54,110 bases of DNA from Oscillospiraceae bacterium (GTDB lineage Bacteria > Bacillota > Clostridia > UMGS1883): positions 1 through 54,110 of the forward strand of contig SVJI01000001.1 of NCBI GenBank assembly GCA_015069065.1, read 5' to 3'. A program made the translations under genes and the position numbers. The notes under the pieces were generated by a model. The model had not been told where the DNA came from. It saw only the letters and a list, made by a program, of their open reading frames with translations, and did no database searches. How positions within the stretch are numbered: position 1 is the first letter of the stretch; the number at the start of each line of letters is the position of its first letter. Shown piece by piece: positions 1-54,110 of this stretch.

Positions 1-325
1 ATACAAGAGGTGATGTTGCTGACAATCCGAAAACATCAAGCTTTTTAGTTTGAAGATTACTGCCTGTTTTATCTGAATTTGCCGCTATCTTTATTGCATC
101 TGTTCCTCCGTTATATCCCTCTGTCGACGCATAATATGTACCTGTCCAACCACCATCATTAAAAATTTCCGAATCAGAAGAAAATTTATTTGAATTGAAA
201 TGTGCTGATTCAAAATTTTCCACAAAGGTCTGTGCTTCAGGGATTGGTGCAGCAAAAACAGGGTTTACTGCGATTGTTGTTATCAGAAAGAATAATGCCA
301 TAAGAATTGAAATTGATTTTTTCAT
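1..325 (-). CDS. secreted protein, N-terminal fragment (gene runs off the left edge of the window)
   Basis: Absent from the ORF track because it is open at the window edge. ATG is the RC of 323-325, with AAAGGAA upstream. Translation MKKSISILMALFFLITTIAVNPVFAAPIPEAQTFVENFESAHFNSNKF... is a signal peptide followed by the same F-x-[DEN]-[DN]-F opening as the jelly-roll N-termini of the 708-, 957- and 1234-aa proteins here. Confidence 0.6.
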   Translation of the reverse strand, partial: MKKSISILMALFFLITTIAVNPVFAAPIPEAQTFVENFESAHFNSNKFSSDSEIFNDGGWTGTYYASTEGYNGGTDAIKIAANSDKTGSNLQTKKLDVFGLSATSPLV

Positions 326-363
326 ATAAATACATTCCTTTCTCTTTTTTTATTTTAATAAAT

Positions 364-1785
364 TTAATTACAATTAATTGCCGCATTAAGGGGCAGCCAT
401 GCATTTTCTTCAAGCATTGTGATAGTAACGCTGCTTGTGTCGGATATTGCTTGGTCAAAGCTGAATGTTGCCGTTAAATTCGCACCTACAGCTGCATTAG
501 TCAGTGTAACGATGTCTGCATCAATCATCTTCCCACCGTCGTACAAAATCCCCATGACTCTGCACGACATAGTTTCAATCGATTCAGAATCCGTAAGCTT
601 ATATGTGGCTGTAAGCTGTTTTTTATCCCCGCCTAGCTCTTTTCCGATGTATTCGGTTTGAAGAACATAGGGAGCGCACGTAGTAAAGCTGAAATCTTCA
701 CCGCTAAGACTTACCCCTGACATGTTTTTCGCCGTTGTAAGCTCAATCGTATACTCCGTGTTTTTGTCAAGAAGCTTTGTAAATATTATTTTCTTGCCAA
801 GAATTCCGCACGGCTCAACACGAAAGCCTGTAAATGAATCTCCGTTTTCATCCTTAATACTGATTGTTTCAGGATTCATTTCTTGCGTAAAGCTCAATGC
901 AATCGGCTTATTTCTTGATATGTCCGTTGCGTCGCTCTCAATACTTGCCTTTGTAAACTGCGGTGGCGTCTGTGCATTATAAACATTGATTTTCAAATTA
1001 TCCACATATGCTCTTATCAAGTTTGAGCTGTCTGCACCGTTCTGAAAAGCAAGCATTGTAAAATATTGCTTTGTTTTATCTGTATACGGGGCTAAATTCT
1101 TTGACACTGAAAGACAAACGTTGCCGTCTTCGTCTATAATTGCTCCCGTTCTCTTCGTTGCCGTCTGTGCAAGCTCTACTGTGTACCATTTATCCGTTTC
1201 GTAGTAAAACTTCCCCAAGCCGTCATAGGTTTCAAAATAGAATTTGTTTTCATCATCTTTTTTAAGATTAAAAATCTTGTCATCTTCAAGATTAACATGA
1301 TAGAAACAAATCTTAAAACACTTGTTATTATCGTAGGAATCTGACGGGTTAGCTCCGATACGCAAGTCATACGTAAATACTGCTGTCTTGTCTGTAACAA
1401 GGCTTCCGTTATCGTAAAAATCCTTAATACTTCTGGTTTTAAACCATCCGTACACGTTATTTGATGATTCCAGTCTGAGTCCGATAGAACCATCTCTTCC
1501 CTCCCCGGGGACAAGATACATATTGCTGTTATTGGCTGTTGCATCTCCAAGCAATACATCACTTACAAAGCTGTCTGTTCCCGAAGGTCTGTTGCTATAC
1601 GTAGGGTAGCCCTTAACCTGAGTTTCCTCTGTTACATTGGTATGCTCAAAGTCATCTGTTACAATGCCGTATCCGCCCAAGGTTGCTGCATCTGTGGTAT
1701 CTAAGCCATCAGCAAAAACACATTGGCACATGCAAAAAGTTAATGCCAGCACCATACATATTACAAGCACGTTTCTTTTACTCAT
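364..1785 (-). CDS. secreted jelly-roll (LamG-like) plus Ig-like domain protein, function unknown
   Basis: ATG at 1785 with AAGGAG upstream. Signal peptide MSKRNVLVICMVLALTFCMCQCVFA. The N-half ends in AYVDNLKINVY. An Ig-like middle follows (PIALSFTQEMNPETISIKDENG...EYTIELTTAKNMSG), then a C-terminal beta-sandwich-like module. No catalytic motif recognised. Confidence 0.6.
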   Translation of the reverse strand: MSKRNVLVICMVLALTFCMCQCVFADGLDTTDAATLGGYGIVTDDFEHTNVTEETQVKGYPTYSNRPSGTDSFVSDVLLGDATANNSNMYLVPGEGRDGSIGLRLESSNNVYGWFKTRSIKDFYDNGSLVTDKTAVFTYDLRIGANPSDSYDNNKCFKICFYHVNLEDDKIFNLKKDDENKFYFETYDGLGKFYYETDKWYTVELAQTATKRTGAIIDEDGNVCLSVSKNLAPYTDKTKQYFTMLAFQNGADSSNLIRAYVDNLKINVYNAQTPPQFTKASIESDATDISRNKPIALSFTQEMNPETISIKDENGDSFTGFRVEPCGILGKKIIFTKLLDKNTEYTIELTTAKNMSGVSLSGEDFSFTTCAPYVLQTEYIGKELGGDKKQLTATYKLTDSESIETMSCRVMGILYDGGKMIDADIVTLTNAAVGANLTATFSFDQAISDTSSVTITMLEENAWLPLNAAINCN

Positions 1786-1818
1786 TTTTTCTCATCTCCT
1801 TTTCTTTAAATTTCAGCT

Positions 1819-4551
1819 TTAATACTGATATACAAAATATTCCATTGTCCTTCCTTCGTGGTAGTCACGCAGAAATACCTTCGCATTTTCTCCTGTGTAA
1901 TTGCTGGGTACACTGTAAAAATCAACTACATTGACCTCTTTTGTTTTCACGTCATACACTACAACGCCTTCGTTGGTAAGAGGGTTAAATACAAATGTTT
2001 CCGCTGTTGGATTTACAGCAGTATTATCGTAGCTGTATCTGAAAAGGTCTGCGTTTGCCCTTTCAAGATGTGCAAACAGCATATGCGTTCCGCTCGTACC
2101 TGTGATTTGCTGTACACTATTTTTCAAATCGTTAAATGTAAATATTCTTTCGATATAATTGATATTTTGATTTGCGTCTAAGGTAAATCTTACAACGTCA
2201 CCGCCCTTTAATATGTTTGCCATATTATCGGCATCCTGTCGGTACACATCGACACATTCTGTATCACTTCTGCCTCCGCCGTCTCCGGTCAGAACCCAGC
2301 TTTCGTTGACACTTTTAACGGAATAAAAGCTAAGAATATCGGTTGAAACAGTTTTATAGCTCACCTTTCCTTTATGGTCGGCAAGCACGATTTCATATCC
2401 CCAGTTTCCGTCTTTATCCATGGTATTTATAACCTTTTCAACCATATATGAATATTTGTTGTAATACAGCGACTTTTTCTTTTCCACTGCGGTGTCTACT
2501 ATTTCATTTTCATCATAGCCTTCCCACACTGCCGCACAGTCAGCCACACCGATTTCATCGGCATCATAAAGTGCCATATAATACTCAGCCGAGCCGCTTA
2601 TATCCTTTGGTGATAAAATAGAGAAATAATAATCATCGGGGTTACTCATTCCGAGACCTGCCGAGTCAACAAAAATAACGCAGTCATTACTTATCCCGAT
2701 TTTTTTATTTACCACATTACTTCTTAATACGTATTTGGAAAGTCCCTGTGAATACGGGTCAAATTCCAATGATTCTCTAAGAGAAGAATCATATTCTGCT
2801 GATGATTTTTGAAGAGTATCAATCTTTTTAATAACTCCCTCATCGTTGAGCTTGAATTTTATTACCTGTCTCTTTGAAAAGTCAACATTTTCGCCTGTTC
2901 CCACATTGTAGGTCAGTGCCTTATCCTCAAAGCCCTTTCCGTCAACGAAGAATTTTTTATCCACAGTATATACATCAATTTTTCCGCTTGAATCCATAAT
3001 CTTCATATAAAGCGTCTTTTTGAGTGCAGTGCCGTCAAGTGCCGCTCTAATCAGATATCCGTACTCGTAGCTGTTTTTTGTTTTATCAATTTCAAAATCA
3101 GCAATATTTCCGTATGCATCCATATAAGCAATAATGTAATCACCGGGATTAATTCTGTCTCTGCTGCCGCCGGATATCAGCTTTGTCAATGATTGTGAGA
3201 GCTTATACTCAATATCATCAATATAAACCGTATCACTTCCTTCGCAAGCTTCAATCATTCCGTTCATTTTTGAATTTGAAACAAGAATTTTTACATGCTT
3301 TGCATTATCATAGTCAAAAACAATTTCTCCGTTTGTGAAGCTGTATGCATCACAAACTACGCTGATGATGTTTCCGGGTTTGATATCTTCAAAGCTTCCC
3401 GTCTTGCCGTTAATATAAATTTCCAGATTCTTTTTAACCTTTTCAAGCTTAACAGCATCGTTTCCGATTTCGGGGCGGATTGTATAATTAAGCGATGATA
3501 TGCCCGACACCTTTAATGTCTTAACAATATCCATATGCACAACATCATATGTTCCGCTGTTTTTTGAATCAACCAATGTCACACTTCCGTTTTTGAGCTT
3601 ATCAAATAACGCTTTTGAAGGTGAAGATGCCTTATTATTTACTATCGCCAAAGCAGATTTATTTATTGTTGCCTTCTCATTGTCATCGTATTTGAGAACA
3701 AGAGTTGACCCGTTGTCGGTTACCGAATCAATTTCTGATGCACTGAGAGTAAGCGATTTAACCTTGTGATTGGGTGAAACGCTTACCACAATGTCATCCT
3801 TAATGTAGTATGTAACGCTGATTCCGATAAGGTCGTTACCAATCTCTATATTACTCCTATAAACCTCGCCGCCGATATTTACATGATTTGCAGAGGTTAA
3901 TTCCACACCGGCAGCGTAATGGCTGTTAGCTAAAACCGTACCGTTTTTTTCGATAACGCCCAATCTGTCGTGTAGAGTTTCAATATAGTCCTCTGAAATG
4001 AATTCGGGTTGTGCAAGACGCATCTGCATTGCATTGCAAACGAGTGTATAAAACTCGTCATAGGACAATTTTTCTCTGTTTAAAACAGAGCACCCCTTTA
4101 AAAGTCCGACTTTATTCGCCATTCCATATAGGGTTAAATCATCTCTGTCTTTAATGATTTGCTCATATCCGAGTATTTTCATTAAAGCATAAATGCTGTC
4201 GGCATAGCTTATAGCTTCTTTAGGATTAAAGCTTCCACTTTCATCCATTGTAAGATACCCGTAGGACAAGCAATAATTAATTTCATTCTTATACTGACTC
4301 TTACTTATGTCATTTGCCAAATCCACAACCTCAGGGGCATAGGTTATTCCCTGAATTTTTAAAAGGATATCTGCCACCTGTTCTCTGTTAAGCACAGGCT
4401 TTATCAGCCCGCTTGTTCTTTTCGGGGGTAGAATGCCTAAATTAATATACAACTGCTCGGTATGCTCATTAGAAGCCAAAACGGATACTGTACTTATAAA
4501 TGAGGACATAAGCACTAATATTAGTGCCAGTGCAATTATTCTTTTTTTCAT
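1819..4551 (-). CDS. large secreted protein with degenerate SLH-like N-terminal repeats; paralogue of 33843..36455
   Basis: ATG at 4551 with GGAGGTG upstream. Signal peptide MKKRIIALALILVLMSSFISTVSVLA. N-terminal segments resemble SLH second halves (NREQVADILLKIQGI; FNPKEAISYADSIYALMKILGY). Length, order and block similarity match the 870-aa protein of locus 2. Confidence 0.55.
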   Translation of the reverse strand: MKKRIIALALILVLMSSFISTVSVLASNEHTEQLYINLGILPPKRTSGLIKPVLNREQVADILLKIQGITYAPEVVDLANDISKSQYKNEINYCLSYGYLTMDESGSFNPKEAISYADSIYALMKILGYEQIIKDRDDLTLYGMANKVGLLKGCSVLNREKLSYDEFYTLVCNAMQMRLAQPEFISEDYIETLHDRLGVIEKNGTVLANSHYAAGVELTSANHVNIGGEVYRSNIEIGNDLIGISVTYYIKDDIVVSVSPNHKVKSLTLSASEIDSVTDNGSTLVLKYDDNEKATINKSALAIVNNKASSPSKALFDKLKNGSVTLVDSKNSGTYDVVHMDIVKTLKVSGISSLNYTIRPEIGNDAVKLEKVKKNLEIYINGKTGSFEDIKPGNIISVVCDAYSFTNGEIVFDYDNAKHVKILVSNSKMNGMIEACEGSDTVYIDDIEYKLSQSLTKLISGGSRDRINPGDYIIAYMDAYGNIADFEIDKTKNSYEYGYLIRAALDGTALKKTLYMKIMDSSGKIDVYTVDKKFFVDGKGFEDKALTYNVGTGENVDFSKRQVIKFKLNDEGVIKKIDTLQKSSAEYDSSLRESLEFDPYSQGLSKYVLRSNVVNKKIGISNDCVIFVDSAGLGMSNPDDYYFSILSPKDISGSAEYYMALYDADEIGVADCAAVWEGYDENEIVDTAVEKKKSLYYNKYSYMVEKVINTMDKDGNWGYEIVLADHKGKVSYKTVSTDILSFYSVKSVNESWVLTGDGGGRSDTECVDVYRQDADNMANILKGGDVVRFTLDANQNINYIERIFTFNDLKNSVQQITGTSGTHMLFAHLERANADLFRYSYDNTAVNPTAETFVFNPLTNEGVVVYDVKTKEVNVVDFYSVPSNYTGENAKVFLRDYHEGRTMEYFVYQY

Positions 4552-4570
4552 GTTACACCTCCGTTATGTA

Positions 4571-6373
4571 TTACTGAGCCATTACTGCTAAAAGCCTGCT
4601 GACAAGGGCACAGGTTTCCGCTCTTGAAAGCTCTGTTTTAGGATTGAAACGATTTTCGTTATCCCCGACAAAAAGTCCGCATTCCGAAGCCTTTAAAACA
4701 GATTCTCTCGCATATTCGGAAATGTCTGCGTTATCGCCAAACTCTGTAGCTTTTTCTTCATCACCCGTTATATTTTTACCTTCAAGAAGTCTTGAAATAA
4801 TAACGGCTGCGTCTTCTCGTTTAAGATTATTAAGTCCGAATTCGCTTTCACTCGTTCCGCTTATAATTCCGTTTTCCACCGCTGTAACAACGTAAGGCTC
4901 ATAATAGCTACCCTTTTCAACGTCTGTAAAGTTGCTTTCCTTATTACTAAGCTCAAGCTCCATTGCACTTACAATAATTTTCACAAAATCCTGTCTGCTT
5001 ATTTTTGTGTCAGGAGAAAACATACTTTCCGAAATTCCTGAAACAATGTTATTTTTGTACATCTGCGAAATGTACTCGTTAGCCCAGTGATTTTGCGCCA
5101 CATCTGAAAACGGGTGCTTTTTATTTTCAGTTTCCGTTACAATAGGAGTTGTCTGGATAACAGGACCCATATCTGCGTTTGGAGGCAATTTTACGTTGGC
5201 ACCACCGCCACCTCCTCCGCTACCACCGGAGGAGCCTGTGTCTGTCGTATTATCTTTTTCCTTTTCTTTAATTGCATGCTCTATTGCATTTTCAAACAAA
5301 CTGTTAATATCGCTTACGCTCTGCGAATTCTGATTGTAGTCTAACACATAGTTATATGCCGCAATAAGGTAGTAGGAATTAAGGCCTGAATTAGTGCATA
5401 TATTGTTTGCCTCTGCAAAATACAATGTGTATTTTGCATTGTCCTTAAGGGCAATAAGTGTATCTCTGTCAGCTACCTCACGAAAGATTGCAACAGCAGT
5501 ATTTTCAAGGAAATCTGCAAGCATCTTTGCCTTATCGCTATACTTTCCGCCTTTAACCTTTCCAAGAACGTTTGATTGCTCCTCAAAAGACAGGATAAAC
5601 AAATCATCATTTGCAGCAAGGGGCATATTCCATACATCATTGTTGTATTTTTTGAGAACTGCAAGAGTATCTGCCTGTTCCCTTAGTTCTATCCATGCAA
5701 CTGCCTGATTAAAGCTCTTAATAAGTAATTCAGGTGTGAATCCGCCCTCAGGCTTTAATGAATACAAAATTGTCGCAAAATCAGTCTTTGCATTCAATGC
5801 GGAATACCCTGCTGTATTTGCAGATATTCTTCTTAAAATATCGCTGCCTGCTATATCTGCGTCAATTATCCCCGGATATGCTGTAGCTGTTGTTTCATTA
5901 TTATTAAATAGTGCTACAAGTCGGTTTACGTCATCTTTCCCCACATGCTCAAAAGAGCCTATATTTATCAGATTTTCACCACCGTTATATCCGATAAGCA
6001 CATTTGCAAATCCTGTAGGAAAAGAATCTTTAAGGTAAAATTCCATTTCCACATATCCGCTTTGCGAAACAGCGAAGGTACTGGTATAGTCAACCATACT
6101 TAAAAATTGACTTGTATTTGATGCCGACTGTACTCTCTGCACTGTTACATCTTCCTTAGGTTCTGTTGCCCCCTCTAAAATCTGCGGAGCTACAAGAATT
6201 GATACAGGAGTTCCTTCAGGCAGGTTAAAAGTCCCTTTAAACTGAATATATCCATTAGTATCTTTAATCCAGTCAGCAGGTTTTGTAAATATTTCTGCCG
6301 CATTTGCTGATATACATACCAAAGAAATTAAAAATATCAGCATCATGGCAAATATATGTTTTTTCTTTAACAC
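4571..6373 (-). CDS. SLH-anchored surface protein (helical region, Gly/Ser linker, 3 SLH repeats)
   Basis: GTG start at 6373, 7 nt after GGGGGAG. Signal peptide MLKKKHIFAMMLIFLISLVCISANA. Linker GSSGGSGGGGGG. Three C-terminal SLH repeats: FSDVAQNHWANEYISQMYKNNIVSG, FTDVEKGSYYEPYVVTAVENGIISG and FGDNADISEYARESVLKASECGLFVG. Confidence 0.8.
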   Translation of the reverse strand: MLKKKHIFAMMLIFLISLVCISANAAEIFTKPADWIKDTNGYIQFKGTFNLPEGTPVSILVAPQILEGATEPKEDVTVQRVQSASNTSQFLSMVDYTSTFAVSQSGYVEMEFYLKDSFPTGFANVLIGYNGGENLINIGSFEHVGKDDVNRLVALFNNNETTATAYPGIIDADIAGSDILRRISANTAGYSALNAKTDFATILYSLKPEGGFTPELLIKSFNQAVAWIELREQADTLAVLKKYNNDVWNMPLAANDDLFILSFEEQSNVLGKVKGGKYSDKAKMLADFLENTAVAIFREVADRDTLIALKDNAKYTLYFAEANNICTNSGLNSYYLIAAYNYVLDYNQNSQSVSDINSLFENAIEHAIKEKEKDNTTDTGSSGGSGGGGGGANVKLPPNADMGPVIQTTPIVTETENKKHPFSDVAQNHWANEYISQMYKNNIVSGISESMFSPDTKISRQDFVKIIVSAMELELSNKESNFTDVEKGSYYEPYVVTAVENGIISGTSESEFGLNNLKREDAAVIISRLLEGKNITGDEEKATEFGDNADISEYARESVLKASECGLFVGDNENRFNPKTELSRAETCALVSRLLAVMAQ

Positions 6374-6377
6374 CTGA

Positions 6378-9300
6378 TTACTCCCCCTTTTCTTCCAAAT
6401 TTACACGGGATAACAAATATGTTTTTTCTGACGAGAATCTGCCGTCCTCTGAAACCACCTTAATATTAATCTTATCTGTTCCCTCTATATTTACAGTTGT
6501 GCAGTTTTGTGTTTCTTGTCCGTTGATATAAATTTTTGCATAGTCGCTCGCTGTTATATTACAGTCAATGGTTTTTGCCCCATCATCAATATTAATAACA
6601 GGATTTTCAGCATCAAAATCTGTTACGATGTATGAACGCTTGCCATTTGAAACTCCAACACGAGTAAGCTCGCAATGAGATGAGAGGTAATCCTCCTGCT
6701 CATATTCAAAAATGTCTACCTCGTATCCGTCTAAATCAATCTTGAACCATCCGCTTGCGTCGGCAGTATACTCTGTACCTGTATACATTCCCTTAATTTT
6801 TTTAACTCCATCAAGATAAACTCTGCACGACCTTGCACTGTTTTCATTATTTATCGTGAACAGATACGATTTGCCCTCGTGGCGTCTTGACATATGGTTA
6901 AGCCATTCCCCGCCGCCCTTTACCTCATAATAAGGTGCGGGAAGTCTTGAAAGAATTACAGGCTCCATATATTCAATCTCTCTGAATACGAGGAATTGTC
7001 CTTCCCAGATTTCCTCAGGTGTCTGCTCGTTCCACGGACGTATATACGGGTCTGTCAGTGCATAGCTATCAAGCATTGTCGTACCTGCACAAACAGCTTG
7101 CCAAGCCATATTACGATACTCCTGCTCCGTAGGTCCACGAAGGTCCCCCCTCTCTTTAAACCAGAAAGCCTGAAGTATTGTATTTATTGGCTTATTCGGA
7201 CAAATCGTTTTAACTGTTTCCACTCGCTTTGTAACCTCAGACAATTTCATATCGTCCTTACCGGTATCTACATACGGGTCGCATCCGATAATGTCAATCG
7301 TTTTTGCATATACACCAGGTCTACCCTCAAACAAGGTGTCTGCTGCACCAAGTGTGGGATGGTTAATGTCTGCTGCTGACATTATATCGTTCTGCCATCT
7401 TAACTCCTCCCCATAACGCACAGGGTTTTGTTCGTCCCAGTTATAATAACCAAATAATATGGGGTCGTCTTTATAATTTTCACAGAACAGCTCTATCAGC
7501 TTTCGGATATCAGTTTGTTTTTCTACAACATCAGGTACAATACCTGAATACATATTACTGTAGGCAAAGCCTGCCATTCCCAATATCCCCTGCAAATTCA
7601 AATCACTCATTCTTTTTTCAAGTGCATGTACTCTGGGATTCTGATATTGCAGGTAAAACGTAGTTCCTATTGATGTTACATCAAGAAAGTCCGTTCCCTC
7701 AAGTGCATCAAGTGCTTTTTCATACGTAAAGTCACCTGAAGCCCAATAATACGCCTTAAGGGGAAATGAGGGCTTCCCGTCTATTACAATACGGTTATAT
7801 TCGTCGATATAAAAGTCAGGTCTATAATCCTCAGCTCTTTTTCTTAACGTCCATTCCTGTTTTTGCAGCTGCTCGCCACTTTCTTTGGACGTCAGCGTAG
7901 ACACAAGATAGTAATCCCCCTCCGTCGGCAAAATGTTTGACGAAAAGCTTACTTCTATTACATCTGTGATATTTTCGTGTTTGCTTTCTGCGTAAACCTT
8001 TCCGTCTGCATCTTCAATGATGCTGCTGAAAATAAAATCATCTACGTTATAATAGCCGTTATATGTATTCATATATGCACGCAAATTAATATCACTTATT
8101 CCGTCACCATAAATAAGCCCTTTATAATTTGGTGTTATAAGCACAGTATCCATTGGGTCAAAAATTACCTTTGTCAGCTTAAAATCATCAAAATATGCAA
8201 CTGTGCCTGCCGCTGCATCCTTTCTCATATAACCGCCAAAACGCAAGGTATAGAACGGCTCTTCGCCATCAAGACTGTTTGCAACCTCGGGCACCATCAG
8301 GAGACATGTTTTTTCAAACCATTCATCACTTTGTACAGATGCGGCATTTTTACCTGAATCTGATGCATCAAGCCATTTTCCGTTGCTGTCATATACCTCC
8401 ATAAACAGACGCTCTGTGGCATCCATTGCAGGATTCTCTGTCTTTACCTTACAGGTTGCAACATACCAGTCCCCTGGCTTTGCATTGTTATCGTGAATAT
8501 AAAGTTGCAACTGCGAACGAGCATCTGCACTTTGTTCAACCTTAAGGCATGCAGAGCCGTCAACACCGCCATTTTCTTCTATTGACCATGTTCCGGGGCA
8601 CCATCCCTCTTCAAAATCTCCATATGTGCCGTCGTTAAACTCACAGGTACCTATTTCCATTTTGGGATAGTTATCTACACTGAACGGTGGGGGCATCTGC
8701 TCTGTCAATCTGTCGTTTACAACAGTTCTGTCAATGTTGTACCATTGCTCTACATCCCATTTTTTATCTGCTTGTGCAAGCACGCCCTGTAGCATCACGC
8801 AAACCTCTGCACGTGTTGCCTCTTTTTGTGGATTGAATGCTTCATTTTTCTTTGCCTTGAGCACACCTCTTTTTAAAAGAGCCTCAACCGCTTCTTTCGC
8901 ATAGTCCGAAACATCACTCATATCAGAGTAGGGCGTATATTCCCCTTCTTCGCTGTTTATCGGTTTCTTAATATCAGATAATCTGTATACCGCCAGTGCA
9001 CAGTCCTGCTTTGTAACATTTGTTCCGACACCGAACTGATTTTCAGAAACACCTTTAAAGAGCCCTGCCTCTTTTGTTGCTTCAACATATTGTTCATACC
9101 AACTGCCCGAAACAACGTCGGAAAAGCTGCCCGTATTTTCTCCCTTTTCTACGCCTAATCCAAGTGCAAGCACCTTTGCAAATTCTTCTCTTTTAATCTT
9201 ATCTTCAGGTGCAAACACTGTTGCACTTTTACCATTTATAATTCCGTCATTATACAATATACTGATTTCATTGTACGCATAGTGTGATTCAGGCACATCA

Positions 9301-9389
9301 TTAAATGGATTGTATTTTTCCGCTTTTATTGATGTAGAATACGAAAAGCTTATAATAATACCTAAGGCTAAGCTAAGTATTTTCTTCAT
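6378..9389 (-). CDS. SLH-anchored putative glycoside hydrolase (3 SLH, CBM4/9-like, TIM-barrel-like, Ig-like C-terminus)
   Basis: Signal peptide MKKILSLALGIIISFSYSTSIKA. N-terminal SLH repeats (FNDVPESHYAYNEISILYNDGIINGK; FSDVVSGSWYEQYVEATKEAGLFKG; YSDMSDVSDYAKEAVEALLKRGVLK). CBM4/9-like block (GDFEEGWCPGTWSIEENGGVDGSACLKVEQS...). Central ~400 aa has alternating beta/alpha character and YNWDEQNP, which resembles the clan GH-A acid/base strand. The GH family could not be assigned by eye. Confidence 0.55.
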   Translation of the reverse strand: MKKILSLALGIIISFSYSTSIKAEKYNPFNDVPESHYAYNEISILYNDGIINGKSATVFAPEDKIKREEFAKVLALGLGVEKGENTGSFSDVVSGSWYEQYVEATKEAGLFKGVSENQFGVGTNVTKQDCALAVYRLSDIKKPINSEEGEYTPYSDMSDVSDYAKEAVEALLKRGVLKAKKNEAFNPQKEATRAEVCVMLQGVLAQADKKWDVEQWYNIDRTVVNDRLTEQMPPPFSVDNYPKMEIGTCEFNDGTYGDFEEGWCPGTWSIEENGGVDGSACLKVEQSADARSQLQLYIHDNNAKPGDWYVATCKVKTENPAMDATERLFMEVYDSNGKWLDASDSGKNAASVQSDEWFEKTCLLMVPEVANSLDGEEPFYTLRFGGYMRKDAAAGTVAYFDDFKLTKVIFDPMDTVLITPNYKGLIYGDGISDINLRAYMNTYNGYYNVDDFIFSSIIEDADGKVYAESKHENITDVIEVSFSSNILPTEGDYYLVSTLTSKESGEQLQKQEWTLRKRAEDYRPDFYIDEYNRIVIDGKPSFPLKAYYWASGDFTYEKALDALEGTDFLDVTSIGTTFYLQYQNPRVHALEKRMSDLNLQGILGMAGFAYSNMYSGIVPDVVEKQTDIRKLIELFCENYKDDPILFGYYNWDEQNPVRYGEELRWQNDIMSAADINHPTLGAADTLFEGRPGVYAKTIDIIGCDPYVDTGKDDMKLSEVTKRVETVKTICPNKPINTILQAFWFKERGDLRGPTEQEYRNMAWQAVCAGTTMLDSYALTDPYIRPWNEQTPEEIWEGQFLVFREIEYMEPVILSRLPAPYYEVKGGGEWLNHMSRRHEGKSYLFTINNENSARSCRVYLDGVKKIKGMYTGTEYTADASGWFKIDLDGYEVDIFEYEQEDYLSSHCELTRVGVSNGKRSYIVTDFDAENPVINIDDGAKTIDCNITASDYAKIYINGQETQNCTTVNIEGTDKINIKVVSEDGRFSSEKTYLLSRVNLEEKGE

Positions 9390-9412
9390 TTAACTACCTT
9401 ACCTTTCGTCTA

Positions 9413-10885
9413 TTAGTTCTTGTTTATTTTTTTCCATTCATCGTACTGACGCTGAAGCTCCTTAAACACCTTATCGCTTCCTGCCGCCTTAAACTTCTTA
9501 ATTGCTTTCGGAAGCTCTGTTTCAGGGTCTGAAACGCCTGTTGTAAGTGCAGGCATATATTCCTTATACACGTTGTTCATTGCTGCAATTTCTGCTGAAA
9601 GCTCAGAAATGTCAAATACAAATCCCAGTGCGGGAGATATAAATGATTCCTCGTTAAACTTTTTATAAGCGTCCCAAATATCTGTAGGAGTATTAGGAGG
9701 AATATTCAGAAGATAACGGTTACCCTGTGCCGCTGCGGTAGCGTAATAGTCATTTTCGGTAAAGTTCATTACACCCTCGGGGTATTTTACAGTAGTTCCT
9801 TCGTTTTCAAGGGTGTAGTGCTTTCCTTCAATACCGTAAACATACAGATTAAGTAAGTATTTGTCCGTATAGAGCATATTTAAGAATTCCATAGTTTTTT
9901 CTGGATTTTTTGATGTTCTTGAAATTGCCTGAAGTGCTGATTGAACATAATTTGTTGTTACAATAGAGTCGCCTACATTAACAAAGTATCTCTGTTTATC
10001 GGCAGTACGTGCAGCATTATACTGCTGTTCCTGATATGGAATCATCTCTGTACAGTTCATGAAGAAGGTAATATCATTACTTGTAGTTGCCGTATCTGCA
10101 TCAGGTCTTAAATATCCTTTTTCATACCAACGATGCATCATATCAAAGAATTCTTTTGCTGTATCTGTTTCTATCCAGTTCACAACTTTAGTATAATCTC
10201 CATCCTTTTCAAAAGCACCCAACACACTGTCGCTGATATACTCAAAGGGCAGAAGTCTTTTTACATAGTCATTACCTCTGATATCTGTAGGATAAACTGT
10301 AGGCTCTTTTTCTTTAATATCAGCTAAAATACTCTCCATGTCAGCAAGTGATTTTATATTGCTTAAATCTATATTATATTTATCGGTAAGCTGTTTGTTA
10401 CATCCGATTACATACTGTGTTCCCCAGTCCTTTATAGTAGGAACACCGTATATTTCTCCTTTGTATTTTACAGCATTCCACATTTCTTCAGGCATAAGCT
10501 CCAATATGTCCTTACCATGTGTTTCAAGCAACCTATCAATCGGCAAATATGCTCCGTTTTCTGCATTCTGTCCGTAGCTGTTTGCAGCTACCGAACACAT
10601 ATCAAATACTTCACCCGATGCTAAAAGCAGCTTTGTTTTTTCAGCATAATCAGCCGCACTGAAGTGAATAATTTTTACTGTCGCACCAATTTTTTCCTTG
10701 AGATACTCATTGATTTCTTTGTTTACCAAATCCTTGTCCTTGGTGTTGTCACCCTCGTTATACCAGACTATCTCGTATGTGTCTGTGCTTGTCTGTTCGC
10801 TCTTACCAAAGGAACAACCTGTTAATACAACACACGCTGTCAGTACCAAAGCTGTAATTCTGCTAACCATTTTTTTTGTTTTCAT
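9413..10885 (-). CDS. ABC transporter extracellular solute-binding lipoprotein (LplA-like, family 1)
   Basis: The ORF-track start at 10891 is TTG, only 2 nt after the SD. ATG at 10885 lies 9 nt after AAGGAG. Lipobox LTGC in MKTKKMVSRITALVLTACVVLTGCSF. Size (~490 aa) and position next to two sugar permeases fit. Confidence 0.8.
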   Translation of the reverse strand: MKTKKMVSRITALVLTACVVLTGCSFGKSEQTSTDTYEIVWYNEGDNTKDKDLVNKEINEYLKEKIGATVKIIHFSAADYAEKTKLLLASGEVFDMCSVAANSYGQNAENGAYLPIDRLLETHGKDILELMPEEMWNAVKYKGEIYGVPTIKDWGTQYVIGCNKQLTDKYNIDLSNIKSLADMESILADIKEKEPTVYPTDIRGNDYVKRLLPFEYISDSVLGAFEKDGDYTKVVNWIETDTAKEFFDMMHRWYEKGYLRPDADTATTSNDITFFMNCTEMIPYQEQQYNAARTADKQRYFVNVGDSIVTTNYVQSALQAISRTSKNPEKTMEFLNMLYTDKYLLNLYVYGIEGKHYTLENEGTTVKYPEGVMNFTENDYYATAAAQGNRYLLNIPPNTPTDIWDAYKKFNEESFISPALGFVFDISELSAEIAAMNNVYKEYMPALTTGVSDPETELPKAIKKFKAAGSDKVFKELQRQYDEWKKINKN

Positions 10886-10905
10886 TTTCAAACACTCCTT
10901 TTTAA

Positions 10906-11883
10906 TTATTCTTTAACTGATCCGATTGTTATTCCATTAACAAAATACTTTTGAAAAAATGGATAAGCTACCATTATCGGAATTGTTACCAATACAACCA
11001 GTGCCATCTTTACACTTTCTTCAGGCAGACTGTCATTAAGGTTTTGAATTTCAACACCGCTCATTCCCGTGCTTGCCGCATTGGAAAGATATTGAATTTC
11101 ATTTTCTATTCTTTTAAGCAATAACTGGATAGGAACCATTTTGTCATTTTCGACAATATACAAAAATGCCTGATACCAGTCGTTCCAATATGCAACTGCC
11201 AAAAACAGTGCTATTGTAGCAATAACAGGAACACACATCGGCAGTATTATCTTATAAAAGCTGAGAAAATCTCCTGCTCCATCAATTTTAGCCGCTTCTT
11301 CAATGCTGTCGGGAATTGACGTTCTCATATATGTGCGAAGTATCAAAATATATGTTCCGTTTATACACAGCGGAAGGATAAGAGCTAAAGCACTGTCACG
11401 CAAGTGAAGAATATTTGAATACATAATATATGTAGGAACGAGTCCGCCGTTAAAAAGCATTGTAAAATATATAAATAAAATGAACTGTCTTTTCCACGGA
11501 AAGCTCTTTCGTGTAATTGCATAAGCAAACAACGTCATAATTGAAAGACCAAACAGTGTTCCTATTATCGTTACACATATTGAAACACCATATGACTGCC
11601 ATATCTGACCGCCTGTCTTAAACAAGTATTCATAAGCTGAAAGCGACCATTTTGATGGCCAAAGCTTATATCCCTCAAGCATTAATGTTTCATTTTCCGT
11701 AAAGGATACTGCTATTGTCAAAAGCAGCGGTATCAGCATCGAAACAGAAAGCAGCGTAGTAATAAGAGTTAATATAAACTTCGTAACTGCCGAAAGGTCC
11801 TCTCTTTTAATATCTTTTTCAATAACCTCTTTATTCTTTTTAATTTTCACTTTATCATACCTCCAACCTTTATGCCTCTGCAT
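10906..11883 (-). CDS. carbohydrate ABC transporter permease (LplC/AraQ-like)
   Basis: Multi-TM protein with EAA loop EEAAKIDGAGDFLSFYKIILP. The start is ambiguous. I chose ATG at 11883, 1 nt after the upstream TAA, over the ORF-track start at 11928, which would overlap the upstream gene by 44 nt. No strong SD precedes either candidate. Confidence 0.75.
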   Translation of the reverse strand: MQRHKGWRYDKVKIKKNKEVIEKDIKREDLSAVTKFILTLITTLLSVSMLIPLLLTIAVSFTENETLMLEGYKLWPSKWSLSAYEYLFKTGGQIWQSYGVSICVTIIGTLFGLSIMTLFAYAITRKSFPWKRQFILFIYFTMLFNGGLVPTYIMYSNILHLRDSALALILPLCINGTYILILRTYMRTSIPDSIEEAAKIDGAGDFLSFYKIILPMCVPVIATIALFLAVAYWNDWYQAFLYIVENDKMVPIQLLLKRIENEIQYLSNAASTGMSGVEIQNLNDSLPEESVKMALVVLVTIPIMVAYPFFQKYFVNGITIGSVKE

Positions 11884-11884
11884 A

Positions 11885-12799
11885 TTAAAACATTGCATCA
11901 TCAGGAGAAACTTTTCTGATAATACCATTAGAAATCAAAACGCATGCAAAGGCTACAGTTGACTGATACAAGCCTGTTGCTGCTGTCATTCCCAGGTTTC
12001 CGCCCGACATTAAGCCATTGTAAACATACGTATCTATTGTGCTGGTTACGGGATAAAGTGTGCCGGAATTCCTTGGAACAAGGTAGAACAATCCGAAATC
12101 AGAATGGAAAATCGATCCAATGTTGAGTATAAACATAACAATAGCAATAGACTTAAGCATCGGTATTGTTATGTAACGTACCTGCTGAAACCATGTCGCC
12201 CCGTCGATTTTTGCCGCCTCATAATACTCAAGGCTGATTCCTCGGATACTGCTGTAGTAAATAATACTGCTATAGCCGATTCCTTTCCATAAATAAGCTA
12301 TTGGTATTATAAACGGCCAAAATTTAGGCTCGTTGTACCAGTTTACTGCCTCCCCGCCAAAGAACGTAACAACTTTATTTAAAAGACCCTTGTCAAAGCT
12401 TAAAATTGCAAATACAAAGTAGCTTCCAACAACCCATGAAATAAAATGGGGAAACAATACCAATGTCTGATTGGCACGGTTCAGCGTTGATTTTCCCAGC
12501 AAATCATAAATAATAGCCAGCGCCATTGCAAAAAACATTCCAAGTGAAATAAAGGCTACATTGTACAATATTGTATTTCTTGTAATAAGCCATGCATCTG
12601 AGGTTTTAAATAAAAACTCGAAATTTTTAAAGCCTACCCAGTCACTTCCGAATATGCCGGTGCTGAATTTAAAATTCTGAAAAGACATTACAACACCAAA
12701 CATCGGGCAATATCTGAGCAAAATAGTAAGAACCACTACAGGCAATGTCATTAACAGCAAAACTCTGTTTTTATAAACGTCATTTACAAATTTTCTCAT
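11885..12799 (-). CDS. carbohydrate ABC transporter permease (LplB/MalF-like)
   Basis: ATG at 12799 with GGAG upstream. Six predicted TM segments. EAA loop YEAAKIDGATWFQQVRYITIP. Confidence 0.8.
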   Translation of the reverse strand: MRKFVNDVYKNRVLLLMTLPVVVLTILLRYCPMFGVVMSFQNFKFSTGIFGSDWVGFKNFEFLFKTSDAWLITRNTILYNVAFISLGMFFAMALAIIYDLLGKSTLNRANQTLVLFPHFISWVVGSYFVFAILSFDKGLLNKVVTFFGGEAVNWYNEPKFWPFIIPIAYLWKGIGYSSIIYYSSIRGISLEYYEAAKIDGATWFQQVRYITIPMLKSIAIVMFILNIGSIFHSDFGLFYLVPRNSGTLYPVTSTIDTYVYNGLMSGGNLGMTAATGLYQSTVAFACVLISNGIIRKVSPDDAMF

Positions 12800-12832
12800 T
12801 TTAACACTCCATTACTGATTTTTTCTGAAAAC

Positions 12833-14599
12833 TTATATTTTTACATTTGTATCTAAAAGTATTTTTGCACTAATTCCTCCCTTTTCATTTTTTTCATATT
12901 CTAATCCGCACCCCTCGTTGTAGGTGTGTTTAATACGCATTGCTACATTTCTTATTCCAACATGGTATTTTTGCCTGTTTTCGCCGCTTAATATCTTGTT
13001 AAGCGCATCTACTTCACTGCCTTTTCCATCATCTTCTATAGAGATTTGTATGTATTTTCCTTTTCTTTCTACACTAATTTTAATTGAAATACCCTCGCTC
13101 TCGCTCATCCCGTGTATTATGGAATTTTCAACCAGTGGCTGCAATATACATTTCGGTACTTCTATATTGCAAACATCATCAGGTACATCAATATTTAAAT
13201 CAATATTTCCCGCATATCTGTTTCGCTGAAGCATTACGTATTTTCTTACGCATTCAAGCTCCTCGGAAAATTTTGCCGTGATTTTTCCGTCTTTAATACT
13301 GTAGGATAAAATCTGAGAAAGCAAATCAGCCATTTCTCCGATTTCATCTTCGCCTTTTTCTATTGCAAGCCATGATATCGAATCAAGAACGTTATAGAGA
13401 AAATGTGGATTAATCTGTGCCTGCAGCATCTGTATTTCCATTTGCTGCGTTTTTTTGTTCTGCTCATTTTCTCGCTGCTTTGCGGTCACTATCTTATCCA
13501 GCATAATGTTAAAGGAACGATACAGCTCGCCTACTTCATCACGGTTATCTGACTTTACTCTTATTGCATTAAGATTACTATAATCTATTTTTCCCATCGA
13601 ATCTGCAAGTCTTTTTATAGGTCTCGTAAGATAATAGGAGAGAATTATCAAAATTAAAAATGTAGCAATTATAGCTACAAAAATTGCACCTATAACCACA
13701 GTTCTTATATCACTTGCCTTTAGGTATATGCTGTCTAATGGTACAAAAGATACAAAGGAAACACCTATATCCGTTCTTACCATATTAATTACATATTCAT
13801 CGTCCTCAAATGTGTGGGCGACATTAAATCCGATGAGGTTTTCATCCGCAATTTTTTTTACGTAATTATTATCCAATCCATTTTCATTTTTAGCAATTAT
13901 CTGATTGTTACTATCCAGAACCGCCACCATCATATTATCCGAAAGAGAAAGTATCTGCATTTTTTGCAGCAGTTCCAAACAGTCAATTCCTATAATTCCT
14001 ACCCCCATCATTGAGTCATAATTTGTATAAACGGGAATCTGAGCTTTAATTGCTTTTGCAAAATAGATATATTCAGGATTTTCTTCTAATCTGAAAGTAT
14101 AAAACGGACCGTCATTAAAATAAACTTCGTTATACCAGTTCTCATTTTTTATGTGGTTTAAGCTATACATTCCAAATTCAGTATTTTCAAAGGTATTTGA
14201 TTTTACCTTACCAAGTTCCTTTGCCATAGCACATTCATCATTAACATAGAAATGTAGCATATATTCATTTAGCATTGAACCTACCGATAGTTCAAAAAAG
14301 CTTCTGTATTCATTGATAAAATTTGTCTTGTTATTTGAAGCCTCAGTTGACGAATCGGGAACTTTATTTAATGATTTAATCATGAACTCATTGGAGCTGA
14401 TTGCTGCAAAGCTTCGTCCCATTCCTTTAGCAATACTATCGAAACTTTGTTTGTTTTCAAGCATACTCGCCTTTATGTCATTTTTAATCTGAGATACTAT
14501 AATCCTCTCAAATCTTCCATACATAAAGCTACTTAAACAGATTACTACCACCAAAAAGGACGCAAACATCGAGATTAACACTTTTAACCGTATACTCAT
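12833..14599 (-). CDS. sensor histidine kinase, YesM-like
   Basis: Two TM segments flank a ~270-aa outside domain. HAMP region (LTRPIKRLADSM). His-kinase block QINPHFLYNVLDSI. ATPase boxes LQPLVENSIIHG and IEDDGKG. ATGA overlap with the response-regulator stop. Confidence 0.85.
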   Translation of the reverse strand: MSIRLKVLISMFASFLVVVICLSSFMYGRFERIIVSQIKNDIKASMLENKQSFDSIAKGMGRSFAAISSNEFMIKSLNKVPDSSTEASNNKTNFINEYRSFFELSVGSMLNEYMLHFYVNDECAMAKELGKVKSNTFENTEFGMYSLNHIKNENWYNEVYFNDGPFYTFRLEENPEYIYFAKAIKAQIPVYTNYDSMMGVGIIGIDCLELLQKMQILSLSDNMMVAVLDSNNQIIAKNENGLDNNYVKKIADENLIGFNVAHTFEDDEYVINMVRTDIGVSFVSFVPLDSIYLKASDIRTVVIGAIFVAIIATFLILIILSYYLTRPIKRLADSMGKIDYSNLNAIRVKSDNRDEVGELYRSFNIMLDKIVTAKQRENEQNKKTQQMEIQMLQAQINPHFLYNVLDSISWLAIEKGEDEIGEMADLLSQILSYSIKDGKITAKFSEELECVRKYVMLQRNRYAGNIDLNIDVPDDVCNIEVPKCILQPLVENSIIHGMSESEGISIKISVERKGKYIQISIEDDGKGSEVDALNKILSGENRQKYHVGIRNVAMRIKHTYNEGCGLEYEKNEKGGISAKILLDTNVKI

Positions 14600-15651
14600 T
14601 GCTTGACGCCCCCTTTTCTGTGTTGGCGGCTGTATTCCGTAGGCGACATATTCATAACATTTTTAAAAACTTTAGAAAAATAACGAAAATCCTCATATCC
14701 AACTAAAGAAGCAATATATGTAATTGTTAGATCTGTTTCCTTTATTAGTTGCGTTGCTTTCTTAATTTTCTTTCTGGTTATATAATCAACTACAGTACAG
14801 TTTTCATTCTTTTTGAAAAGTGTACCAAGATATGCTGTAGAAATATTAAAGCGATTGGCTACATTGATTGTACTTAATCCTTGTTCTGTGTAATGTTTTT
14901 CAATATAATCTTTAATCTTTTCGATTGTAAGGTTCTCTTTCCTTGACTGCACTGAAATTCCATATCGCATAATATTTTCGTATGTTTCAATAAAAAACGT
15001 TTTATATTCCGCTTCTGAAGTACATTTTCTGAATTCAGAAAGAAGACTCTCTTCAAATGAACGTTCTGGATTTAATTCACGTGCAAATTCAGCCATTATT
15101 TTAAACAGAAACGAATAGTATTCACGTGCCAAAGCATTGTTTATCCTGTTGAAATATTTATCAAGGGTTAAAATGCTATCAATTACTTTCATATCCCGTT
15201 CTACAAAAGCCTTTTTCACAGTTTTCCCGAAATCACTATTATAAATAAGCGATGTCAATTTGCGTTTTTGCTCTTTTTCTTCATTGACTTCAATCATAAT
15301 TTCTGAAAGCTGCTTTAACTTTTCTTTGTTGATAGGCTTTAAAATATACCTTCTGACTCCATATTCTAGAGCCTCCTGCAAAAGCTCAAACTCCTGATAT
15401 GCAGAAAGCAAAATAATTACTGTATCGGGACAATTATTACTTACATATTTACTTAATGACAGACCATCCATCAGTGGCATTTTTACATCCGAAATAATAA
15501 CATCCGCTTCGTGCTGGCTAAGAAATTCCATTACCTCTTTCCCGTTCTTACACACAGCAACCAGTCTTGCTCTAAGCTCTTCCCATTCTATGACTTTTTG
15601 CAATCCGTTTCTTACATATACATCGTCATCAACAATAACAACATCAATCAT
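14596..15651 (-). CDS. two-component response regulator with AraC-type HTH output, YesN-like
   Basis: Start moved to ATG 15651 (MIDVVIVDDD...), preceded by AAGGATGGTGA. The ORF-track N-terminal extension (to 15720) has no SD. Receiver motifs DVIISDVKMPLMDG and ILKP. C-terminal AraC HTH (INVANRFNISTAYLGTLFKK...IASLVGYEDFRYFSKVFKNVMNMSPTEY). Confidence 0.85.
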   Translation of the reverse strand: MIDVVIVDDDVYVRNGLQKVIEWEELRARLVAVCKNGKEVMEFLSQHEADVIISDVKMPLMDGLSLSKYVSNNCPDTVIILLSAYQEFELLQEALEYGVRRYILKPINKEKLKQLSEIMIEVNEEKEQKRKLTSLIYNSDFGKTVKKAFVERDMKVIDSILTLDKYFNRINNALAREYYSFLFKIMAEFARELNPERSFEESLLSEFRKCTSEAEYKTFFIETYENIMRYGISVQSRKENLTIEKIKDYIEKHYTEQGLSTINVANRFNISTAYLGTLFKKNENCTVVDYITRKKIKKATQLIKETDLTITYIASLVGYEDFRYFSKVFKNVMNMSPTEYSRQHRKGGVKQ

Positions 15652-15834
15652 ACTTTCACCATCCTTTTTTATAGACACACCTGTCAATTTTATTCTATCA
15701 CGATAAATAGCAAAGAACAAATGACAAATAATGCCTATATTAATTTGTGAAAATATTGCAAAATTAGGATTTTGTTAAAAACATATAATTTTTATTTTCA
15801 ATTTAATTATAATTTAAGTCATTTCTTCTAACAA

Positions 15835-15873
15835 TCGTAAATTTTTTATTAACACTCGTAATATTTTTATTAA
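15835..15873. promoter_or_regulatory. imperfect 18-bp direct repeat at 21-bp period upstream of the regulator operon
   Basis: TCGTAAATTTTTTATTAA (15835-15852) and TCGTAATATTTTTATTAA (15856-15873) match at 16 of 18 positions. The 21-bp phasing is the geometry used by AraC-type dimers. The region is very AT-rich, so this is weak. Confidence 0.25.
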
Positions 15874-16029
15874 AAACAAATTTGTGCTTAAAGATAATAT
15901 TGCAAGCAAATATTAACCATTCAAAGTTTCCTCTTCAGGACACGATGTCCACAAGTTTATAAAAATCTCAGTATTTACAAAATCAGAAGTGTTATAAACT
16001 GCTATACAAAGCCAAATACAGACGTATTC

Positions 16030-16062
16030 AAGAAGAAATTCCCACGGTGGGAATTTCTTCTT
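16030..16062 (+). terminator. perfect 16-bp hairpin at the left edge of module A (insulator or terminator)
   Basis: AAGAAGAAATTCCCAC-g-GTGGGAATTTCTTCTT followed by GTTTAT. The U-rich 3' arm makes it terminator-like. An imperfect counterpart lies in copy B at about 51077-51106, downstream of the AraC gene. Confidence 0.5.
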
Positions 16063-16139
16063 GTTTATGTGTAATACGCTATTTTTTTATAGAAGAATAA
16101 AATTTTTTTAAAAACTTGCAGAAAAAACAGCTCCACCCA

Positions 16140-16168
16140 TTGCATCGCTTTTGTAAATAGTATATACT
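16140..16168 (+). promoter_or_regulatory. promoter-like site P1 (copy A)
   Basis: TTGCAT, 17 nt, TATACT. It is conserved in copy B as TTGCAA, 17 nt, TATACT. Confidence 0.45.
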
Positions 16169-16177
16169 TGTCTCGTA

Positions 16178-16209
16178 AAAATGGTAAGCAGTTAAAATGG
16201 TAAGCAGTT
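16178..16209 (+). repeat. perfect tandem 16-mer x2 (AAAATGGTAAGCAGTT)
   Basis: Units at 16178-16193 and 16194-16209, about 10 nt downstream of P1. The same sequence occurs in copy B (51224-51255). Confidence 0.9.
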
Positions 16210-16358
16210 AAGCGTATTTTTTGATTTATTTATTCCTACTTTAATGGGATAACTCTGTCCAAAAATCGCTTTTTCATGAATTGAGGTTAATAAACAAAGC
16301 AAAGTGTAAATGCATTTTGACATATATATTGATATTTTGTAAACTTTTGTCAACCTGC

Positions 16359-16387
16359 TTTACATCAGATATTTGGTATGATATTAT
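16359..16387 (+). promoter_or_regulatory. promoter P2 of the candidate ncRNA (copy A)
   Basis: TTTACA (16359-16364), 17-nt spacer ending in TGa, then TATTAT (16382-16387), which gives an extended -10. A perfect TATAAT also overlaps at 16387-16392. The same arrangement is in copy B. Confidence 0.6.
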
Positions 16388-16395
16388 ATAATCAA

Positions 16396-16703
16396 TAATT
16401 AATTTATGCGTGGGGTTCCCGAGGCTTTTCTGTAAAGTCTTAGCATACTAGATGTCGTGATTGTAATTAAAGCCAACGGTATAGCTATGCCCATTTTTAG
16501 GGGATTTACTGTGAACTTTATTAAGTATGATTGTATTTTACACTTTATTTTGAGAATTATTTTTTGAGGTTAATGAAAGATTATGAGTCTATTTAAGTTT
16601 TAACTTAAATGCTCCGAAAAGTCAGCTGTGCTGACAAAGTGAATAAAGAGGTTAAAAGAATGTAGAATTAAATCCAAAATGGATTAGTCTGCATTCTTTT
16701 TTT
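16396..16703 (+). ncRNA. candidate structured ncRNA, ~310 nt, unknown class (copy A)
   Basis: Bounded by promoter P2 and an intrinsic terminator: AGAATGTAGA 16657-16666 pairs with TCTGCATTCT 16688-16697, followed by a T-run to 16703. The 5' ~150 nt and 3' ~90 nt are conserved with copy B around a divergent core. One hairpin is replaced by a different hairpin at the same place in copy B. No SD and no conserved ORF. The 5' end is approximate. Confidence 0.6.
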
Positions 16704-16761
16704 GTCTGAAATACAAGGAGAATTGAAGTCCTACAGGCACTTATTTGTACTGTCTTACTGA

Positions 16762-17038
16762 TAGTCATCGGATAGCCGGACTACATATGGTTTAAAAAGG
16801 GAAATTTCGTATAATACTGCAGAAAATTCTGCAAATATACTTAAGTATTATTCTTGAATTTTCTTTGTCTTATAACAAAATTTCCTCTTTTGAAACTCTC
16901 CGACCTTATATTTAGAAAAATTTTATATAATTTCAATACGGAGGACGAAGATAGGCTGACGCCTTTCAAGGACGACAAGTTGAAAGGATAAAAATTTTTC
17001 AAATATAAGGCATATGCAGTTCGACTATCCGATGACTA
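16762..17038. mobile_element. 277-bp MITE-like insertion with ~28-bp imperfect terminal inverted repeats
   Basis: Present in module A and absent from module B (B reads ...GTACTGTCTTACAAATTAGTGTACGGAC...). Left end is TAGTCATCGGATAGCCGGACTACATATG. The RC of the right end is TAGTCATCGGATAGTCGAACTGCATATG. A second internal inverted repeat is CCTTATATTTAGAAAAATTT / AAATTTTTCAAATATAAGG. No ORF. TA lies at both junctions. Confidence 0.65.
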
Positions 17039-17132
17039 AGTGTACGGACAAAGGATAATGAATGAATCAAACGATTTTAAAACGCAAAGTTTTTAACAGG
17101 TTTGTATGCACCTGAAAAGATTAGGCAGAATC

Positions 17133-17185
17133 TTGACGCAGTAGCGGCTGCGGAATATTTTACATATGTCACCGCTATGACATAT
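17133..17185 (+). promoter_or_regulatory. promoter-like site P3 plus 8-bp inverted repeat (candidate operator) upstream of xis-int (copy A)
   Basis: TTGACG (17133-17138), 17 nt, TATTTT (17156-17161). Immediately after it comes ATATGTCA-ccgcta-TGACATAT (17164-17185). Both elements occur with the same sequence in copy B. Confidence 0.4.
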
Positions 17186-17411
17186 TTCAGCATCTGCAAT
17201 ATCATTGGAACGCACCTGAGTTTAGCAGGTATGATGCTACCGCAGAGTTTATACTCACCCATATAGGGTTGCGGGAATATTACTAACCGGGCAATATGCC
17301 AATAGATAATACAAATCATACTAAATGGAGACAGAGATAATAAACACACCTCAATATACCGATATAAATGAAAATATAATTAATTCATATCGGGAAACAG
17401 AGAGGTAACGG

Positions 17412-17570
17412 GTGCTTTCCGTAAAGCAGCTTTGTGAAATACTTGGCATAGGTAAAAATTCTGCATACAAGCTGTTACAAAGCGGAGAGATTAAATGTAT
17501 AAAGATTGGTAAGGTATACAAGATACCGAAAAAATATTTAAAAGAATATATCACCAAATTTTCTAAATAG
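17412..17570 (+). CDS. xis: excisionase-family HTH DNA-binding protein (52 aa, GTG start)
   Basis: Below the ORF-track length cutoff. GTG at 17412 follows AGAGAGG. Translation (M)LSVKQLCEILGIGKNSAYKLLQSGEIKCIKIGKVYKIPKKYLKEYITKFSK matches the 53115..53297 protein at about 38 of the 44 aligned positions (by eye). The pattern is typical of MerR/Xis-type helix-turn-helix_17 proteins next to integrases. Confidence 0.75.
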   Translation: MLSVKQLCEILGIGKNSAYKLLQSGEIKCIKIGKVYKIPKKYLKEYITKFSK

Positions 17571-17581
17571 TAGTTTACTTT

Positions 17582-17625
17582 GTAGCCCTGCGGTGATAAA
17601 ATAAACATATCATCGTGCAGGCTAC
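17582..17625 (+). other. stem-loop between xis and int (copy A)
   Basis: GTAGCC(C)TGC.G ... CGTGCAGGCTAC forms a ~11-bp stem with a ~20-nt loop and no U-tract. Copy B has a hairpin of unrelated sequence at the same place (53310-53352). Confidence 0.5.
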
Positions 17626-17639
17626 GGAAAGGAGTTAAA

Positions 17640-18761
17640 ATGTCTGGTAGCCTACAAATAAAAAACGGCAAATATTATGCCGTTATCAGTTATAAAAATG
17701 AACAAGGAAAACGCAAGCAAAAATGGATAAATACAGGATTTGAAGTAAAAGGCAACAAGCGAAAAGCCGAAGACTTTTTGAAAAAACTTCTTGTGCAAGA
17801 AAACGATTTTTCAGAAGTAAAGCCTGATATATTATTTTGCGACTATATACAAAATTGGCTTGAAAAACGAAAAAACGAGGTTGAAGATTCCACTTGGCAA
17901 GGATATTCCAATGTAGTAAAAAATCATATATATCCTTATTTTTCTGAAAAGAAAATAGAATTAGCTAAAATATCTCATAAGGATATAGAAAAGTATTATC
18001 ACCACAAGCTTGAACAAGGTCTATCCTCCGGCACAATTAAAAAGCATCATGCCAATATACGAAAATGTCTTCAACAGGCTTTAATGGAAGATTTGATTCC
18101 TGTAAATTATGCAGACAGAGTTTCGCTTCCTAAAATTGAACAATACAATGCGTCTTTCTTTGATTCAGAAGAAATTAAAGTTCTGTTAGAAAAAGCTAAA
18201 GGAAATGAAATCGAACCTATTATCATTCTTTGTGTGTATTATGGTTTACGGCGTTCTGAAGTTTTAGGATTAAAATGGGATGCCATTAGCTTTAAAAATA
18301 ACACTATCAGGATATGCAACACTGTCACCTATATGTATGAACTTTGCGAAAAAAAGCGCACAAAGAATACAAGCAGCTACAGAACTCTCCCCTTGATTAC
18401 TGTTGTGAGTGAATACTTACTGTCACTAAAAGGGCAACAGAAAGAAAATCGTAAGCTTTTCGGAAACTGTTATCAGGAAAACGACTATATATGCGTAAAA
18501 ATTGATGGCAGTAGAATTTCTCCACATGCTGCATCACGCAAGTTCAGAAATTTTCTGCAAAAAAATGGTTTACCGCATATACGGCTTCACGATTTAAGGC
18601 ACAGTTGTGCATCACTCTTAATTGCACAGGGTGTAGACATAAAAGTTATACAGGAATGGTTAGGTCATTCTTCCATTGCAACAACGGGAAACATTTATGG
18701 ACATCTGCAATTTAAGCAAAAGATAGAAACAGGAATTGTGCTCGAAAATCTGCTTGCTTGA
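17640..18761 (+). CDS. int: tyrosine integrase with N-terminal arm-binding (AP2-like) domain
   Basis: ATG at 17640 after GGAAAGGAG. N-terminus SLQIKNGKYYAVISYKNEQGKRKQKWINTGF. Catalytic set: R in YYGLRRSEVLGL, HDLRHSCAS, and WLGHSSIATTGNIYGH. Confidence 0.9.
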   Translation: MSGSLQIKNGKYYAVISYKNEQGKRKQKWINTGFEVKGNKRKAEDFLKKLLVQENDFSEVKPDILFCDYIQNWLEKRKNEVEDSTWQGYSNVVKNHIYPYFSEKKIELAKISHKDIEKYYHHKLEQGLSSGTIKKHHANIRKCLQQALMEDLIPVNYADRVSLPKIEQYNASFFDSEEIKVLLEKAKGNEIEPIIILCVYYGLRRSEVLGLKWDAISFKNNTIRICNTVTYMYELCEKKRTKNTSSYRTLPLITVVSEYLLSLKGQQKENRKLFGNCYQENDYICVKIDGSRISPHAASRKFRNFLQKNGLPHIRLHDLRHSCASLLIAQGVDIKVIQEWLGHSSIATTGNIYGHLQFKQKIETGIVLENLLA

Positions 18762-18767
18762 AATTTT

Positions 18768-18798
18768 GTTAGAAAAGTGTTAGAAAAACGTTAGAAAA
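18768..18798 (+). repeat. three GTTAGAAAA 9-mers phased at 11 bp, directly after the int stop
   Basis: GTTAGAAAA at 18768-18776, 18779-18787 and 18790-18798. Helical phasing suggests a protein-binding array, such as arm-type or accessory-factor sites at an element end. Confidence 0.5.
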
Positions 18799-18820
18799 AA
18801 GCATCAGGATTTAAACAGGC

Positions 18821-18866
18821 AAAAAAATAGAGAATGGCATAACCTACGATGGTTAAGCCATTCTCT
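18821..18866 (-). terminator. intrinsic terminator downstream of the tRNA fragment
   Basis: On the minus strand, AGAGAATGGC...GCCATTCTCT (18857-18866 pairs with 18829-18838, plus inner TAACC/GGTTA pairs) is followed by T7 (complement of A7 at 18821-18827). Confidence 0.7.
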
Positions 18867-18867
18867 C

Positions 18868-18923
18868 TGGTGCTCGAGACCGGGATCGAACCGGTACGTC
18901 TTTATGGGACACGGGATTTTAAG
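18868..18923 (-). pseudogene. 3' fragment of tRNA-Leu(UAA), anticodon loop to CCA; candidate att remnant
   Basis: The RC reads CTTAAAA-TCCCG-TGTCCCATAAAGACGT-ACCGG-TTCGATC-CCGGT-CTCGAGC-A-CCA. These are the anticodon loop with UAA, the 3' anticodon stem, a long variable arm, a canonical T arm, the acceptor 3' strand, discriminator A and CCA. The sequence 5' of the loop (..AAGCTTT) cannot pair with TCCCG, and no GCTCGAG acceptor 5' strand or D arm follows. Confidence 0.75.
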
Positions 18924-19062
18924 AAAGCTTACCCGTTGATTACACTACATTATCTAAAATTATACAAAGCCTTACAAACCCTTTTGTTAAGCGGTTTATA
19001 AGGCTTTCTGTCTGTAAAATCCTTTTAAATCCAAAGAGTCTCAAAAACGAATTTTTTTCGAT

Positions 19063-19084
19063 TTTGGTGGAAATTTGGTGGAAA
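19063..19084 (+). repeat. perfect tandem 11-mer x2 (TTTGGTGGAAA) abutting a promoter
   Basis: Units at 19063-19073 and 19074-19084, 3 nt upstream of the -35 hexamer of the HipA-like gene promoter. Confidence 0.8.
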
Positions 19085-19087
19085 TGA

Positions 19088-19116
19088 TTGCACGCAGATT
19101 TTATTTATGTTATACT
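19088..19116 (+). promoter_or_regulatory. promoter of the HipA-like gene
   Basis: TTGCAC (19088-19093), 17 nt, TATACT (19111-19116), 44 nt upstream of the ATG. Confidence 0.5.
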
Positions 19117-19159
19117 TAATACAAATATATGGTAGCATATTTTAGAGAGGAGGATAAAA

Positions 19160-20302
19160 ATGATTTCTTCATATGAACTAAAACTATATGATGAAACTCT
19201 CTTAACTTTTAATATGGCTGAAAAAGGTTTGGAAGGTCTTGTTGCTGAAATTGATTATATAGATAAAGATAAGAAAAATATCTTCCCTTTGGATTTAGAG
19301 GTATCAAATGCAGGAATTATTAAATGGCTTAGAAAACGTGTTATTCCAAAAAACCGAAGATTCGTAGATGAAATATTAAAAACGCTGAACTTATCTCAAA
19401 ACGATACAAAAGGTATAATCGACGTATGTAAAGGCTTATCACTTAACGATAGTTATTGGGTTGTTCCAAAAGGGTTTGAAGGTAAATTTTCGGAATATAA
19501 TCTATATGAAAACAGATTTTCTGAAATTCTGTCTTTAGTTGCATACACAGGCGTAGGCAGTTCAAACAAAGCATTTTCAACATCTCCTGAACTAACTACT
19601 AATGGAATGCTTCCTAAAGCATGGCGCTTTGTAGAAAACGATGGTATATATCTTTATAAAGGCGGAACCGACGGAGCTGTTAATTCAGGTAAAGAGCCTT
19701 ACAGCGAGTATTATGCAAGTCAGATTGCCGCAGCAATGGGACTTAACGCAGTAAAGTACGAATTAGAAAACTGGAAAGGAATTCTTGCCTCTAAATGCAA
19801 ATTATTTACCGATATTGATACTTCTTTTATTCCAGTTGGAAGAATTGTTACGGACGGAGGAATTGCTGCTTGTCTGGAATATTATAAGAGCTTAGGAAAT
19901 GAATTTTACGAGCAGTTAAAAAGTATGCTTGTATTTGATGCCGTAATTTACAACGAGGACCGTCATTTTGGTAATTTTGGTATTTTAAGAAATAATCACA
20001 CTGGCGAAATTCTGGCTCCGGCACCTATATTCGATAATGGTCTGTCGCTATTTAATTTTGCAATGGATGAAGATTTTAAGGATTTAGAATCTTATGCTAA
20101 AACACGTACTACCCCATACGGAGTATCTTTTGAAACAATTTGCACAGAAGCAATCGGCAAAAAACAGATTTCTGAATTACGTAAATTAATTGGATTTAAA
20201 TTCAACCGTCACAAAACAATGAACCTATCAGAAGAAAGATTGTGTTCTATTGAAAAATTGCTGCAAACGAGGATATCTCAGCTTATATCTTTAAGCAAAT
20301 AA
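19160..20302 (+). CDS. HipA-like kinase-domain protein (no HipB-type partner seen)
   Basis: ATG after GAGAGGAGGA. The C-terminal half contains VIYNEDRHFGNFGILRN and PIFDNGLSLF, which match the HipA_C catalytic-loop and Mg-binding patterns (D-x-H-x-x-N ... D-N/F-G). The only plus-strand gene between the tRNA fragment and locus 2. Confidence 0.6.
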   Translation: MISSYELKLYDETLLTFNMAEKGLEGLVAEIDYIDKDKKNIFPLDLEVSNAGIIKWLRKRVIPKNRRFVDEILKTLNLSQNDTKGIIDVCKGLSLNDSYWVVPKGFEGKFSEYNLYENRFSEILSLVAYTGVGSSNKAFSTSPELTTNGMLPKAWRFVENDGIYLYKGGTDGAVNSGKEPYSEYYASQIAAAMGLNAVKYELENWKGILASKCKLFTDIDTSFIPVGRIVTDGGIAACLEYYKSLGNEFYEQLKSMLVFDAVIYNEDRHFGNFGILRNNHTGEILAPAPIFDNGLSLFNFAMDEDFKDLESYAKTRTTPYGVSFETICTEAIGKKQISELRKLIGFKFNRHKTMNLSEERLCSIEKLLQTRISQLISLSK

Positions 20303-20336
20303 AGTCAATTATAAAGATAGCCATTCCCTATTATTC

Positions 20337-20380
20337 AAGCCATCTTCCTTACGACCTTTTGTCCTAAAGGAAGATGGCTT
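20337..20380. terminator. 14-bp perfect hairpin between convergent genes (bidirectional terminator)
   Basis: AAGCCATCTTCCTT (20337-20350), 16-nt loop, AAGGAAGATGGCTT (20367-20380), followed by TTACTGTT. Lies between the HipA-like gene (+) and the RpiB-like gene (-). Confidence 0.7.
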
Positions 20381-20431
20381 TACTGTTACTAATTAAGTTG
20401 TTTATTAAATCAGCAATGTAACAACCTCTTT

Positions 20432-21004
20432 TTACTCAGGTTTTGTTTCAAGAGTTAAGGGGAAATCCCCAAGCTTATTTACCTTAAATCCATTCTTTTT
20501 ATATTCCTCATAATCAAATTCTTCAAGCTCATCTATTGCAAGCTTGTGGAATTCGTAGAAGTTTTTCCACCACTCATAACCGCTGCCGAGCTCTGCATTG
20601 AGATATGCATCTGCTATATCACATCCCATTGCGGGGGCAACATAGAATGCACCCATCGCAAGCACGTTTACACCGTTACCTGTAATTGCACGAAGTGCGG
20701 CAGGCACGCTTTCAACAACACCTGCATGTACGTGGGGGCACTTGCTTGCCGCAATATGTATACCCATTCCTGTACCGCAGAAAAGAAGTGCTCTTTCAAA
20801 TTCGCCCTCTGAAATCATACTTCCTACTCTAAGACCTACCCTGTGGAACATAAGGTCTGTATCGTTGGGGTCAGAATCTGCTTTAACGCCCATATCGGTG
20901 ATTTCCCAACCTTTTTTACGAAGATGCTCACAAACTGCCTCTTTAAGAGGATAGCCTGCAAAATCTGCACCTACTACGAGCTTTTTGTCTTTTACTGTTT
21001 TCAT
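20432..21004 (-). CDS. RpiB/LacAB-family sugar isomerase with C-terminal extension (DhuI-like candidate)
   Basis: VGADFAGYPLKEAVCEHLRKKGWEITDMG and LFCGTGMGIHIAASKCPHVHAG are RpiB/LacAB signatures. A ~45-aa acidic/aromatic C-terminal tail is added. Last gene of the locus-2 operon. Confidence 0.75.
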   Translation of the reverse strand: MKTVKDKKLVVGADFAGYPLKEAVCEHLRKKGWEITDMGVKADSDPNDTDLMFHRVGLRVGSMISEGEFERALLFCGTGMGIHIAASKCPHVHAGVVESVPAALRAITGNGVNVLAMGAFYVAPAMGCDIADAYLNAELGSGYEWWKNFYEFHKLAIDELEEFDYEEYKKNGFKVNKLGDFPLTLETKPE

Positions 21005-21070
21005 TTTTATTAATCCTTTCTTTTTATAGTTAAATCAAGTGTTACAATTATACATTAAAATATTCAACCT

Positions 21071-21700
21071 TTATATTTCATCAGATTCTTCTTCATAAAA
21101 ATCTTCTAAACTTTCTTCGTCTTCAAGAAATTCGTCATATATATAATCTTCTTCAAACATAGTTTCCTCAAAGTTTAAATCTATGTCTGTTTCTTCTGGT
21201 TCTTCTTTTTCCTCTGCAGCAACTTCTGATACACTTTTCTTTGATATGGTAATAATATTTGTTCCACCTTCCCATACAACTTCAAAATCAAATTTTTCTG
21301 CTATATACCTTATTGGAAACATTGTCCTTTCGTTAATAATTATAGGTGCAACATCAATGGTTTCCTCTGACCCATTAAAAAATGCATTTACTGATCCAAT
21401 CTTAAGATTAATTTCATCTTCTTTATATTTTAAGGTAATCCTGGATTCCAAAGAATCCCACTCTACTGTTCCTCCTATAGTTTCAATAATCGAACGAATA
21501 GGAATTAACGTTCTTCCTTCATGTATTATCGGGGCAGTATTTCTTCCGGGATCAATTTCTGCCAATTCACCATTAACACTCATCTGTGAATTTCCTACTT
21601 TTATTTTAATTACAACATCTGATGCCTCACTTGCAGAAACCAGAAATGAAGAAACACACATACTTATTAACAAAGCAATAAATACTTTTTTTAAAGTCAT
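21071..21700 (-). CDS. secreted copper-amine-oxidase-N-terminal-like (stalk) domain protein with a highly acidic tail
   Basis: Start moved to ATG 21700 (AAGGAGAG 6 nt upstream), giving MTLKKVFIALLISMCVSSFLVSASEA. Two repeats of the Cu_amine_oxidN1 pattern (GRTLIPIRSIIETIGGTVEWD; ERTMFPIRYIAEKFDFEVVWE). C-terminal ~50 aa are mostly E/D. Confidence 0.65.
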   Translation of the reverse strand: MTLKKVFIALLISMCVSSFLVSASEASDVVIKIKVGNSQMSVNGELAEIDPGRNTAPIIHEGRTLIPIRSIIETIGGTVEWDSLESRITLKYKEDEINLKIGSVNAFFNGSEETIDVAPIIINERTMFPIRYIAEKFDFEVVWEGGTNIITISKKSVSEVAAEEKEEPEETDIDLNFEETMFEEDYIYDEFLEDEESLEDFYEEESDEI

Positions 21701-21726
21701 TACAATCTCTCCTTTACATGGCGTCA

Positions 21727-23973
21727 TCATAAATCTTCCATTTTAGTAGTTGCTTTTTTGATATTTTCTCTATAGACACCTGGGCTGACCCCTTCTGCCT
21801 TTTTAAAATTCCTGCTGAATGTGCGCATGCTTACAAACCCAACCTTCAAAATAATACTTTCAATCGTATCGTTTGTATACATCATTAATTCCTTTGCTTT
21901 TTCTATACGCACTTTCATAATATAGTCGCTGATTCCAATACCGGTTTTTTCACGGAATAAATGAGAAAGATACACAAAATGAAAATTAAAATGTTCTGAA
22001 ATCATCTTAACGTTTAAATTAACATCGTAATAATTTACCTTAACAAAATCTTTTATCTTCTGTTCTATTCCGTTCTCATCCACATTATTACTTGAATTTG
22101 TCAAGAAAACATGCAAATCATTGAATATTTGCTTAGCAGTATCTCTTAGCTGCGAACAAGTCCGACAAGGAACAAGATTTACTAAAAATTCGTTTGATAG
22201 ACTTTTGTCTGTTACGATTTCGTCAATCAGCTTTGTGAGCATTACCTTGACTTTCAAAAGCAACCATTCAACTTCATCAGATGTTCGCATACTGCTAATA
22301 CTACTTTCTAAAATAAGATTAAACGCATCATATGCTTCAACAGCACCCCCACCGCACTTGAGAATATTTTCAATTTGAGAAAGATTAAAATCTCCCTGCG
22401 ATGCAACAGGTACTATATTTGTAATGTTGTCGTTTAAGAAAACACCTTTTATCCCAAGTAACGTCATAAATCTGAATACTTCATTTACGTCAGCATTTAT
22501 ATTGGGAATATTTTCAACACCTTTTGCACAATAGCTTACAGCAATAACAGATTCAATCTTAAGGAATTGATTCAACGCATCATTCAGTATCGTAAAATAT
22601 TGTCTGCAAACATCAGGTGTCATAAAGCCGTCTGAGTTAATTAGGTAGATTATTTCATTCTCGTTTTGTGCGACAATTTCACGATATTCGTTACTGTTAA
22701 ATGTTTTGTTTATATATTGGGTAATAACACCCTCAATAATGCTATTGAAATCGGCATTATTTACTTGCGTATTACTTTCACGACAAAGCTTTATCTTTGC
22801 TACAGTAAAGTATTCACCGGTGAAATCAGGCTTGTATTTTAAAAATACTTCCCATTCCTTTTTCTCTGCCTTACCTAATATAATTTTTTCAACAATCTTA
22901 TGATAAATCATTTCATAAGCAACTTTATCATTTTCTGCCAGTTGGTTTATCGAATTATTAAGGTGTTCCAGATAGTTGTCGATGTAATCAATTTCATTAT
23001 CATAAGTTGTATCTCTTTTGTCATAGACATTTATTTTGCTAACAAGCTTCTTTATAGGTCCGTAATGTCGTTTTGAGAATATAACAGAAAACAACATTAC
23101 AAAAACAATAGTGGTAATGAATATCAACGCTGCCAAAATCCACACAAAATGCAATTCTTTCATGTATTCTGTTTCATCTATTCTCACAACATATGACCAA
23201 TTTTTATTTATACCGGGATTTTTAATGAAAACGAATCCGTCAGATTTTTTTATATTGGTGGACATCTCTTCTACTTTAAATTTATTCTCGCTAAGATATA
23301 CAATCTCGTTGTTAGAATTGTTCACCAAAGCAACATGACTTTCCTGATATTTATTTATAACATCATACTTCAATTTTTCAATATCAATCAAAGCAAAAAC
23401 AATTATATTACGGTTTTTCATTCCCTTTGCCAACAAATTAATGCAATAGAAGAATGTATTACTTTCGTCTCCGTTTTCAGTAATTGAATCAATAACAAAA
23501 AACTCTTCACTTCTACATAATTTATTTATCCACTCATCATACGAACACTTCAGGTTATTGTACTCCATATCAAAGAATTGCCTGCTATTATACAGTCCAT
23601 TGACAGAACATATCACATCAACATCAGGATAATACATCACAATATCTTTAATATTTTCGCTTTGTAGCTTTATGTCTTTGATATAGTCAGATATATCCTT
23701 TAAATAATAATAATCCGTATTTTTGATATTGTTACTGAGCACAAAATTTTGAGCATGTGCTGCCGAAAGACTGTACACCGCATTATTCATATCTAAAAAA
23801 CACCTGTCAAGTTCCGTCTTTAAAAACGTCATTTTGTATTGTTCTATTTCTATACTCTGACGTCTTAAAACATTATAGATATAAACATACAGTGGCATAA
23901 GGCATGTAACTACAGTAATGGATATAATTAAATATGAAATTACAAATCGACGTATCATGCCATGTTTTTTCAT
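21727..23973 (-). CDS. membrane-spanning one-component regulator: 2 TM plus extracytoplasmic domain plus C-terminal AraC HTH
   Basis: ATG 23973 preferred over the TTG at 23991. TM1 FVISYLIISITVVTCLMPLYVYIY, ~250-aa outside domain, TM2 VWILAALIFITTIVFVMLFSVIF. C-terminal AraC motifs (MISEHFNFHFVYLSHLFREKTG...ILKVGFVSMRTFSRNFKKAEGVSPGVYR). No receiver or kinase domain. Confidence 0.7.
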   Translation of the reverse strand: MKKHGMIRRFVISYLIISITVVTCLMPLYVYIYNVLRRQSIEIEQYKMTFLKTELDRCFLDMNNAVYSLSAAHAQNFVLSNNIKNTDYYYLKDISDYIKDIKLQSENIKDIVMYYPDVDVICSVNGLYNSRQFFDMEYNNLKCSYDEWINKLCRSEEFFVIDSITENGDESNTFFYCINLLAKGMKNRNIIVFALIDIEKLKYDVINKYQESHVALVNNSNNEIVYLSENKFKVEEMSTNIKKSDGFVFIKNPGINKNWSYVVRIDETEYMKELHFVWILAALIFITTIVFVMLFSVIFSKRHYGPIKKLVSKINVYDKRDTTYDNEIDYIDNYLEHLNNSINQLAENDKVAYEMIYHKIVEKIILGKAEKKEWEVFLKYKPDFTGEYFTVAKIKLCRESNTQVNNADFNSIIEGVITQYINKTFNSNEYREIVAQNENEIIYLINSDGFMTPDVCRQYFTILNDALNQFLKIESVIAVSYCAKGVENIPNINADVNEVFRFMTLLGIKGVFLNDNITNIVPVASQGDFNLSQIENILKCGGGAVEAYDAFNLILESSISSMRTSDEVEWLLLKVKVMLTKLIDEIVTDKSLSNEFLVNLVPCRTCSQLRDTAKQIFNDLHVFLTNSSNNVDENGIEQKIKDFVKVNYYDVNLNVKMISEHFNFHFVYLSHLFREKTGIGISDYIMKVRIEKAKELMMYTNDTIESIILKVGFVSMRTFSRNFKKAEGVSPGVYRENIKKATTKMEDL

Positions 23974-23997
23974 AAAACACTCAACTTTCAATATTTT

Positions 23998-25128
23998 TTA
24001 CCAAAATAAAGGTCCAAAGCCTTTTAATTTGTAAATGGCCTCAATAAAAAAGTAATCTCCATAAATAAGAGTGCAGTTTTTATCCTCGGGCGGGCAATCA
24101 TAACTAAGAGTACAATCATGAAGTATTGCATCACTCTCCATACTCCAGTCACAGTGTTGTTCAAGTCCCCGAAGAATTTTTAAAGCCCATTTGATATACA
24201 TTCTCTTTTCCGCATCAGGAACATTTTTAGCTAGTTCTATTAATCCGCATACAGCACAAGCACCTGCCGAAGCATCAAAAATAACAGGTGTTTCAGGTAT
24301 ACGAAAATCAACTCTGGGCACACAGTCTTCATCCAGCGCTGCAATAAAATAGTGTGATATACGCTTAGCAATATCCATATAACGAGTCTCGCCAGTATGT
24401 ATAAAGCAAAGAATGTAGCCATATATTGCCCATGCCAATCCTCTTGTCCACGCTGAGTCAACATTCATTCCGCCACCATGCTGATAGTTTTTTACTTCTC
24501 CCGTTTCAATATCAACATTTGCAACATGGTATACAGACCCGTCAGGACGCACATGAGTGCTCATAAGAGTATCAGCGTGATCCATTGCAACGTACTTATA
24601 TCTCGGGTCATTATGCTGCTCAGATGACCAAAACAGAAGCGGAAGGTTCATCATTGTATCAATTATAATTGCCTGTTCATTTTTGTTCTTATCGTTATTC
24701 CATGCTCTGATATATTTACCGTGAGGATTATAGCGTGCCGCTAACACGTCAGCAGCAAACAACGTTTTTATTCTGGCATTATCATTTCCTGTAAGTTTAA
24801 ATTCAGCACCTGATGAAATCAGCCACATAAACCCCATGTCGTGATGCAGATGATCATATCGCTTTAGTCCCTCATCCAGCTTCTTAGTTGCAGCTTCTGC
24901 AATTTTTTTGTATTCATCATCTCCTGTAGCACTGTACATAAGCCACATTATGCCTGGCCAAAAGCCGTTTGTCCATGCATTGATTTTTTCACCGCTGCGG
25001 TCATCAAAAACACCGTTTATGGTTTTATATGGTATTTTATCACCTGTCTTTGCACTGACGTGCTTAATTTTATGTTCAATTTTATTCCATATGCTGTCTA
25101 CCCACATTTGTTCATCATGCAATAGCAT
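23998..25128 (-). CDS. GH88 unsaturated glucuronyl hydrolase
   Basis: Start moved to ATG 25128 (AGAGGGA 5 nt upstream). This removes the overlap with the upstream gene. Motifs WTNGFWPGIMWL, HHDMGFMW and WTRGLAWAIYGY are characteristic of GH88. No signal peptide. Confidence 0.8.
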   Translation of the reverse strand: MLLHDEQMWVDSIWNKIEHKIKHVSAKTGDKIPYKTINGVFDDRSGEKINAWTNGFWPGIMWLMYSATGDDEYKKIAEAATKKLDEGLKRYDHLHHDMGFMWLISSGAEFKLTGNDNARIKTLFAADVLAARYNPHGKYIRAWNNDKNKNEQAIIIDTMMNLPLLFWSSEQHNDPRYKYVAMDHADTLMSTHVRPDGSVYHVANVDIETGEVKNYQHGGGMNVDSAWTRGLAWAIYGYILCFIHTGETRYMDIAKRISHYFIAALDEDCVPRVDFRIPETPVIFDASAGACAVCGLIELAKNVPDAEKRMYIKWALKILRGLEQHCDWSMESDAILHDCTLSYDCPPEDKNCTLIYGDYFFIEAIYKLKGFGPLFW

Positions 25129-25148
25129 ATAAATCCCTCTTTTCTTAT

Positions 25149-27212
25149 TTAATTGAATAATCTGTAATAAACCATCAAAGGCACTGCTGACCAACCATGA
25201 CAAAGGCTGCCTGCACCATCAAAGTCATCTCCGCCATTAGCCGTTTCGTAAAAGGTTGTGGCTCCGTTAAATAACATTTTTCCCCACACCTGTGCTATTT
25301 CGTTAAGAATATAATCATCATACCCACCTATATCCAGTAATGCCTGGTATCTGAACACAGAAGTACATAATGAATCTTGTACAAGGTATTTTTCGGAAAT
25401 CATTTTTTTACAAAGTACAGCAGTATTTTTTGCAACACCGCTGCAAATTGCAATAGATTGTGTCATCTGCGCATAATGACGTGCCTCTGATTCCATAGGA
25501 TAAGTGTTATATACACCTTTTTCTTTATCAAAAAATGTTTTATTGATTGCAGCTTTTAAGTTTACATATTCCCTTTTAAACTTTTTAGCTAACTCGCTGT
25601 CCCCGACTATTTCAGATGCATCTTGTGCCTTTTTAAGCATCAAACACAGTATAAGGTTAAGCACTGAATTAAAGCTTGTATTCTCGTTATATTCCGTACC
25701 GTTAAGATTACCGGATAAGCCGTCTACCCAATCATAAAAATCCCAGTAGTATTTGCCACAGGGCACAGGCATAAGATTATTTATCATTCTGTTTTTATAA
25801 ACAGAAAATAGTTTATCAATAATATCCAGATATCTTCTTCCGGTTTTGATATCTTTGCTGTATTCAATATATTCACACAACGCAACAAGCCACATAAGCG
25901 TAAAGCTGGGTATTTTTAGCTTATTACTGCAAGGAGCACATATGGAGGTAAATCCATCTTCCTCGCATGATTTAGCAAACAAATCCCATGAAGCAGCCGC
26001 AAACTTGAAGTTACCGAATGCCAAATATCCAAACAATGCCTGATTACGGCTGTCAAAGCCATATAAGGACTGTTCTCTGCACGGACAATCTTCAAAATGC
26101 TCATGCATACATTCACGAAGTGTATTTATACAAACATCGTATATTTTTTTATGTAAATTATCTGTTATGTTCGGTTTTTTTATTATTTTAACAGGATAAA
26201 CCGCTTTTTTTATGCCTGCATATCTGACAGTCAAGCCACTACCTACATTAGTAAAATTAAGCTGAATATATCTACCTGCAATTCTGCGAAAATGGTTGGT
26301 GAATTGATTTTCCCCTATCTTGCATTTATATGTAAAGGCAAATCTTCTTCTCCCCGGCATTCTCAAAGCAAGGTCATCAAGATGTTCTCCGTAGCCTATA
26401 TCAATATGGGTTTCGTTTTTGGCATTTATATCAAGGGTAAAATATCCGGAAGTCTCGGACTCAAGGTCGATTATTATATAGCTATTATCCTCGGTTATTT
26501 CAAGGCAAGAAATTTCTCTTTCCCACACTGCCTCTTTTTTCATATATGCTTCACAAATGCGTTTTCCTGCTGAATCAGTATCAGTATAAATGAATTTCCC
26601 TCGGTTTTTGAGTATTCCCTTTACAGTACATGGCATTTCTAATTTCTTTATAGGTCTTTCAATCAGTTTTGATGGAAGTTCATTACAAAAATCAAGAATT
26701 TTCGGTTTTTCCCAAGTGTCACCCATTATATATTCAGGATTTTTCCAGTTAGTTTCTTTTGTAGCGTCATAATGGAAAGTAGGTCCTAGTTGTGCGGTTA
26801 TCAGTTCAATATCCCCTGTCATATATCCTGATGATTCTGCTACAAAGGCGTCAAGATTATTTATAAAACCATTTTTATGCTTTATTGTATAAATAAGTCC
26901 TGGCATGCCGGGTTTATAGCAAAATGTCCCGACACCCTGATAGTAAACAAGAATACATATTACATTACTGCCTTTGCGAAGATATTTATCTATTCGTATT
27001 TTGTCAAAATACTTATATTCCGGCAAAGACAAATACTGTCCACATTCAACAAAAACACCATTTATCCAGAGTTCATAATTTGTATCACAGCTTAATATAA
27101 CATCTGTCTTTTCAGTATCATTTATTTCAAATTCCTGACGAAAACAAAGGTATTGGTTATTACCCGATTTCCCATTCCATAACCAACGTGAACCGCTAAG
27201 CTTAATATTCAT
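25149..27212 (-). CDS. alpha-L-rhamnosidase-like (GH78-like) six-hairpin glycosidase
   Basis: N-terminus SGSRWLWNGKSGNNQYLCFRQEFEI and C-terminal GSLCHGWSAVPL resemble bacterial rhamnosidase N-terminal and (alpha/alpha)6 signatures. Cytoplasmic (no signal peptide). Family call is tentative. Confidence 0.5.
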   Translation of the reverse strand: MNIKLSGSRWLWNGKSGNNQYLCFRQEFEINDTEKTDVILSCDTNYELWINGVFVECGQYLSLPEYKYFDKIRIDKYLRKGSNVICILVYYQGVGTFCYKPGMPGLIYTIKHKNGFINNLDAFVAESSGYMTGDIELITAQLGPTFHYDATKETNWKNPEYIMGDTWEKPKILDFCNELPSKLIERPIKKLEMPCTVKGILKNRGKFIYTDTDSAGKRICEAYMKKEAVWEREISCLEITEDNSYIIIDLESETSGYFTLDINAKNETHIDIGYGEHLDDLALRMPGRRRFAFTYKCKIGENQFTNHFRRIAGRYIQLNFTNVGSGLTVRYAGIKKAVYPVKIIKKPNITDNLHKKIYDVCINTLRECMHEHFEDCPCREQSLYGFDSRNQALFGYLAFGNFKFAAASWDLFAKSCEEDGFTSICAPCSNKLKIPSFTLMWLVALCEYIEYSKDIKTGRRYLDIIDKLFSVYKNRMINNLMPVPCGKYYWDFYDWVDGLSGNLNGTEYNENTSFNSVLNLILCLMLKKAQDASEIVGDSELAKKFKREYVNLKAAINKTFFDKEKGVYNTYPMESEARHYAQMTQSIAICSGVAKNTAVLCKKMISEKYLVQDSLCTSVFRYQALLDIGGYDDYILNEIAQVWGKMLFNGATTFYETANGGDDFDGAGSLCHGWSAVPLMVYYRLFN

Positions 27213-27274
27213 ATTTTCCTCCGTAACCCTTATAATTTCACTATAGCACTGCCGTTTCAGTATGTCAACAACCT

Positions 27275-27901
27275 CTAAATTCCAGTAGTTCCAAACATTT
27301 CAAACCACCTGTCTGCAATATACTGATGAAAGAATATCGTTGGATGTATTCCGTCCCTAAGCCAGTAATTCTTTTGTGTAGTAGAAGCCATATCGTCAAG
27401 AGCTTTCTGCAAAGGCAAAAATAAAAGGTCATATTTATCCGCAATTCGTTTTGCAGCCTGTGAACGTAAACACACTTCTTCTCTCAACATTTTCGTGCAT
27501 TTTTCATCATCTTCCTCTCTTAATATGAAAGGTTCAATAATCATTATTTTTGTCTCAGGCAATTCTGACATAATTTCTTCTATCAGCATTGAATATATTT
27601 TTTCATATTTTTCTGCGCTAATACCATTGTTACGGGCATAATCGTGCCACACATCATTTACGCCGACTAAAATACTTAAAAAGTCAGGTTTAATATTAAT
27701 TATATCAGCTTTTATTCTGGCATAGATATCTACAATCCTGTTTCCATTTATCCCTCTGTTAAAAAACTGATACTTCTGTGGATTTTCAAGCCCAAGACGT
27801 GCAGAAACATATGCTGGATATCCCTTTCCTAAATCACTTTCGTTTTCACGAATACGGTCTCCATCAGTTATGGAATCCCCTTGAAAAAGAATCGTTTTCA
27901 T
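27275..27901 (-). CDS. SGNH/GDSL hydrolase (putative carbohydrate esterase)
   Basis: ATG 27901 lies 7 nt after GGAGAGG. Block I FQGDSITDG, block III GVND, block V DGIHP. Confidence 0.8.
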   Translation of the reverse strand: MKTILFQGDSITDGDRIRENESDLGKGYPAYVSARLGLENPQKYQFFNRGINGNRIVDIYARIKADIINIKPDFLSILVGVNDVWHDYARNNGISAEKYEKIYSMLIEEIMSELPETKIMIIEPFILREEDDEKCTKMLREEVCLRSQAAKRIADKYDLLFLPLQKALDDMASTTQKNYWLRDGIHPTIFFHQYIADRWFEMFGTTGI

Positions 27902-27932
27902 CAATCAACCTCTCCTTTTATACTGATTCTTA

Positions 27933-28649
27933 TCATTCACTAAACATTGTTTCAACAAGCTTATACGCAAAAAGCCAATGCATCTCTCTGATAGGATGAT
28001 TTATGTAATTTGCTAACAATTCATCAGTATTGACTCCACTTTCATTGAGTTTTTTCCAAAGTGAATAGCAGTCACATATTTTTACGCCGCATTCTTCTGC
28101 TGTTTTCATTCCTTGCTTTATATACTCATCCATAAGATTATTTTGTTTGTCGGCAGACTTTTGGGCAATATCCAATATTGGCTTTTCTTTGATGAATCCG
28201 CTTACCGAAGTATTCATCATATTCGGAGTCATATATATAACCTCACTGCCAATCGCTTTTGCTTGGGTAAAAATAGTTTTAAGACTGTCAGAGTATTCCT
28301 CCACACTGATATTACCGCAATCATTTAATCCAAAACATACAACTGTCAAATCAGGATTGTAACAAAGCACATCCCGACTTAATCTTTCACACGCCTGATG
28401 ACTTTTTCCGCCGCTGATTCCTGCATTTATAATGTTTAACGGACATTTCGGAAACAGTATATTAAATATTCTCTGTACATAAGAATGATAAACGTTTATT
28501 TTATCAAATACAACACTTACACTGTCATCAGATTTTACATTTAGTTCATAGCAACCTTGTGTTACGCTATCCCCCAGAAATACAATCGTCGGCACTGGAT
28601 ATTCACGTATATTGCTGGCTTTTTTTTCAATTTTATTTATTATCTTCAT
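27933..28649 (-). CDS. SGNH/GDSL hydrolase (putative carbohydrate esterase)
   Basis: AAGGAG upstream of the ATG. Block I FLGDSVTQG, block II GISGG, block III GLND, C-terminal block INHP. Confidence 0.8.
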   Translation of the reverse strand: MKIINKIEKKASNIREYPVPTIVFLGDSVTQGCYELNVKSDDSVSVVFDKINVYHSYVQRIFNILFPKCPLNIINAGISGGKSHQACERLSRDVLCYNPDLTVVCFGLNDCGNISVEEYSDSLKTIFTQAKAIGSEVIYMTPNMMNTSVSGFIKEKPILDIAQKSADKQNNLMDEYIKQGMKTAEECGVKICDCYSLWKKLNESGVNTDELLANYINHPIREMHWLFAYKLVETMFSE

Positions 28650-28672
28650 GTCATTCTCCTTGTTATATATAA

Positions 28673-30481
28673 TTACCTCGGCTTAGATGTCAATACAATT
28701 TTATCGTATGACAGCGTATCACGCCATGACTGTTCAAGCATTTCTTCTTCAAGTTCTTCTATGGCATTTCTTTTACCATTACAATACTCATCTAACATCT
28801 GCTGTGCATAACTAAGCCTGTTATGTTCAGCTCCGTAACGGCGGTTTATAACATCCCAGCCGAATGCTTTATTTGTTTCAAGCCATAATTTCTGATGCAA
28901 AGCATTGAGTTTTAAAAACTTTTCCTGAAGCTTTGGAATAATATTTTTGCTCACATTCAACAGATATTCATAATCTTTTTTAGAATATGCCTCTCTTATT
29001 CCGTTAAAAAGTGGTGTTTTAACTGCAACTATATCGCACAAAATTGAGCAAAGCTCATATAATTGACTGAATTCAAAATCTCTTTTTGAAGATTTGGCAA
29101 ATTGTTTTGCTGCTTTTTCACAATCCACAATTATATCATCATAATTCTTAAATCCGGGAGTCGGCATAAGCAAATCTGAATAAAGCAATAATCTGCCTAA
29201 AATTATATCTCCTCTTTTTGTATTAAAGGCATTAAATGCTTTGATTTCATCAGGAGTGATACCGGTAACAAACTCTGTCACTGAATTAATATCATCTTGT
29301 GTACATAAAAGACCTTTATAACAATGTTCGCTGTAAACAGCAAGACATGATGCAGAAAGAAGCTGATTTGATTCTGCACCGCCATTTCCCCAAACGGTTG
29401 CTATAACCTCTTTTATGTTCTTTCTTATACAGGCACGCATTGCAGGTATCATTGAGTCATATGTTCTTCCGGTATCAGGCATACATGTACACCATGTCCA
29501 TATGCCACCCGCAAAAACAATGTTTTTATTAAATACATCATAGCTGTCAATAAAAGTGCTGTAATCACTTTCGAGATAATGATAATAATCCCAATACACT
29601 AAATCCACATCGGGGACTGCTTTAATAACGTGCTCGGGAATATCGTATTCACGCTCGTCAGTATCGTAATATCCACCGGTTTTTGAGCCTAATCTGAAGT
29701 ACATATCACTCCACATCATGGGTCTGAAATCATATTTTTCGCATATGGTTACAACGTTCTCAAGATGATTGCTGAAAATTTCAAATCTGTCTTTATATCC
29801 GTTGATATCCATATAACGGCCACGTCCCATATCATGAGCCTCATCCAAACCAACATGAATTCTGTTACTGCGAAATGCACTTCGCATTGTTTTTATCATA
29901 GTTTCTATAAGCTTGAGTGTTTCGCCGTCATCACAAAGCAAAACATTTGCGGTATCACTAAACTGTGCAGATTCACTCCATCTTAAAAACTGACTGTGAT
30001 GACCTAAAGTCTGAATACATGGTATTACTTCAATTCCTATAGAATACGCATAGTCATCAATCTTTTTAAGTTCATCTATGGTATATCTTCCTCGTCTGTA
30101 TCCAAAATAAGGATATTCCTCCATTTCAAAAATATCTTCCGTGTATAGCATCAACATATTCATTCCCATGCACAGCATATAGTTAAGATATTTTTTAATT
30201 GATTCTACTTTCATAACACCGTTTCTTGATACATCAAGCATTACACCGCAGGTATCAAAATTAGGAGTCTCTTTTATTTCAAACTCAACCTTGCCCTCTG
30301 AGATGTTTTTAGCAAGCAGCATTGCACCTCTTGCCAGTTTAGATTTATCACTGCAACCAATAATCGCCTTTTTGCCGTCATATTTCACGTAAACTCCAGG
30401 CAGATTGACAAATTCAAGCTCAGGAATATCTTTAAATTTCAATGTTTCAAAAACAAGCTTAGCTATTTTAACATTATTCAT
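28673..30481 (-). CDS. GH20 beta-N-acetylhexosaminidase-like
   Basis: Start moved to ATG 30481 (GGGAAGG upstream, just after the stop of the preceding gene). Motifs CGVMLDVSRNG and RIHVGLDEAHDMG carry the GH20 D-E catalytic pair context. No signal peptide. Confidence 0.7.
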   Translation of the reverse strand: MNNVKIAKLVFETLKFKDIPELEFVNLPGVYVKYDGKKAIIGCSDKSKLARGAMLLAKNISEGKVEFEIKETPNFDTCGVMLDVSRNGVMKVESIKKYLNYMLCMGMNMLMLYTEDIFEMEEYPYFGYRRGRYTIDELKKIDDYAYSIGIEVIPCIQTLGHHSQFLRWSESAQFSDTANVLLCDDGETLKLIETMIKTMRSAFRSNRIHVGLDEAHDMGRGRYMDINGYKDRFEIFSNHLENVVTICEKYDFRPMMWSDMYFRLGSKTGGYYDTDEREYDIPEHVIKAVPDVDLVYWDYYHYLESDYSTFIDSYDVFNKNIVFAGGIWTWCTCMPDTGRTYDSMIPAMRACIRKNIKEVIATVWGNGGAESNQLLSASCLAVYSEHCYKGLLCTQDDINSVTEFVTGITPDEIKAFNAFNTKRGDIILGRLLLYSDLLMPTPGFKNYDDIIVDCEKAAKQFAKSSKRDFEFSQLYELCSILCDIVAVKTPLFNGIREAYSKKDYEYLLNVSKNIIPKLQEKFLKLNALHQKLWLETNKAFGWDVINRRYGAEHNRLSYAQQMLDEYCNGKRNAIEELEEEMLEQSWRDTLSYDKIVLTSKPR

Positions 30482-30485
30482 ATTT

Positions 30486-31292
30486 CTAACCTTCCCTATC
30501 AGATATTTCGCTCCAGCGTTCATACAGTTTTTGAACAGATGAAGGCAGAGGATACCTAAATGCATCTACTTCAAAATTTATAAGACCTTGATAATTAATC
30601 TCTCTGAGTTTCCTGCATATTGTATCAAAGTCCACGCAGCCGTCCCCCGGCCACCAATGTCTTTCGTGTTCTCCGTCATTATCAGAAACATGCATGGTTA
30701 TAAGATAGTTTTTCGTATTTTCAATAAAATCTTCCGGGCTTTCAAAAAACAGATGATTGACATCATAGCACACACCGATATTATCACCAACTGCTTCAAT
30801 TATTCGCAGTAAATCCTTACTTGTTCTGATATTGCTTATTTCGGTAAGGTTTTCTATCGCAACCTTAAGATTTTTTGTTTTACAGTGCTCACATATCTTT
30901 TTTATCTGAATTATTGACTTCTCAATTCTATCTTCATACTCATCTTCCGGCACAAAACCGTGACAAGGATGAACCACTACAATTTCCGCATATTTAAGAT
31001 ATTGTGCCGAAATATCAATTAATTCAAGCTGTTTTTTCAGTGCAAGCTCACTCTTTTCATCATCAAGAAGCGAAACATCGTAATCCGCCTCGTTTGATAT
31101 ATGAATTGTTTTTACACGAAACGAGTAATCCTCCTGTGCCTTTTGAAGATACTTAAGATTTTCGATAAGCGCTTTTCTTTCATCACCATATTTTATTCTG
31201 AATTCAAGGAGCGAAAAGCCGCCGCTTTGAAGGTGCGGTGCTAATTCTGTAAAACGTTCCCATAATGATATACCAAGTAAATTTTTATTCAT
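30486..31292 (-). CDS. xylose-isomerase-like TIM-barrel sugar (phosphate) isomerase/epimerase
   Basis: AP_endonuc_2/TIM-barrel pattern: VVHPCHG, VAIENLTE, VCYDVNHL, MHVSDNDGEHERHWWPG. An 8-nt overlap with the upstream lyase stop indicates translational coupling. Confidence 0.7.
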   Translation of the reverse strand: MNKNLLGISLWERFTELAPHLQSGGFSLLEFRIKYGDERKALIENLKYLQKAQEDYSFRVKTIHISNEADYDVSLLDDEKSELALKKQLELIDISAQYLKYAEIVVVHPCHGFVPEDEYEDRIEKSIIQIKKICEHCKTKNLKVAIENLTEISNIRTSKDLLRIIEAVGDNIGVCYDVNHLFFESPEDFIENTKNYLITMHVSDNDGEHERHWWPGDGCVDFDTICRKLREINYQGLINFEVDAFRYPLPSSVQKLYERWSEISDREG

Positions 31293-33840
31293 AGTTTTTA
31301 TCCCCGATTTGTTTATTTAATTCAAAGTCCTCTGCAACCGGTTCCAGATTGCTTTTCCAACAAAATACTCTGGCTTTTGATATTTTTCCGTTATTTATTT
31401 CCGGTAAGTTCACAGTTTTATATCCATCATTTTTTACACTTACGTCAATTACTCTCATATCACATAATTGACCGTCTGATGAATATAGTGCTGCGTAAAC
31501 CTTCAAGCCAAGATCTTCTCCTGTATAGTTACCTATGTTAACAGTGCCTTTTAACGCACCGTTTTCCTGAGTATCAATATAACCACTGAAGGCTATCTCG
31601 TCCTCGATAATTTCGTTACAGACAACAACAAGGCATACTTCGTCATTTTTACGGTCATATGCATATAAATTATACATGCCCTCATGAAAATCATCTAATC
31701 TTATCCTTGACGCAAACATACCATTTTCGTCAGGAACATACATAGATAAAAACAGTATGTTTCCTGTTGAATCAGTTACTTTAACCGGTACACCTACACC
31801 ACTTTCACCTTTACCTACAAAGCATAATGTCTGATTTGCCTTATCGATATATGATGAAATAATAACATCGTTGTTTACCTTTGCATACTGCACAATCATG
31901 CTGCTGCTATCTAAAGTAACAATCGTGTCACTATCTTCATTTGAGCCGGTAATCAAAAAATGATATATACCATCACCGTCGTACTTTACACTTATGTTTT
32001 TGAGCTTATCTTCACTTTCTGCCCAACTAAGTGCCGTAGGAACTGAAATACTATCTGAATATTTATATGCTGATACTGCAAATTTATTATTGTCTTCAAG
32101 CTGTGCTTTAACTTCTGCATCCTCTGCCAAAACATTAATATTAAGCACGGAATTATCATTATAAAATGTGAAGCTTCCGTCCTGCTGTTTATTAGCTGTC
32201 TGCACAGCAGGATAAAACCGTATTTTTAAATCATTCTCAGTATCAGTCTTCGCTTCATCAAAAATCAGCAAAACATCAGGCTTAACATATATAAAATGCC
32301 GCACATATTTGTCAACACCGGTTTCCTCTCTATATGCTTCCGTTCCATCCGCTGCTACATACACATAGTCTTCCTGTTCATCAAATTTTATTATATGCGG
32401 ATTTGCCTTCGATGCAGCTATAACGTCCTTGTTGTAAAGGTCATACTGTCCGTCATCATTAACGGTAAGAGTATTATGCCATCTGGTATACCCCTTTGCA
32501 TACCCATCGTCTACAATCTGTAAGTCTTTATAAGCAAACAGCATAAAACTGTTTATATCAGGATGTGAATGGGTCAGCCCTAAATTGTAAGTTTCATCAA
32601 AGCCTTTATTAATAAAGGCTTCTCTTGCTATTGTACCCATAGTAGGGCCACATCTGAAGGCAATCACTGATTCCTGATTAAACCATACATTTCTCAAAAA
32701 AACAAAACCAAGCTGTTCAAAGAACTTATTGTTGGGATACTTATCACTTTCCCAGGGAGCTAAACTATCAGAATCAGGCTGATAGTATAAAAATAGCTGC
32801 CACATTTCATTTCTATGCCCCGCAGTTGAATTATCAATTCCATACTCAACATACCACTGCACAACGGGATTTTGGCTGATGTCAGCCAAATATGACATAT
32901 TTGAAACCCAAGAAAGATTATTATTTTGTGTACTGTCACCGAAGTTAAACACACCTATTATATGTTCATTTTTTCCCATTTGCGGAAGTCGTGTATAAAT
33001 TCCGTAATCAGCAGTATTTTGCAGAAACGGGTGCGTTGCATAGTCAATATTACAAAACTGCTTTGCAGTTTTAACGTAATATATAAGATGCGTTAATCCA
33101 TAGCTCCAATATGATGGGCCTTCCTGATATGTACCCTCTGTATTAATAAACGAAAACGTTTTTGAAAACCAATTATTAGACGTATTAAACCAGCTTTCTG
33201 CTTCGGAATATATATCATAAATTGCAGCAGCTGTTACAGCAAGTGATGATGCAGGTGTCCAGTAAAGGTTTGATAAATACTTTCTTTCCCACCAGCCGCC
33301 ATTATTCATAATACTGCCACGTGCAATAAGTAGTGTTTCTATCTCCTGCCTTTGAGTGATAGACAGGTCATGATACAGCCAATCATAGTAACATGATATG
33401 CCAACAAGCATATGCGATGCTGCAAGACTACAGTTTTCAAATTTTCCCCTTCCCCATGAAGGATAGCTTTTTGCTGCATTGAAGAACAATGCAGCAGCAT
33501 CCTTATACTCCTGTTTCCCAGAAATTTTGTACCCGAGAGAAAGCTTCATTATTGCATCTCCCACTGTACGCATCCACGTTTCTTCTATATTTGAATCAAC
33601 ATAATACTGCGTAGGTCCATCAACAACATACGTGCTTAATTCAGTTTCAAGCGCTGACCAGATATCTTTAAGCCTGCCATTGGCAAGTATACGTGCTCTG
33701 TCAAAATCCGCCTCGTCCATAATTACACGTGGATGTATATTAGTGTATTCATCCAGATTATTTTCTACGGCATATGCATTTATCTGTAAAAGAACTATAA
33801 TAAAAACTGTTAGCAAAACATAAAAACGTATTTTTCTCAT
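31285..33840 (-). CDS. secreted heparinase II/III-family polysaccharide lyase with C-terminal beta-sandwich
   Basis: Signal peptide MRKIRFYVLLTVFIIVLLQINAYA. Motifs HPRVIMDEADFDRA, SLAASHMLVGISCYYDWLYHDLS and GLTHSHPDINSFMLFAYKDLQIVDDGY. The last is the Hepar_II_III H-x-H-x-D...DxG-Y block. Confidence 0.8.
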   Translation of the reverse strand: MRKIRFYVLLTVFIIVLLQINAYAVENNLDEYTNIHPRVIMDEADFDRARILANGRLKDIWSALETELSTYVVDGPTQYYVDSNIEETWMRTVGDAIMKLSLGYKISGKQEYKDAAALFFNAAKSYPSWGRGKFENCSLAASHMLVGISCYYDWLYHDLSITQRQEIETLLIARGSIMNNGGWWERKYLSNLYWTPASSLAVTAAAIYDIYSEAESWFNTSNNWFSKTFSFINTEGTYQEGPSYWSYGLTHLIYYVKTAKQFCNIDYATHPFLQNTADYGIYTRLPQMGKNEHIIGVFNFGDSTQNNNLSWVSNMSYLADISQNPVVQWYVEYGIDNSTAGHRNEMWQLFLYYQPDSDSLAPWESDKYPNNKFFEQLGFVFLRNVWFNQESVIAFRCGPTMGTIAREAFINKGFDETYNLGLTHSHPDINSFMLFAYKDLQIVDDGYAKGYTRWHNTLTVNDDGQYDLYNKDVIAASKANPHIIKFDEQEDYVYVAADGTEAYREETGVDKYVRHFIYVKPDVLLIFDEAKTDTENDLKIRFYPAVQTANKQQDGSFTFYNDNSVLNINVLAEDAEVKAQLEDNNKFAVSAYKYSDSISVPTALSWAESEDKLKNISVKYDGDGIYHFLITGSNEDSDTIVTLDSSSMIVQYAKVNNDVIISSYIDKANQTLCFVGKGESGVGVPVKVTDSTGNILFLSMYVPDENGMFASRIRLDDFHEGMYNLYAYDRKNDEVCLVVVCNEIIEDEIAFSGYIDTQENGALKGTVNIGNYTGEDLGLKVYAALYSSDGQLCDMRVIDVSVKNDGYKTVNLPEINNGKISKARVFCWKSNLEPVAEDFELNKQIGDKNYE

Positions 33841-33842
33841 AA

Positions 33843-36455
33843 TTATTTTATCACCAACATATCAAGTACTGTACCGCCATATGAATATATAAGTACATTT
33901 GAACAGTCACTACCACCCAATGTATACGGGACCAAATCAGCATATGAACCAACCTGTACTCTTGCACCTGCCCCCATTGTGGAATCATAAACATATAAAT
34001 TCTTACCCACTCTTGTATATTCCAGTACATCCCGACTCATGTTATCATATGGTTGTGGCTGTGTCGTTGTAACCATAATATCATCATGCAAGTCATAAAG
34101 TTTTCCATACAAAAATCTTCTTGCATAGAAATTGCTGCTAGACGGATTTGAGCTTGAATTTATAGTTTTATCTTTAGCACTGAATACAAGCTCATATGCC
34201 TTTATTTCCTCATGCTTATCAATACTGATTCTGATTGCGTCGCCTTCTTTTAATGTTGAAATATCAAGACCTTTTTTCACGGGATAACTTACCTGAGCAC
34301 CACGATTAAACCCGCTAAGAAGATATGTTTCTTCACCATATTCATCAATCATTGTTTTAATCTTTGTAACAACAGTAAGATATGTTCCGTTGCTGTAATA
34401 TCCGGTATTAATATCATATCCAACCAAAACAATTACATCGCATTCATACGGATTTTGACTTCTGTAGGTAATAAAATCGGTATAATAAGCACCGCTTGAT
34501 AATTCGTTAACCGTCCATGCTGCGTATGAGTCCTCGTCCGAAAGGTCCGATGGTATAACAAATACCAACGCATCCGTATTTAGAAGTGTTTTACCGGTAA
34601 AATTACGTGTTGTGCCGCTGTAACGGTATTTGTTTTCGTTTCCTGTACAGTCAAAATCAACAGTTAACAAATCGTTATAATCACATATATCGGAAGCACA
34701 TGTATCCAGTATCCTGATTTCATTTTTTGAGTTTAGTCTGAACCTGACAACATTCGTATAAGCTGTGTTTTTAATCGCCTTATAAGCATCTGAATTAGAC
34801 TTCTTTCTGCCGTCTAAAATTACATTTTTAGCTGTGCTATATACAACAAATTTCCCGTCGTTTTCTTCGTCATATACAAAAATCTTAATCTCAAACTTTT
34901 TACGAAGATCATCAAATGCTATTGCCTTAATATATCCTGTCTCAAAGTTATACGGTTGTGGAACAAATGCTGCAATATTACCGTTTATGTCAATATAGAA
35001 GTATCCGTAATCACCTACTGACAGTTCGCTTTTCTCTATAGAGAAATCATGCGAAACATCAAATGAATACTCATCATCTAATGTAATAATATTATCATCA
35101 TCTATACTTGTTACAGCGCCTTCGACCACATTGTCGCTTCTGTATACTCTTATAAATTCATCAGCTTCATCAATCATCACACTAAGTATGTCTTTTTTAC
35201 TTATGTATGTTATATCAATCATTTCACCATCCGCTGAAAATATTTCATAAGTGTATTTATTAAGCTTTATAGGTGCAGCATCTTTTACATATATAGTTTC
35301 ATTTGATATATCAATAACTTCTGCAATATAGTTAACAAAGCTTCTGATAACAAAAACATCATATTTTCCGTCAGCGTTATTGTCTATACAGGTTATACTA
35401 CCGTTATTTATATCAAAAACAGATTCAGCAAAGCTATTTACTGCCTTCATATTATAAATTATTTCAGCGGCTTGATTAACTCTTATTTTTCTGCTTTTTC
35501 TGCCATCATAATATGACAGTGTTCCGTTTTTATAATCACTGTAATCTTTGGCGGTTATCACCAGTGATTTGTTTCTTTTATTAGTTACTATATATATAAG
35601 TTGATTCTGACCATCTGCTTCACGGTAAACTGCCGTTACATTGTATCCTAAGTACTTGTCTGTATTAACATCAGCTACGTTAATAAGAACATCATTTATC
35701 AGTGCATGTTTTTCAGCAACCGCAGAATCCGCATCGCTTAAGCCTGTATACTCATTCGCTTCAAAAACACCTTCTGCTACATATATGCTGTGATACATTG
35801 AAAGCAGCGTTCTGTTTTCGTACTGTTCTTTTATAATTTGTTTGCCTTCAATGGCAAATAAATCATAAACATTTGTGAGAAGCGCACTTTTCGTCATAGA
35901 TGCAAACACGCCCTGCGTGATGAATGCGTTAGGTGAAACCACCATTTTTGATAATATTCCTATTTCCTGTGCTGTAAAAACATCATTACGCTTTTTATAA
36001 TAAGATACTTCGTCAAAGCCCAGTAGTGAAATATAAATATCAGCAACTTCCTCATATGTACAGTACTCATTTAACTTTATATTAACACTTTGGTCAGCCT
36101 TTATTACACCGCTATCAATCAAAGATTTTACAGCTGCGGAGTATTTATCACCAACTGCAAGGTCTTTGAACAGATATTCTTTTTCCGTTACCGTATCAGC
36201 ATTTTCTTCAACTTCGGGTGCAGTATCTGTTACGTTTAAATTAAGAATTTTTGCTACTGTTTTATAAAACTCTCCTCTACTGACATATATATCGGGGTCA
36301 TACTTACCGAATTTGTCTTTTTCAATCATATCAAGAGCCATAAGAAAATCTATATCATTTCCTACGTCGACAGCAAAAGCTGTCACGTAGGAAAATAACA
36401 TTAACGAAGCAATAATGGCAATAAACAACACAAAAGATGCTATTCTTTTAGACAT
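33843..36455 (-). CDS. large secreted protein with degenerate SLH-like N-terminal repeats; paralogue of 1819..4551
   Basis: Signal peptide MSKRIASFVLFIAIIASLMLFSYVTAFA. SLH-like pieces (YVSRGEFYKTVAKILNL; FKDLAVGDKYSAAVKSLIDSGVIK). Same size and block order as the 910-aa protein. 1-nt overlap (TGATG) with the upstream gene. Confidence 0.55.
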   Translation of the reverse strand: MSKRIASFVLFIAIIASLMLFSYVTAFAVDVGNDIDFLMALDMIEKDKFGKYDPDIYVSRGEFYKTVAKILNLNVTDTAPEVEENADTVTEKEYLFKDLAVGDKYSAAVKSLIDSGVIKADQSVNIKLNEYCTYEEVADIYISLLGFDEVSYYKKRNDVFTAQEIGILSKMVVSPNAFITQGVFASMTKSALLTNVYDLFAIEGKQIIKEQYENRTLLSMYHSIYVAEGVFEANEYTGLSDADSAVAEKHALINDVLINVADVNTDKYLGYNVTAVYREADGQNQLIYIVTNKRNKSLVITAKDYSDYKNGTLSYYDGRKSRKIRVNQAAEIIYNMKAVNSFAESVFDINNGSITCIDNNADGKYDVFVIRSFVNYIAEVIDISNETIYVKDAAPIKLNKYTYEIFSADGEMIDITYISKKDILSVMIDEADEFIRVYRSDNVVEGAVTSIDDDNIITLDDEYSFDVSHDFSIEKSELSVGDYGYFYIDINGNIAAFVPQPYNFETGYIKAIAFDDLRKKFEIKIFVYDEENDGKFVVYSTAKNVILDGRKKSNSDAYKAIKNTAYTNVVRFRLNSKNEIRILDTCASDICDYNDLLTVDFDCTGNENKYRYSGTTRNFTGKTLLNTDALVFVIPSDLSDEDSYAAWTVNELSSGAYYTDFITYRSQNPYECDVIVLVGYDINTGYYSNGTYLTVVTKIKTMIDEYGEETYLLSGFNRGAQVSYPVKKGLDISTLKEGDAIRISIDKHEEIKAYELVFSAKDKTINSSSNPSSSNFYARRFLYGKLYDLHDDIMVTTTQPQPYDNMSRDVLEYTRVGKNLYVYDSTMGAGARVQVGSYADLVPYTLGGSDCSNVLIYSYGGTVLDMLVIK

Positions 36456-39400
36456 CAGTTTACCCCTCCTTTTTCAGTAAAGTACACTTCTGCTATACTG
36501 TTCCAAGAACTAACCGAATTACCTTTACAATAAAGTCTTACATATCTTCCGGTTGCTCCCTCCATATCAAATTCTTCAAATCCGTCAGTTGTACCACTGC
36601 TTTCACAGGATTTTACAGTCTTAAATCTTGAGCTTTTATTCTCATTGGAAATCTGAATATCAAAATATCCCTTTCGTGCGGTACCGCTCTGGAACGCAAT
36701 ATTAAGCTTATCAAATTTCTTTACAGAGCCAAAGTCAAATGTAATCCATTCGGTATATCCCTGTGACGACCATCTTGTTCCCATTTCACCATCATAAATA
36801 TACTCACCGTAGTTACCATCTGAACCTGAATATGTGATATTATATACATCCATATTACCAAAACCACGTATTGATTTTGTATGGATAACCAATTCCTGAG
36901 AGCTTGTACCGTCAACCGACGTTACCTTTACCTTACTGGTGCCAAACAAATCCTCGGATTTTTCAACATCTACAACTGCAAGGTTTTCATTAGGAACCGC
37001 ATAAATTTCAAGTTCTGAGCCGTAAATATACGCCTCGTACTCATTTTCCGTGCCTTCAATCAGGGTTGGTTTCACACCATTAACAGATAGAGAATAGAGA
37101 CCTGAGTCACTCAACAAAACATTTGTGAATATATTTATCACACTGTTTTCATTATCAATCTCTGTATATGCATTGAAATATTTTAACACCGACTGAAGCG
37201 AAAGCATCAAACTACCGTCTTTTACCATAGCTGCACGCTCCATATTATCGGGTTGACCATTAATGATGGCAGTATTACTTCCCGCAGTAAATTCAATAAC
37301 ATTTTTTTCATCTGACAACTGAACCTTTTGACCGTTATTCTCAGTCTTTACAGAAAGATTTAACAGCTCGGCAAACTTTTGGGCATCCATCATATCGAGG
37401 TCTTCGTATTTTGTATCATATACTTCTTTGATAACTTCATCTACTTTTACTACAGTAGCGTTGCTGTAATCATCAATTTTTACAGAATTATTTTCAATAT
37501 CTATGCTAATACGCTTTTTCCCGGTATTGAAAACTCTGCATTTTCCATCATTGCTTTCCTCTGAAATAAACGGCGTTTCCTGACCCTTAGGTGCCCATGA
37601 AAATGCCACAGGCTGTACCCACTCATTCGACTTATATGAAAGATACACACACATTTTATCCTTTGAAGCGACTTCTGTTCCGTGTCTTTCTGTCGTATCA
37701 TATGTTGCCTGACCGCCTGCCGTAGCATATGCACCATCGGCAACAAAAGGCTTTACATTGAGCACTGAATTATCGTTATTAAACGTATAACTGCCGTCAC
37801 GGTTTGTTACAACGTTCTGAACATAGGTAAAGTAACGAAGCTCCAACAAGTCATCCTTGTTAGCTGATTTAATATCATCAACAACGTAAAGCATATCATC
37901 ATTTTTCATATAAAGAATATGACGAACAAATTTTTCAAGTCCGGAATGTTCCAGGTAAGCTGCAGTACCATCACAAACAACATAAGTATAATCATCTGTT
38001 ACTTCGTAATGAATGATTTTGGGATCTGCAAGAGTTGCCTTTATTATGTCATTTGTTTTCGTCGCCTTTGCATCGTAACCATTATACTGACCTATTCCAT
38101 TAACTGTAAGTGTATTTTGTGTAGAGGTGTAGCTTACAACATAACCGTCATCTACAATCTGCCTGTCACCATATGCAAACAGTAAAAGGCTGTTAACATC
38201 AGGGTGAACGTGAGAGAGTCCGAGATTCCATGTTGTATCACGATTATCCTCTGTATATACCTTCATTGCATTATGTCCCATTGCAGGACCACATCTTACC
38301 GCAAACGCAGAACGATTATCATCCCATGCTGTTCTGCTGAAAACAAAGCCCATATCGTCATAGTAATTACTTGTAGAATAATTTTCAACATATGACTCTG
38401 CCTCAAGTGTTTCATCATAATAAAGAAGGTTTTTCCACATTTCGTATCTGTGACCCGCTGTACAATTTTCCATTATATAATGAACAAAATCCTGTACAAT
38501 TTTGTCATCAGTATAATCTGCAAAAAATGCCATACATGGCACATACTCCAATGAGCTTGTAGTTGCCGAATCAGAAAAATTAAATACACCAAGTATTGCA
38601 CCTGTCTTTGCGTCACCTAATCTTGGTAATCTTAAATCCATACCGAATCTTGAAGTCTTTTGTATATAAGGAACATCGGAAAAATCCATATTTAAAAAGT
38701 TCTTTGCTATGTTAAGATAATATACAAAGCTCTCCATCGCATATGACCAATATCCGGCACCTTCCTGATTTGCGCCGTCCACAGATATGTAACGGAATGT
38801 CCTTCCAAAGTATTCATTTGCAAATCTAAACCAATTCTCTGCATCCTTGTACTCGTCAAAAATGGCAGCGGCTACAACAGGTATGGAACCTGCACCCGTA
38901 TAATGCAGATTTGAAAGAGGCTTTCTTTTCCATGATTTTCCGCCCTTACTCATGATTGAGCCACGTTCTACGAGAATATTCAAAGCATTGTATCTGTCTG
39001 TAGCTGACAAATCATGATACAGCCAGTCGTAATAACAAGCAATACCAACAAGGGCATGGCTTGCCGCAAGACTGCTGTTTTCATAGTTGTCTCGTCCCCA
39101 TGCAGGATATTCGCACAGCTTATAGAAAAACTTTACAGCAGCATCCTTATATTTTTCATCGCCCGATATTCTATATACATAGCTGATTTTCATAAGGTCA
39201 TCAGCCACATCACGAATCCATGTTTCACCGCCATCACTTACTCTGTGATAATCGGGTGCGCCTTCTTTAATAACTGTATCTACATCTGCAACAAGAGCTT
39301 CATAAATATCCTTTAATTCACCCTGTGCCAATTTTTTGCTATGTTCAAATCCCTCGCTGTCAAGTAAAACTCTCGGATGAACACCACGGTATTTATCCAA

Positions 39401-40159
39401 AGCACTAAAATCCACATTACCTGAATCCGTATTTGGTTCGCTTATTTCACAAACTTTTATATCATCATAATAAACGTTGTTTCCCGGTAAAATTTTCGAA
39501 TTGAAACGAACTACAATTCTTGCAAGGCTTACCGGATTATTTAAAAGCATCTGTTTTGAGATTTTTTTGATGCCGTCAACATAAATATCTACCTTGTTTT
39601 TACTTGCATAACAGCAAAGCTTTATATTCGTCCATTTTTTGTTATTCAACTCTCCAAGACTGTGCGTTCCAGTAGGAGTAACAGAATAAATCATATTATC
39701 ATACATAGATATTACATTAAACTTTGCCGAGGTCGCACCCTCACCCAAATCTCCCCTTACCTCAAAATAAAGGGTTGAATTATTGTTATATGGTTTTATA
39801 CGATACGACACTTCAAAATCTATGCTTTCTTCCTCAGAGTATCCAATCGATTTATCAAGATACACCGTTTTTGTTGCTTCAGAGTCATTATAAAACTCTG
39901 CAATCTTATTATTTATACCCTCTTCTGCTATAGTCCTGATGTTTTCACCTATACCAACAGACCATTCAGTTGACGATTTTTGTACAGTATTGGAAGCACT
40001 TCCGTTAATTGGAGGTGTGCCTCCTATCGCATACCGTTCAAAATCATCCGAAAACAAAACTCTCTCTTTATCTGAAGCTGCATTAACTACAGGAAATACA
40101 GAAAGTAACATCGTAAGTATTATTATTAAAGCAACGGATGTTCTAAACATATTTTTCAT
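36455..40159 (-). CDS. secreted multidomain heparinase II/III-family lyase (jelly-roll, lyase, CuAO-N-like, F5/8 type C/CBM32-like)
   Basis: Signal peptide MKNMFRTSVALIIILTMLLSVFPVVNA. N-terminal jelly-roll (VLFSDDFERYAIGG...VYYDDIKVCE). Lyase motifs SLAASHALVGIACYYDWLYHDLS and GLSHVHPDVNSLLLFAYGDRQIVDDGY. CuAO-N-like segment (AIINGQPDNMERAAMVKDGSLMLSLQSVLKYF). C-terminal discoidin-like YDGEMGTRWSSQGYTEWITFDF...RYVRLYCKGNSVSSWNSIAEV. Confidence 0.8.
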   Translation of the reverse strand: MKNMFRTSVALIIILTMLLSVFPVVNAASDKERVLFSDDFERYAIGGTPPINGSASNTVQKSSTEWSVGIGENIRTIAEEGINNKIAEFYNDSEATKTVYLDKSIGYSEEESIDFEVSYRIKPYNNNSTLYFEVRGDLGEGATSAKFNVISMYDNMIYSVTPTGTHSLGELNNKKWTNIKLCCYASKNKVDIYVDGIKKISKQMLLNNPVSLARIVVRFNSKILPGNNVYYDDIKVCEISEPNTDSGNVDFSALDKYRGVHPRVLLDSEGFEHSKKLAQGELKDIYEALVADVDTVIKEGAPDYHRVSDGGETWIRDVADDLMKISYVYRISGDEKYKDAAVKFFYKLCEYPAWGRDNYENSSLAASHALVGIACYYDWLYHDLSATDRYNALNILVERGSIMSKGGKSWKRKPLSNLHYTGAGSIPVVAAAIFDEYKDAENWFRFANEYFGRTFRYISVDGANQEGAGYWSYAMESFVYYLNIAKNFLNMDFSDVPYIQKTSRFGMDLRLPRLGDAKTGAILGVFNFSDSATTSSLEYVPCMAFFADYTDDKIVQDFVHYIMENCTAGHRYEMWKNLLYYDETLEAESYVENYSTSNYYDDMGFVFSRTAWDDNRSAFAVRCGPAMGHNAMKVYTEDNRDTTWNLGLSHVHPDVNSLLLFAYGDRQIVDDGYVVSYTSTQNTLTVNGIGQYNGYDAKATKTNDIIKATLADPKIIHYEVTDDYTYVVCDGTAAYLEHSGLEKFVRHILYMKNDDMLYVVDDIKSANKDDLLELRYFTYVQNVVTNRDGSYTFNNDNSVLNVKPFVADGAYATAGGQATYDTTERHGTEVASKDKMCVYLSYKSNEWVQPVAFSWAPKGQETPFISEESNDGKCRVFNTGKKRISIDIENNSVKIDDYSNATVVKVDEVIKEVYDTKYEDLDMMDAQKFAELLNLSVKTENNGQKVQLSDEKNVIEFTAGSNTAIINGQPDNMERAAMVKDGSLMLSLQSVLKYFNAYTEIDNENSVINIFTNVLLSDSGLYSLSVNGVKPTLIEGTENEYEAYIYGSELEIYAVPNENLAVVDVEKSEDLFGTSKVKVTSVDGTSSQELVIHTKSIRGFGNMDVYNITYSGSDGNYGEYIYDGEMGTRWSSQGYTEWITFDFGSVKKFDKLNIAFQSGTARKGYFDIQISNENKSSRFKTVKSCESSGTTDGFEEFDMEGATGRYVRLYCKGNSVSSWNSIAEVYFTEKGGVN

Positions 40160-40162
40160 AGG

Positions 40163-42997
40163 CTATTTACCCTCCGATTCACAAAACTTAAGGAAATCAC
40201 TTATCATTTTAGCTGCTTCTGCCCTTGTGCAATTCGAAACAGGCGAAAAGCGGTTATCGCCTACACCATTTATAAGCGAATTACCATAAAGAATACTTAC
40301 CGCTTCTTTTGCATACTCATCAACTGCGTTCATATCATCAAAGTATAAAGCTTTATCTTCAATCTTTACATTCAATACATCTGTAATTCTGTACAGTATT
40401 GTTGCCAACATCTGCCTTGACAAAAGTACATTTTTACCGAAAGTTTTATTATCAATTCCGTTTATTATACCATTCGACATTACAGCTAAAATATATTCTC
40501 TGCTCCAATCATTCTGACCTACATCGGCAAAAGAAGCTGATGTTTCAGAATCAGTTTTCAGGTCGAAAGCAACGGCAACAATCTTTGCAGCTTCTTCACG
40601 GGTGATAAAATCATCTGGGCAAAATTCACCGGGAGCTTTTCCCGATATTGCCTTGACCGATACAAGATGCTCTACAGCATCCTTTGCCCATGAATGATTT
40701 TCCATATCTGAAAAAGCAGGTGTTTCGCTGACCTTTTCTACCAGCGGATAGCTTTTAGGAGTGTCATACACATTTTTTGTTGTACCGCCTCCGCCAGAGG
40801 AGCCTCCCCCGCCGTTTCCGCCTCCGCCACCCGGAGTATTCTCACCTTGCTTGTTTACAGCTGTTTCAAACGCAGACTTAAGTCCTGTATAGTTCTCGTA
40901 TAAATTACCCAGTACTGAGAGTACCGCACTCTTTTTCTTTTCTGAACTCAGTGCATTATAGCTATTAAGTTCAATCAATGTAATAGCTGTAGTATCTTCT
41001 ATTATCTTCTGCACTTGCTTGTAATTTTCTGCCAGATGCACACCACCAGTTATTACATAGAATTTAAATTTCTCTGCAAGCTTTTCTTCTGTCAAGGTTA
41101 TCTCTGCTGATAATTTTTCCTTAACATATTCAACCGCATTTTGGGATAATTCTTCTTTATACAGACTATATGTTGCAATGGGTGTTTTGTCGTTAATTGC
41201 CTTCACAATATCGTCGATATTTGTTGTATTTTTATATACTAAGGTATTTGCAGTATTAAATGCACTTTTCAGTTGTTCAGCAGTAGAAAAAGTACCGCCC
41301 TTTAATTCCAGAATCGATAAATAAAGGTTTTTTTCAAAGGTATCTGCAACATCAAGCTGAAAAGCATCCTCATATGTATTAAGCTTGTTCCACAATACCT
41401 CCGGTGTTGTTGCAGCGCTGATGTCCGCAAGAGCATCTTGTATGTATTGCGTACTATAAATATCCATATCAATCGAGTTTAGCTGACTGTCAGCTCCGCT
41501 TATCCACCAGAATTTATAATTATTGCTGGCATCGGGAATCACATATTCTATATCGCTTTCTCTATCGGTCAGAATATCATATGTAAAATAGATGATTTTT
41601 TCAGGATTAGACAAGTATATATCAGCAATAGAAGTTTCTTCATCAATCATAAATCCAACAAACAAATTTTCCTTTCCTTCCTCAGAAACATTTATCTGTG
41701 TATTTACAATCAAATTATCAGGATCAAACTCATATCTTGCGCTGCTATTACCATTTCTGTCCCCTGCATATGCATCCTTTACTGTTTTCCCCGTTGCTGT
41801 CACTGTTATAAGCGGACTGTACGGACGAAAGCTATTAACATTGTCAAACAAAATAACCTTCATTATGCTATTTTCAGTTATTCCTGACAATGTAACGGTA
41901 ACAGTAGCAGAATCATCTTCACCTATACTGCTTTCGGAAAGGATTGTATACGGAACAAATTTTGTCCACAACATTTTATTTCCTTCATAAAGAGTTATAT
42001 TTAACAGCACATCTTTGGGAGAAAGAGTTTCGTTATCAATATTAAGTGTAACACTAAATTCTCCATTGCTAAGAGTATCTGATGACACCTGCGGCACCAT
42101 AACATTAAATTGTCTCGCACGTGTTGTAAATGAGCTATTTATACTCTCTCCTATATAGCCTAATACATAGCTGCTATCAAGTTCAAGCTCATATCCGGTT
42201 CCGAAATTAAGCTTCTCTTCAAATGCAATCTCGTAAAGATTCAACGCCCCGTTTTTTTTAGTTACACTGCTTATCTGTGCACCCTCTACACTTATCTTAT
42301 CAGCAGTCAATTCACCTGCCAACGGTGCAAAAAATTGAACATTGATTTTGTTTACATCAGTATTTTCACTGTTTTCTATGCTAATAATGTTACTGTCGTA
42401 TTTATATATATTTATATAATCAAACAGTACTTCAGCAGTTAAGCTTTTAATATGGTATCCTAAAAAGCGGAACTGTATTTGCTGTCCGATTAAAGTATTT
42501 TCAGTAGCTATTTCATATTCTGCACTTAATGTACCATTTTTGTATAAACTAACACTTTTATTTTCAAAATCAAATATTGCTTTATAATCAATCCAGCCTT
42601 TTTCTGTTTCTTTATCAACCAAAGTAAGTAAAGCATTATCTTCATTATAAAGTTGCACAGAATAGTCCTGTGCTCCGGTATGCGAAATTCTGAATTCCAA
42701 CACGGTTTTTCCCGTCTCTGCGATAAATGACGGAGTTTTAAACGCCGGGTCTACGGTTGTCTTATCTGTTTCACTATCTTTTGATAAAACGTAATATCCC
42801 CTGTCCGTATCTCTTGTTTTTAAAGAACCACTGCCGGTGTGACCAACAAATAAATCAGTATTTCCGTCGGAAAGCTCAAAAGTGAAATCATCAAAAAATA
42901 TATTTTTATTACTTTGGGCATCAGCCGTTATAAAAATGCCCAACATAATACTTAGCGCTGCTAAGCTTACAAAAAAACATCTGTATAACCTTTTCAA
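40163..42997 (-). CDS. SLH-anchored surface protein (jelly-roll, Ig-like, helical region, Gly linker, 3 SLH)
   Basis: TTG start at 42997 lies 7 nt after GGAGGTG and gives the signal peptide (M)KRLYRCFFVSLAALSIMLGIFITADA. The ORF-track GTG at 43036 lies inside a hairpin. Linker PGGGGGNGGGGSSGGGG. SLH repeats FSDMENHSWAKDAVEHLVSVKAISG, FADVGQNDWSREYILAVMSNGIINGI and FDDMNAVDEYAKEAVSILYGNSLINGV. Confidence 0.8.
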   Translation of the reverse strand: MKRLYRCFFVSLAALSIMLGIFITADAQSNKNIFFDDFTFELSDGNTDLFVGHTGSGSLKTRDTDRGYYVLSKDSETDKTTVDPAFKTPSFIAETGKTVLEFRISHTGAQDYSVQLYNEDNALLTLVDKETEKGWIDYKAIFDFENKSVSLYKNGTLSAEYEIATENTLIGQQIQFRFLGYHIKSLTAEVLFDYINIYKYDSNIISIENSENTDVNKINVQFFAPLAGELTADKISVEGAQISSVTKKNGALNLYEIAFEEKLNFGTGYELELDSSYVLGYIGESINSSFTTRARQFNVMVPQVSSDTLSNGEFSVTLNIDNETLSPKDVLLNITLYEGNKMLWTKFVPYTILSESSIGEDDSATVTVTLSGITENSIMKVILFDNVNSFRPYSPLITVTATGKTVKDAYAGDRNGNSSARYEFDPDNLIVNTQINVSEEGKENLFVGFMIDEETSIADIYLSNPEKIIYFTYDILTDRESDIEYVIPDASNNYKFWWISGADSQLNSIDMDIYSTQYIQDALADISAATTPEVLWNKLNTYEDAFQLDVADTFEKNLYLSILELKGGTFSTAEQLKSAFNTANTLVYKNTTNIDDIVKAINDKTPIATYSLYKEELSQNAVEYVKEKLSAEITLTEEKLAEKFKFYVITGGVHLAENYKQVQKIIEDTTAITLIELNSYNALSSEKKKSAVLSVLGNLYENYTGLKSAFETAVNKQGENTPGGGGGNGGGGSSGGGGTTKNVYDTPKSYPLVEKVSETPAFSDMENHSWAKDAVEHLVSVKAISGKAPGEFCPDDFITREEAAKIVAVAFDLKTDSETSASFADVGQNDWSREYILAVMSNGIINGIDNKTFGKNVLLSRQMLATILYRITDVLNVKIEDKALYFDDMNAVDEYAKEAVSILYGNSLINGVGDNRFSPVSNCTRAEAAKMISDFLKFCESEGK

Positions 42998-43021
42998 GTG
43001 TAAGCACCTCCATTTTTTAGT

Positions 43022-43059
43022 CAAACAGGCATTCACAAACTACCCGGAATGCCTGTTTG
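43022..43059 (-). other. 13-bp perfect intercistronic stem-loop without U-tract
   Basis: CAAACAGGCATTC (43022-43034), 12-nt loop, GAATGCCTGTTTG (43047-43059), between the 708-aa and 957-aa genes. On the transcribed (minus) strand it is followed by ACTAAAAAATGGAGGTG, so it is not a classical terminator. Confidence 0.6.
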
Positions 43060-43073
43060 ACATAACCTGTTGC

Positions 43074-45155
43074 TTATTCTGCGTTTATTTCTTCAACATT
43101 GCTTAAAGGTTTCAAATTAGAAAGACTATCCCATACAAAGGCTCTTACTTTCTGAGCGTCCTTTGTGCTTATAGTAGCCGTTAATGTTCCGCTAATAGCT
43201 TTTTCAAACGTCATAGGTACAAGGTCAACAAGACCTTCTACACCGTCTGTATTCTTATATGTGGCTAATATTAATGTTACAGCAGGCTTTTCTCCTGTAG
43301 TATTGGTTATATTAACCTCTGCTGTAGCACTATTGGCTGTTCTCTTTTCAAGCACAATTTCACCTAAAGAAAGTGCACCTGATGCCATTGTTTTAATACT
43401 TCTTGTCTCTGAAACGGAAAGTGCATTGTCAATGCTTTTAACATCAGTAAGATTCACTGAATACTCTGTAGCAAAATCAAGCTTTTCATTTAATTCCAAA
43501 CTGTAATAGTTTGCACATTTTTCATCAATTACAGAAAGCTTTTCTGCTGAAACAACAGTTTTGCCGCCAACTGTAACACCGGATTTAAGCGATTGTACAT
43601 CTACAGGCATATTAAATCCAATTACTATTTTTTTAACCTCTGCACTATCCTTGTTTTCAATAAACCAATCTAATGTGCTCGGCACTTCATATATTGCTAT
43701 ATATTTGTAGTCAACATACGCACCGCTGCCCTTGAAATAATTTGTAAAATATACAATGGGATTATTGTATAAACCTGTGCCGTTGTTAAATGTTGCGTCT
43801 ACAACATTTTGATTAACGCCGTCTACATATGTGCTGTACACAGAATTTGGCAGGTCAACAACAGAAGTAAACTGTCTGTCACCTTTTATTTCCTGATTCC
43901 AGGAGCTTACAGCTACTGCCTCACGGTAATAGTCATCGTTTTTGGGGTCACTTACAAATTTATCCGCACGATAAACTCTTACACCATGTTTTGAATAACG
44001 GCTGTTGGAATTATAGTAACTGTCAGCAATATAATCTACAACAAACTTTTTATCGGTATTTATTGTTTTGTAAAAGCCTGTAGTATAAGAGCTGGCAGTA
44101 CTATCTGTACTGCTTATAAGTCTGCCACCCTCTGTATTATATATTGCATGAGTATCCTCAGCAGTTGCACCGCTTATTGAATATTTTGAATACTGTGCAA
44201 AGCTGTCGGTTGTAAATCCGTTGTCATAAACAAGATATTCAAAAGAGTAACCGTCAGTTGTTGTAAAATTAGTAGTAGTACTTACATTTTCATTTGAACC
44301 GTTCAAAACCTTAAGGCTGCTGTTAAGTGTATAAGTCTTACCCTTCTCAAGAGCATTTTCCCATGTAAGTGTGTATGTGTTAAGACCTGTCTTTTCTGCT
44401 GTAGCAGTAGTATCACCAATTTTGAACTCAGAATTATCAACATCAATAGGTACATTGATTTCTATATCCATGCTGTTAAGAGCAACGGAAGATGAATTTT
44501 CAACTGAAACATTTGCCTCTGACGGCATCTCATAAACGGCAATATAGTTATAATCGGCATGACCATTTCCCTTTATTTGCTGATTAAAGCATATTACCTT
44601 GTCGGCAGATAATAAACCTTCAGCTATGCCGTCTGCCAAAATAGCACTGTTATTTTTTTCAACGCCATCAACATAGGTTTTTACAGAATTTTTTGTAAAA
44701 TCAATCCATATTATTACTTTAATCTCTTCGTAAGCTTTGTAAGTGTTTGGATTATAAAAATCATTTGCCAACAGCTCAACTTTATTGTTACCATAACTAC
44801 CAAAATATAAATCAACACCTTGTTTGCTGTATTTAGCACTAGTTGCACCCCCAGCTTTAACAAGATATTCAATTATCAAATTTGAGGAACCTGATACTGT
44901 TCTGCAAAATTCCGGTTTTGCACTTGAGGTTGTATCTCCAGCTGCTTTAACCGTCAAAGTACCATTTTCTATAGTTACGGTGCCATATGTAGTAGCAGTA
45001 GAGTCACAGTTCACTAATGTATAATTACTTAATGTATCTGTGCTAAAATCGTCGTAAAAGACACTCTCTGCTGCTCCTACAGGAACAAGCACAACCATTG
45101 TGGAAAGAATTGCAATGACCAACATTGCAGATAAGATTTTGTTTTTCACTTTCAT
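43074..45155 (-). CDS. secreted protein with two tandem jelly-roll plus Ig-like units and a C-terminal beta-sandwich
   Basis: Start moved to ATG 45155 (AAAGGAGGA upstream), giving MKVKNKILSAMLVIAILSTMVVLVPVGA. Internal duplication is visible (FYDDFSTDTLSNY...ADYNYIAVYEMPSE versus YDNGFTTDSFAQY...VDYKYIAIYEVPST). C-terminus ...KVRAFVWDSLSNLKPL. Confidence 0.6.
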   Translation of the reverse strand: MKVKNKILSAMLVIAILSTMVVLVPVGAAESVFYDDFSTDTLSNYTLVNCDSTATTYGTVTIENGTLTVKAAGDTTSSAKPEFCRTVSGSSNLIIEYLVKAGGATSAKYSKQGVDLYFGSYGNNKVELLANDFYNPNTYKAYEEIKVIIWIDFTKNSVKTYVDGVEKNNSAILADGIAEGLLSADKVICFNQQIKGNGHADYNYIAVYEMPSEANVSVENSSSVALNSMDIEINVPIDVDNSEFKIGDTTATAEKTGLNTYTLTWENALEKGKTYTLNSSLKVLNGSNENVSTTTNFTTTDGYSFEYLVYDNGFTTDSFAQYSKYSISGATAEDTHAIYNTEGGRLISSTDSTASSYTTGFYKTINTDKKFVVDYIADSYYNSNSRYSKHGVRVYRADKFVSDPKNDDYYREAVAVSSWNQEIKGDRQFTSVVDLPNSVYSTYVDGVNQNVVDATFNNGTGLYNNPIVYFTNYFKGSGAYVDYKYIAIYEVPSTLDWFIENKDSAEVKKIVIGFNMPVDVQSLKSGVTVGGKTVVSAEKLSVIDEKCANYYSLELNEKLDFATEYSVNLTDVKSIDNALSVSETRSIKTMASGALSLGEIVLEKRTANSATAEVNITNTTGEKPAVTLILATYKNTDGVEGLVDLVPMTFEKAISGTLTATISTKDAQKVRAFVWDSLSNLKPLSNVEEINAE

Positions 45156-45180
45156 TTTTTTATATCCTCCTTTAAAATAA

Positions 45181-46050
45181 TTAACCCTTAACGGCGCCAA
45201 TCATCATACCGCCCACAAAATACTTTTGCATGAACGGATAGACCAAAAGCACCGGCAGCGTTGCAACAACCATTGTTGCATACTGTATAGTTTCGCCAAC
45301 AGATTCATATCCAAAGTCATTTGAGCCCTCAACAATAGTATTTGTTATAACAATCTCCCTTAGGATTAGCTGAAGCGGAAACAGTTCCCTGTTACGAATA
45401 AATATCATAGCATTAAACCATGAATTCCAGTGTGAAACGCCATAGTAAAGGATAAGAACTGCAATAGTAGGCATACATATAGGAAGCATAATCGAAAACA
45501 GAATTCTCGAATGCCTTGCCCCGTCAATTTTCGCCGCTTCTTCGAGGCTGTCCGGTATTCCCAAAAACGCTGTTTGCATAATTATCATATTGTACGTATT
45601 TATTGCAACCGGAAGTATTAATGACAAGAGCGAATCATTAATATGCAATGCACGAACGGTAAAATAAAATGGAATTGTACCACCGGAAAAATACATGGTG
45701 AAAATTATTGCTATTGATATAAACGGTTTTAGCATCACGCCTTTTCGTGACATGAAATACCCGCCTATAGCTGTAAGTAATATATTTAGTGCGGTTCCGG
45801 CAATAACTACAATTATTGTATTTTTATAACCATTCCAGATTGCTGAATTAAAAAGCACCGCCTTGTATGCGTTAACATTGAAATCTTTAACCCAGAACAT
45901 TAATCCGCCTGATTTAAGCACCTCACTGTTACTGCTTAATGAAGCAACCAAAACAAACCACAGCGGGTAAAGAGTTATCACTGCTACAAGAATCATAAAC
46001 GCAATGTTAAAACCGTCAAAGACTTTAGAGCCTAAACTTTTATTATACAT
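45181..46050 (-). CDS. carbohydrate ABC transporter permease (LplC/AraQ-like)
   Basis: Start moved to ATG 46050 (GAGGGGA upstream, after the upstream stop at 46061). EAA loop EEAAKIDGARHSRILFSIMLP. Six TM segments. Confidence 0.8.
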   Translation of the reverse strand: MYNKSLGSKVFDGFNIAFMILVAVITLYPLWFVLVASLSSNSEVLKSGGLMFWVKDFNVNAYKAVLFNSAIWNGYKNTIIVVIAGTALNILLTAIGGYFMSRKGVMLKPFISIAIIFTMYFSGGTIPFYFTVRALHINDSLLSLILPVAINTYNMIIMQTAFLGIPDSLEEAAKIDGARHSRILFSIMLPICMPTIAVLILYYGVSHWNSWFNAMIFIRNRELFPLQLILREIVITNTIVEGSNDFGYESVGETIQYATMVVATLPVLLVYPFMQKYFVGGMMIGAVKG

Positions 46051-46060
46051 ATTTCCCCTC

Positions 46061-47014
46061 CTACCACAAACTGATGTCACTAACTTTTTTGCTTATCTTA
46101 TTTACAGATATAAGGAATATGAAGTTAATGATAGAGTTAAACAAACCGACAGCAGTAGAAAAACTGTAATTAAACTCTTGTAGGCCTTTACGGTACACAA
46201 ACGAGGAAATAATATCTGCCTTTTCATATGTCATCGGATTATACAAAAGTATAATTTTTTCGTAACCTAATGAAAACACCTTTCCAAGTTTCAGAATCAA
46301 CATAATGATAATAGTGGTTATAACTCCGGGGATTGTAACGTGTATAAGCTTACCCCAACGTCCGGCACCGTCAATCTCCGCAGCTTCGTACAAAGATGTG
46401 TCTATTGCGGAGAATGCTGCCATATACACTATAGAATTCCACCCCATAGTCTGCCATATTTCAGAAACAACATACACAGGTGTAAAGTAGTCAGGATTAT
46501 TCAAAAGACTGGTATTACCGCCTGTTATATTATTTACAAAAAGACCGATAAGTCCTGTATCAGATACAAACTGCTTAATCATTGCACAAAGCACCATTAC
46601 AGATATAAAATGCGGTATGTATGCAACTGTCTTAATAAAGCCTGAAAAATATTTGTTTGAAAGTTCTTTAAAAAGCAATGCAAGAATTATCGGTGCAGGG
46701 AAACCAAACACTATTGATGAAAAGCTGATTACAATAGTATTGCGAAATACTGTAAAGAAGCTTGCACTCTGGAAAAATTCAATAAAATGCTTGAATCCAA
46801 CCCATGGACTCCCGAAAATTCCCAAATTCGGTGTATAATCCTTAAATGCTATAATTGCACCAAGTATTGGAGCATAGTGAAAAATGACATAAAATAGAAT
46901 TACCGGCATTACCAGAACGTACAAATCTGCATTTTTACAAACATCTTTTTTCAACCTTACTCCAAAACTCGTCTTGTCTGCCTTTTTAACAGAAGTGGAC
47001 TTATTTGCTTTCAT
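46061..47014 (-). CDS. carbohydrate ABC transporter permease (LplB/MalF-like)
   Basis: AGGAGG upstream of ATG 47014. EAA loop YEAAEIDGAGRWGKLIHVTIP. 14-nt overlap with the SBP gene end. Confidence 0.8.
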   Translation of the reverse strand: MKANKSTSVKKADKTSFGVRLKKDVCKNADLYVLVMPVILFYVIFHYAPILGAIIAFKDYTPNLGIFGSPWVGFKHFIEFFQSASFFTVFRNTIVISFSSIVFGFPAPIILALLFKELSNKYFSGFIKTVAYIPHFISVMVLCAMIKQFVSDTGLIGLFVNNITGGNTSLLNNPDYFTPVYVVSEIWQTMGWNSIVYMAAFSAIDTSLYEAAEIDGAGRWGKLIHVTIPGVITTIIIMLILKLGKVFSLGYEKIILLYNPMTYEKADIISSFVYRKGLQEFNYSFSTAVGLFNSIINFIFLISVNKISKKVSDISLW

Positions 47015-48548
47015 ATCTGTCGTATGCCTCCTGGTATATATCTATGTATCTCTCAACTCCAAGCGCCTTAACCCCGGCAATGAAATCATCATATTCACTT
47101 ATGGAATCAACGCCTGTAATAATTTTAAGATACGCTGCATCAATGTATGTATCAAGGTCACTTTTAATCTTGGCAACCTGTGCACTTTCCTCCGTTGTAA
47201 GAGTTATGGGAGGAAGCATATGCTTTTTAGCATCTGTCTGTTTCCACATTTGGATTGACTCTGTCTGTTGAGGTAAACCTGCAATCTGTTCGTAATACCT
47301 TCCGTCACGCAAAAACGGTCCAACACCGTGAGGACAGGTATAATATGAAACCATCTGACTCAAAGATGTTCCATTCGGATTATTTGTAACAAGCCCTGAA
47401 TACTTGGGATATCCATCAATAAGATTGTAGCTTTCTCCCTCAATTCCAAAGTTAAACAGCATTCTTCCTTCTTCGCTATATCCGTAATCAAGAACACGGG
47501 CAGCTGCCTCAACATTTTTACATGCTGTAGTAATCGCCGCACTGCCAAGAGGCGAATAACTGTTTATTCTTTGTCCATACATAGGCATGTCACCTTTGTT
47601 AAGAACTGGATATTTTGTAGCTACAACATTAAACTCAGGAGTATCCTTCATAGATGCCATCCATGAACCGATACCGCCGCCCGTATTACCTACAGCAGCA
47701 CCACTAAGACCGTTGAGCATATTGTATGTTACCGTTTTACTGTCGAGAGTAGCGATGTTTTTATCAATTAAACCTTCGGCATACCATTTACTAAGCTCTG
47801 TTACAGCTTTTTTAAACTCCGGCTCAACAACACCGTACTTAACTTTTCCATCTACCACATACAGATTTCTTATAACTCCGAATGCTTGTAAAAATGCATA
47901 GTCATTGGCGTACGATAATGACAACGGAGAAGATATCTTAAGCTCATCACGGAAAGCTTTAAGAACGTTATACCATTCTTCAATAGTTTCAGGTCTTTCC
48001 ATTCCCACTTTGTCAAGGTAATCCTGTCTTATAATCGGTCCTGTAAACACCAGCAACGATTCATCATCATAAATTGCAGGGAAAGTATAATATTCACCGG
48101 AATCAAGACGAATCATTTTTGCAACTTCAGGATTTTCATTTAAATATGCTGTCATATTCGGCGCATATTTTTTAAATACATCATTTAATGTAATTATGCA
48201 GCCGTCCTGAACAGCTTTTTGCGGACCGCCCGGATATTCATAAAATGGATATTCAATAATATCAGGCAGTTCTCCGGATGCTATCATCAGATTGAGTTGC
48301 TCATCAACCTGTCCTGCTACAGGATGAGTGTACTCGATATTAACTCCGGTTTCTTCCATTAAATTTTTATAAGCAGGTAATTCAGCCAAGGTTTTTACAC
48401 CAAATTTTGCCTGACCTGAAAACTCTGCCCAATATGTAATGGTTGGAGTACCGTCATCTGATATCACCTCTTCTTTTTTTGTACTGCATGCTGCCGTCAT
48501 CAGCATTACAAATACAATTACCAAACATAATGCTCTTTTTTTTCTCAT
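47001..48548 (-). CDS. ABC transporter extracellular solute-binding lipoprotein (family 1, LplA-like)
   Basis: ATG 48548 lies 6 nt after GAGGTG, and the upstream in-frame GTG/ATG sit too close to the SD. Lipobox in MRKKRALCLVIVFVMLMTAACSTKK. Confidence 0.8.
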   Translation of the reverse strand: MRKKRALCLVIVFVMLMTAACSTKKEEVISDDGTPTITYWAEFSGQAKFGVKTLAELPAYKNLMEETGVNIEYTHPVAGQVDEQLNLMIASGELPDIIEYPFYEYPGGPQKAVQDGCIITLNDVFKKYAPNMTAYLNENPEVAKMIRLDSGEYYTFPAIYDDESLLVFTGPIIRQDYLDKVGMERPETIEEWYNVLKAFRDELKISSPLSLSYANDYAFLQAFGVIRNLYVVDGKVKYGVVEPEFKKAVTELSKWYAEGLIDKNIATLDSKTVTYNMLNGLSGAAVGNTGGGIGSWMASMKDTPEFNVVATKYPVLNKGDMPMYGQRINSYSPLGSAAITTACKNVEAAARVLDYGYSEEGRMLFNFGIEGESYNLIDGYPKYSGLVTNNPNGTSLSQMVSYYTCPHGVGPFLRDGRYYEQIAGLPQQTESIQMWKQTDAKKHMLPPITLTTEESAQVAKIKSDLDTYIDAAYLKIITGVDSISEYDDFIAGVKALGVERYIDIYQEAYDRYESK

Positions 48549-48587
48549 CAACATCACCTCATATTTTTAATTACGGTTTACAGCTTC

Positions 48588-48617
48588 ATTATAAGTTGAT
48601 TTTTATAAAGTTTTCAA
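48588..48617 (-). promoter_or_regulatory. candidate promoter of the ABC importer/surface-protein operon
   Basis: On the minus strand: TTGAAA (RC of 48612-48617), 18 nt, TATAAT (RC of 48588-48593), in the only sizeable intergenic gap (160 nt) of locus 2. Confidence 0.35.
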
Positions 48618-48708
48618 TACGCACATTTAAACATCTTTGGTCATTTTTAAAGATTTTTAAACTTTATACACCCTTTTTTTGTTGCAACATTAACAAATTT
48701 TCCAAAAT

Positions 48709-49959
48709 TTATCCAATGAAAGCATTATTTTTCTTCAGCGTTTCACGAAGTGCTGTCACATTTACATCTCTTACTTTTACATTGTCCTTAACTGCAATTC
48801 CGATTGCTGTTCCTGCTGCCTCTCCAATACAACATACTATCGGCATTATTCTGTACGATGCCTGTGCTTCATGGTCGGAGGAAATACATCTTCCGGCAAC
48901 AAGCAGATTATCTGTTCCTTTGGGAATAAGACTTCTGTACGGAATTGTATAATAAGCACCTTCAGGAAAATAATAATGACTTGTACCGCTGCCTTCGGGA
49001 TTATGAATATCAATATCGTAATTACCGGCAACAACCGAATCCTCAAAAACAGTACAATTTCTTATATCGTCGCCGGTAAGAATATATTCACCTTGTATCA
49101 TACGGCTTTCACGAACACCAATTTCAGAAGCAGTCATCATAAGGAAGCTTTCTTCAAATCCATCAGCATGTTTTTTAAGAAAATCATAAATTTCAAAAAC
49201 CTGCTCACGCACTTCCAATTCAGCAAGTGTAACATCCCATGCATCTACAGGATTTCTCTTAACTATGCGAGTGGTATTAAAGTGAAGAACATTGTTTGTG
49301 CTTTCCCAGTTAAAAACAAGAATGTCCTCTCTCGGATTATTAATTTTACCCTCGCATTTATATTGCTTGTAAAGTTTATTTACTTTACTAAATGTACTTC
49401 TGAATTTTTTGACATCAACATTTCCGACTCTGAAACATAAAGTCATGGGCTGACATAAATTATCCTGCTGACGTCCCAAAGTGCATGGACATCCTGCAAG
49501 ATAAGCCACATCAGCATCACCTGTTGCGTCGATAAAGTACCTTGCTTCTATTTCGGTTTTTCCACTTTTATTAACTATCTCAACAGATTTAATATTCTGA
49601 TTTTCCATATTAACCTCAAATATAAAAGAGTGAAACAAAACATCAATTTTTTCTTTAAGCACCATACGATTAAGTATAAGTTTCAATTCCTCTTCAGAAA
49701 AAGATTCATATTTTACCGCATTTCTTTTTTCAAGCTCAGTGTGGATTTCTTCAAATATTCCTCGATTAAGCGAGAATATTCTATTTTCCTTTTTTGTGAA
49801 ATAGTTCATAAACGGGTTAACAAGACAGTTTACAGCCGCACCTCCTAAACAGTTGGATTTTTCGACAATAAGCACTGATGCTCCCATACGTGCAGCTGAA
49901 ATTGCCGCTGCCGTTCCCGCAAAACCTCCTCCGGCTACTATCAGGTCATATTTTTTCAT
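48709..49959 (-). CDS. FAD-dependent oxidoreductase (FAD_oxidored/GidA-like fold), cytoplasmic
   Basis: N-terminal dinucleotide fold MKKYDLIVAGGGFAGTAAAISAARMGASVLIVEK. C-terminal NLLVAGRCIS...GEAAGTA. First gene of the minus-strand operon, divergent from the AraC gene. Confidence 0.7.
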   Translation of the reverse strand: MKKYDLIVAGGGFAGTAAAISAARMGASVLIVEKSNCLGGAAVNCLVNPFMNYFTKKENRIFSLNRGIFEEIHTELEKRNAVKYESFSEEELKLILNRMVLKEKIDVLFHSFIFEVNMENQNIKSVEIVNKSGKTEIEARYFIDATGDADVAYLAGCPCTLGRQQDNLCQPMTLCFRVGNVDVKKFRSTFSKVNKLYKQYKCEGKINNPREDILVFNWESTNNVLHFNTTRIVKRNPVDAWDVTLAELEVREQVFEIYDFLKKHADGFEESFLMMTASEIGVRESRMIQGEYILTGDDIRNCTVFEDSVVAGNYDIDIHNPEGSGTSHYYFPEGAYYTIPYRSLIPKGTDNLLVAGRCISSDHEAQASYRIMPIVCCIGEAAGTAIGIAVKDNVKVRDVNVTALRETLKKNNAFIG

Positions 49960-50047
49960 ACCAATACCTCTTTCCTTTTAATATAATGATGTAATAACAT
50001 TATATCATTTCTTAATTTGTTAAACTTCTAATAATTACACCAAACTA

Positions 50048-50076
50048 TTGCACAAAGGATACTTTTTTGATATAAT
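50048..50076 (+). promoter_or_regulatory. promoter of the PocR/AraC regulator gene
   Basis: TTGCAC (50048-50053), 17 nt ending in TGa, then TATAAT (50071-50076), which is an extended -10. Lies 43 nt upstream of the ATG. Confidence 0.55.
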
Positions 50077-50118
50077 AATCAAAAATTGATGCTATATTTA
50101 CTATTAGGAGGAAGGAAA

Positions 50119-50967
50119 ATGCAATCTTTGCAAACATTTCTTGATATACTTACCAAAGGACGAAAACTCCATATTTGTGTTCATGATATATCCGGATTGC
50201 TGAAATCTCCAGAAAGATATCTTCCTTTCGAGTATCAGATACATTCAAAGAAGTTTTGCAATATTGCTAAATTCACAGAGCAAGGACTTGATTTTTGTCT
50301 CAATGCAAAAGACAAAGCGAATAATAAAGCAGTAAATGACGCTAACTCGTTTTGCGGACACTGTCCTTGGGGACTTTTTGAAGTGGCTCAACCGATTGTA
50401 CAAGATAAAAGTGTACAGGGAATTATATATGTTGGAAATTTCATTATAGATGAAAAAAAAACCAAAGAGCATATAATAAGAACAAGCAAGCTTTTAAATG
50501 TATCTCCTGAACCATTTTTTAATATGATTAACGAATGTGAAAACTTAACTGATATTTCTGAAGCTTTTCAGATAGCAGAAATTGTAAAGGACTATCTTTT
50601 GATGTTACCCTTTGAGGAACGTTCACAGTCCTCAAACAAACAATGGCTCGTTCGCAATATCAAGCACTATGCAAATGAATATTATGAAAAAAAGCTTTCT
50701 TTAAAGACGATTTCAAAGCTTTACTTTGTAAACGAAAAATATATAGGTAGGCTTTTTAAGAATCAGGTGGGAATGAGTTTTCACCAATATCTCAACGAAA
50801 TTCGTCTCAAAAAAGCTGAAGAATTACTGATAAATACCGATAAACAAATAATTGACATTGGAATAAAATGCGGATTTGAAAACGTCTCCTATTTTAATCG
50901 TATATTTAAACAAAAATATGGTATTACACCTACGGTCTTTCGTGAGGTTAACAGAAAACTCATATAA
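50119..50967 (+). CDS. AraC-family regulator with PocR-like Cys-rich sensory N-domain
   Basis: Start moved to ATG 50119 (AGGAGGAAGG upstream). N-domain carries FCNIAKFTEQGLDFCLNAKDKA...FCGHCPWGLFEVAQPIV. C-terminal AraC HTH (ISKLYFVNEKYIGRLFKNQVG...IGIKCGFENVSYFNRIFKQKYGITPTVFR). Confidence 0.8.
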   Translation: MQSLQTFLDILTKGRKLHICVHDISGLLKSPERYLPFEYQIHSKKFCNIAKFTEQGLDFCLNAKDKANNKAVNDANSFCGHCPWGLFEVAQPIVQDKSVQGIIYVGNFIIDEKKTKEHIIRTSKLLNVSPEPFFNMINECENLTDISEAFQIAEIVKDYLLMLPFEERSQSSNKQWLVRNIKHYANEYYEKKLSLKTISKLYFVNEKYIGRLFKNQVGMSFHQYLNEIRLKKAEELLINTDKQIIDIGIKCGFENVSYFNRIFKQKYGITPTVFREVNRKLI

Positions 50968-51185
50968 ATAGGCTCTATTTATATTGTAGATTCCAAAAAT
51001 TCTATAAAAAGTCTTATTGACAAAAGCAATAGTCCTATAAACCGTTATATAAAGCCAAATACTGACGCATTCAAAAAGAAATTCCCACGGGGGGGATTTT
51101 CTTCTTTTCTATGTGTAATTACTATATTTTTTATAATTAGAATAAAAAATTTTCAAAAAACGTGCAGAAAAAACAGCTCCACGGA

Positions 51186-51214
51186 TTGCAATGCTTTTAT
51201 AAGTAGCATATACT
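51186..51214 (+). promoter_or_regulatory. promoter-like site P1 (copy B)
   Basis: TTGCAA, 17 nt, TATACT. Confidence 0.45.
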
Positions 51215-51223
51215 TATCTCGTA

Positions 51224-51255
51224 AAAATGGTAAGCAGTTAAAATGGTAAGCAGTT
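51224..51255 (+). repeat. perfect tandem 16-mer x2 (AAAATGGTAAGCAGTT), copy B
   Basis: Units at 51224-51239 and 51240-51255, with the same sequence as copy A. Confidence 0.9.
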
Positions 51256-51405
51256 AAGCGTTTTTTTGATTTATTTATTCCAACTTTAACGGGATAACTA
51301 TGTCCAAAAATCGCTTTTTTATTTTTTTGAGGTTAATTAAACAAAGTAAAGTATAAAGGCATCTTGACAGATTTGTTGTTAAATTGTAAACTTTTGTCAA
51401 TCTGA

Positions 51406-51434
51406 TTTACAACGGCTATGTGGTATGATATTAT
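51406..51434 (+). promoter_or_regulatory. promoter P2 of the candidate ncRNA (copy B)
   Basis: TTTACA (51406-51411), 17 nt ending in TGa, TATTAT (51429-51434). Confidence 0.6.
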
Positions 51435-51442
51435 ATAATCAA

Positions 51443-51754
51443 TAATTAATTTATGCGTGGGGTTCCCTGGACTGACAAAGTCAGTCCTAGCATACTAGAT
51501 GTCGTGATTGTAATTAAAGCTAGCGGTATAGCTATGCCCATCTTTAGGGCATTTACTGTGAGCTTTATTAAGTATGATTGTATTTTACACTTTAAGTTAA
51601 TAAAGAATATGAGTTGTTTTAGTTAATCGGCAGGCAAAATAAGCCTATATTGACTTGAAATAGTTCCGAAAAGTCAGCAATGCTGACAAAGTGAATAAAG
51701 AGGTTAAAAGAATGTAGAATTAAATCCAAAAGGATTAGTCTGCATTCTTTTTTT
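51443..51754 (+). ncRNA. candidate structured ncRNA, ~310 nt, unknown class (copy B)
   Basis: Same promoter and terminator as copy A (AGAATGTAGA 51709-51718 pairs with TCTGCATTCT 51739-51748, T-run to 51754). Conserved 5' and 3' domains. Divergent core at 51595-51664. Confidence 0.6.
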
Positions 51755-51925
51755 GTCTGAAATCCTAAAAAGGAAGAATTGAAGTCCTACAGGCATTCTT
51801 TTGTACTGTCTTACAAATTAGTGTACGGACACAGGTTAATGAATGAATTAAGCAATTTTAAAACGCAAAGTTTTATCGGGTTTGTATGCGTACACTTTTG
51901 AAATCCGAAAAGATTAGACAGAATC

Positions 51926-51978
51926 TTGACGCAGTAGCGGCTGCGAAATATTTTTCATATGTCACCGCTATGACATAT
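51926..51978 (+). promoter_or_regulatory. promoter-like site P3 plus inverted repeat (copy B)
   Basis: TTGACG (51926-51931), 17 nt, TATTTT (51949-51954), then ATATGTCA-ccgcta-TGACATAT (51957-51978). Confidence 0.4.
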
Positions 51979-52234
51979 TTCAGCATCGGCAATACCAATA
52001 CCATTTGGAACGCACCTGAGTTTAGCAGGTATGATGCTACCGCAGAGTTTATACTCACCCATAAAGGGTTGCGGGAATATTACTAACCGAGCAATATGCC
52101 GATAGATAATACAAATCATACTAAATGGAGACAGAGATAATAAACAACCCTCAATACACCGATATAAAGGGAAATATATTTATTTCATATCGGGAAAAGA
52201 AGAGGTAACGGGTGTTAAAGAGAACGATATTGCT

Positions 52235-53131
52235 ATGTCTGAAAGAAAGGATCTTCAGATGACTAACTTATATAAAAATTTAGAAACTCAATTCAACAAA
52301 GTATTCAGACATTTAAAGACAGGCAGCTTTAAAACAAGAGAACGTTATGCAAAAGCTTTTAAAAGATTTATGGTATATTTTGCAAAAGAATATCATCTTC
52401 AAAAGCTTTCAAACATTTCTGAAAAGCACATACTTTCATATCTGAACTACTTACAGAAAAAAGGTAATGCTGCATCAACAATAAAAACAGAACTTGCAGC
52501 TATACGCTTTTTCCACGACAATCTGCCTTATGCAAAATATACTCTGCCGACAAATGACGAGCTTGAATTAAAAAGACGTACATTTGGTGGAGTAGACAGA
52601 AGCTGGGACAGTAGAGAATACAATCTTATGGTAGCAAAAGCAATAGAAACTAACCATAACGATTATGTTGCTATTCTTACTCTTGCAAGGTACGCAGGAC
52701 TAAGACTTGAAGAATGTTTTCGCATTGATACAAATGATGCGGAAAAAGCACTTCAAACAGAGAAGCTATTTGTTAAAGGTAAAGGCGGTCTTACAAGATA
52801 TGTGCCTATTAACAAAAGCATTGAAATTGCACTTGCAAATTCTCTTAAAAATGTAAAACGTGGAGAAAAGTTATTTGTAAGAAACAACGACAAAACCCAT
52901 CTTACAATGAAAAGACTTCAATGTTTTATCGCATATCACAGAAAAGAAATTACCGAAGAACGTATTACTTTTCACGGATTACGCCATACATATGCACACG
53001 AAAAGTATAACGAGTTCATAAACAGTGGTAAAAATGAAAAAGAAGCACGGAGAATGGTATCCGAGCTTCTGGGGCATCACAGAGATGATGTAACAAGAAT
53101 ATATCTCTACGGCGGTGATGAGAATGTTTAA
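52235..53131 (+). CDS. small tyrosine recombinase (XerC/D-like, no arm-binding domain)
   Basis: SAM-like N-domain (RERYAKAFKRFMVYFAKEY...ASTIKTELAAIRFFHD). Catalytic set ARYAGLRLEE, HGLRHTYAH and LLGHHRDDVTRIYL. The start may instead be the in-frame ATG at 52259, which overlaps (ATGA) the stop of a 16-codon leader ORF beginning at the module GTG (52212). Confidence 0.85.
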   Translation: MSERKDLQMTNLYKNLETQFNKVFRHLKTGSFKTRERYAKAFKRFMVYFAKEYHLQKLSNISEKHILSYLNYLQKKGNAASTIKTELAAIRFFHDNLPYAKYTLPTNDELELKRRTFGGVDRSWDSREYNLMVAKAIETNHNDYVAILTLARYAGLRLEECFRIDTNDAEKALQTEKLFVKGKGGLTRYVPINKSIEIALANSLKNVKRGEKLFVRNNDKTHLTMKRLQCFIAYHRKEITEERITFHGLRHTYAHEKYNEFINSGKNEKEARRMVSELLGHHRDDVTRIYLYGGDENV

Positions 53132-53297
53132 TTCTTACCCCGATGTTTTATCTGTAAAGCAGCTATGCGAAATACTTGACATAGGCAAAAACACCGCATA
53201 CAAGCTGTTACAAAGCGGAGAGATAAAGAGTATAAAGATTGGAAAGGTATATAAAATACAAAAAAAATGTTTGAAAGATTTTTTAAACAATCGTTAG
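53118..53297 (+). CDS. xis: excisionase-family HTH DNA-binding protein
   Basis: ...LSVKQLCEILDIGKNTAYKLLQSGEIKSIKIGKVYKIQKKCLKDFLNNR is homologous to 17412..17570. Start uncertain (ATG 53118 or 53124). It overlaps the recombinase stop. Confidence 0.75.
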   Translation: MRMFNSYPDVLSVKQLCEILDIGKNTAYKLLQSGEIKSIKIGKVYKIQKKCLKDFLNNR

Positions 53298-53309
53298 TTG
53301 ATTTATGTG

Positions 53310-53352
53310 CTACCCAATGATATAATAATTCTATAGTGTAATCATTGGGTAG
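53310..53352 (+). other. stem-loop between xis and int (copy B)
   Basis: CTACCCAATGAT (53310-53321), 19-nt loop, ATCATTGGGTAG (53341-53352): 12 perfect bp and no U-tract. Confidence 0.55.
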
Positions 53353-53379
53353 TGCTTTCTAAGAAAGGCAGGTTACTCA

Positions 53380-54110
53380 ATGAAAAATTCAGTTAAAGCA
53401 TATTTGAGAGAAAAATCAGGCTCAAAATGCTATTCATGTATATTAAAATGGGAGGAATATGGAAAGCTAAAAAGCAAAGAAATAAGTACAGGAATTGAAA
53501 TCAAGGGCAATAACAAACGAGCTGCAAAAAAACGAATTGAAGAGATACGGGAAGAATTTAAGAAAAAGGTAACAAGAAGCGGTTTTACAGAATATAAGGA
53601 TATGTTTTTTGAAGATTACATAGAAAAATGGGTTAATGAGCAAGAAAGCTTCTTAAAACCAACCACTTTGTCAGGGTATAAAGGAATAGTTAAAAATCAT
53701 ATAATTCCTTTTTTCTCAAATAGAAAAATCTTACTTGTCGATGTTAAGCCGCAGCATATTCAGGAATATTATAACTCAAAAGCACAAAAAGGGCTTTCCC
53801 CCGGAAGTGTACAAAGGCATCATTCTTTAATCAGAAAAGCTTTACAGAATGCTGTAATGAAAGATGTTATTCTCTACAATCCTGCTGACAGAACACAAAG
53901 ACCTAAACAATCAAAATACAATCCTAAAATATATGATGCAGAACAATTAAAAAGATTGTTGATGTCAGTTAGAGAAACACCTATAGAGGTGCCGATAACA
54001 ATATGCTGTCATTATGCTTTAAGACGAGGAGAGGTTTTAGGCTTACAGTGGAAGAACATTGATTTTGATAAAAGGATTATAACTATACAAAACAGTGTAG
54101 TACGTGCAGG
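53380..54110 (+). CDS. int: tyrosine integrase with N-terminal arm-binding domain, 5' part (runs off the right edge)
   Basis: Absent from the ORF track (open at the edge). ATG 53380 after AAGAAAGGCAGG. Translation MKNSVKAYLREKSGSKCYSCILKWEEYGKLKSKEISTGIEIKGNNKRAAKKRIEEI...KNHIIPFFSNRKI...CCHYALRRGEVLGLQWKNIDF is colinear with integrase A, with matches at roughly 4 of 10 positions by eye. Confidence 0.85.
   Translation, partial: MKNSVKAYLREKSGSKCYSCILKWEEYGKLKSKEISTGIEIKGNNKRAAKKRIEEIREEFKKKVTRSGFTEYKDMFFEDYIEKWVNEQESFLKPTTLSGYKGIVKNHIIPFFSNRKILLVDVKPQHIQEYYNSKAQKGLSPGSVQRHHSLIRKALQNAVMKDVILYNPADRTQRPKQSKYNPKIYDAEQLKRLLMSVRETPIEVPITICCHYALRRGEVLGLQWKNIDFDKRIITIQNSVVRA

Follow-up and report, generated by a model that had tools for sequence, protein, structure and literature searches.

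It has been previously reported that Tn916 carries a terminator close to its end, which insulates the element from host transcription, and a cis-acting antiterminator RNA of 340-452 nt, canT (Wirachman & Grossman 2024, PMC11658703). Also relevant here is the xerDC RNA motif (RF03062), which comes from a 224-motif survey (PMC5737381). Rfam lists this family as 'Cis-reg'. We take its members to lie upstream of Xer-like (xerC/xerD-like) tyrosine recombinase genes in Clostridia.

We analyzed a window of 54,110 nt (the whole stretch of DNA under study, from an Oscillospiraceae bacterium) in which a preliminary description had noted a duplicated, colinear non-coding block whose similarity falls away in the integrases. 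Blastn and per-segment global identity upheld this picture. Copy A (15987-17414, minus a MITE-like insertion) and copy B (51030-52214) are joined by matches of 15944-16758 to 50989-51814 (84.4% over 840 columns, E 0), of 17039-17414 to 51820-52214 (88.9%, E 2e-134) and, in xis, of 17418-17545 to 53151-53278 (85.9%). The functional pieces of the block are 81-100% identical, with global identities of 81% for the left hairpin region, 87% for the 16-mer region, 86.5% for RNA1, 98-100% for the terminator T2 and 88% (93% ungapped) for RNA2; the spacer between RNA1 and T2 has 69%. Downstream, identity is 79% at both nucleotide and amino acid level in xis (48 aa compared), 46% in the xis-int spacer, and 51% (nucleotide) and 42% (amino acid, 236 aa compared) in int, and the earlier by-eye estimates for Xis and Int were correct. 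These values, and a pattern search of the similarity in which chance matches numbered 0, refute patchy AT-rich or low-complexity matching as the cause. The homology claimed at the left limit of the block is real, but it starts further in than had been stated: it runs from ~15987 and ~51030, and the first ~45-90 nt are only ~50% alike.

The features of the two copies, beginning with copy A, are as follows.

15900-15986, + strand: outer left edge, 49% global identity to B, specific to the IntA type, shared with locus L012 from 15908 (88.7%)
16029-16063, + strand: left-end hairpin, 16 pairs (6 G-C), T-rich tail, terminator-like
16183-16212, + strand: tandem 16-mer (two copies of GGTAAGCAGTTAAAAT), where a short transcript, R0, is predicted to begin
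16359-16387, + strand: putative RNA1 promoter, TTTACA, 17 nt, TG-TATTAT (consensus match)
16396-16527, + strand: predicted RNA1, 137.3 bits with covariance model R1
16654-16704, + strand: putative terminator T2 (nested hairpin, then seven consecutive T)
16707-17414, + strand: predicted RNA2 leader, interrupted by the MITE-like insertion, with a 13-nt deletion and A>G in loop e
16759-17038, no strand assigned: MITE-like insertion (~275-280 bp), copy A only, splitting the 3' strand of RNA2 hairpin b
17165-17288, + strand: xerDC-like part of RNA2 (RF03062, 27.9 bits, E 0.051, model positions 1-126)
17412-17570, + strand: xis, HTH_17 excisionase (PF12728 1.1e-14; TIGR01764), starting at the leader GTG, 5' end missing
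17640-18761, + strand: IntA tyrosine integrase (Phage_integrase 5e-29 plus SAM_3)
18762-19066, no strand assigned: right-end region, three GTTAGAAAA repeats at 18768-18798
51076-51106, + strand: left-end terminator-like hairpin of copy B
51229-51258, + strand: tandem 16-mer of copy B, promoter-like site upstream at 51186-51214
51443-51574, + strand: predicted RNA1 of copy B, 145.7 bits with R1, z-score -3.05
51706-51755, + strand: putative T2 of copy B
51758-52234, + strand: predicted RNA2 leader of copy B, intact, ~477 nt up to the Rec start codon
52235-53131, + strand: Rec, 298 aa (Phage_integrase 1.2e-13 plus SAM_4/SAM_1)
53115-53297, + strand: xis (HTH_17) of copy B, overlapping the end of Rec
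53380-54110, + strand: IntB tyrosine integrase, clipped by the window end, 42% identical to IntA

That the block is a decayed protein-coding gene had been named as one possible refutation, and ORFs of 53-90 aa can indeed be drawn in it. None of these is conserved between A and B, however; 12 of the 14 indels separating the copies are not multiples of three and shift the frame, the ORFs gave no Pfam match at E<=0.1, and conservation tracks base pairing rather than codons. We regard a coding origin as next to impossible, and comparison of the copies indicates that the block is non-coding DNA encoding RNA elements that are predicted to be transcribed. Most of it is predicted to be one long leader RNA and not a series of DNA sites, which the preliminary description had not noticed.

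At the outer left edge, homology to L012 begins although the flank of L012 differs, and this segment is probably an att-side arm. The left-end hairpin shows compensatory change of both arms in L013 (CAAAGAAAAATTCCC/GGGAATTTTTCTTTG); it is possibly an insulator against read-in transcription. The tandem 16-mers of copy B lie just downstream of a promoter-like TTGCAA-17-TATACT (51186-51214, listed for B only), and L028 holds three such promoter and 16-mer modules. Promoters and terminators were called by consensus match. The RNA1 promoter has its equivalent in B at 51406-51434, and its position is kept in all loci, with a palindromic spacer in the L001 group. Of the three promoter-like sites that had been described as common to A and B, all are present in both; besides the RNA1 promoter these are a pair upstream of it (16317-16345 and 51364-51392) and a pair at 17133-17161 and 51926-51954, but the last overlaps an RNA hairpin and is probably no promoter.

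RNA1 (~130 nt) is predicted to form a three-way junction followed by a terminator: P1 (UAUGC/GCAUA), a mini-hairpin GGG..CCC and a variable hairpin P2, then a conserved single-stranded tail, CUAGAUGUCGUGAUUGUAAUUAAA, and the terminator hairpin P3/P4. Its extended -10 promoter and U-tract terminator are conserved in all loci. The RNAalifold structure contains compensatory changes in 11 of 28 pairs. Across 26 copies, in an alignment fitted to the model and hence biased towards the model's structure, 91.8% of cells were paired and 21 of 28 pairs had changed on both sides. None of 500 shuffles reached the observed level, a control that overstates significance for RNA1 and RNA2 alike (the sequences come from related elements), and slid controls dropped to 33-45%. 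In tandem copies, one P1 pair has gone from U-A to C-G. An Rfam search with RNA1 matched no family, and we conclude from the covariation that RNA1 is a new small structured RNA, absent from Rfam.

RNA1 units precede Rec, xis-int (L021), HTH-Rep-FtsK (L007, L010, L011 and L014) and a YqaJ module (L020), and L010 and L011 have two units in one predicted transcript. We read RNA1 as a putative riboswitch-type attenuator unit, since it occurs singly or in tandem before several kinds of mobile-element operon. It has the corresponding architecture: a P1/P1a/P2 junction and then the P3 hairpin and U tract, 5' of operons. Like riboswitch and attenuator leaders, it combines a strong promoter with a junction whose unpaired nucleotides are invariant, and it has covarying helices, an intrinsic terminator that is the likely expression platform, and tandem units. 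It differs from riboswitch leaders in that the genes after it have mobile-element rather than metabolic functions, so that no ligand can be guessed from them, and in that within the window another terminator and then another RNA, of 480 nt, come after it. Inspection of RNA1 for a conserved alternative (antiterminator) pairing found none, and neither a ligand, a protein partner nor a switchable alternative fold could be identified for it.

T2 is recognisable in L004, L006, L013, L028, L029 and L032, and from T2 to the Shine-Dalgarno (SD) sequence RNA2 could be aligned in 14 of 14 loci compared, as invariant blocks and covarying stems. The intact leader of copy B folds with an MFE of -112.2 kcal/mol (z-score -3.54; none of 100 shuffled sequences matched this stability). 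In copy A we located hairpins b (loop CUGUCU, 16747-16758), e (17117-17134), H1 (17137-17152) and H2 (17164-17185), then CCUGAGUUUAGCAGG (17215-17229), GGAGACAG (17327-17334), a hairpin at 17359-17393 and the SD-like AGAGGTAACGGGTG (17401-17414). In the RNA2 core 98.8% of cells were paired, 12 of 23 pairs had double changes, and 0 of 500 shuffles reached this level, with the overstatement already noted for related sequences. Five of the six pairs of a kissing helix were compensatory. The loops of H1 and H2 occur in five complementary forms (UAGCGG/CCGCUA, CGACUA/UAGUCG, CGGCGA/UCGCCG, CGACGA/UCGUCG and UUGCAG/CUGCAA) and those of b and e in three (CUGUCU/AGACAG, CUGUCA/UGACAG and CUGCUC/GAGCAG). 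This covariation indicates that two loop-loop (kissing) contacts hold a multi-domain leader together. Three single-stranded blocks are invariant, GGAGACAG, UACUAACCG and AGUUUAG. G-U pairs in RNA2 are confined to the + strand, which points to the + strand as the folded one. The earlier alternatives for the conservation, selection on DNA sites or RNAs and exchange of modules, are both supported, the former by compensatory changes, which demonstrate at the level of sequence that RNA structure in the block is under selection, and the latter by swapped downstream integrases.

RNA2 stands directly 5' of Rec, ending in the SD, upstream of every Rec gene examined and whichever integrase follows. The shared SD and GTG had been taken as the start of xis; they are present in both copies, but in B the motif (52201-52214) precedes Rec, for which an ATG further downstream, at 52259, may be the functional start. 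This additional recombinase gene in B and the degenerate state of A had both been overlooked. Rec gave weak matches to XerA, XerC and XerD, fell short of the cut-offs set for these three and for the integron integrase, and by its domains is a predicted Xer-like tyrosine recombinase; a protein collection held 2,223 homologues. The leader and Rec together precede an HTH_17 Xis and several different tyrosine integrases, in other loci a Tn916-type Xis and Int, and in still others DUF6870 and a large serine recombinase, which demonstrates that the module has been exchanged among elements whose integrases differ; sigma-70-r4/HTH genes or a Tn916-type Xis follow Rec in some relatives. Gene order thus indicates that RNA2 and Rec are a conserved module joined to tyrosine or serine integrases. 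Homologues of Rec at 33-48% identity are the sole recombinase on small non-mobilizable Bacillales plasmids, which together with its Xer-like character fits a resolvase-type role for the excised circle, as in Xer/cer multimer resolution. In contrast to Xer/cer, Rec shares its operon with Xis and an integrase and is preceded by a giant leader RNA, and it scores below all curated cut-offs; a dif- or cer-like site for Rec was not identified.

In copy A the Rec gene is deleted and the leader GTG is fused to a 5'-truncated xis. The insertion at 16759-17038, described earlier as 277 bp, is short, non-coding and bounded by perfect 14-nt TIRs (TAGTCATCGGATAG), each part of a 51-nt arm, the two arms being 75% complementary, as in a MITE. 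It is missing from copy B, L004 and L013, and a related insert lies elsewhere in L003. The loss of Rec, the MITE-like insertion in RNA2 and the 13-nt deletion indicate that copy A is a decaying derivative. Its Int (78.6% identical to that of L004; Phage_integrase and SAM_3) and Xis (HTH_17/TIGR01764) form an integrative module at an element end, near a putative tRNA target: a tRNA-Leu-like 3' fragment lies beyond IntA on the minus strand (18868-18925), homology to L004 stops near 19066, and in L001, L006, L009 and L033 the end of Int is 100-220 bp from the 3' end of a tRNA gene. A search for direct repeats (an att core) shared by the left edge with either the right end or the tRNA found no significant one, and we infer the mobility of the copies from the differing flanks of homologous units only.

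A comparison with xerDC points to a distant kinship. The match in copy A has a counterpart at the homologous RNA2 position of L028 (4888-5006, 42.7 bits, E 0.0015, model positions 1-126), both far below the RF03062 gathering score of 72.5 bits, and the model had no match at E<=1 in copy B and eight other loci. The helices implied by the two weak matches coincide with the covariation-supported H2 and P2b; closing stems like P2 and P3 of xerDC were seen in RNA2 by eye only, MAFFT misaligning them. Both RNAs are candidate cis-regulatory structures of Clostridia 5' of Xer-like recombinase genes: RNA2 ends at the Rec SD in copy B and all Rec loci examined, from Clostridia/Eubacteriales MAGs. They appear to share the order of a hairpin, a multi-stem domain (loop GAGUUYAGC), a second multi-stem domain and a tail, UACUNACC. 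RNA2 differs in being ~4x longer than the 126-nt model, in its extra 5' domain (hairpins b, c/d, e and H1), in the kissing of the first 'xerDC' hairpin loop with an upstream hairpin, in a 3' domain that reaches the SD, and in the T2, RNA1 and R0 upstream. The RNA2 core may thus be placed, below threshold, as a distant, AT-rich relative of xerDC, and the 126-nt orphan motif probably represents no more than the core of an RNA that is far larger.

The likeness to canT is one of setting. Each is a large complex non-coding RNA in a Firmicutes integrative element with a terminator near the element end. In the Tn916-type copy of pCF10 (L038) the only long non-coding stretch of the region lies between orf8 and xis, directly 5' of xis-int as RNA2 does, and this stretch presumably holds canT. 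In that stretch neither blastn nor the RNA2 profile (nhmmer --max) found anything, the best profile hit in the pCF10 region being elsewhere with E 8; held-out relatives of RNA2 scored 1e-53 to 1e-132. Searched against Rfam, which includes EAR, the block matched no antitermination RNA. Unlike canT, RNA2 has conserved terminators upstream rather than downstream, RNA1 preceding P3 and T2 and RNA2 only hairpins inside the operon, and the minimal elements here have no conjugation genes to read into.

We favor, with somewhat better than even confidence, the view that the block is a transcribed non-coding control region before rec-xis-int of an integrative mobile element family of gut Clostridia. Its RNAs probably decide when the element's recombinases are made, by what we infer to be conditional read-through and translation control of rec-xis-int. 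The RNA structures, their strand, their fixed place before Rec and the consensus promoters and terminators are supported; that they regulate, and how, is our reading of this arrangement. The terminator hairpin just inside the element edge would act like an insulator, a short promoter-driven transcript would start with the tandem 16-mers, and RNA1, promoter-driven and ending in its own intrinsic terminator, would be a riboswitch-type attenuator unit. Transcription from the strong upstream promoters would normally be halted at the terminator of RNA1 and at T2. Read-through would depend on a signal that is perceived by RNA1 and/or by a factor binding the repeated GUAA..UUAAA sites, the RNA2 fold would then set translation or stability of rec-xis-int, and excision and recombination would be triggered only under particular conditions. 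Tandem RNA1 units in one transcript, as in cis-regulatory leaders, support this control-region reading, and the insulating terminator and canT of Tn916 offer a precedent. It counts against the reading that RNA2 lies downstream of T2 and cannot prevent termination there in the same round of transcription, and that its size and tertiary contacts are far beyond the needs of simple SD masking.

The size of RNA2, its tertiary contacts and its invariant single-stranded blocks, beyond those of typical leaders, would be explained if it were a working partner of Rec (the scaffold, cofactor or guide of a ribonucleoprotein recombinase) and not only a leader, which we consider unlikely. The linkage of RNA2 to Rec is strict, with fixed spacing in all loci examined while the downstream integrase is swapped, Rec seems redundant beside a complete Xis and Int or serine-recombinase module, and the Bacillales plasmid homologues have upstream a long inverted repeat with CTGTCTC/GAGACAG, GAGACAG being invariant in RNA2. 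A structured RNA encoded beside, and strictly linked with, a mobile-element recombination enzyme recalls the IS110 bridge RNA and the IS200/605 omega RNA. Rec is, however, a tyrosine recombinase and not a DEDD or RuvC enzyme, and we know of no tyrosine recombinase that uses an RNA. The variable loops of RNA2 pair with each other, no complementarity to element ends or targets was found, and a search for a conserved RNA-target duplex found none. Moreover, RNA2 ends in an SD like an ordinary 5' UTR and persists without Rec in copy A, L001 and L009, though this is apparently recent decay.

Covariation cannot separate RNA from single-stranded DNA of the same strand, a caveat made by the authors of motif surveys (PMC5737381; STAXI motif, PMC2864571). 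The fold might thus serve in recombination as a folded DNA substrate, as integron attC does, or the attP hairpin of CTX phage on which XerCD acts; or it might be a single-strand promoter or an origin that becomes exposed when the excised element is transferred or replicates by rolling circle. The neighboring enzyme is Xer-like, and RNA1 also stands at the start of Rep-FtsK modules. We hold this to be quite improbable: the fold is flanked by canonical promoters and U-tract terminators that point the same way, an SD and start codon stand at its end, relaxase and Rep genes are missing from the minimal elements, and searches of plasmid, phage and IMG/VR collections with the block gave no matches. 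The hairpin arms differ between paired sites and loci while Rec stays 65-90% identical, so they are not the protein-binding arms of a core site. Still less credible is that recent duplication or gene conversion alone keeps the block, which would then encode no functional RNA, its repeats and palindromes being double-stranded DNA sites of an ordinary sort such as operators or arm-type sites for Int or Xis. At 81-93% identity, A and B are compatible with recent common descent, and the tandem 16-mers, GTTAGAAAA repeats and palindromic promoter spacers do resemble protein-binding sites, for which Xis, also conserved (79%), is a candidate binder. Yet loci down to ~70-75% identity keep the helices by two-sided compensation, along with two long-range loop complementarities, an upkeep not required of duplex DNA sites. 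G-U pairs are strand-specific, and sequence varies freely in the stems but is fixed in loops and junctions. Covariation has thus already largely refuted this explanation.

The control-region reading has consequences beyond this window. Excision timing of integrative elements is poorly understood outside a few models, and recognition of RNA-based control, such as canT in Tn916, is very recent. The present system is compact and suited to comparative genomics, as it combines a strong promoter and two terminators with a new junction RNA of 130 nt and a leader of 480 nt that has two covarying kissing loops, and through RNA2 the xerDC motif gains a context. The chance is small, in our judgement, that RNA2, together with T2, represents a novel class of large, tertiary-structured RNA acting with Rec as a ribonucleoprotein, and/or that RNA1 is a new class of excision-timing riboswitch. 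Bacteria have few large RNAs whose tertiary contacts are conserved, and several of these have proved to have unexpected biochemistry. If RNA1 were a new riboswitch class, mobile elements of gut Clostridia would sense a cellular signal to time their excision. The Rec family is widespread in the human and animal gut, and the elements adjoin glycan-utilisation loci; if these prove to be cargo, the module would bear on how the capacity to degrade dietary and host glycans spreads within the gut.

A block of about 1.2 kb had been described by eye as colinear between two places in the window, which we call copies A and B. Blastn of 15000-19500 against 50000-54110 confirmed this with three colinear matches on the same strand: 15944-16758 with 50989-51814 (84.4% over 840 columns), 17039-17414 with 51820-52214 (88.9%) and, in xis, 17418-17545 with 53151-53278 (85.9%). 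Global alignment agreed and gave exact identities for each segment, according to which the similarity is a mosaic; the preliminary description had also estimated the identities of Xis and Int correctly.

Identity of copies A and B by segment
Outer left edge: 49%
Left hairpin region: 81%
Tandem-16-mer region: 87%
RNA1: 86.5%
Spacer: 69%
Terminator T2: 98%
Remaining leader: 88% (93% with gaps excluded)
xis: 79% in nucleotides; 79% in amino acids, over 48 residues
xis-int spacer: 46%
int: 51% in nucleotides; 42% in amino acids, over 236 residues

The block is non-coding: 12 of its 14 A/B indels have lengths not divisible by three, no ORF is common to both copies, and the possible ORFs lack any Pfam match. 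The same three observations make a decayed gene scarcely conceivable.

The stretch of copy B without counterpart in copy A (52215-53150) is a gene. Its ORF (52235-53131) encodes Rec, a 298-aa tyrosine recombinase with Phage_integrase and SAM-like N-terminal domains, which is Xer-like yet scores under every curated cut-off and has no close solved structure. The end of rec overlaps the start of xis (53115-53297), and the preliminary description had overlooked this gene between block and xis. In copy A, Rec is gone and the leader's AGAGGTAACGGGTG is fused to an xis without its first ten codons; this copy also carries a 13-nt deletion, a loop substitution and a MITE-like insertion of about 277 bp (16759-17038) with perfect 14-nt terminal inverted repeats (TAGTCATCGGATAG), which splits leader hairpin b. 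Copy A is thus a decaying derivative of a B-type arrangement. An independent internal deletion of Rec is seen in a homologous locus (L001), where the first and last codons remain. There is no second copy of the MITE within the window; the leader of another homologous locus (L003) is interrupted at a different position by a related insertion of about 190 bp, similar to it in its ends and middle.

The elements of the block all lie on one strand and are kept by selection on base pairing.

Elements of the block (copy A / copy B)
16029-16063 / 51076-51106, + strand: left-end hairpin, terminator-like, just inside the edge
16359-16387 / 51406-51434, + strand: RNA1 promoter, extended -10 type
16396-16527 / 51443-51574, + strand: RNA1
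16654-16704 / 51706-51755, + strand: terminator T2, 98-100% identical between A and B and recognisable in distant loci
16707-17414 minus the MITE / 51758-52234, + strand: RNA2, the leader

Both arms of the left-end hairpin are compensatorily changed in the related locus L013. In copy B, a promoter-like site for the short transcript R0 (TTGCAA-17-TATACT, 51186-51214) is spaced for a predicted start at the tandem 16-mers (16183-16212 / 51229-51258); a more distant relative (L028) has three such promoter and 16-mer modules in series. T2 is conserved beyond the need of a plain terminator.

RNA1 comprises helix P1 (5 bp), a mini-hairpin GGG-loop-CCC, a further hairpin (P2) of freely varying sequence, the invariant unpaired CUAGAUGUCGUGAUUGUAAUUAAA and, followed by a U tract, a nested terminator hairpin. 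Compensatory changes back both P2 and P3 (RNAalifold). A covariance model built on 16 sequences retrieved 26 copies at E<1e-6. When these were aligned by fitting to that same model, 91.8% of cells paired and 21 of 28 pairs were changed on both sides, a result reached by none of 500 shuffles and compared with 33-45% in slid controls. RNA1 is more stable than its shuffles (z -3.1), and no Rfam family matched it even at E<=10. It is found before xis-int without RNA2 (L021), before HTH-Rep-FtsK modules (L007, L010, L011, L014) and before a YqaJ module (L020), and two of these loci (L010, L011) have two RNA1 units per predicted transcript with one terminator. Because RNA1 precedes such varied operons, and two units go with a single terminator, its arrangement appears to fit a cis-regulatory leader, not a trans-acting sRNA. 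As a trans-acting sRNA, its invariant tail reached about -13 kcal/mol against RNA2 and the rec/xis mRNA (RNAduplex), at a place that differs per locus; this candidate was rejected because there is no conserved target.

We also considered whether the RNA1 gene is an integration target in the manner of a tRNA gene. One locus with RNA1 and not the rest (L015) and the truncated second copy in L001 speak for this, but the copies have diverged and show no core duplication, making it unlikely. An invertible promoter flipped by Rec was suggested by a 10-bp inverted repeat (AAAGTGTAAA/TTTACACTTT) on either side of the RNA1 gene in A, B, L003 and L013; it was rejected because the repeat is absent from L004, a relative of copy A, and from the L001 group. 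The truncated gene of L001 (1-69) comprises the promoter and first ~20 nt, followed by unrelated DNA, and lies 3.7 kb upstream of the full copy. Tandem arrays of two or three RNA1 units occur at L010 830-1347, L011 3949-4315 and L022 4779-5161. In one subgroup (L001, L005, L009 and L015, with L007, L011 and L014), the promoter spacer between -35 and -10 is a perfect palindrome, CCACAATATGTTGTGG, which looks like a candidate repressor operator and is absent from the window copies. Exactly 22 nt of the invariant stretch recur in two contigs from a MAG with the label Gammaproteobacteria (L002 3353-3374, L008 1352-1373), close to the contig end or right at it, with otherwise no similarity; this may be chance or a mis-binned repeat.

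Alignments of RNA2 revealed invariant blocks between covarying helices: CUGUC, GACAG, UUUCAGCAUCGGC, CCUGAGUUUAGCAGG, UUGCGGGAAUAUUACUAACCGRGCAAUAUGC, GGAGACAG and GGAAA..AGAGGUAAC. MAFFT sets hairpins b and e and stems P2 and P3 out of register, and per-sequence extraction with inspection was used instead. Complementarity between the 6-nt H1 loop and the H2 loop is kept in every locus, by five differing sequence pairs, and that between loops b and e by three differing pairs, including the fully different CUGCUC/GAGCAG of L028. In an 11-sequence alignment, H1, H2, P2b and the kissing helix had 98.8% of cells paired and two-sided changes in 12 of 23 pairs (5 of 6 pairs compensatory in the kissing helix itself); none of 500 shuffles reached this pairing, and slid controls gave 16-48%. 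The + strand is the folding strand, since the G-U pairs occur in the + sense, and RNA2 is more stable than its shuffles (z -3.5). By eye, and outside this formal count, the c/d region forms a pseudoknot (ACGCA...UGCGU) that encloses UCGGGUUU, paired with a downstream AAAUCCGA, and covaries in the L001 group. That the block holds duplex DNA sites only, or is a recent duplication, is contradicted by the compensatory changes and is very improbable. Overlap regions of paired recombination core sites would likewise give complementary loops at b/e and H1/H2; this was rejected because the arms vary from partner to partner and from locus to locus, although Rec is conserved.

The tandem 16-mers, the RNA1 tail, the 5' strand of T2 and the leader 3' end all contain a short motif, G(G/U)UAA-N0-5-(G)UUAAA (copy A: 16183-16212, 16460-16472, 16657-16675, 17403-17421; copy B: 51229-51258, 51507-51519, 51709-51727, 52203-52221). 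In addition, the RNA1 3' domain, UUAAAG-CC-AACGGUAUAGCUAUGCCC, resembles the leader end before the Rec SD, UUAAAG-AG-AACGAUAUUGCUAUGUCU. A binding factor common to these places, or a function as decoys, may explain the repeated motif and the near-repeat.

The only Rfam family touching the block was xerDC (RF03062, 126 nt, 'Cis-reg'), which matched window 17165-17288 over its full length with 27.9 bits (E 0.051) and the homologous place of L028 with 42.7 bits (E 0.0015), both well under the gathering score of 72.5; nothing appeared at E<=1 in copy B and most loci. The helices implied by the match are H2, the AGUUUAG hairpin and closing stems, and the RNA2 tail UACUAACC agrees with the consensus UACUgACC. 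We read RNA2, which is much longer than the 126-nt model and AT-rich, as probably a distant homologue of xerDC that extends well beyond it; put the other way round, there may be a larger RNA of which xerDC is the best-conserved core. Because the defining score was not reached, RNA2 is not filed as a member.

Tn916 is the closest worked example for the block. In the Tn916-type copy of pCF10 (L038), the only long non-coding stretch of the region lies between orf8 and xis, which is the location of canT in Tn916. The RNA2 profile found nothing in this stretch, whereas held-out relatives scored E 1e-53 to 1e-132; homology to the canT-bearing region was thus not detected by this profile, and the likeness is one of position and kind, not descent. 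Tn916 has an insulating terminator near one end, and its canT is a cis-acting antiterminator RNA of 340-452 nt (PMC11658703).

The block had no match in annotated plasmid and phage collections (blastn, distant mode), nor did the RNA1 and RNA2 patterns in IMG/VR. An exact 20-mer from RNA1 occurred at 15 places in a one-genome-per-species collection, nearly all in uncultured gut or rumen Clostridia and at most four per MAG, and a degenerate 23-mer on six metagenome contigs. In a protein collection, 2,223 homologues of Rec score E<=1e-3, the best 120 of which are 60-91% identical. Contigs were examined for seven of the homologues, and all seven have 0.9-1.5 kb of gene-free DNA upstream of Rec. 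Downstream lie an HTH_17 Xis and tyrosine integrase, a Tn916-type Xis and Int, a sigma-70-r4-like gene with HTH_17, or DUF6870 with a 560-aa serine recombinase. Since the same unit precedes differing modules, leader and Rec are conserved and the integrase module is exchanged, in keeping with the module exchange proposed in the preliminary description. Small non-mobilizable plasmids of Brevibacillus and Bacillus cytotoxicus encode Rec homologues of 46-48% identity with 0.85-1.5 kb of non-coding DNA upstream, in which a long inverted repeat with CTGTCTCTAT/ATAGAGACAG lies 125-200 bp before the gene (L039 2282-2335, L040 2256-2331). The heptamer GAGACAG, invariant in the leader (in GGAGACAG), also occurs in these repeats. 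Homology of the leader to this plasmid DNA was rejected (nhmmer best E 0.11, no xerDC match).

Homology of copy A to L012 starts at 15908 and to L004 ends near 19066, with differing flanks on the left and right, respectively, so that the unit spans about 3.1 kb, or 2.9 kb once the MITE is subtracted; in the L001 group, conservation begins only ~30-50 nt before the RNA1 promoter. Direct repeats that might serve as att sites were sought in copy A (left edge against right end) and in L001, L006, L007, L009 and L014 (tRNA 3' ends against left ends), and only chance-level 9-12-mers emerged. In four relatives (L001, L006, L009, L033) a tRNA gene has its 3' end 100-220 bp from the end of int. Immediately 3' of the int stop of copy A, 18768-18798 carries GTTAGAAAA three times in direct orientation, once every 11 bp (five copies in L004); these are candidate arm-type integrase binding sites. 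About 110 bp past that stop, 18868-18925 (- strand) resembles the 3' part of tRNA-Leu(UAA), with anticodon loop, long variable arm, T arm, acceptor strand and CCA; ARAGORN made no tRNA call there. The fragment is conserved in L004 with 140 bp beyond, and may be a relic of tRNA-gene integration, now inside the element end.

Both copies lie directly downstream of large glycan-utilisation loci (364-15720, 20432-50967) with SLH surface proteins, sugar ABC transporters, heparinase II/III-like proteins, GH88, GH20, a rhamnosidase-like protein, GDSL esterases and AraC-type regulators including a two-component pair; AraC or ABC genes also adjoin the block in L013 and L029. These loci may be cargo of large tandem islands; the copies may then be terminal modules of two such islands, or else minimal elements that carry no cargo and share a preferred site. 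In other relatives, the region upstream of the leader holds likely cargo, which includes a restriction enzyme, HipA toxin-antitoxin genes, TnpV, Mrr and an MFS transporter. Past the end of element A (~19066) and ahead of the next locus, a 380-aa ORF (19160-20302) weakly resembles HipA_C (E 1e-5, under cut-off), and L022 has a HipA/HipB-type module upstream of its leader.

The inward promoters appear strong, with two predicted terminators between them and the recombinase genes; a junction RNA stands before the first terminator, and the SD of Rec forms the end of a large folded leader. We infer that rec-xis-int expression, and hence excision, would be set by read-through of the RNA1 terminator and T2, and that the left hairpin would insulate the element from outside transcription; the RNA2 fold would also set expression. 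A regulatory role is the best-supported reading of the block, and we consider it somewhat probable from the sequence comparisons. RNA2 lies 3' of T2, too late to rescue transcription of itself, and is larger than SD masking needs; for RNA1, neither a ligand nor an alternative fold was found. Two further readings therefore stay alive. RNA2 might be a ribonucleoprotein partner of Rec, as its strict linkage to Rec, its size and tertiary contacts, the seeming redundancy of Rec and the GAGACAG common to RNA2 and the inverted repeats upstream of plasmid Rec homologues would suggest, but we know of no precedent and found no target complementarity, and we regard this as unlikely. Still less likely is action of RNA2 as folded single-stranded DNA, which covariation alone fits equally well but which the context of promoter, terminator and SD argues against.

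Taken together, the block is a composite RNA control region, beyond a duplicated spacer. The literature searched, though not exhaustively, held no prior description, and RNA1 is apparently an undescribed structured RNA. The large tertiary-structured leader extends the orphan xerDC motif, and both RNA1 and the leader are linked with an accessory recombinase that is widespread in gut Clostridia.

Follow-up and report, generated by a model that had tools for sequence, protein, structure and literature searches.

What is the non-coding unit of about 310 nt, bounded by a promoter and a terminator, that occurs twice in the analysed stretch of 54,110 nucleotides (the window), each time upstream of genes for an Xis-like protein and a tyrosine integrase (Int)? 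A first-pass annotation made from the sequence alone had proposed a single structured RNA class of this length, dedicated to tyrosine recombinase modules, with a regulatory role such as the control of excision or, more speculatively, a part in site choice. Our follow-up shows a different composition. The unit is a mosaic, in which a mobile leader is joined to a terminator, T2, that looks like an insulator owned by the recombinase cassette.

The two copies and the larger repeat

Copy A (16396-16703) and copy B (51443-51754) were both confirmed at these positions in the sequence, with folding z-scores against dinucleotide shuffles of -2.95 and -5.11, respectively. The repetition is thus real, but it is not limited to some 310 nt, as the units are a segment of a 1.2-1.6 kb repeat (15972-17570 versus 51015-52214 plus 53151-53290) with 84-97% identity. 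The same general arrangement upstream of xis-int holds for both copies too, although neither unit directly adjoins these genes. In copy B a 480-nt conserved non-coding stretch and a gene for a 298-aa XerD-like recombinase separate the unit from xis, and in copy A the XerD-like recombinase gene is deleted and a 265-nt MITE-like insert (16759-17024) lies directly 3' of the terminator.

The repeat and its surroundings contain several further features. MITE-like inserts of 170-275 nt with terminal inverted repeats (GTCATCGGATAGCC...) are present in the window (16759-17024) and in two of the loci collected for comparison, which are cited here by their L numbers (L006, 858-1132; L005, 1857-2018). 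They occupy three different sites of one non-coding module in the three loci and are 70-77% identical to one another; that of L006 abuts terminator T2 on its upstream side. Upstream of the leader, a 16-nt tandem direct repeat (two times AAAATGGTAAGCAGTT, then AAGCG and a T-run) at 16175-16206 and approximately 51221-51252 is kept even in the distant cassette L024 (4184-4216) and might serve as an arm-type site bound by a protein. The repeat also has, some 50 nt in from its left border, a hairpin whose stem (CAAGAAGAAATTCCCAC/GTGGGAATTTCTTCTTG; 16029-16063 and 51078-51100) is 16 bp long and which may either terminate transcription arriving from the host or belong to the end of the element. A gene for an AraC-family regulator borders the left end of the module in the window (14596-15720 and 50086-50967) as well as in L013 (2330-4582), which may be a coincidence in AraC-rich genomes or reflect an insertion preference. 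Elsewhere in the window, direct repeats at 33362-33531 and 39006-39175 (104 nt at 76% and 54 nt at 70% identity, 5.6 kb apart) sit within large minus-strand genes and probably represent paralogous domains.

A promoter-proximal leader with a three-way junction

The extended -10 promoter described in the first-pass annotation is recovered by a consensus scan in front of both copies, and the 5' part of the unit that follows it comprises these elements:

16359..16387, forward strand: promoter of copy A, TTTACA-17-TG-n-TATTAT (extended -10; consensus scan, 10 of 12 matches with TG)
51406..51434, forward strand: promoter of copy B, TTTACA-17-TG-n-TATTAT (consensus scan, 10 of 12 matches with TG)
16405..16447, forward strand: three-way junction of copy A (RNAalifold and covariance-model alignment, 18 distinct homologues)
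16405-16409 / 16443-16447, forward strand: helix P1 of copy A, TATGC / GCATA
16412-14 / 16418-20, forward strand: helix P1a of copy A, GGG / CCC
16421-28 / 16434-41, forward strand: helix P2 of copy A, GAGGCTTT-tctgt-AAAGTCTT, enclosed by TATGC/GCATA
16448..16468, forward strand: single-stranded linker of copy A, CUAGAUGUCGUGAUUGUAAUU, near-invariant in 17-18 homologues
16469..16522, forward strand: T1 hairpin of copy A; the upper part of its 5' arm contains the invariant CUAUGCC
51452..51569, forward strand: leader of copy B, consisting of a junction with P2 GGACUGAC/GUCAGUCC, linker and T1-like hairpin (covariance-model match)

The closing helix TATGC/GCATA noted earlier is thus present in copy A, and in the consensus leader this helix, P1 (UAUGC/GCAUA), is built around P1a (GGG-GUU-CCC) and P2, with junction strands of 2, 0 and 1 nt. 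P2 is replaced in copy B, which has GGACTGAC-aaa-GTCAGTCC where copy A has GAGGCTTT-tctgt-AAAGTCTT; the covariance model nevertheless matches the leader of copy B from 51440 to 51577 with 157 bits. The linker (CUAGAUGUCGUGAUUGUAA) is unpaired in the consensus folds, those of truncated alignments included. In relatives in which the leader precedes an SSB gene (ssb-type loci), the homologous T1 is a full intrinsic terminator with a tract of U7-9. Its U-tract is degraded in the window copies (CUUUAUUAAG), and copy A also lacks two pairs of the lower stem.

A sigma-70-type promoter directly precedes the leader in every copy. Those of the ssb-type loci are perfect TTGACA-17-TATAAT promoters with a palindrome, CACAATATATTGTG, in the spacer. 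The perfect palindrome CACAATAT(A/G)TTGTG lies between the -35 and -10 elements in L015 (2590-2620), L016 (755-785), L028 (2115-2150) and L035 (3783-3811), and in L028 a cI-like HTH gene (1407-1958) is divergent from the leader promoter and adjoins the palindrome. The spacer palindrome of the ssb-type leader promoters looks like a repressor operator.

Covariation and the functional strand

Covariation among collected homologues, proposed at the outset as a check of the RNA, was found. Among 18 distinct homologues, many of them closely related and all aligned by fitting to the covariance model (R1), standard pairs occupy 96.2% of cells and 16 of 25 pairs are altered on both sides. None of 500 shuffles equalled the observed pair values, and slid controls paired in 34-52%. 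P2 has both-side changes in 8 of 9 pairs and at least five independent versions, and the hairpin replacement first seen between copies A and B is both real and recurrent. In the T1 lower stem, of which several versions exist, 7 of 8 pairs covary. P1 and P1a vary little, apart from one P1 pair, for which nine sequences have A-U and the other nine G-U. G-U pairs occur on the forward strand only and are frequent beyond P1 as well, which identifies the promoter strand as the functional one.

Consensus folds (RNAalifold) of truncated alignments gave no conserved antiterminator or other alternative helix. Two candidates picked out by eye were rejected: a competition of two UAUGC boxes for GCAUA is unsupported, as L048 has UAUAC and no compensating change, and a pairing between tail and linker is AU-rich and inconsistent and was dropped.

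Distribution of the leader

Relatives were retrieved through homologues of Xis, the recombinase and SSB and by pattern scans, and amount to few loci of modest diversity. When the non-coding part of copy B was used in nhmmer searches, the whole unit proved common to L005, L006, L012 and L013, L019, L024 and L025-27 matched only from T2 onward, and L020-22 matched only over the final ~320 nt; in close relatives the non-coding module is 80-88% identical. A scan of genome contigs with two N-terminal peptides of the recombinase alignment added 3 loci. An unbiased scan of metagenome contigs for an exact 19-mer yielded 5 loci whose conservation is confined to the promoter and the first ~125 nt. The leader stands with its own intrinsic terminator ~50 nt before the SSB gene in L014, L015 and L017, before an unannotated gene in L016 and before a different xis-int pair in L018. 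All further ssb loci found through SSB homologues have the leader as well, followed within ~80 nt by a covarying hairpin with U7-9 and then by a Shine-Dalgarno sequence and ATG. Downstream, the ssb operons encode CobS-like AAA and CobT/VWA-like proteins; upstream of the ssb-type leaders lie genes for unannotated proteins of 147-227 aa, a sigma factor and a DUF3268 protein. A weak model match (29.4 bits, E ~1e-4) in MT835792, an unverified 'Bacteriophage sp.' record, probably places the leader also before a ligase/NADAR/LPD11 operon. The rec-xis-int genes are preceded by the leader in the window, L005, L006, L012, L013 and L019. In every case the leader has the orientation of the downstream operon and lies immediately before it.

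These findings do not agree with one RNA class of about 310 nt, as recurrence as a unit is limited to the 5' ~125 nt and T2 is also found in cassettes that lack the leader. Nor is the RNA dedicated to tyrosine recombinase modules, since the leader mostly precedes ssb operons with no recombinase nearby. Judged by these contexts, the leader is an element of mobile-element operons in gut and rumen Clostridia. The carrier of the ssb operon may be a phage or a conjugative element. The 1.7 kb module had no blastn match in phage and plasmid collections, viral contigs scanned three times for exact patterns had none either, and the Xis relatives found in viral contigs (53-55% identity) are without the module. 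Contigs L030-L034 each begin inside the leader, 123 nt before ssb, and L007-L010 and L012 begin inside the module; such contig breaks suggest that the sequence is repeated within genomes or communities.

The middle part and terminator T2

The remainder of the unit consists of the following:

16523..16653, forward strand: variable middle part of copy A, with hairpins UUUAAGUU/AACUUAAA and GTCAGC-TGT-GCTGAC
16654..16703, forward strand: terminator T2 of copy A, AAAAGAAUGUAGA...UCUGCAUUCUUUU and U-tract (RNAfold)
51570..51754, forward strand: middle hairpins and T2 (51706-51754) of copy B

The middle part is kept only in close relatives, and copy B swaps one of its hairpins for a different, long one. 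The GTCAGC-nnn-GCTGAC hairpin reported before is present at 16621-16635, its loop being TGT in A and AAT in B. The strong terminator seen at the end of both copies is likewise borne out by RNAfold, which predicts a hairpin of 13+5 bp followed by U7 in each; a simple terminator scanner misses it because of the internal loop. Since T1 is degraded in the window copies, T2 is the effective terminator there. T2 is invariant in close relatives, and terminators homologous to it open the shared region of the distant recombinase cassettes L019, L024, L025 and L018. As it is thus common to leader-less cassettes, T2 looks like an insulating terminator owned by the cassette, comparable to the insulating T1 of Tn916 (PMC11658703). 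In the 3' half of the window unit no covariation was seen among 5 sequences, a comparison that is uninformative because these sequences are too similar.

The recombinase cassette and its tRNA sites

In relatives, the standard cassette is made up of the non-coding region, a XerD-like recombinase of 290-298 aa, an HTH_17 Xis and an integrase of 375-400 aa. Its counterparts in the window are:

52235..53131, forward strand: XerD-like tyrosine recombinase, 298 aa, copy B only (Pfam Phage_integrase and SAM-like domains)
17412..17570, forward strand: Xis-like HTH_17 protein, copy A (Pfam PF12728)
53115-53297, forward strand: Xis-like HTH_17 protein, copy B (Pfam PF12728)
17640..18761, forward strand: tyrosine integrase A (IntA), 373 aa (Pfam)
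from 53380 and past the window end, forward strand: integrase B (IntB; Pfam)
18868..18925, reverse strand: 3' half of tRNA-Leu(UAA) with its own terminator, an att-side remnant 3' of IntA (read from the sequence)
17165..17288, forward strand: sub-threshold match to the xerDC RNA motif (RF03062), copy A (27.9 bits; gathering score 72.5)

The cassette is widespread: the XerD-like recombinase belongs to a large family, with 2215 relatives at E<=1e-20, and its gene lies upstream of HTH_17 and Int in every relative inspected. Comparison of 17400-17420 with 52215-53150 shows that copy A cleanly lacks the 298-aa recombinase gene together with the first xis codons, and that its Xis is left with 52 aa and a GTG start behind the upstream region of the recombinase gene. 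IntA and IntB are 42% identical, and the integrases overall 31-79%.

A complete tRNA gene follows the integrase on the opposite strand in L005, L008, L013, L020 and L025, which marks the cassette as the tRNA-proximal end of an integrated element. The window contains no complete tRNA; a full tRNA-Leu(taa) is found at the matching position in L005, L008 and L020, and the half tRNA-Leu(UAA) of the window suggests that this att site was rearranged or received a second insertion. The remnant spans the anticodon loop to CCA, with a hairpin terminator at ~18835-18867, and beyond it lies a HipA_C-like gene (19160-20302). Candidates for the att core are an 11-nt sequence found by eye, TATACAAAGCC, and a 15-nt repeat in L005, both of which may be chance.

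Between T2 and the recombination genes, a stretch shares the blocks GAGUUUAGC, UGCGG and UACUAACC with RF03062. The corresponding stretch of copy B (~51958-52088) has no RF03062 match at E<=1, and a match in L024 (4723-4841) reaches 42.7 bits, again below the gathering score of 72.5. The region 17165-17288 is at most a divergent relative of RF03062; it probably serves the XerD-like recombinase gene as a leader of a diverged xerDC type.

A leader that may control terminator read-through

Promoter, structured leader, intrinsic terminator and downstream gene follow one another on a single strand, as in an attenuating leader. A terminator placed directly after a conserved leader is useful only if its read-through is regulated, which argues for regulated read-through here. 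We therefore give an even chance to a reading in which the unit, as the cis-acting 5' leader of an operon in a mobile element, permits polymerase to read through T1 and T2. Among the roles initially suggested for the RNA, control of the expression of excision genes is the best reading.

By analogy with the systems discussed below, such a leader might work as follows. Transcription would start ~10-15 nt upstream of P1, in relatives from a promoter under a palindromic operator that in one case adjoins a divergent cI-like repressor gene. The nascent RNA would fold into the compact three-way junction, followed by the invariant single-stranded linker. Polymerase would next encounter, in ssb-type operons, T1 alone, immediately before the gene. 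In the window it would first reach a T1 of reduced strength and after that T2, which is strong and stands where the cassette for XerD-like recombinase, Xis and Int begins on its upstream side. The leader would determine if read-through takes place, either via an element or host factor, in a nut-like manner, or by modification of polymerase, as for put, EAR, conAn2 and canT. The lack of a conserved alternative helix, together with a junction nearly devoid of unpaired nucleotides, favours such a platform for a factor or polymerase over a metabolite riboswitch. Polymerase in the window would cross T1 and T2 and the xerDC-like stretch and proceed into rec-xis-int (B) or xis-int (A), and expression of the excision and integration genes would be coupled to the signal that induces other leader-bearing early operons. 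We infer the transcription past T2 into the recombination genes, its conditional nature and the nature of the factor involved.

Several observations speak against a cis-acting leader. T2 may simply end an RNA of ~310 nt, promoter-like sites are present downstream at 17133-17205, and the leader-less cassettes L020 and L025 must own a promoter. No candidate antiterminator protein was identified. The alignment is model-fitted and contains many close relatives, and the 3' half lacks covariation. Finally, with T1 degraded in the window copies, T2 alone would have to carry the regulation.

Alternative explanations

Could the transcript instead be a stand-alone small RNA (~310 nt in the window, ~125 nt at the ssb-type loci) that targets mRNAs of the element or the host in trans or else titrates away a protein, while the downstream genes are served by other promoters? 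The clean promoter-to-terminator layout and the promoter-like sites beyond T2 would fit, and the invariant single-stranded linker might be a seed region. Then again, only about 50 nt without a convincing -35 separate T1 from the ssb Shine-Dalgarno sequence, so that ssb expression seems to need read-through. Moreover, the leader is always co-oriented with, and immediately before, an operon, and no target complementarity was found. We thus hold a small RNA to be possible but clearly less probable than a cis-acting leader.

A far-reaching extension of the cis-acting leader is that it serves as a shared regulon tag, namely as a processive antiterminator RNA, factor-dependent or self-sufficient, of the early operons (ssb/CobS/CobT, ligase/NADAR) of a larger element. 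It would have been acquired also by a minimal tRNA-integrating cassette of 3-4 kb, which would then excise only on induction of the larger element. We regard this as unlikely; if true, it would amount to satellite-helper eavesdropping at the RNA level.

A conserved structured domain followed by an intrinsic terminator before genes is also what would be expected of a small-molecule riboswitch, with the junction as aptamer and T1 as expression platform. However, junction strands of just 2, 0 and 1 nt leave little unpaired, the consensus folds of truncated alignments contain no conserved helix that competes with the terminator, no Rfam riboswitch matches, and ssb, recombinases and ligase have no common metabolic theme. 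In our view this makes a riboswitch quite improbable.

The setting in mobile elements, with ssb adjoining, might also point to a function as single-stranded DNA, such as a single-strand origin or a Frpo-like single-strand promoter that acts after conjugative entry or rolling-circle replication. The hairpins are indeed strand-dependent, and DNA tolerates G-T pairs as well. But the canonical double-stranded promoter before every copy and the conserved T-tract after a covarying hairpin are signals at the RNA level, and the window has no relaxase or Rep gene nearby, so that we deem such a function very unlikely.

Even less can be said for a guide or specificity RNA of the adjacent tyrosine recombinases, after the manner of the IS110/IS1111 bridge or seek RNAs, although the unit adjoins recombinase genes in the window and has one variable hairpin. 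Most copies lie before ssb operons in recombinase-free surroundings. P2 is fully paired and independent of the integrase type, being common to copy B and L013, whose integrases are 31% identical; the site of L013 is a tRNA-Lys gene. Complementarity to att-side DNA extends over 8-11 nt at most, compared with a shuffled mean of ~9.6, and is thus not above shuffles, which speaks against the role in site choice that had been considered.

That the unit encodes a small protein has next to no credibility, as the first-pass annotation had already judged: the ATG frame of 57 codons in copy B and a GTG frame, VIVIKA(N/S)GIAMPIF, kept between A and B have to be set against an ATG frame that ends after 9 codons in A, the lack of a Shine-Dalgarno sequence, P2-loop indels of 1-2 nt that shift the frame among homologues, compensatory substitutions in the helices and a downstream region that is wholly replaced in ssb-type copies.

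Implications

To our knowledge, the regulation of mobile elements in uncultured gut and rumen Clostridia is essentially uncharted. That one leader precedes excision genes as well as early operons of the ssb type suggests that transfer and excision share a switch. Support for the predicted structure is good, and the distribution over several kinds of operon is unusual. The mosaic nature of what appeared to be a recombinase RNA matters for any RNA family that is built from it.

Comparison with known systems

No Rfam family accounts for the unit. The search against Rfam 15 that had been proposed for it gave no match at the gathering threshold in the window, and under permissive settings neither the two copies nor the ssb-type leaders had matches above chance level. 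The nearest entry by gene association is xerDC (RF03062), a candidate cis-regulatory RNA of Clostridia that likewise precedes genes for XerD/XerC-type recombinases. The two are separate elements, however: xerDC has no match in the 310 nt themselves, and its sub-threshold match lies 460 nt downstream of the 310-nt unit.

The STAXI RNA motif, named for its association with Ssbp, Topoisomerase, Antirestriction and XerDC Integrase, is a tandemly repeated pseudoknot of Bacteroidales. It resembles our leader in its mobile-element gene partners, ssb and integrases, but differs from it in this tandem pseudoknot architecture and in its host range, and the leader has no match to any Rfam model.

In function, the proposed mechanism is closer to processive antitermination. 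The lambda nut and HK022 put sites similarly combine a promoter-proximal hairpin module with a conserved single-stranded box, followed by terminators, and a single element carries them in more than one of its early operons (PMC8191782, together with general background). Sequence and fold differ, the fold here being a three-way junction, as do the hosts, which here are Clostridia; no N-like or other candidate antiterminator protein was identified. The conAn2 RNA acts in cis as an antiterminator at the start of conjugation operons of Gram-positive plasmids (PMC8191782). As with our leader, the RNA of the ConAn1/conAn2 system lies close to where a mobile-element operon begins, and it lets polymerase pass intrinsic terminators (PMC8191782). 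conAn2 is 260-600 nt long, lies downstream of the conAn1 gene and needs a GC-rich tract and stem-loops (PMC8191782), a structure unlike that of the leader; no recognisable conAn1-like gene precedes the leader, and in the window the interval from the left border to the leader lacks any ORF of >=60 aa.

The most similar arrangement is that of canT in Tn916, a cis-acting processive antiterminator RNA just upstream of xis (Wirachman & Grossman 2024, PMC11658703). canT, too, is a non-coding region of a few hundred nt that is orientation-specific, lies directly before xis-int in an integrative element of Firmicutes and works together with terminators that insulate the element genes from unwanted transcription. 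The window, L005, L006, L012, L013, L018 and L019 likewise have a co-oriented non-coding region before xis-int, although in most of these arrangements an extra recombinase gene and the xerDC-like stretch intervene. The likeness does not extend to detectable homology, as models R1 and R2 have no match in the orf8-xis region of the Tn916-type locus L050 (2040-2500) and side-by-side reading of this region gave none either. canT also differs in that it has no promoter of its own and is read from Porf7, whereas the leader has its own. The leader core is shorter (~125 nt) and precedes ssb and other operons as well, and its function would be assigned by analogy. If the leader does control read-through, it would join the very few RNA-based antitermination or attenuation devices of mobile elements (put, EAR, conAn2, canT) as a compact element of defined sequence. 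By this comparison the leader appears nearest to canT, conAn2 and nut/put in function and position and to xerDC and STAXI in gene association, and we suggest that it represents a new RNA motif of a familiar type, a terminator-controlling leader of mobile elements.

Follow-up and report, generated by a model that had tools for sequence, protein, structure and literature searches.

A glycan-utilization island probably acquired in tandem at a tRNA-Leu(TAA) gene of a ruminant-gut Clostridia bacterium

Introduction

Porphyran and agarose polysaccharide-utilization loci (PULs) are carried on ICEs in gut Bacteroidetes. In the same group, 47 SusC/SusD PULs have been located on MGEs (PMC6907783). Catabolic islands can also be devoid of transfer genes, as described for the vcrABC islands at ssrA in Dehalococcoides (PMC3146451). 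When functional elements stand in tandem, their integrases usually have one specificity in common but are distantly related, and accretion examples include ICESt1/ICESt3 with CIMEs in Streptococcus thermophilus and IME tandems at tRNA genes (PMC5704250). Finally, relaxase-less MGIs sensu Daccord et al. are mobilized by, for example, SXT/R391 (PMC5704250).

Here, we analyze a window (the whole stretch of 54,110 nt) from an Oscillospiraceae bacterium in which a preliminary description, made from the letters alone, had proposed a ~32-kb glycan locus as the cargo of an integrative island. Our results confirm the observation and largely support its interpretation: the interval is probably a 35.8-kb genomic island (island 2) in a tRNA-Leu(TAA) gene, gained via a tyrosine integrase and forming a tandem with a related island of greater age (island 1). 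Elements of this kind, in which islands with tyrosine integrases accrete in tandem, are already known.

Results

The boundaries of island 2 are set by the following features, two in the window and one on a longer contig.

18868 to 18923, minus strand: 56-nt 3' fragment of tRNA-Leu(TAA), equal to nt 33-88 of the gene
18813 to 18867, minus strand: terminator-hairpin flank of the tRNA, repeated along with the fragment
L001:12415-12502 (window-equivalent 54649-54736): intact tRNA-Leu(TAA)

ARAGORN reported no tRNA in the window. The fragment spans the first base of the anticodon loop through CCA and is identical to the intact gene at L001:12415-12470, with identity ending at the first anticodon-loop base. 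Together with the hairpin flank, it forms a 111-nt repeat with L001:12360-12470 that contains seven mismatches, all in the hairpin loop. The preliminary description had begun the interval at the tRNA-Leu fragment, had left the right end to be sought on longer contigs, and had named a missing att repeat at the far end as evidence against an island. Position 18924 is exactly the first base after the scar; the window stops within the integrase gene int2, and longer contigs lead to the intact tRNA 114 nt past int2; and the exact repeat block (18848-18923, 76 nt) has its second copy 35,781 bp rightward. The intact, reconstituted target gene adjoins an integrase at one end, and the displaced direct repeat of its 3' part lies at the distal end, abutting int1. 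The scar is a shared att core: island 1 has its right att here, and island 2 its left one.

The tandem layout is not an assembly artifact, since the int1-scar-hipA and int2-tRNA-CCA junctions recur in independent JGI, ENA, and Logan assemblies, and read depth is even (10-14x) across both loci. Of the att copies expected in an accretion array, the middle and right ones were located; a search of the 16 kb to the left of the window yielded no left att for island 1, and all contigs stop at a deletion branch point. GC content does not differ between cargo (0.36) and flanks (0.33-0.36), which counts against the island reading.

The right end of island 2 and the corresponding part of island 1 carry these genes.

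52235 to 53131, plus strand: rec, an extra XerC/D-like tyrosine recombinase, 298 aa (Pfam, NCBIfam)
53115 to 53297, plus strand: xis2, excisionase (TIGR01764 "excise", scoring 42.1 bits where the cut-off is 28.8)
53380 to 54110, plus strand: int2, tyrosine integrase, first 243 of 384 codons (end at window-equivalent 54534)
17412 to 17570, plus strand: xis1, excisionase-type HTH_17 protein, 52 aa (Pfam HTH_17, E 1e-14)
17640 to 18761, plus strand: int1, tyrosine integrase, 373 aa (Pfam Phage_integrase and SAM-like N-terminal domains)
18768 to 18798, plus strand: three copies of GTTAGAAAA at 11-nt spacing, just past the int1 stop codon, candidate Int1 arm-type sites

Gene calls and families agree with a right end made of a non-coding module, recombinase, xis, and int, as originally proposed. 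The 384-aa Int2 has all of its catalytic R/HxxR/H/Y residues, and the R...HxxR...H...Y residues are likewise present in Int1. Locus 1 does end alike, with module A, xis1, int1, and the tRNA scar at 15972-18923. The suggestion of two related islands in tandem holds for the tandem and for the shared module and xis (84-86% DNA identity between xis1 and xis2), but less so for the integrases, which are only 42% identical; the islands thus share module and xis rather than integrase. The rec gene is an optional backbone gene that is missing from island 1, and a 91% identical copy adjoins an int1-type integrase in another species (L031).

The left end of island 2, and its counterpart beyond int2, comprise the following.

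18924 to 19061, plus strand: F, the left arm, recurring after the tRNA fragment in relatives
19062 to 19085, plus strand: M, TTTTGGTGGAAATTTGGTGGAAAT, left copy, candidate Int2 arm-type sites
L001:12313-12336 (window-equivalent 54547-54570): M, identical right copy, 13 nt past the int2 stop codon
19160 to 20302, plus strand: hipA-like gene

M is a 24-nt tandem direct repeat with an 11-nt period and has one match in the window, with 0 expected by chance; it occurs elsewhere in L026, in L035 (exact), and in L040 (87% alike). F is 89% identical to the window in L031, 90% in L035, and 84% in L027, where it lies behind a decayed fragment. An orphan HipA-like gene had been said to open the interval, and a gene does stand there, although it matches HipA_C weakly, with a score of 25.8 bits that falls under the cut-off.

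Related genomes show what this site looks like in other states. L034 is an empty site, with native flank and intact tRNA, while in L035 a native flank 80% identical to that of L034 is followed by the fragment, F, an exact M, and other cargo, which includes a nucleotidyltransferase/HEPN-like gene pair in place of the hipA-like gene, an MFS transporter, GH88, and others. The comparison of the two gives an empty attB among related genomes; no empty site was found within the same species, in which the contigs with the exact CCA-enzyme gene that reach far enough left all have int2 there. L027 is a cargo-less scar with the contiguous order F, M, 25 nt, hairpin, tRNA. Hence, rather than both loci at this place without the integrase modules, which the preliminary description would have held against an island, relatives have an empty site, another cargo, or a scar. 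In L027, the F/M/hairpin DNA is 84-89% identical to the window and the neighboring CCA enzyme 48% identical in protein, indicating that the island ends have spread horizontally. Int2 relatives of 83-84% identity also stand beside tRNA-Leu(TAA) with M in a different chromosomal flank in other organisms (L026, L040). In L031, which comes from another species, an int1-type integrase, fragment, and F again stand in this order, and five GTTAGAAAA copies lie beside that int1 relative (78.6% identity). An old tandem, passed on by vertical descent, would account for this.

One alternative would move the crossover of island 2 from the tRNA to the 24-nt M, so that the island would span 19086 through the right M copy and the tRNA fragment and F would be an older chromosomal scar of island 1 only. 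Taken alone, L027 would fit such a crossover, as its F, M, 25 nt, hairpin, and tRNA are contiguous and homology breaks exactly at the M edges on both sides. We nevertheless consider the alternative improbable. First, L034 and L035 have the same native flank, and what sets them apart is that fragment, F, and M have been inserted right at the tRNA; the fragment ends exactly where the anticodon loop starts. The anticodon loop is a classic place of tyrosine-integrase crossover in tRNA genes. Second, as a tandem direct repeat with an 11-nt period, M resembles arm-type sites rather than an inverted-repeat core, and int1 has the analogous 11-nt-period repeat at the same place. Third, F and M in L027 are far closer to the window than the adjacent core gene is, which marks F and M as element DNA rather than native chromosome, and L027 is explained by deletion between two M copies. 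Crossover at the tRNA thus remains the preferred reading.

Between the ends lies a Gram-positive PUL with its regulators.

20432 to 49959, minus strand: cargo, 18 genes, a Gram-positive polysaccharide-utilization locus (Pfam)
20432 to 21004: rpiB, conserved, with a high read depth to which many species contribute
50086 to 50967, plus strand: PocR/AraC regulator (Pfam PocR, HTH_18, HTH_AraC)

Pfam places a regulator, a transporter, and carbohydrate-active enzymes together here. Specifically, the cargo encodes RpiB, a Cu_amine_oxidN1-domain protein, a 754-aa AraC regulator, GH88, a rhamnosidase-like protein, two GDSL esterases, GH20, a xylose-isomerase-like TIM barrel, an SLH protein, two or three heparinase II/III-like (DUF4962) proteins, a solute-binding protein with two permeases, and an FAD oxidoreductase. 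The interior as a whole has an ABC importer, SLH-anchored surface proteins, lyase- and glycosidase-type enzymes, esterases, and two AraC-type regulators, along with two sugar-isomerase-type proteins (RpiB and the TIM barrel). We count 18 consecutive minus-strand genes where 22 had been reported. The divergent PocR/AraC regulator is present as described; it reads in the direction of module, rec, xis, and int and is absent from bovine runs, and on that ground, it counts as cargo.

Public metagenomes separate backbone from interior. Gut runs from cattle and sheep contain the backbone, in some cases abundantly, with module-rec-xis depth reaching up to 189x, and lack the 30-kb cargo. In run X9, depth jumps from ~0 to 160-190x exactly at about 51096. 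With rpiB set aside, cargo depth is ~0-8x, mostly 0-4x (runs X9, X25-X27, X8, and X10), and the core of PUL 2 occurs only in the six source faecal runs (X1-X6). Bovine and sheep runs without cargo have the hipA-like gene at 99% identity, and the bovine strains lack everything from 21.0 to 51.1 kb; the gene is left-end backbone and not cargo. The two ends are, then, a conserved backbone, consisting of F-M-hipA on the left and module-(rec)-xis-int-M-hairpin on the right. Other genomes and metagenomes have this backbone around different interiors, have it empty, or lack it.

Both islands can also be lost, and the following position marks where.

53983 to 53984: right breakpoint of a ~67-kb deletion (contigs L049 and L050)

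In the source faecal metagenomes, ~75% of the population is without the ~67 kb that span both loci. The deletion fuses codon ~202 of int2 with a site that precedes, by 7 nt, a gene ~12.9 kb to the left of window position 1, and the junction unitig has a depth of 23-42x versus 7-13x on the island side, by which both islands are dispensable. Because it runs through int2 with 2-nt microhomology, the deletion was not att-mediated; the only loss event seen is an illegitimate deletion and not an att recombination. Membership of the loci in the core genome, raised earlier as an argument against islands, is contradicted both by the roughly three-quarters of the source population without either locus and by the cattle and sheep metagenomes that hold the end modules and not the interior.

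The non-coding modules lie upstream of (rec)-xis-int and are co-directional with the PocR/AraC gene of the cargo.

51015 to 52234, plus strand: module B, with promoter-like sites and a structured stretch of ~800 nt
51224 to 51255: 16-nt direct repeat, two copies, in module B
15972 to 17414, plus strand: module A of island 1, matching 51015-52214 as repeat families D1-D20
16758 to 17037: MITE-like insertion in module A, 280 nt, with 51-nt inverted ends

Modules A and B are 83-97% identical. The MITE-like insertion is without counterpart in module B, has a high copy depth in other metagenomes, and is skipped precisely by one contig. Module B has a folding z-score of -5.9, and an alignment of four module copies shows compensatory changes at 16 of 180 consensus pairs. 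The module had no match in Rfam, nor in the phage collection, the plasmid collection, or IMG/VR. This 1.2-kb structured module is the unexplained part of the element. A possible, if doubtful, reading is that it is a large structured RNA of a new kind, alone or joined to oriT-like DNA, that controls excision or helper-dependent transfer and defines a modular island family. If so, that family would be previously undescribed and very abundant in ruminant-gut Oscillospiraceae-like Clostridia, and its islands would swap integrases (target sites) and cargo (glycan systems) around a constant module/xis core.

Discussion

The conserved ends of island 2 are not accompanied by genes for transfer. As anticipated, relaxase, coupling protein, T4SS, and phage structural families had no Pfam matches in island 2, and the 23 genes from 19160 to the window end include no T4SS or coupling protein. 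Accordingly, we rejected assignment to a canonical IME (no relaxase family match among island 2 proteins), to an ICE (no type IV secretion or coupling protein genes), and to a prophage or phage satellite (no capsid, terminase, tail, or replication Pfam matches). A skeptical view would hold that the loci are ordinary long-resident genes, that the int modules and the fragment are dead relics, and that the integrases never moved 30 kb. It is consistent with the lack of transfer genes, of a detected excision product, and of a compositional difference, as well as with integrases ~52% identical to Int2 on small islands of ~10 kb without glycan genes and with the L040 int2-type gene, which stands beside sugar genes without xis or module. 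We regard this view as unlikely, given that what the att repeat, M, and the conserved end modules enclose is the full 35.8 kb and not a small element, that the same left end leads to unrelated cargo in L035 and in bovine strains, and that int2, xis2, int1, and xis1 are intact and the repeat is exact over 76 nt.

Under the preferred reading of a tRNA-borne island, a plausible history can be proposed. Int2 would recombine attP with the anticodon loop of tRNA-Leu, with M providing its arm-type sites and Xis2 setting direction, and island 2 would have entered the tRNA copy reconstituted by island 1, that is, by accretion. Transfer between cells would proceed via a helper or an unrelated route, since neither relaxase nor T4SS is encoded, and the non-coding module would likely be a regulatory element, possibly one that bears an oriT. 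The island may no longer be mobile. More broadly, this ~30-kb gene set in a ruminant-gut Clostridia bacterium illustrates that gut Firmicutes can gain or lose whole sugar-degrading pathways as blocks.

Like the Bacteroidetes PULs on MGEs, island 2 is a complete glycan system with regulator and transporter as integrated-element cargo in a gut bacterium. Unlike them, it is Gram-positive, with an ABC importer and SLH-anchored enzymes rather than SusC/D, and it is carried not by an ICE but by a tRNA island that is non-conjugative. It resembles the vcrABC islands in that a metabolic operon is carried by an integrase-bearing island, that this island occupies the 3' end of a gene for a stable RNA and has target direct repeats, and that strains differ in having or lacking it. 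It differs in target (tRNA-Leu, not ssrA), in integrase family, and in its shared non-coding module, which the vcrABC islands are not known to have. With MGIs, it has in common an integrase and excision factor, site-specific integration, no relaxase or T4SS, and a mobility that would need a helper; MGIs are defined by an oriT mimicking that of the helper, and the host here is a Clostridia bacterium rather than a Vibrio. Relative to ICESt1/ICESt3 and the IME tandems, the present elements encode no conjugation or mobilization protein, carry a 30-kb catabolic locus, and share the 1.2-kb module and xis rather than an integrase. In other respects, they resemble accretion tandems: two head-to-tail elements have an internal att copy in common, an intact target gene is restored on the side of the integrase, the cargo-less att-att scar of L027 recalls the decay of CIMEs, and site specificity is the same with distantly related integrases, the 42% identity found here agreeing with accretion as described (PMC5704250).

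Integration modules and the ends of island 2

The window, with a GC content of ~36% and a spore-forming Clostridia bacterium from ruminant faeces as its host, carries two glycan loci on the minus strand, each followed by an integration module on the plus strand. One of its proteins is listed identically by NCBI under a 'Ruminococcaceae bacterium' MAG, and the genomes nearest to it are MAGs of Oscillospiraceae or Clostridia.

Features of the window
1-15720, minus strand: locus 1
15972-17414, plus strand: module A, non-coding
17412-17570, plus strand: xis1
17640-18761, plus strand: int1
20432-49959, minus strand: locus 2, glycan-degradation genes (PUL 2)
50086-50967: PocR/AraC regulator of locus 2
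51015-52234, plus strand: module B, the second non-coding copy
52235-53131, plus strand: extra XerC/D-like recombinase (rec)
53115-53297, plus strand: xis2
53380 onward, plus strand: int2, truncated by the window end

At the right end of locus 2, the genes stand in the order claimed for them in the preliminary description, that is, non-coding module, recombinase, xis and int. Modules A and B share 83-97% DNA identity and the two xis genes ~85%, while int1 and int2 are identical at only 42% of residues; int1, int2, xis1 and xis2 are all intact. GC content did not separate cargo from flank. The combination of GH88 with heparinase II/III-like lyases suggests a glycan containing uronic acids as the substrate. 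In island 2, the rec gene is inserted precisely where the module meets xis, and island 1 has no such gene; in some bovine contigs, the module end is joined to a point just past xis2, skipping both rec and xis2. Module A further contains a 280-nt insertion (16758-17037) with 51-nt imperfect inverted ends that module B lacks, whose copy depth is very high in several ruminant metagenomes and which is precisely missing from one contig; it looks like a MITE-type element.

ARAGORN found no tRNA in the window. On the minus strand, 18868-18923 equals nt 33-88 of tRNA-Leu(TAA), beginning at the first anticodon-loop base and including CCA. The start of the island had been placed at 18924, beside a tRNA-Leu scar, and since the identity spans 18868-18923, ending one base before, that coordinate is exact. 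Extending the window rightward through contigs that encode identical proteins, as had been proposed for locating the right end of island 2, yielded the full-length int2 (384 aa, ending at window-equivalent position 54534) and, beyond it, an intact tRNA-Leu(TAA) on the minus strand (54649-54736, L001:12415-12502), followed by a CCA-adding enzyme gene and then by an unrelated element that encodes three large serine recombinases. Fragment and intact tRNA have a 76-nt exact block in common (18848-18923 and L001:12395-12470), within a 111-nt att repeat that includes the tRNA terminator hairpin and whose copies lie 35,781 bp apart. The geometry is classical: integrase and reconstituted tRNA are neighbours, and the 3' fragment has been displaced to the distal end.

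A 24-nt motif, TTTTGGTGGAAATTTGGTGGAAAT, lies 13 nt past the int2 stop codon. Its identical second copy, at 19062-19085, is found 138 nt inside the left end, after the left arm of the island (18924-19061), and is the sole match in the window, where none is expected by chance. Three copies of GTTAGAAAA follow int1 in the same relative place as the 24-nt motif after int2, and both have an 11-nt period. We infer that these repeats are candidate arm-type integrase sites.

The same tRNA site in other genomes

A scan of genome and metagenome collections with the 3' half of the tRNA returned 11 loci. The tRNA is intact in four of them (L028, L029, L034 and L036), of which L029, L034 and L036 have a readable flank without the island motif, and L028 ends 63 nt past the pattern. 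As to the proposed comparison of block presence and absence, L034 is an empty site, and L035, which shares 80% identity with L034 in its native downstream flank, continues with the tRNA fragment, the left arm (90%) and an exact copy of the 24-nt motif, and so has the same left end in front of other cargo. By ORF reading, this cargo comprises a nucleotidyltransferase/HEPN-like pair, a membrane protein, a PHP phosphatase-like protein, an MFS transporter and a GH88-like protein. No empty site of the same species was found, as all contigs with the exact CCA-adding enzyme that extend left carry int2 there.

Relatives of int2 (83-84% identical) adjoin a tRNA-Leu with the 24-nt motif in L026 and L040; in L040, other sugar genes lie upstream, and the chromosome goes on with BipA instead of the CCA-adding enzyme. 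Another locus, L031, repeats the order of the window with relatives of rec (91%), xis and int1 (78.6%), five copies of GTTAGAAAA, the fragment and the left arm; its rec relative likewise sits between module and xis, here beside an int1-type integrase. L027 (L027:4290-4652) is integrase-free and consists of a decayed fragment, the left arm (84%), a degenerate 24-nt motif, the hairpin and an intact tRNA-Leu. Its CCA-adding enzyme is 48% identical to that of the window organism (nearest relatives anywhere 83%, then 54%), whereas the DNA of left arm, motif and hairpin is 84-89% identical between the two; therefore, these ends are mobile DNA and have passed between hosts that are only distantly related, and L027 is the cargo-less scar of an island. 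L027 also prompted the idea of the 24-nt motif as the crossover site, which we rejected, given that what distinguishes L035 from L034 is an insertion sitting directly at the tRNA, that the break sits at the anticodon loop and that the motif is a direct repeat, unlike a crossover core.

L030 likewise retains no more than the final bases of an int2-type gene and a motif like the 24-mer. In L014/L019:1-4822 (JGI 3300018878, Ga0187910_10004361), the same xis1, int1 and hipA stand behind a module variant whose left ~800 nt diverge ~9% from module A, with different neighbours (GH88, a GDSL_3 esterase and a DeoR-type HTH protein); the locus is either a third module-sharing island or a chimera joined at the repeat. 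The surplus depth of the module in X1-X4, four of the source faecal runs, fits additional genomic copies.

Backbone and cargo in metagenomes

The six source runs (X1-X6, faeces sampled in 2018) were compared with other ruminant-gut runs by the share of sampled words, all runs being available as k=31 unitigs, which do not bridge the 76-nt repeat. The junction of int1, scar and hipA (18400-19600) was represented by 68-84% of words in X1-X6 and by 25-48% in 14 further ruminant-gut or gut runs. The PUL 2 core (31300-40100) reached 95-100% in X1-X6 and was absent from the other ruminant-gut runs, save for 5% in one unrelated run, and locus 1 (1800-9400) reached 97-100% in X1-X6 and ~32% in four bovine runs. 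Four bovine and sheep runs (X8, X9, X10 and X25) have hipA at 99% identity (depth 16-20x in X9); in them, the interval 21001-51095 falls to ~0-4x, and depth jumps at ~51096, the start of module B, with module, rec and xis2 at 62-189x in X9 and 51-104x in X25; different sequences come after the 24-nt motif in these four runs. From this contrast, the ends are a conserved, abundant, multi-copy backbone, and the 30-kb interior, including the PocR/AraC regulator, is strain-specific cargo.

The hipA-like gene (19160-20302) acts as island backbone, being 99% identical in strains that carry other cargo; its HipA_C match lies under the Pfam cut-off, and NCBIfam gave no match. At its position, L035 has the nucleotidyltransferase/HEPN-like pair. 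The presence of one or the other suggests that the left end of the island serves addiction or defence.

A ~67-kb deletion in the source samples

Walking leftward from the window in two steps added 16 kb of locus 1, with genes for GH4, an esterase, a metallophosphatase, a rhamnosidase, PGA_cap, an MFS transporter and a gene here called gene X. Neither a tRNA fragment nor a GTTAGAAAA repeat was found in these 16 kb as the left end of island 1, and the contigs all end at a deletion branch. The deletion also explains why many contigs, and the window itself (at 54110), stop 127 nt past position 53983 (branch in a k=127 graph). L049 and L050 open with 127 nt from the start of gene X (L049:1-127, L050:1-127; see also L055:15721-15847). 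The junction joins the gene X piece to codon ~202 of int2 via the dinucleotide TA (microhomology), with breakpoints at 53983/53984 and 7 nt upstream of gene X, which lies ~12.9 kb beyond the left edge of the window. The deletion of ~67 kb thereby takes out the two glycan loci together with int1 and the initial ~201 codons of int2. We checked the junction by unitig depth from the window side.

Unitig depth at the deletion junction
Island side of breakpoint: X1 11.7x; X2 10.3x; X3 13.3x; X4 7.3x
Deletion junction unitig: X1 37.6x; X2 27.2x; X3 42.3x; X4 23.1x
3' part of int2, shared: X1 40.7x; X2 47.3x; X3 55.8x; X4 34.7x

Locus 1, int1, hipA and locus 2 each have a depth of 10-14x. Judging from the junction and island-side depths, ~75% of the X1-X4 population therefore lacks the ~67-kb block with both loci. 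The junction lies away from any att site, and the event, an illegitimate deletion, inactivates int2. Such a loss demonstrates that the loci are dispensable and variable and says nothing for integrase activity.

The conserved non-coding module

No conserved ORF was found in the module, and the small ORFs called inside it lack conservation as well. It has promoter-like sites and a 16-nt direct repeat that occurs twice in each module (16178-16209 in A, 51224-51255 in B), and a stretch of ~800 nt folds far better than shuffled sequence (z = -5.9). An alignment of four copies (A, B, the third context in L014:3399-4822, and L031 on the minus strand) gave 180 consensus pairs, 16 of them with compensatory changes, and the hairpin at 51467-51490 covaries throughout. 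Across species, the module is ~81% conserved, about like int1 DNA (77%), and metagenomes from bovine gut cover it at up to 190x. Rfam contained no family for it, at the gathering threshold over the whole window or in E-value mode on 15700-19200; the only matches came from a hairpin that fits a miRNA model by chance. Distant blastn of module A against plasmid and phage collections, and searches of module and rec against IMG/VR, gave no match. That the module is a decayed gene was also rejected: tblastn with the proteins upstream of xis in distant relatives returned nothing, and one small ORF overlies the fully covarying hairpin. Low-depth relatives of rec, xis and module parts in a 'transcriptomic' faecal run are indistinguishable from DNA carry-over.

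Mobility and comparison with known systems

Relaxase, coupling protein and phage genes had been reported as absent, which held for relaxase, coupling protein and phage structural genes, and T4SS genes are likewise missing. Small islands of ~10 kb have integrases ~52% identical to int2, together with xis, at their ends and carry neither glycan genes nor the module. Outside the window, right of the CCA-adding enzyme gene (L001:14745-20897), three adjacent large serine recombinase genes accompany a DUF6076 gene; they form a further mobile element, which lies 2 kb from tRNA-Leu and is conceivably a helper for the islands.

The observation behind the preliminary description is confirmed, and its central proposal, that a glycan locus is the cargo of an island, is supported: locus 2 was probably acquired by integration at tRNA-Leu. 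In gut Firmicutes, the gain and loss of whole glycan pathways is much less clear than in Bacteroidetes. For a tRNA island with a Gram-positive PUL, the present case defines the exact boundaries, the backbone modules and the structure of the att sites, with the same backbone bearing other cargo in other ruminant strains and with most cells of one sample series having lost 67 kb containing two loci. It makes testable whether rumen and hindgut glycan niches are traded as island cargo, whether the islands are moved by a helper and what role the conserved module plays.

Tandems of functional elements usually have distantly related integrases of the same specificity, and mobilisable islands without a relaxase have also been described (PMC5704250). 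The layout found here matches such site-specific tandem accretion, and the scar in L027 is comparable to a CIME. In Bacteroidetes, PULs on mobile elements are documented (PMC6907783); the PUL described here differs from these in being Gram-positive and in residing on a tRNA island that is non-conjugative.
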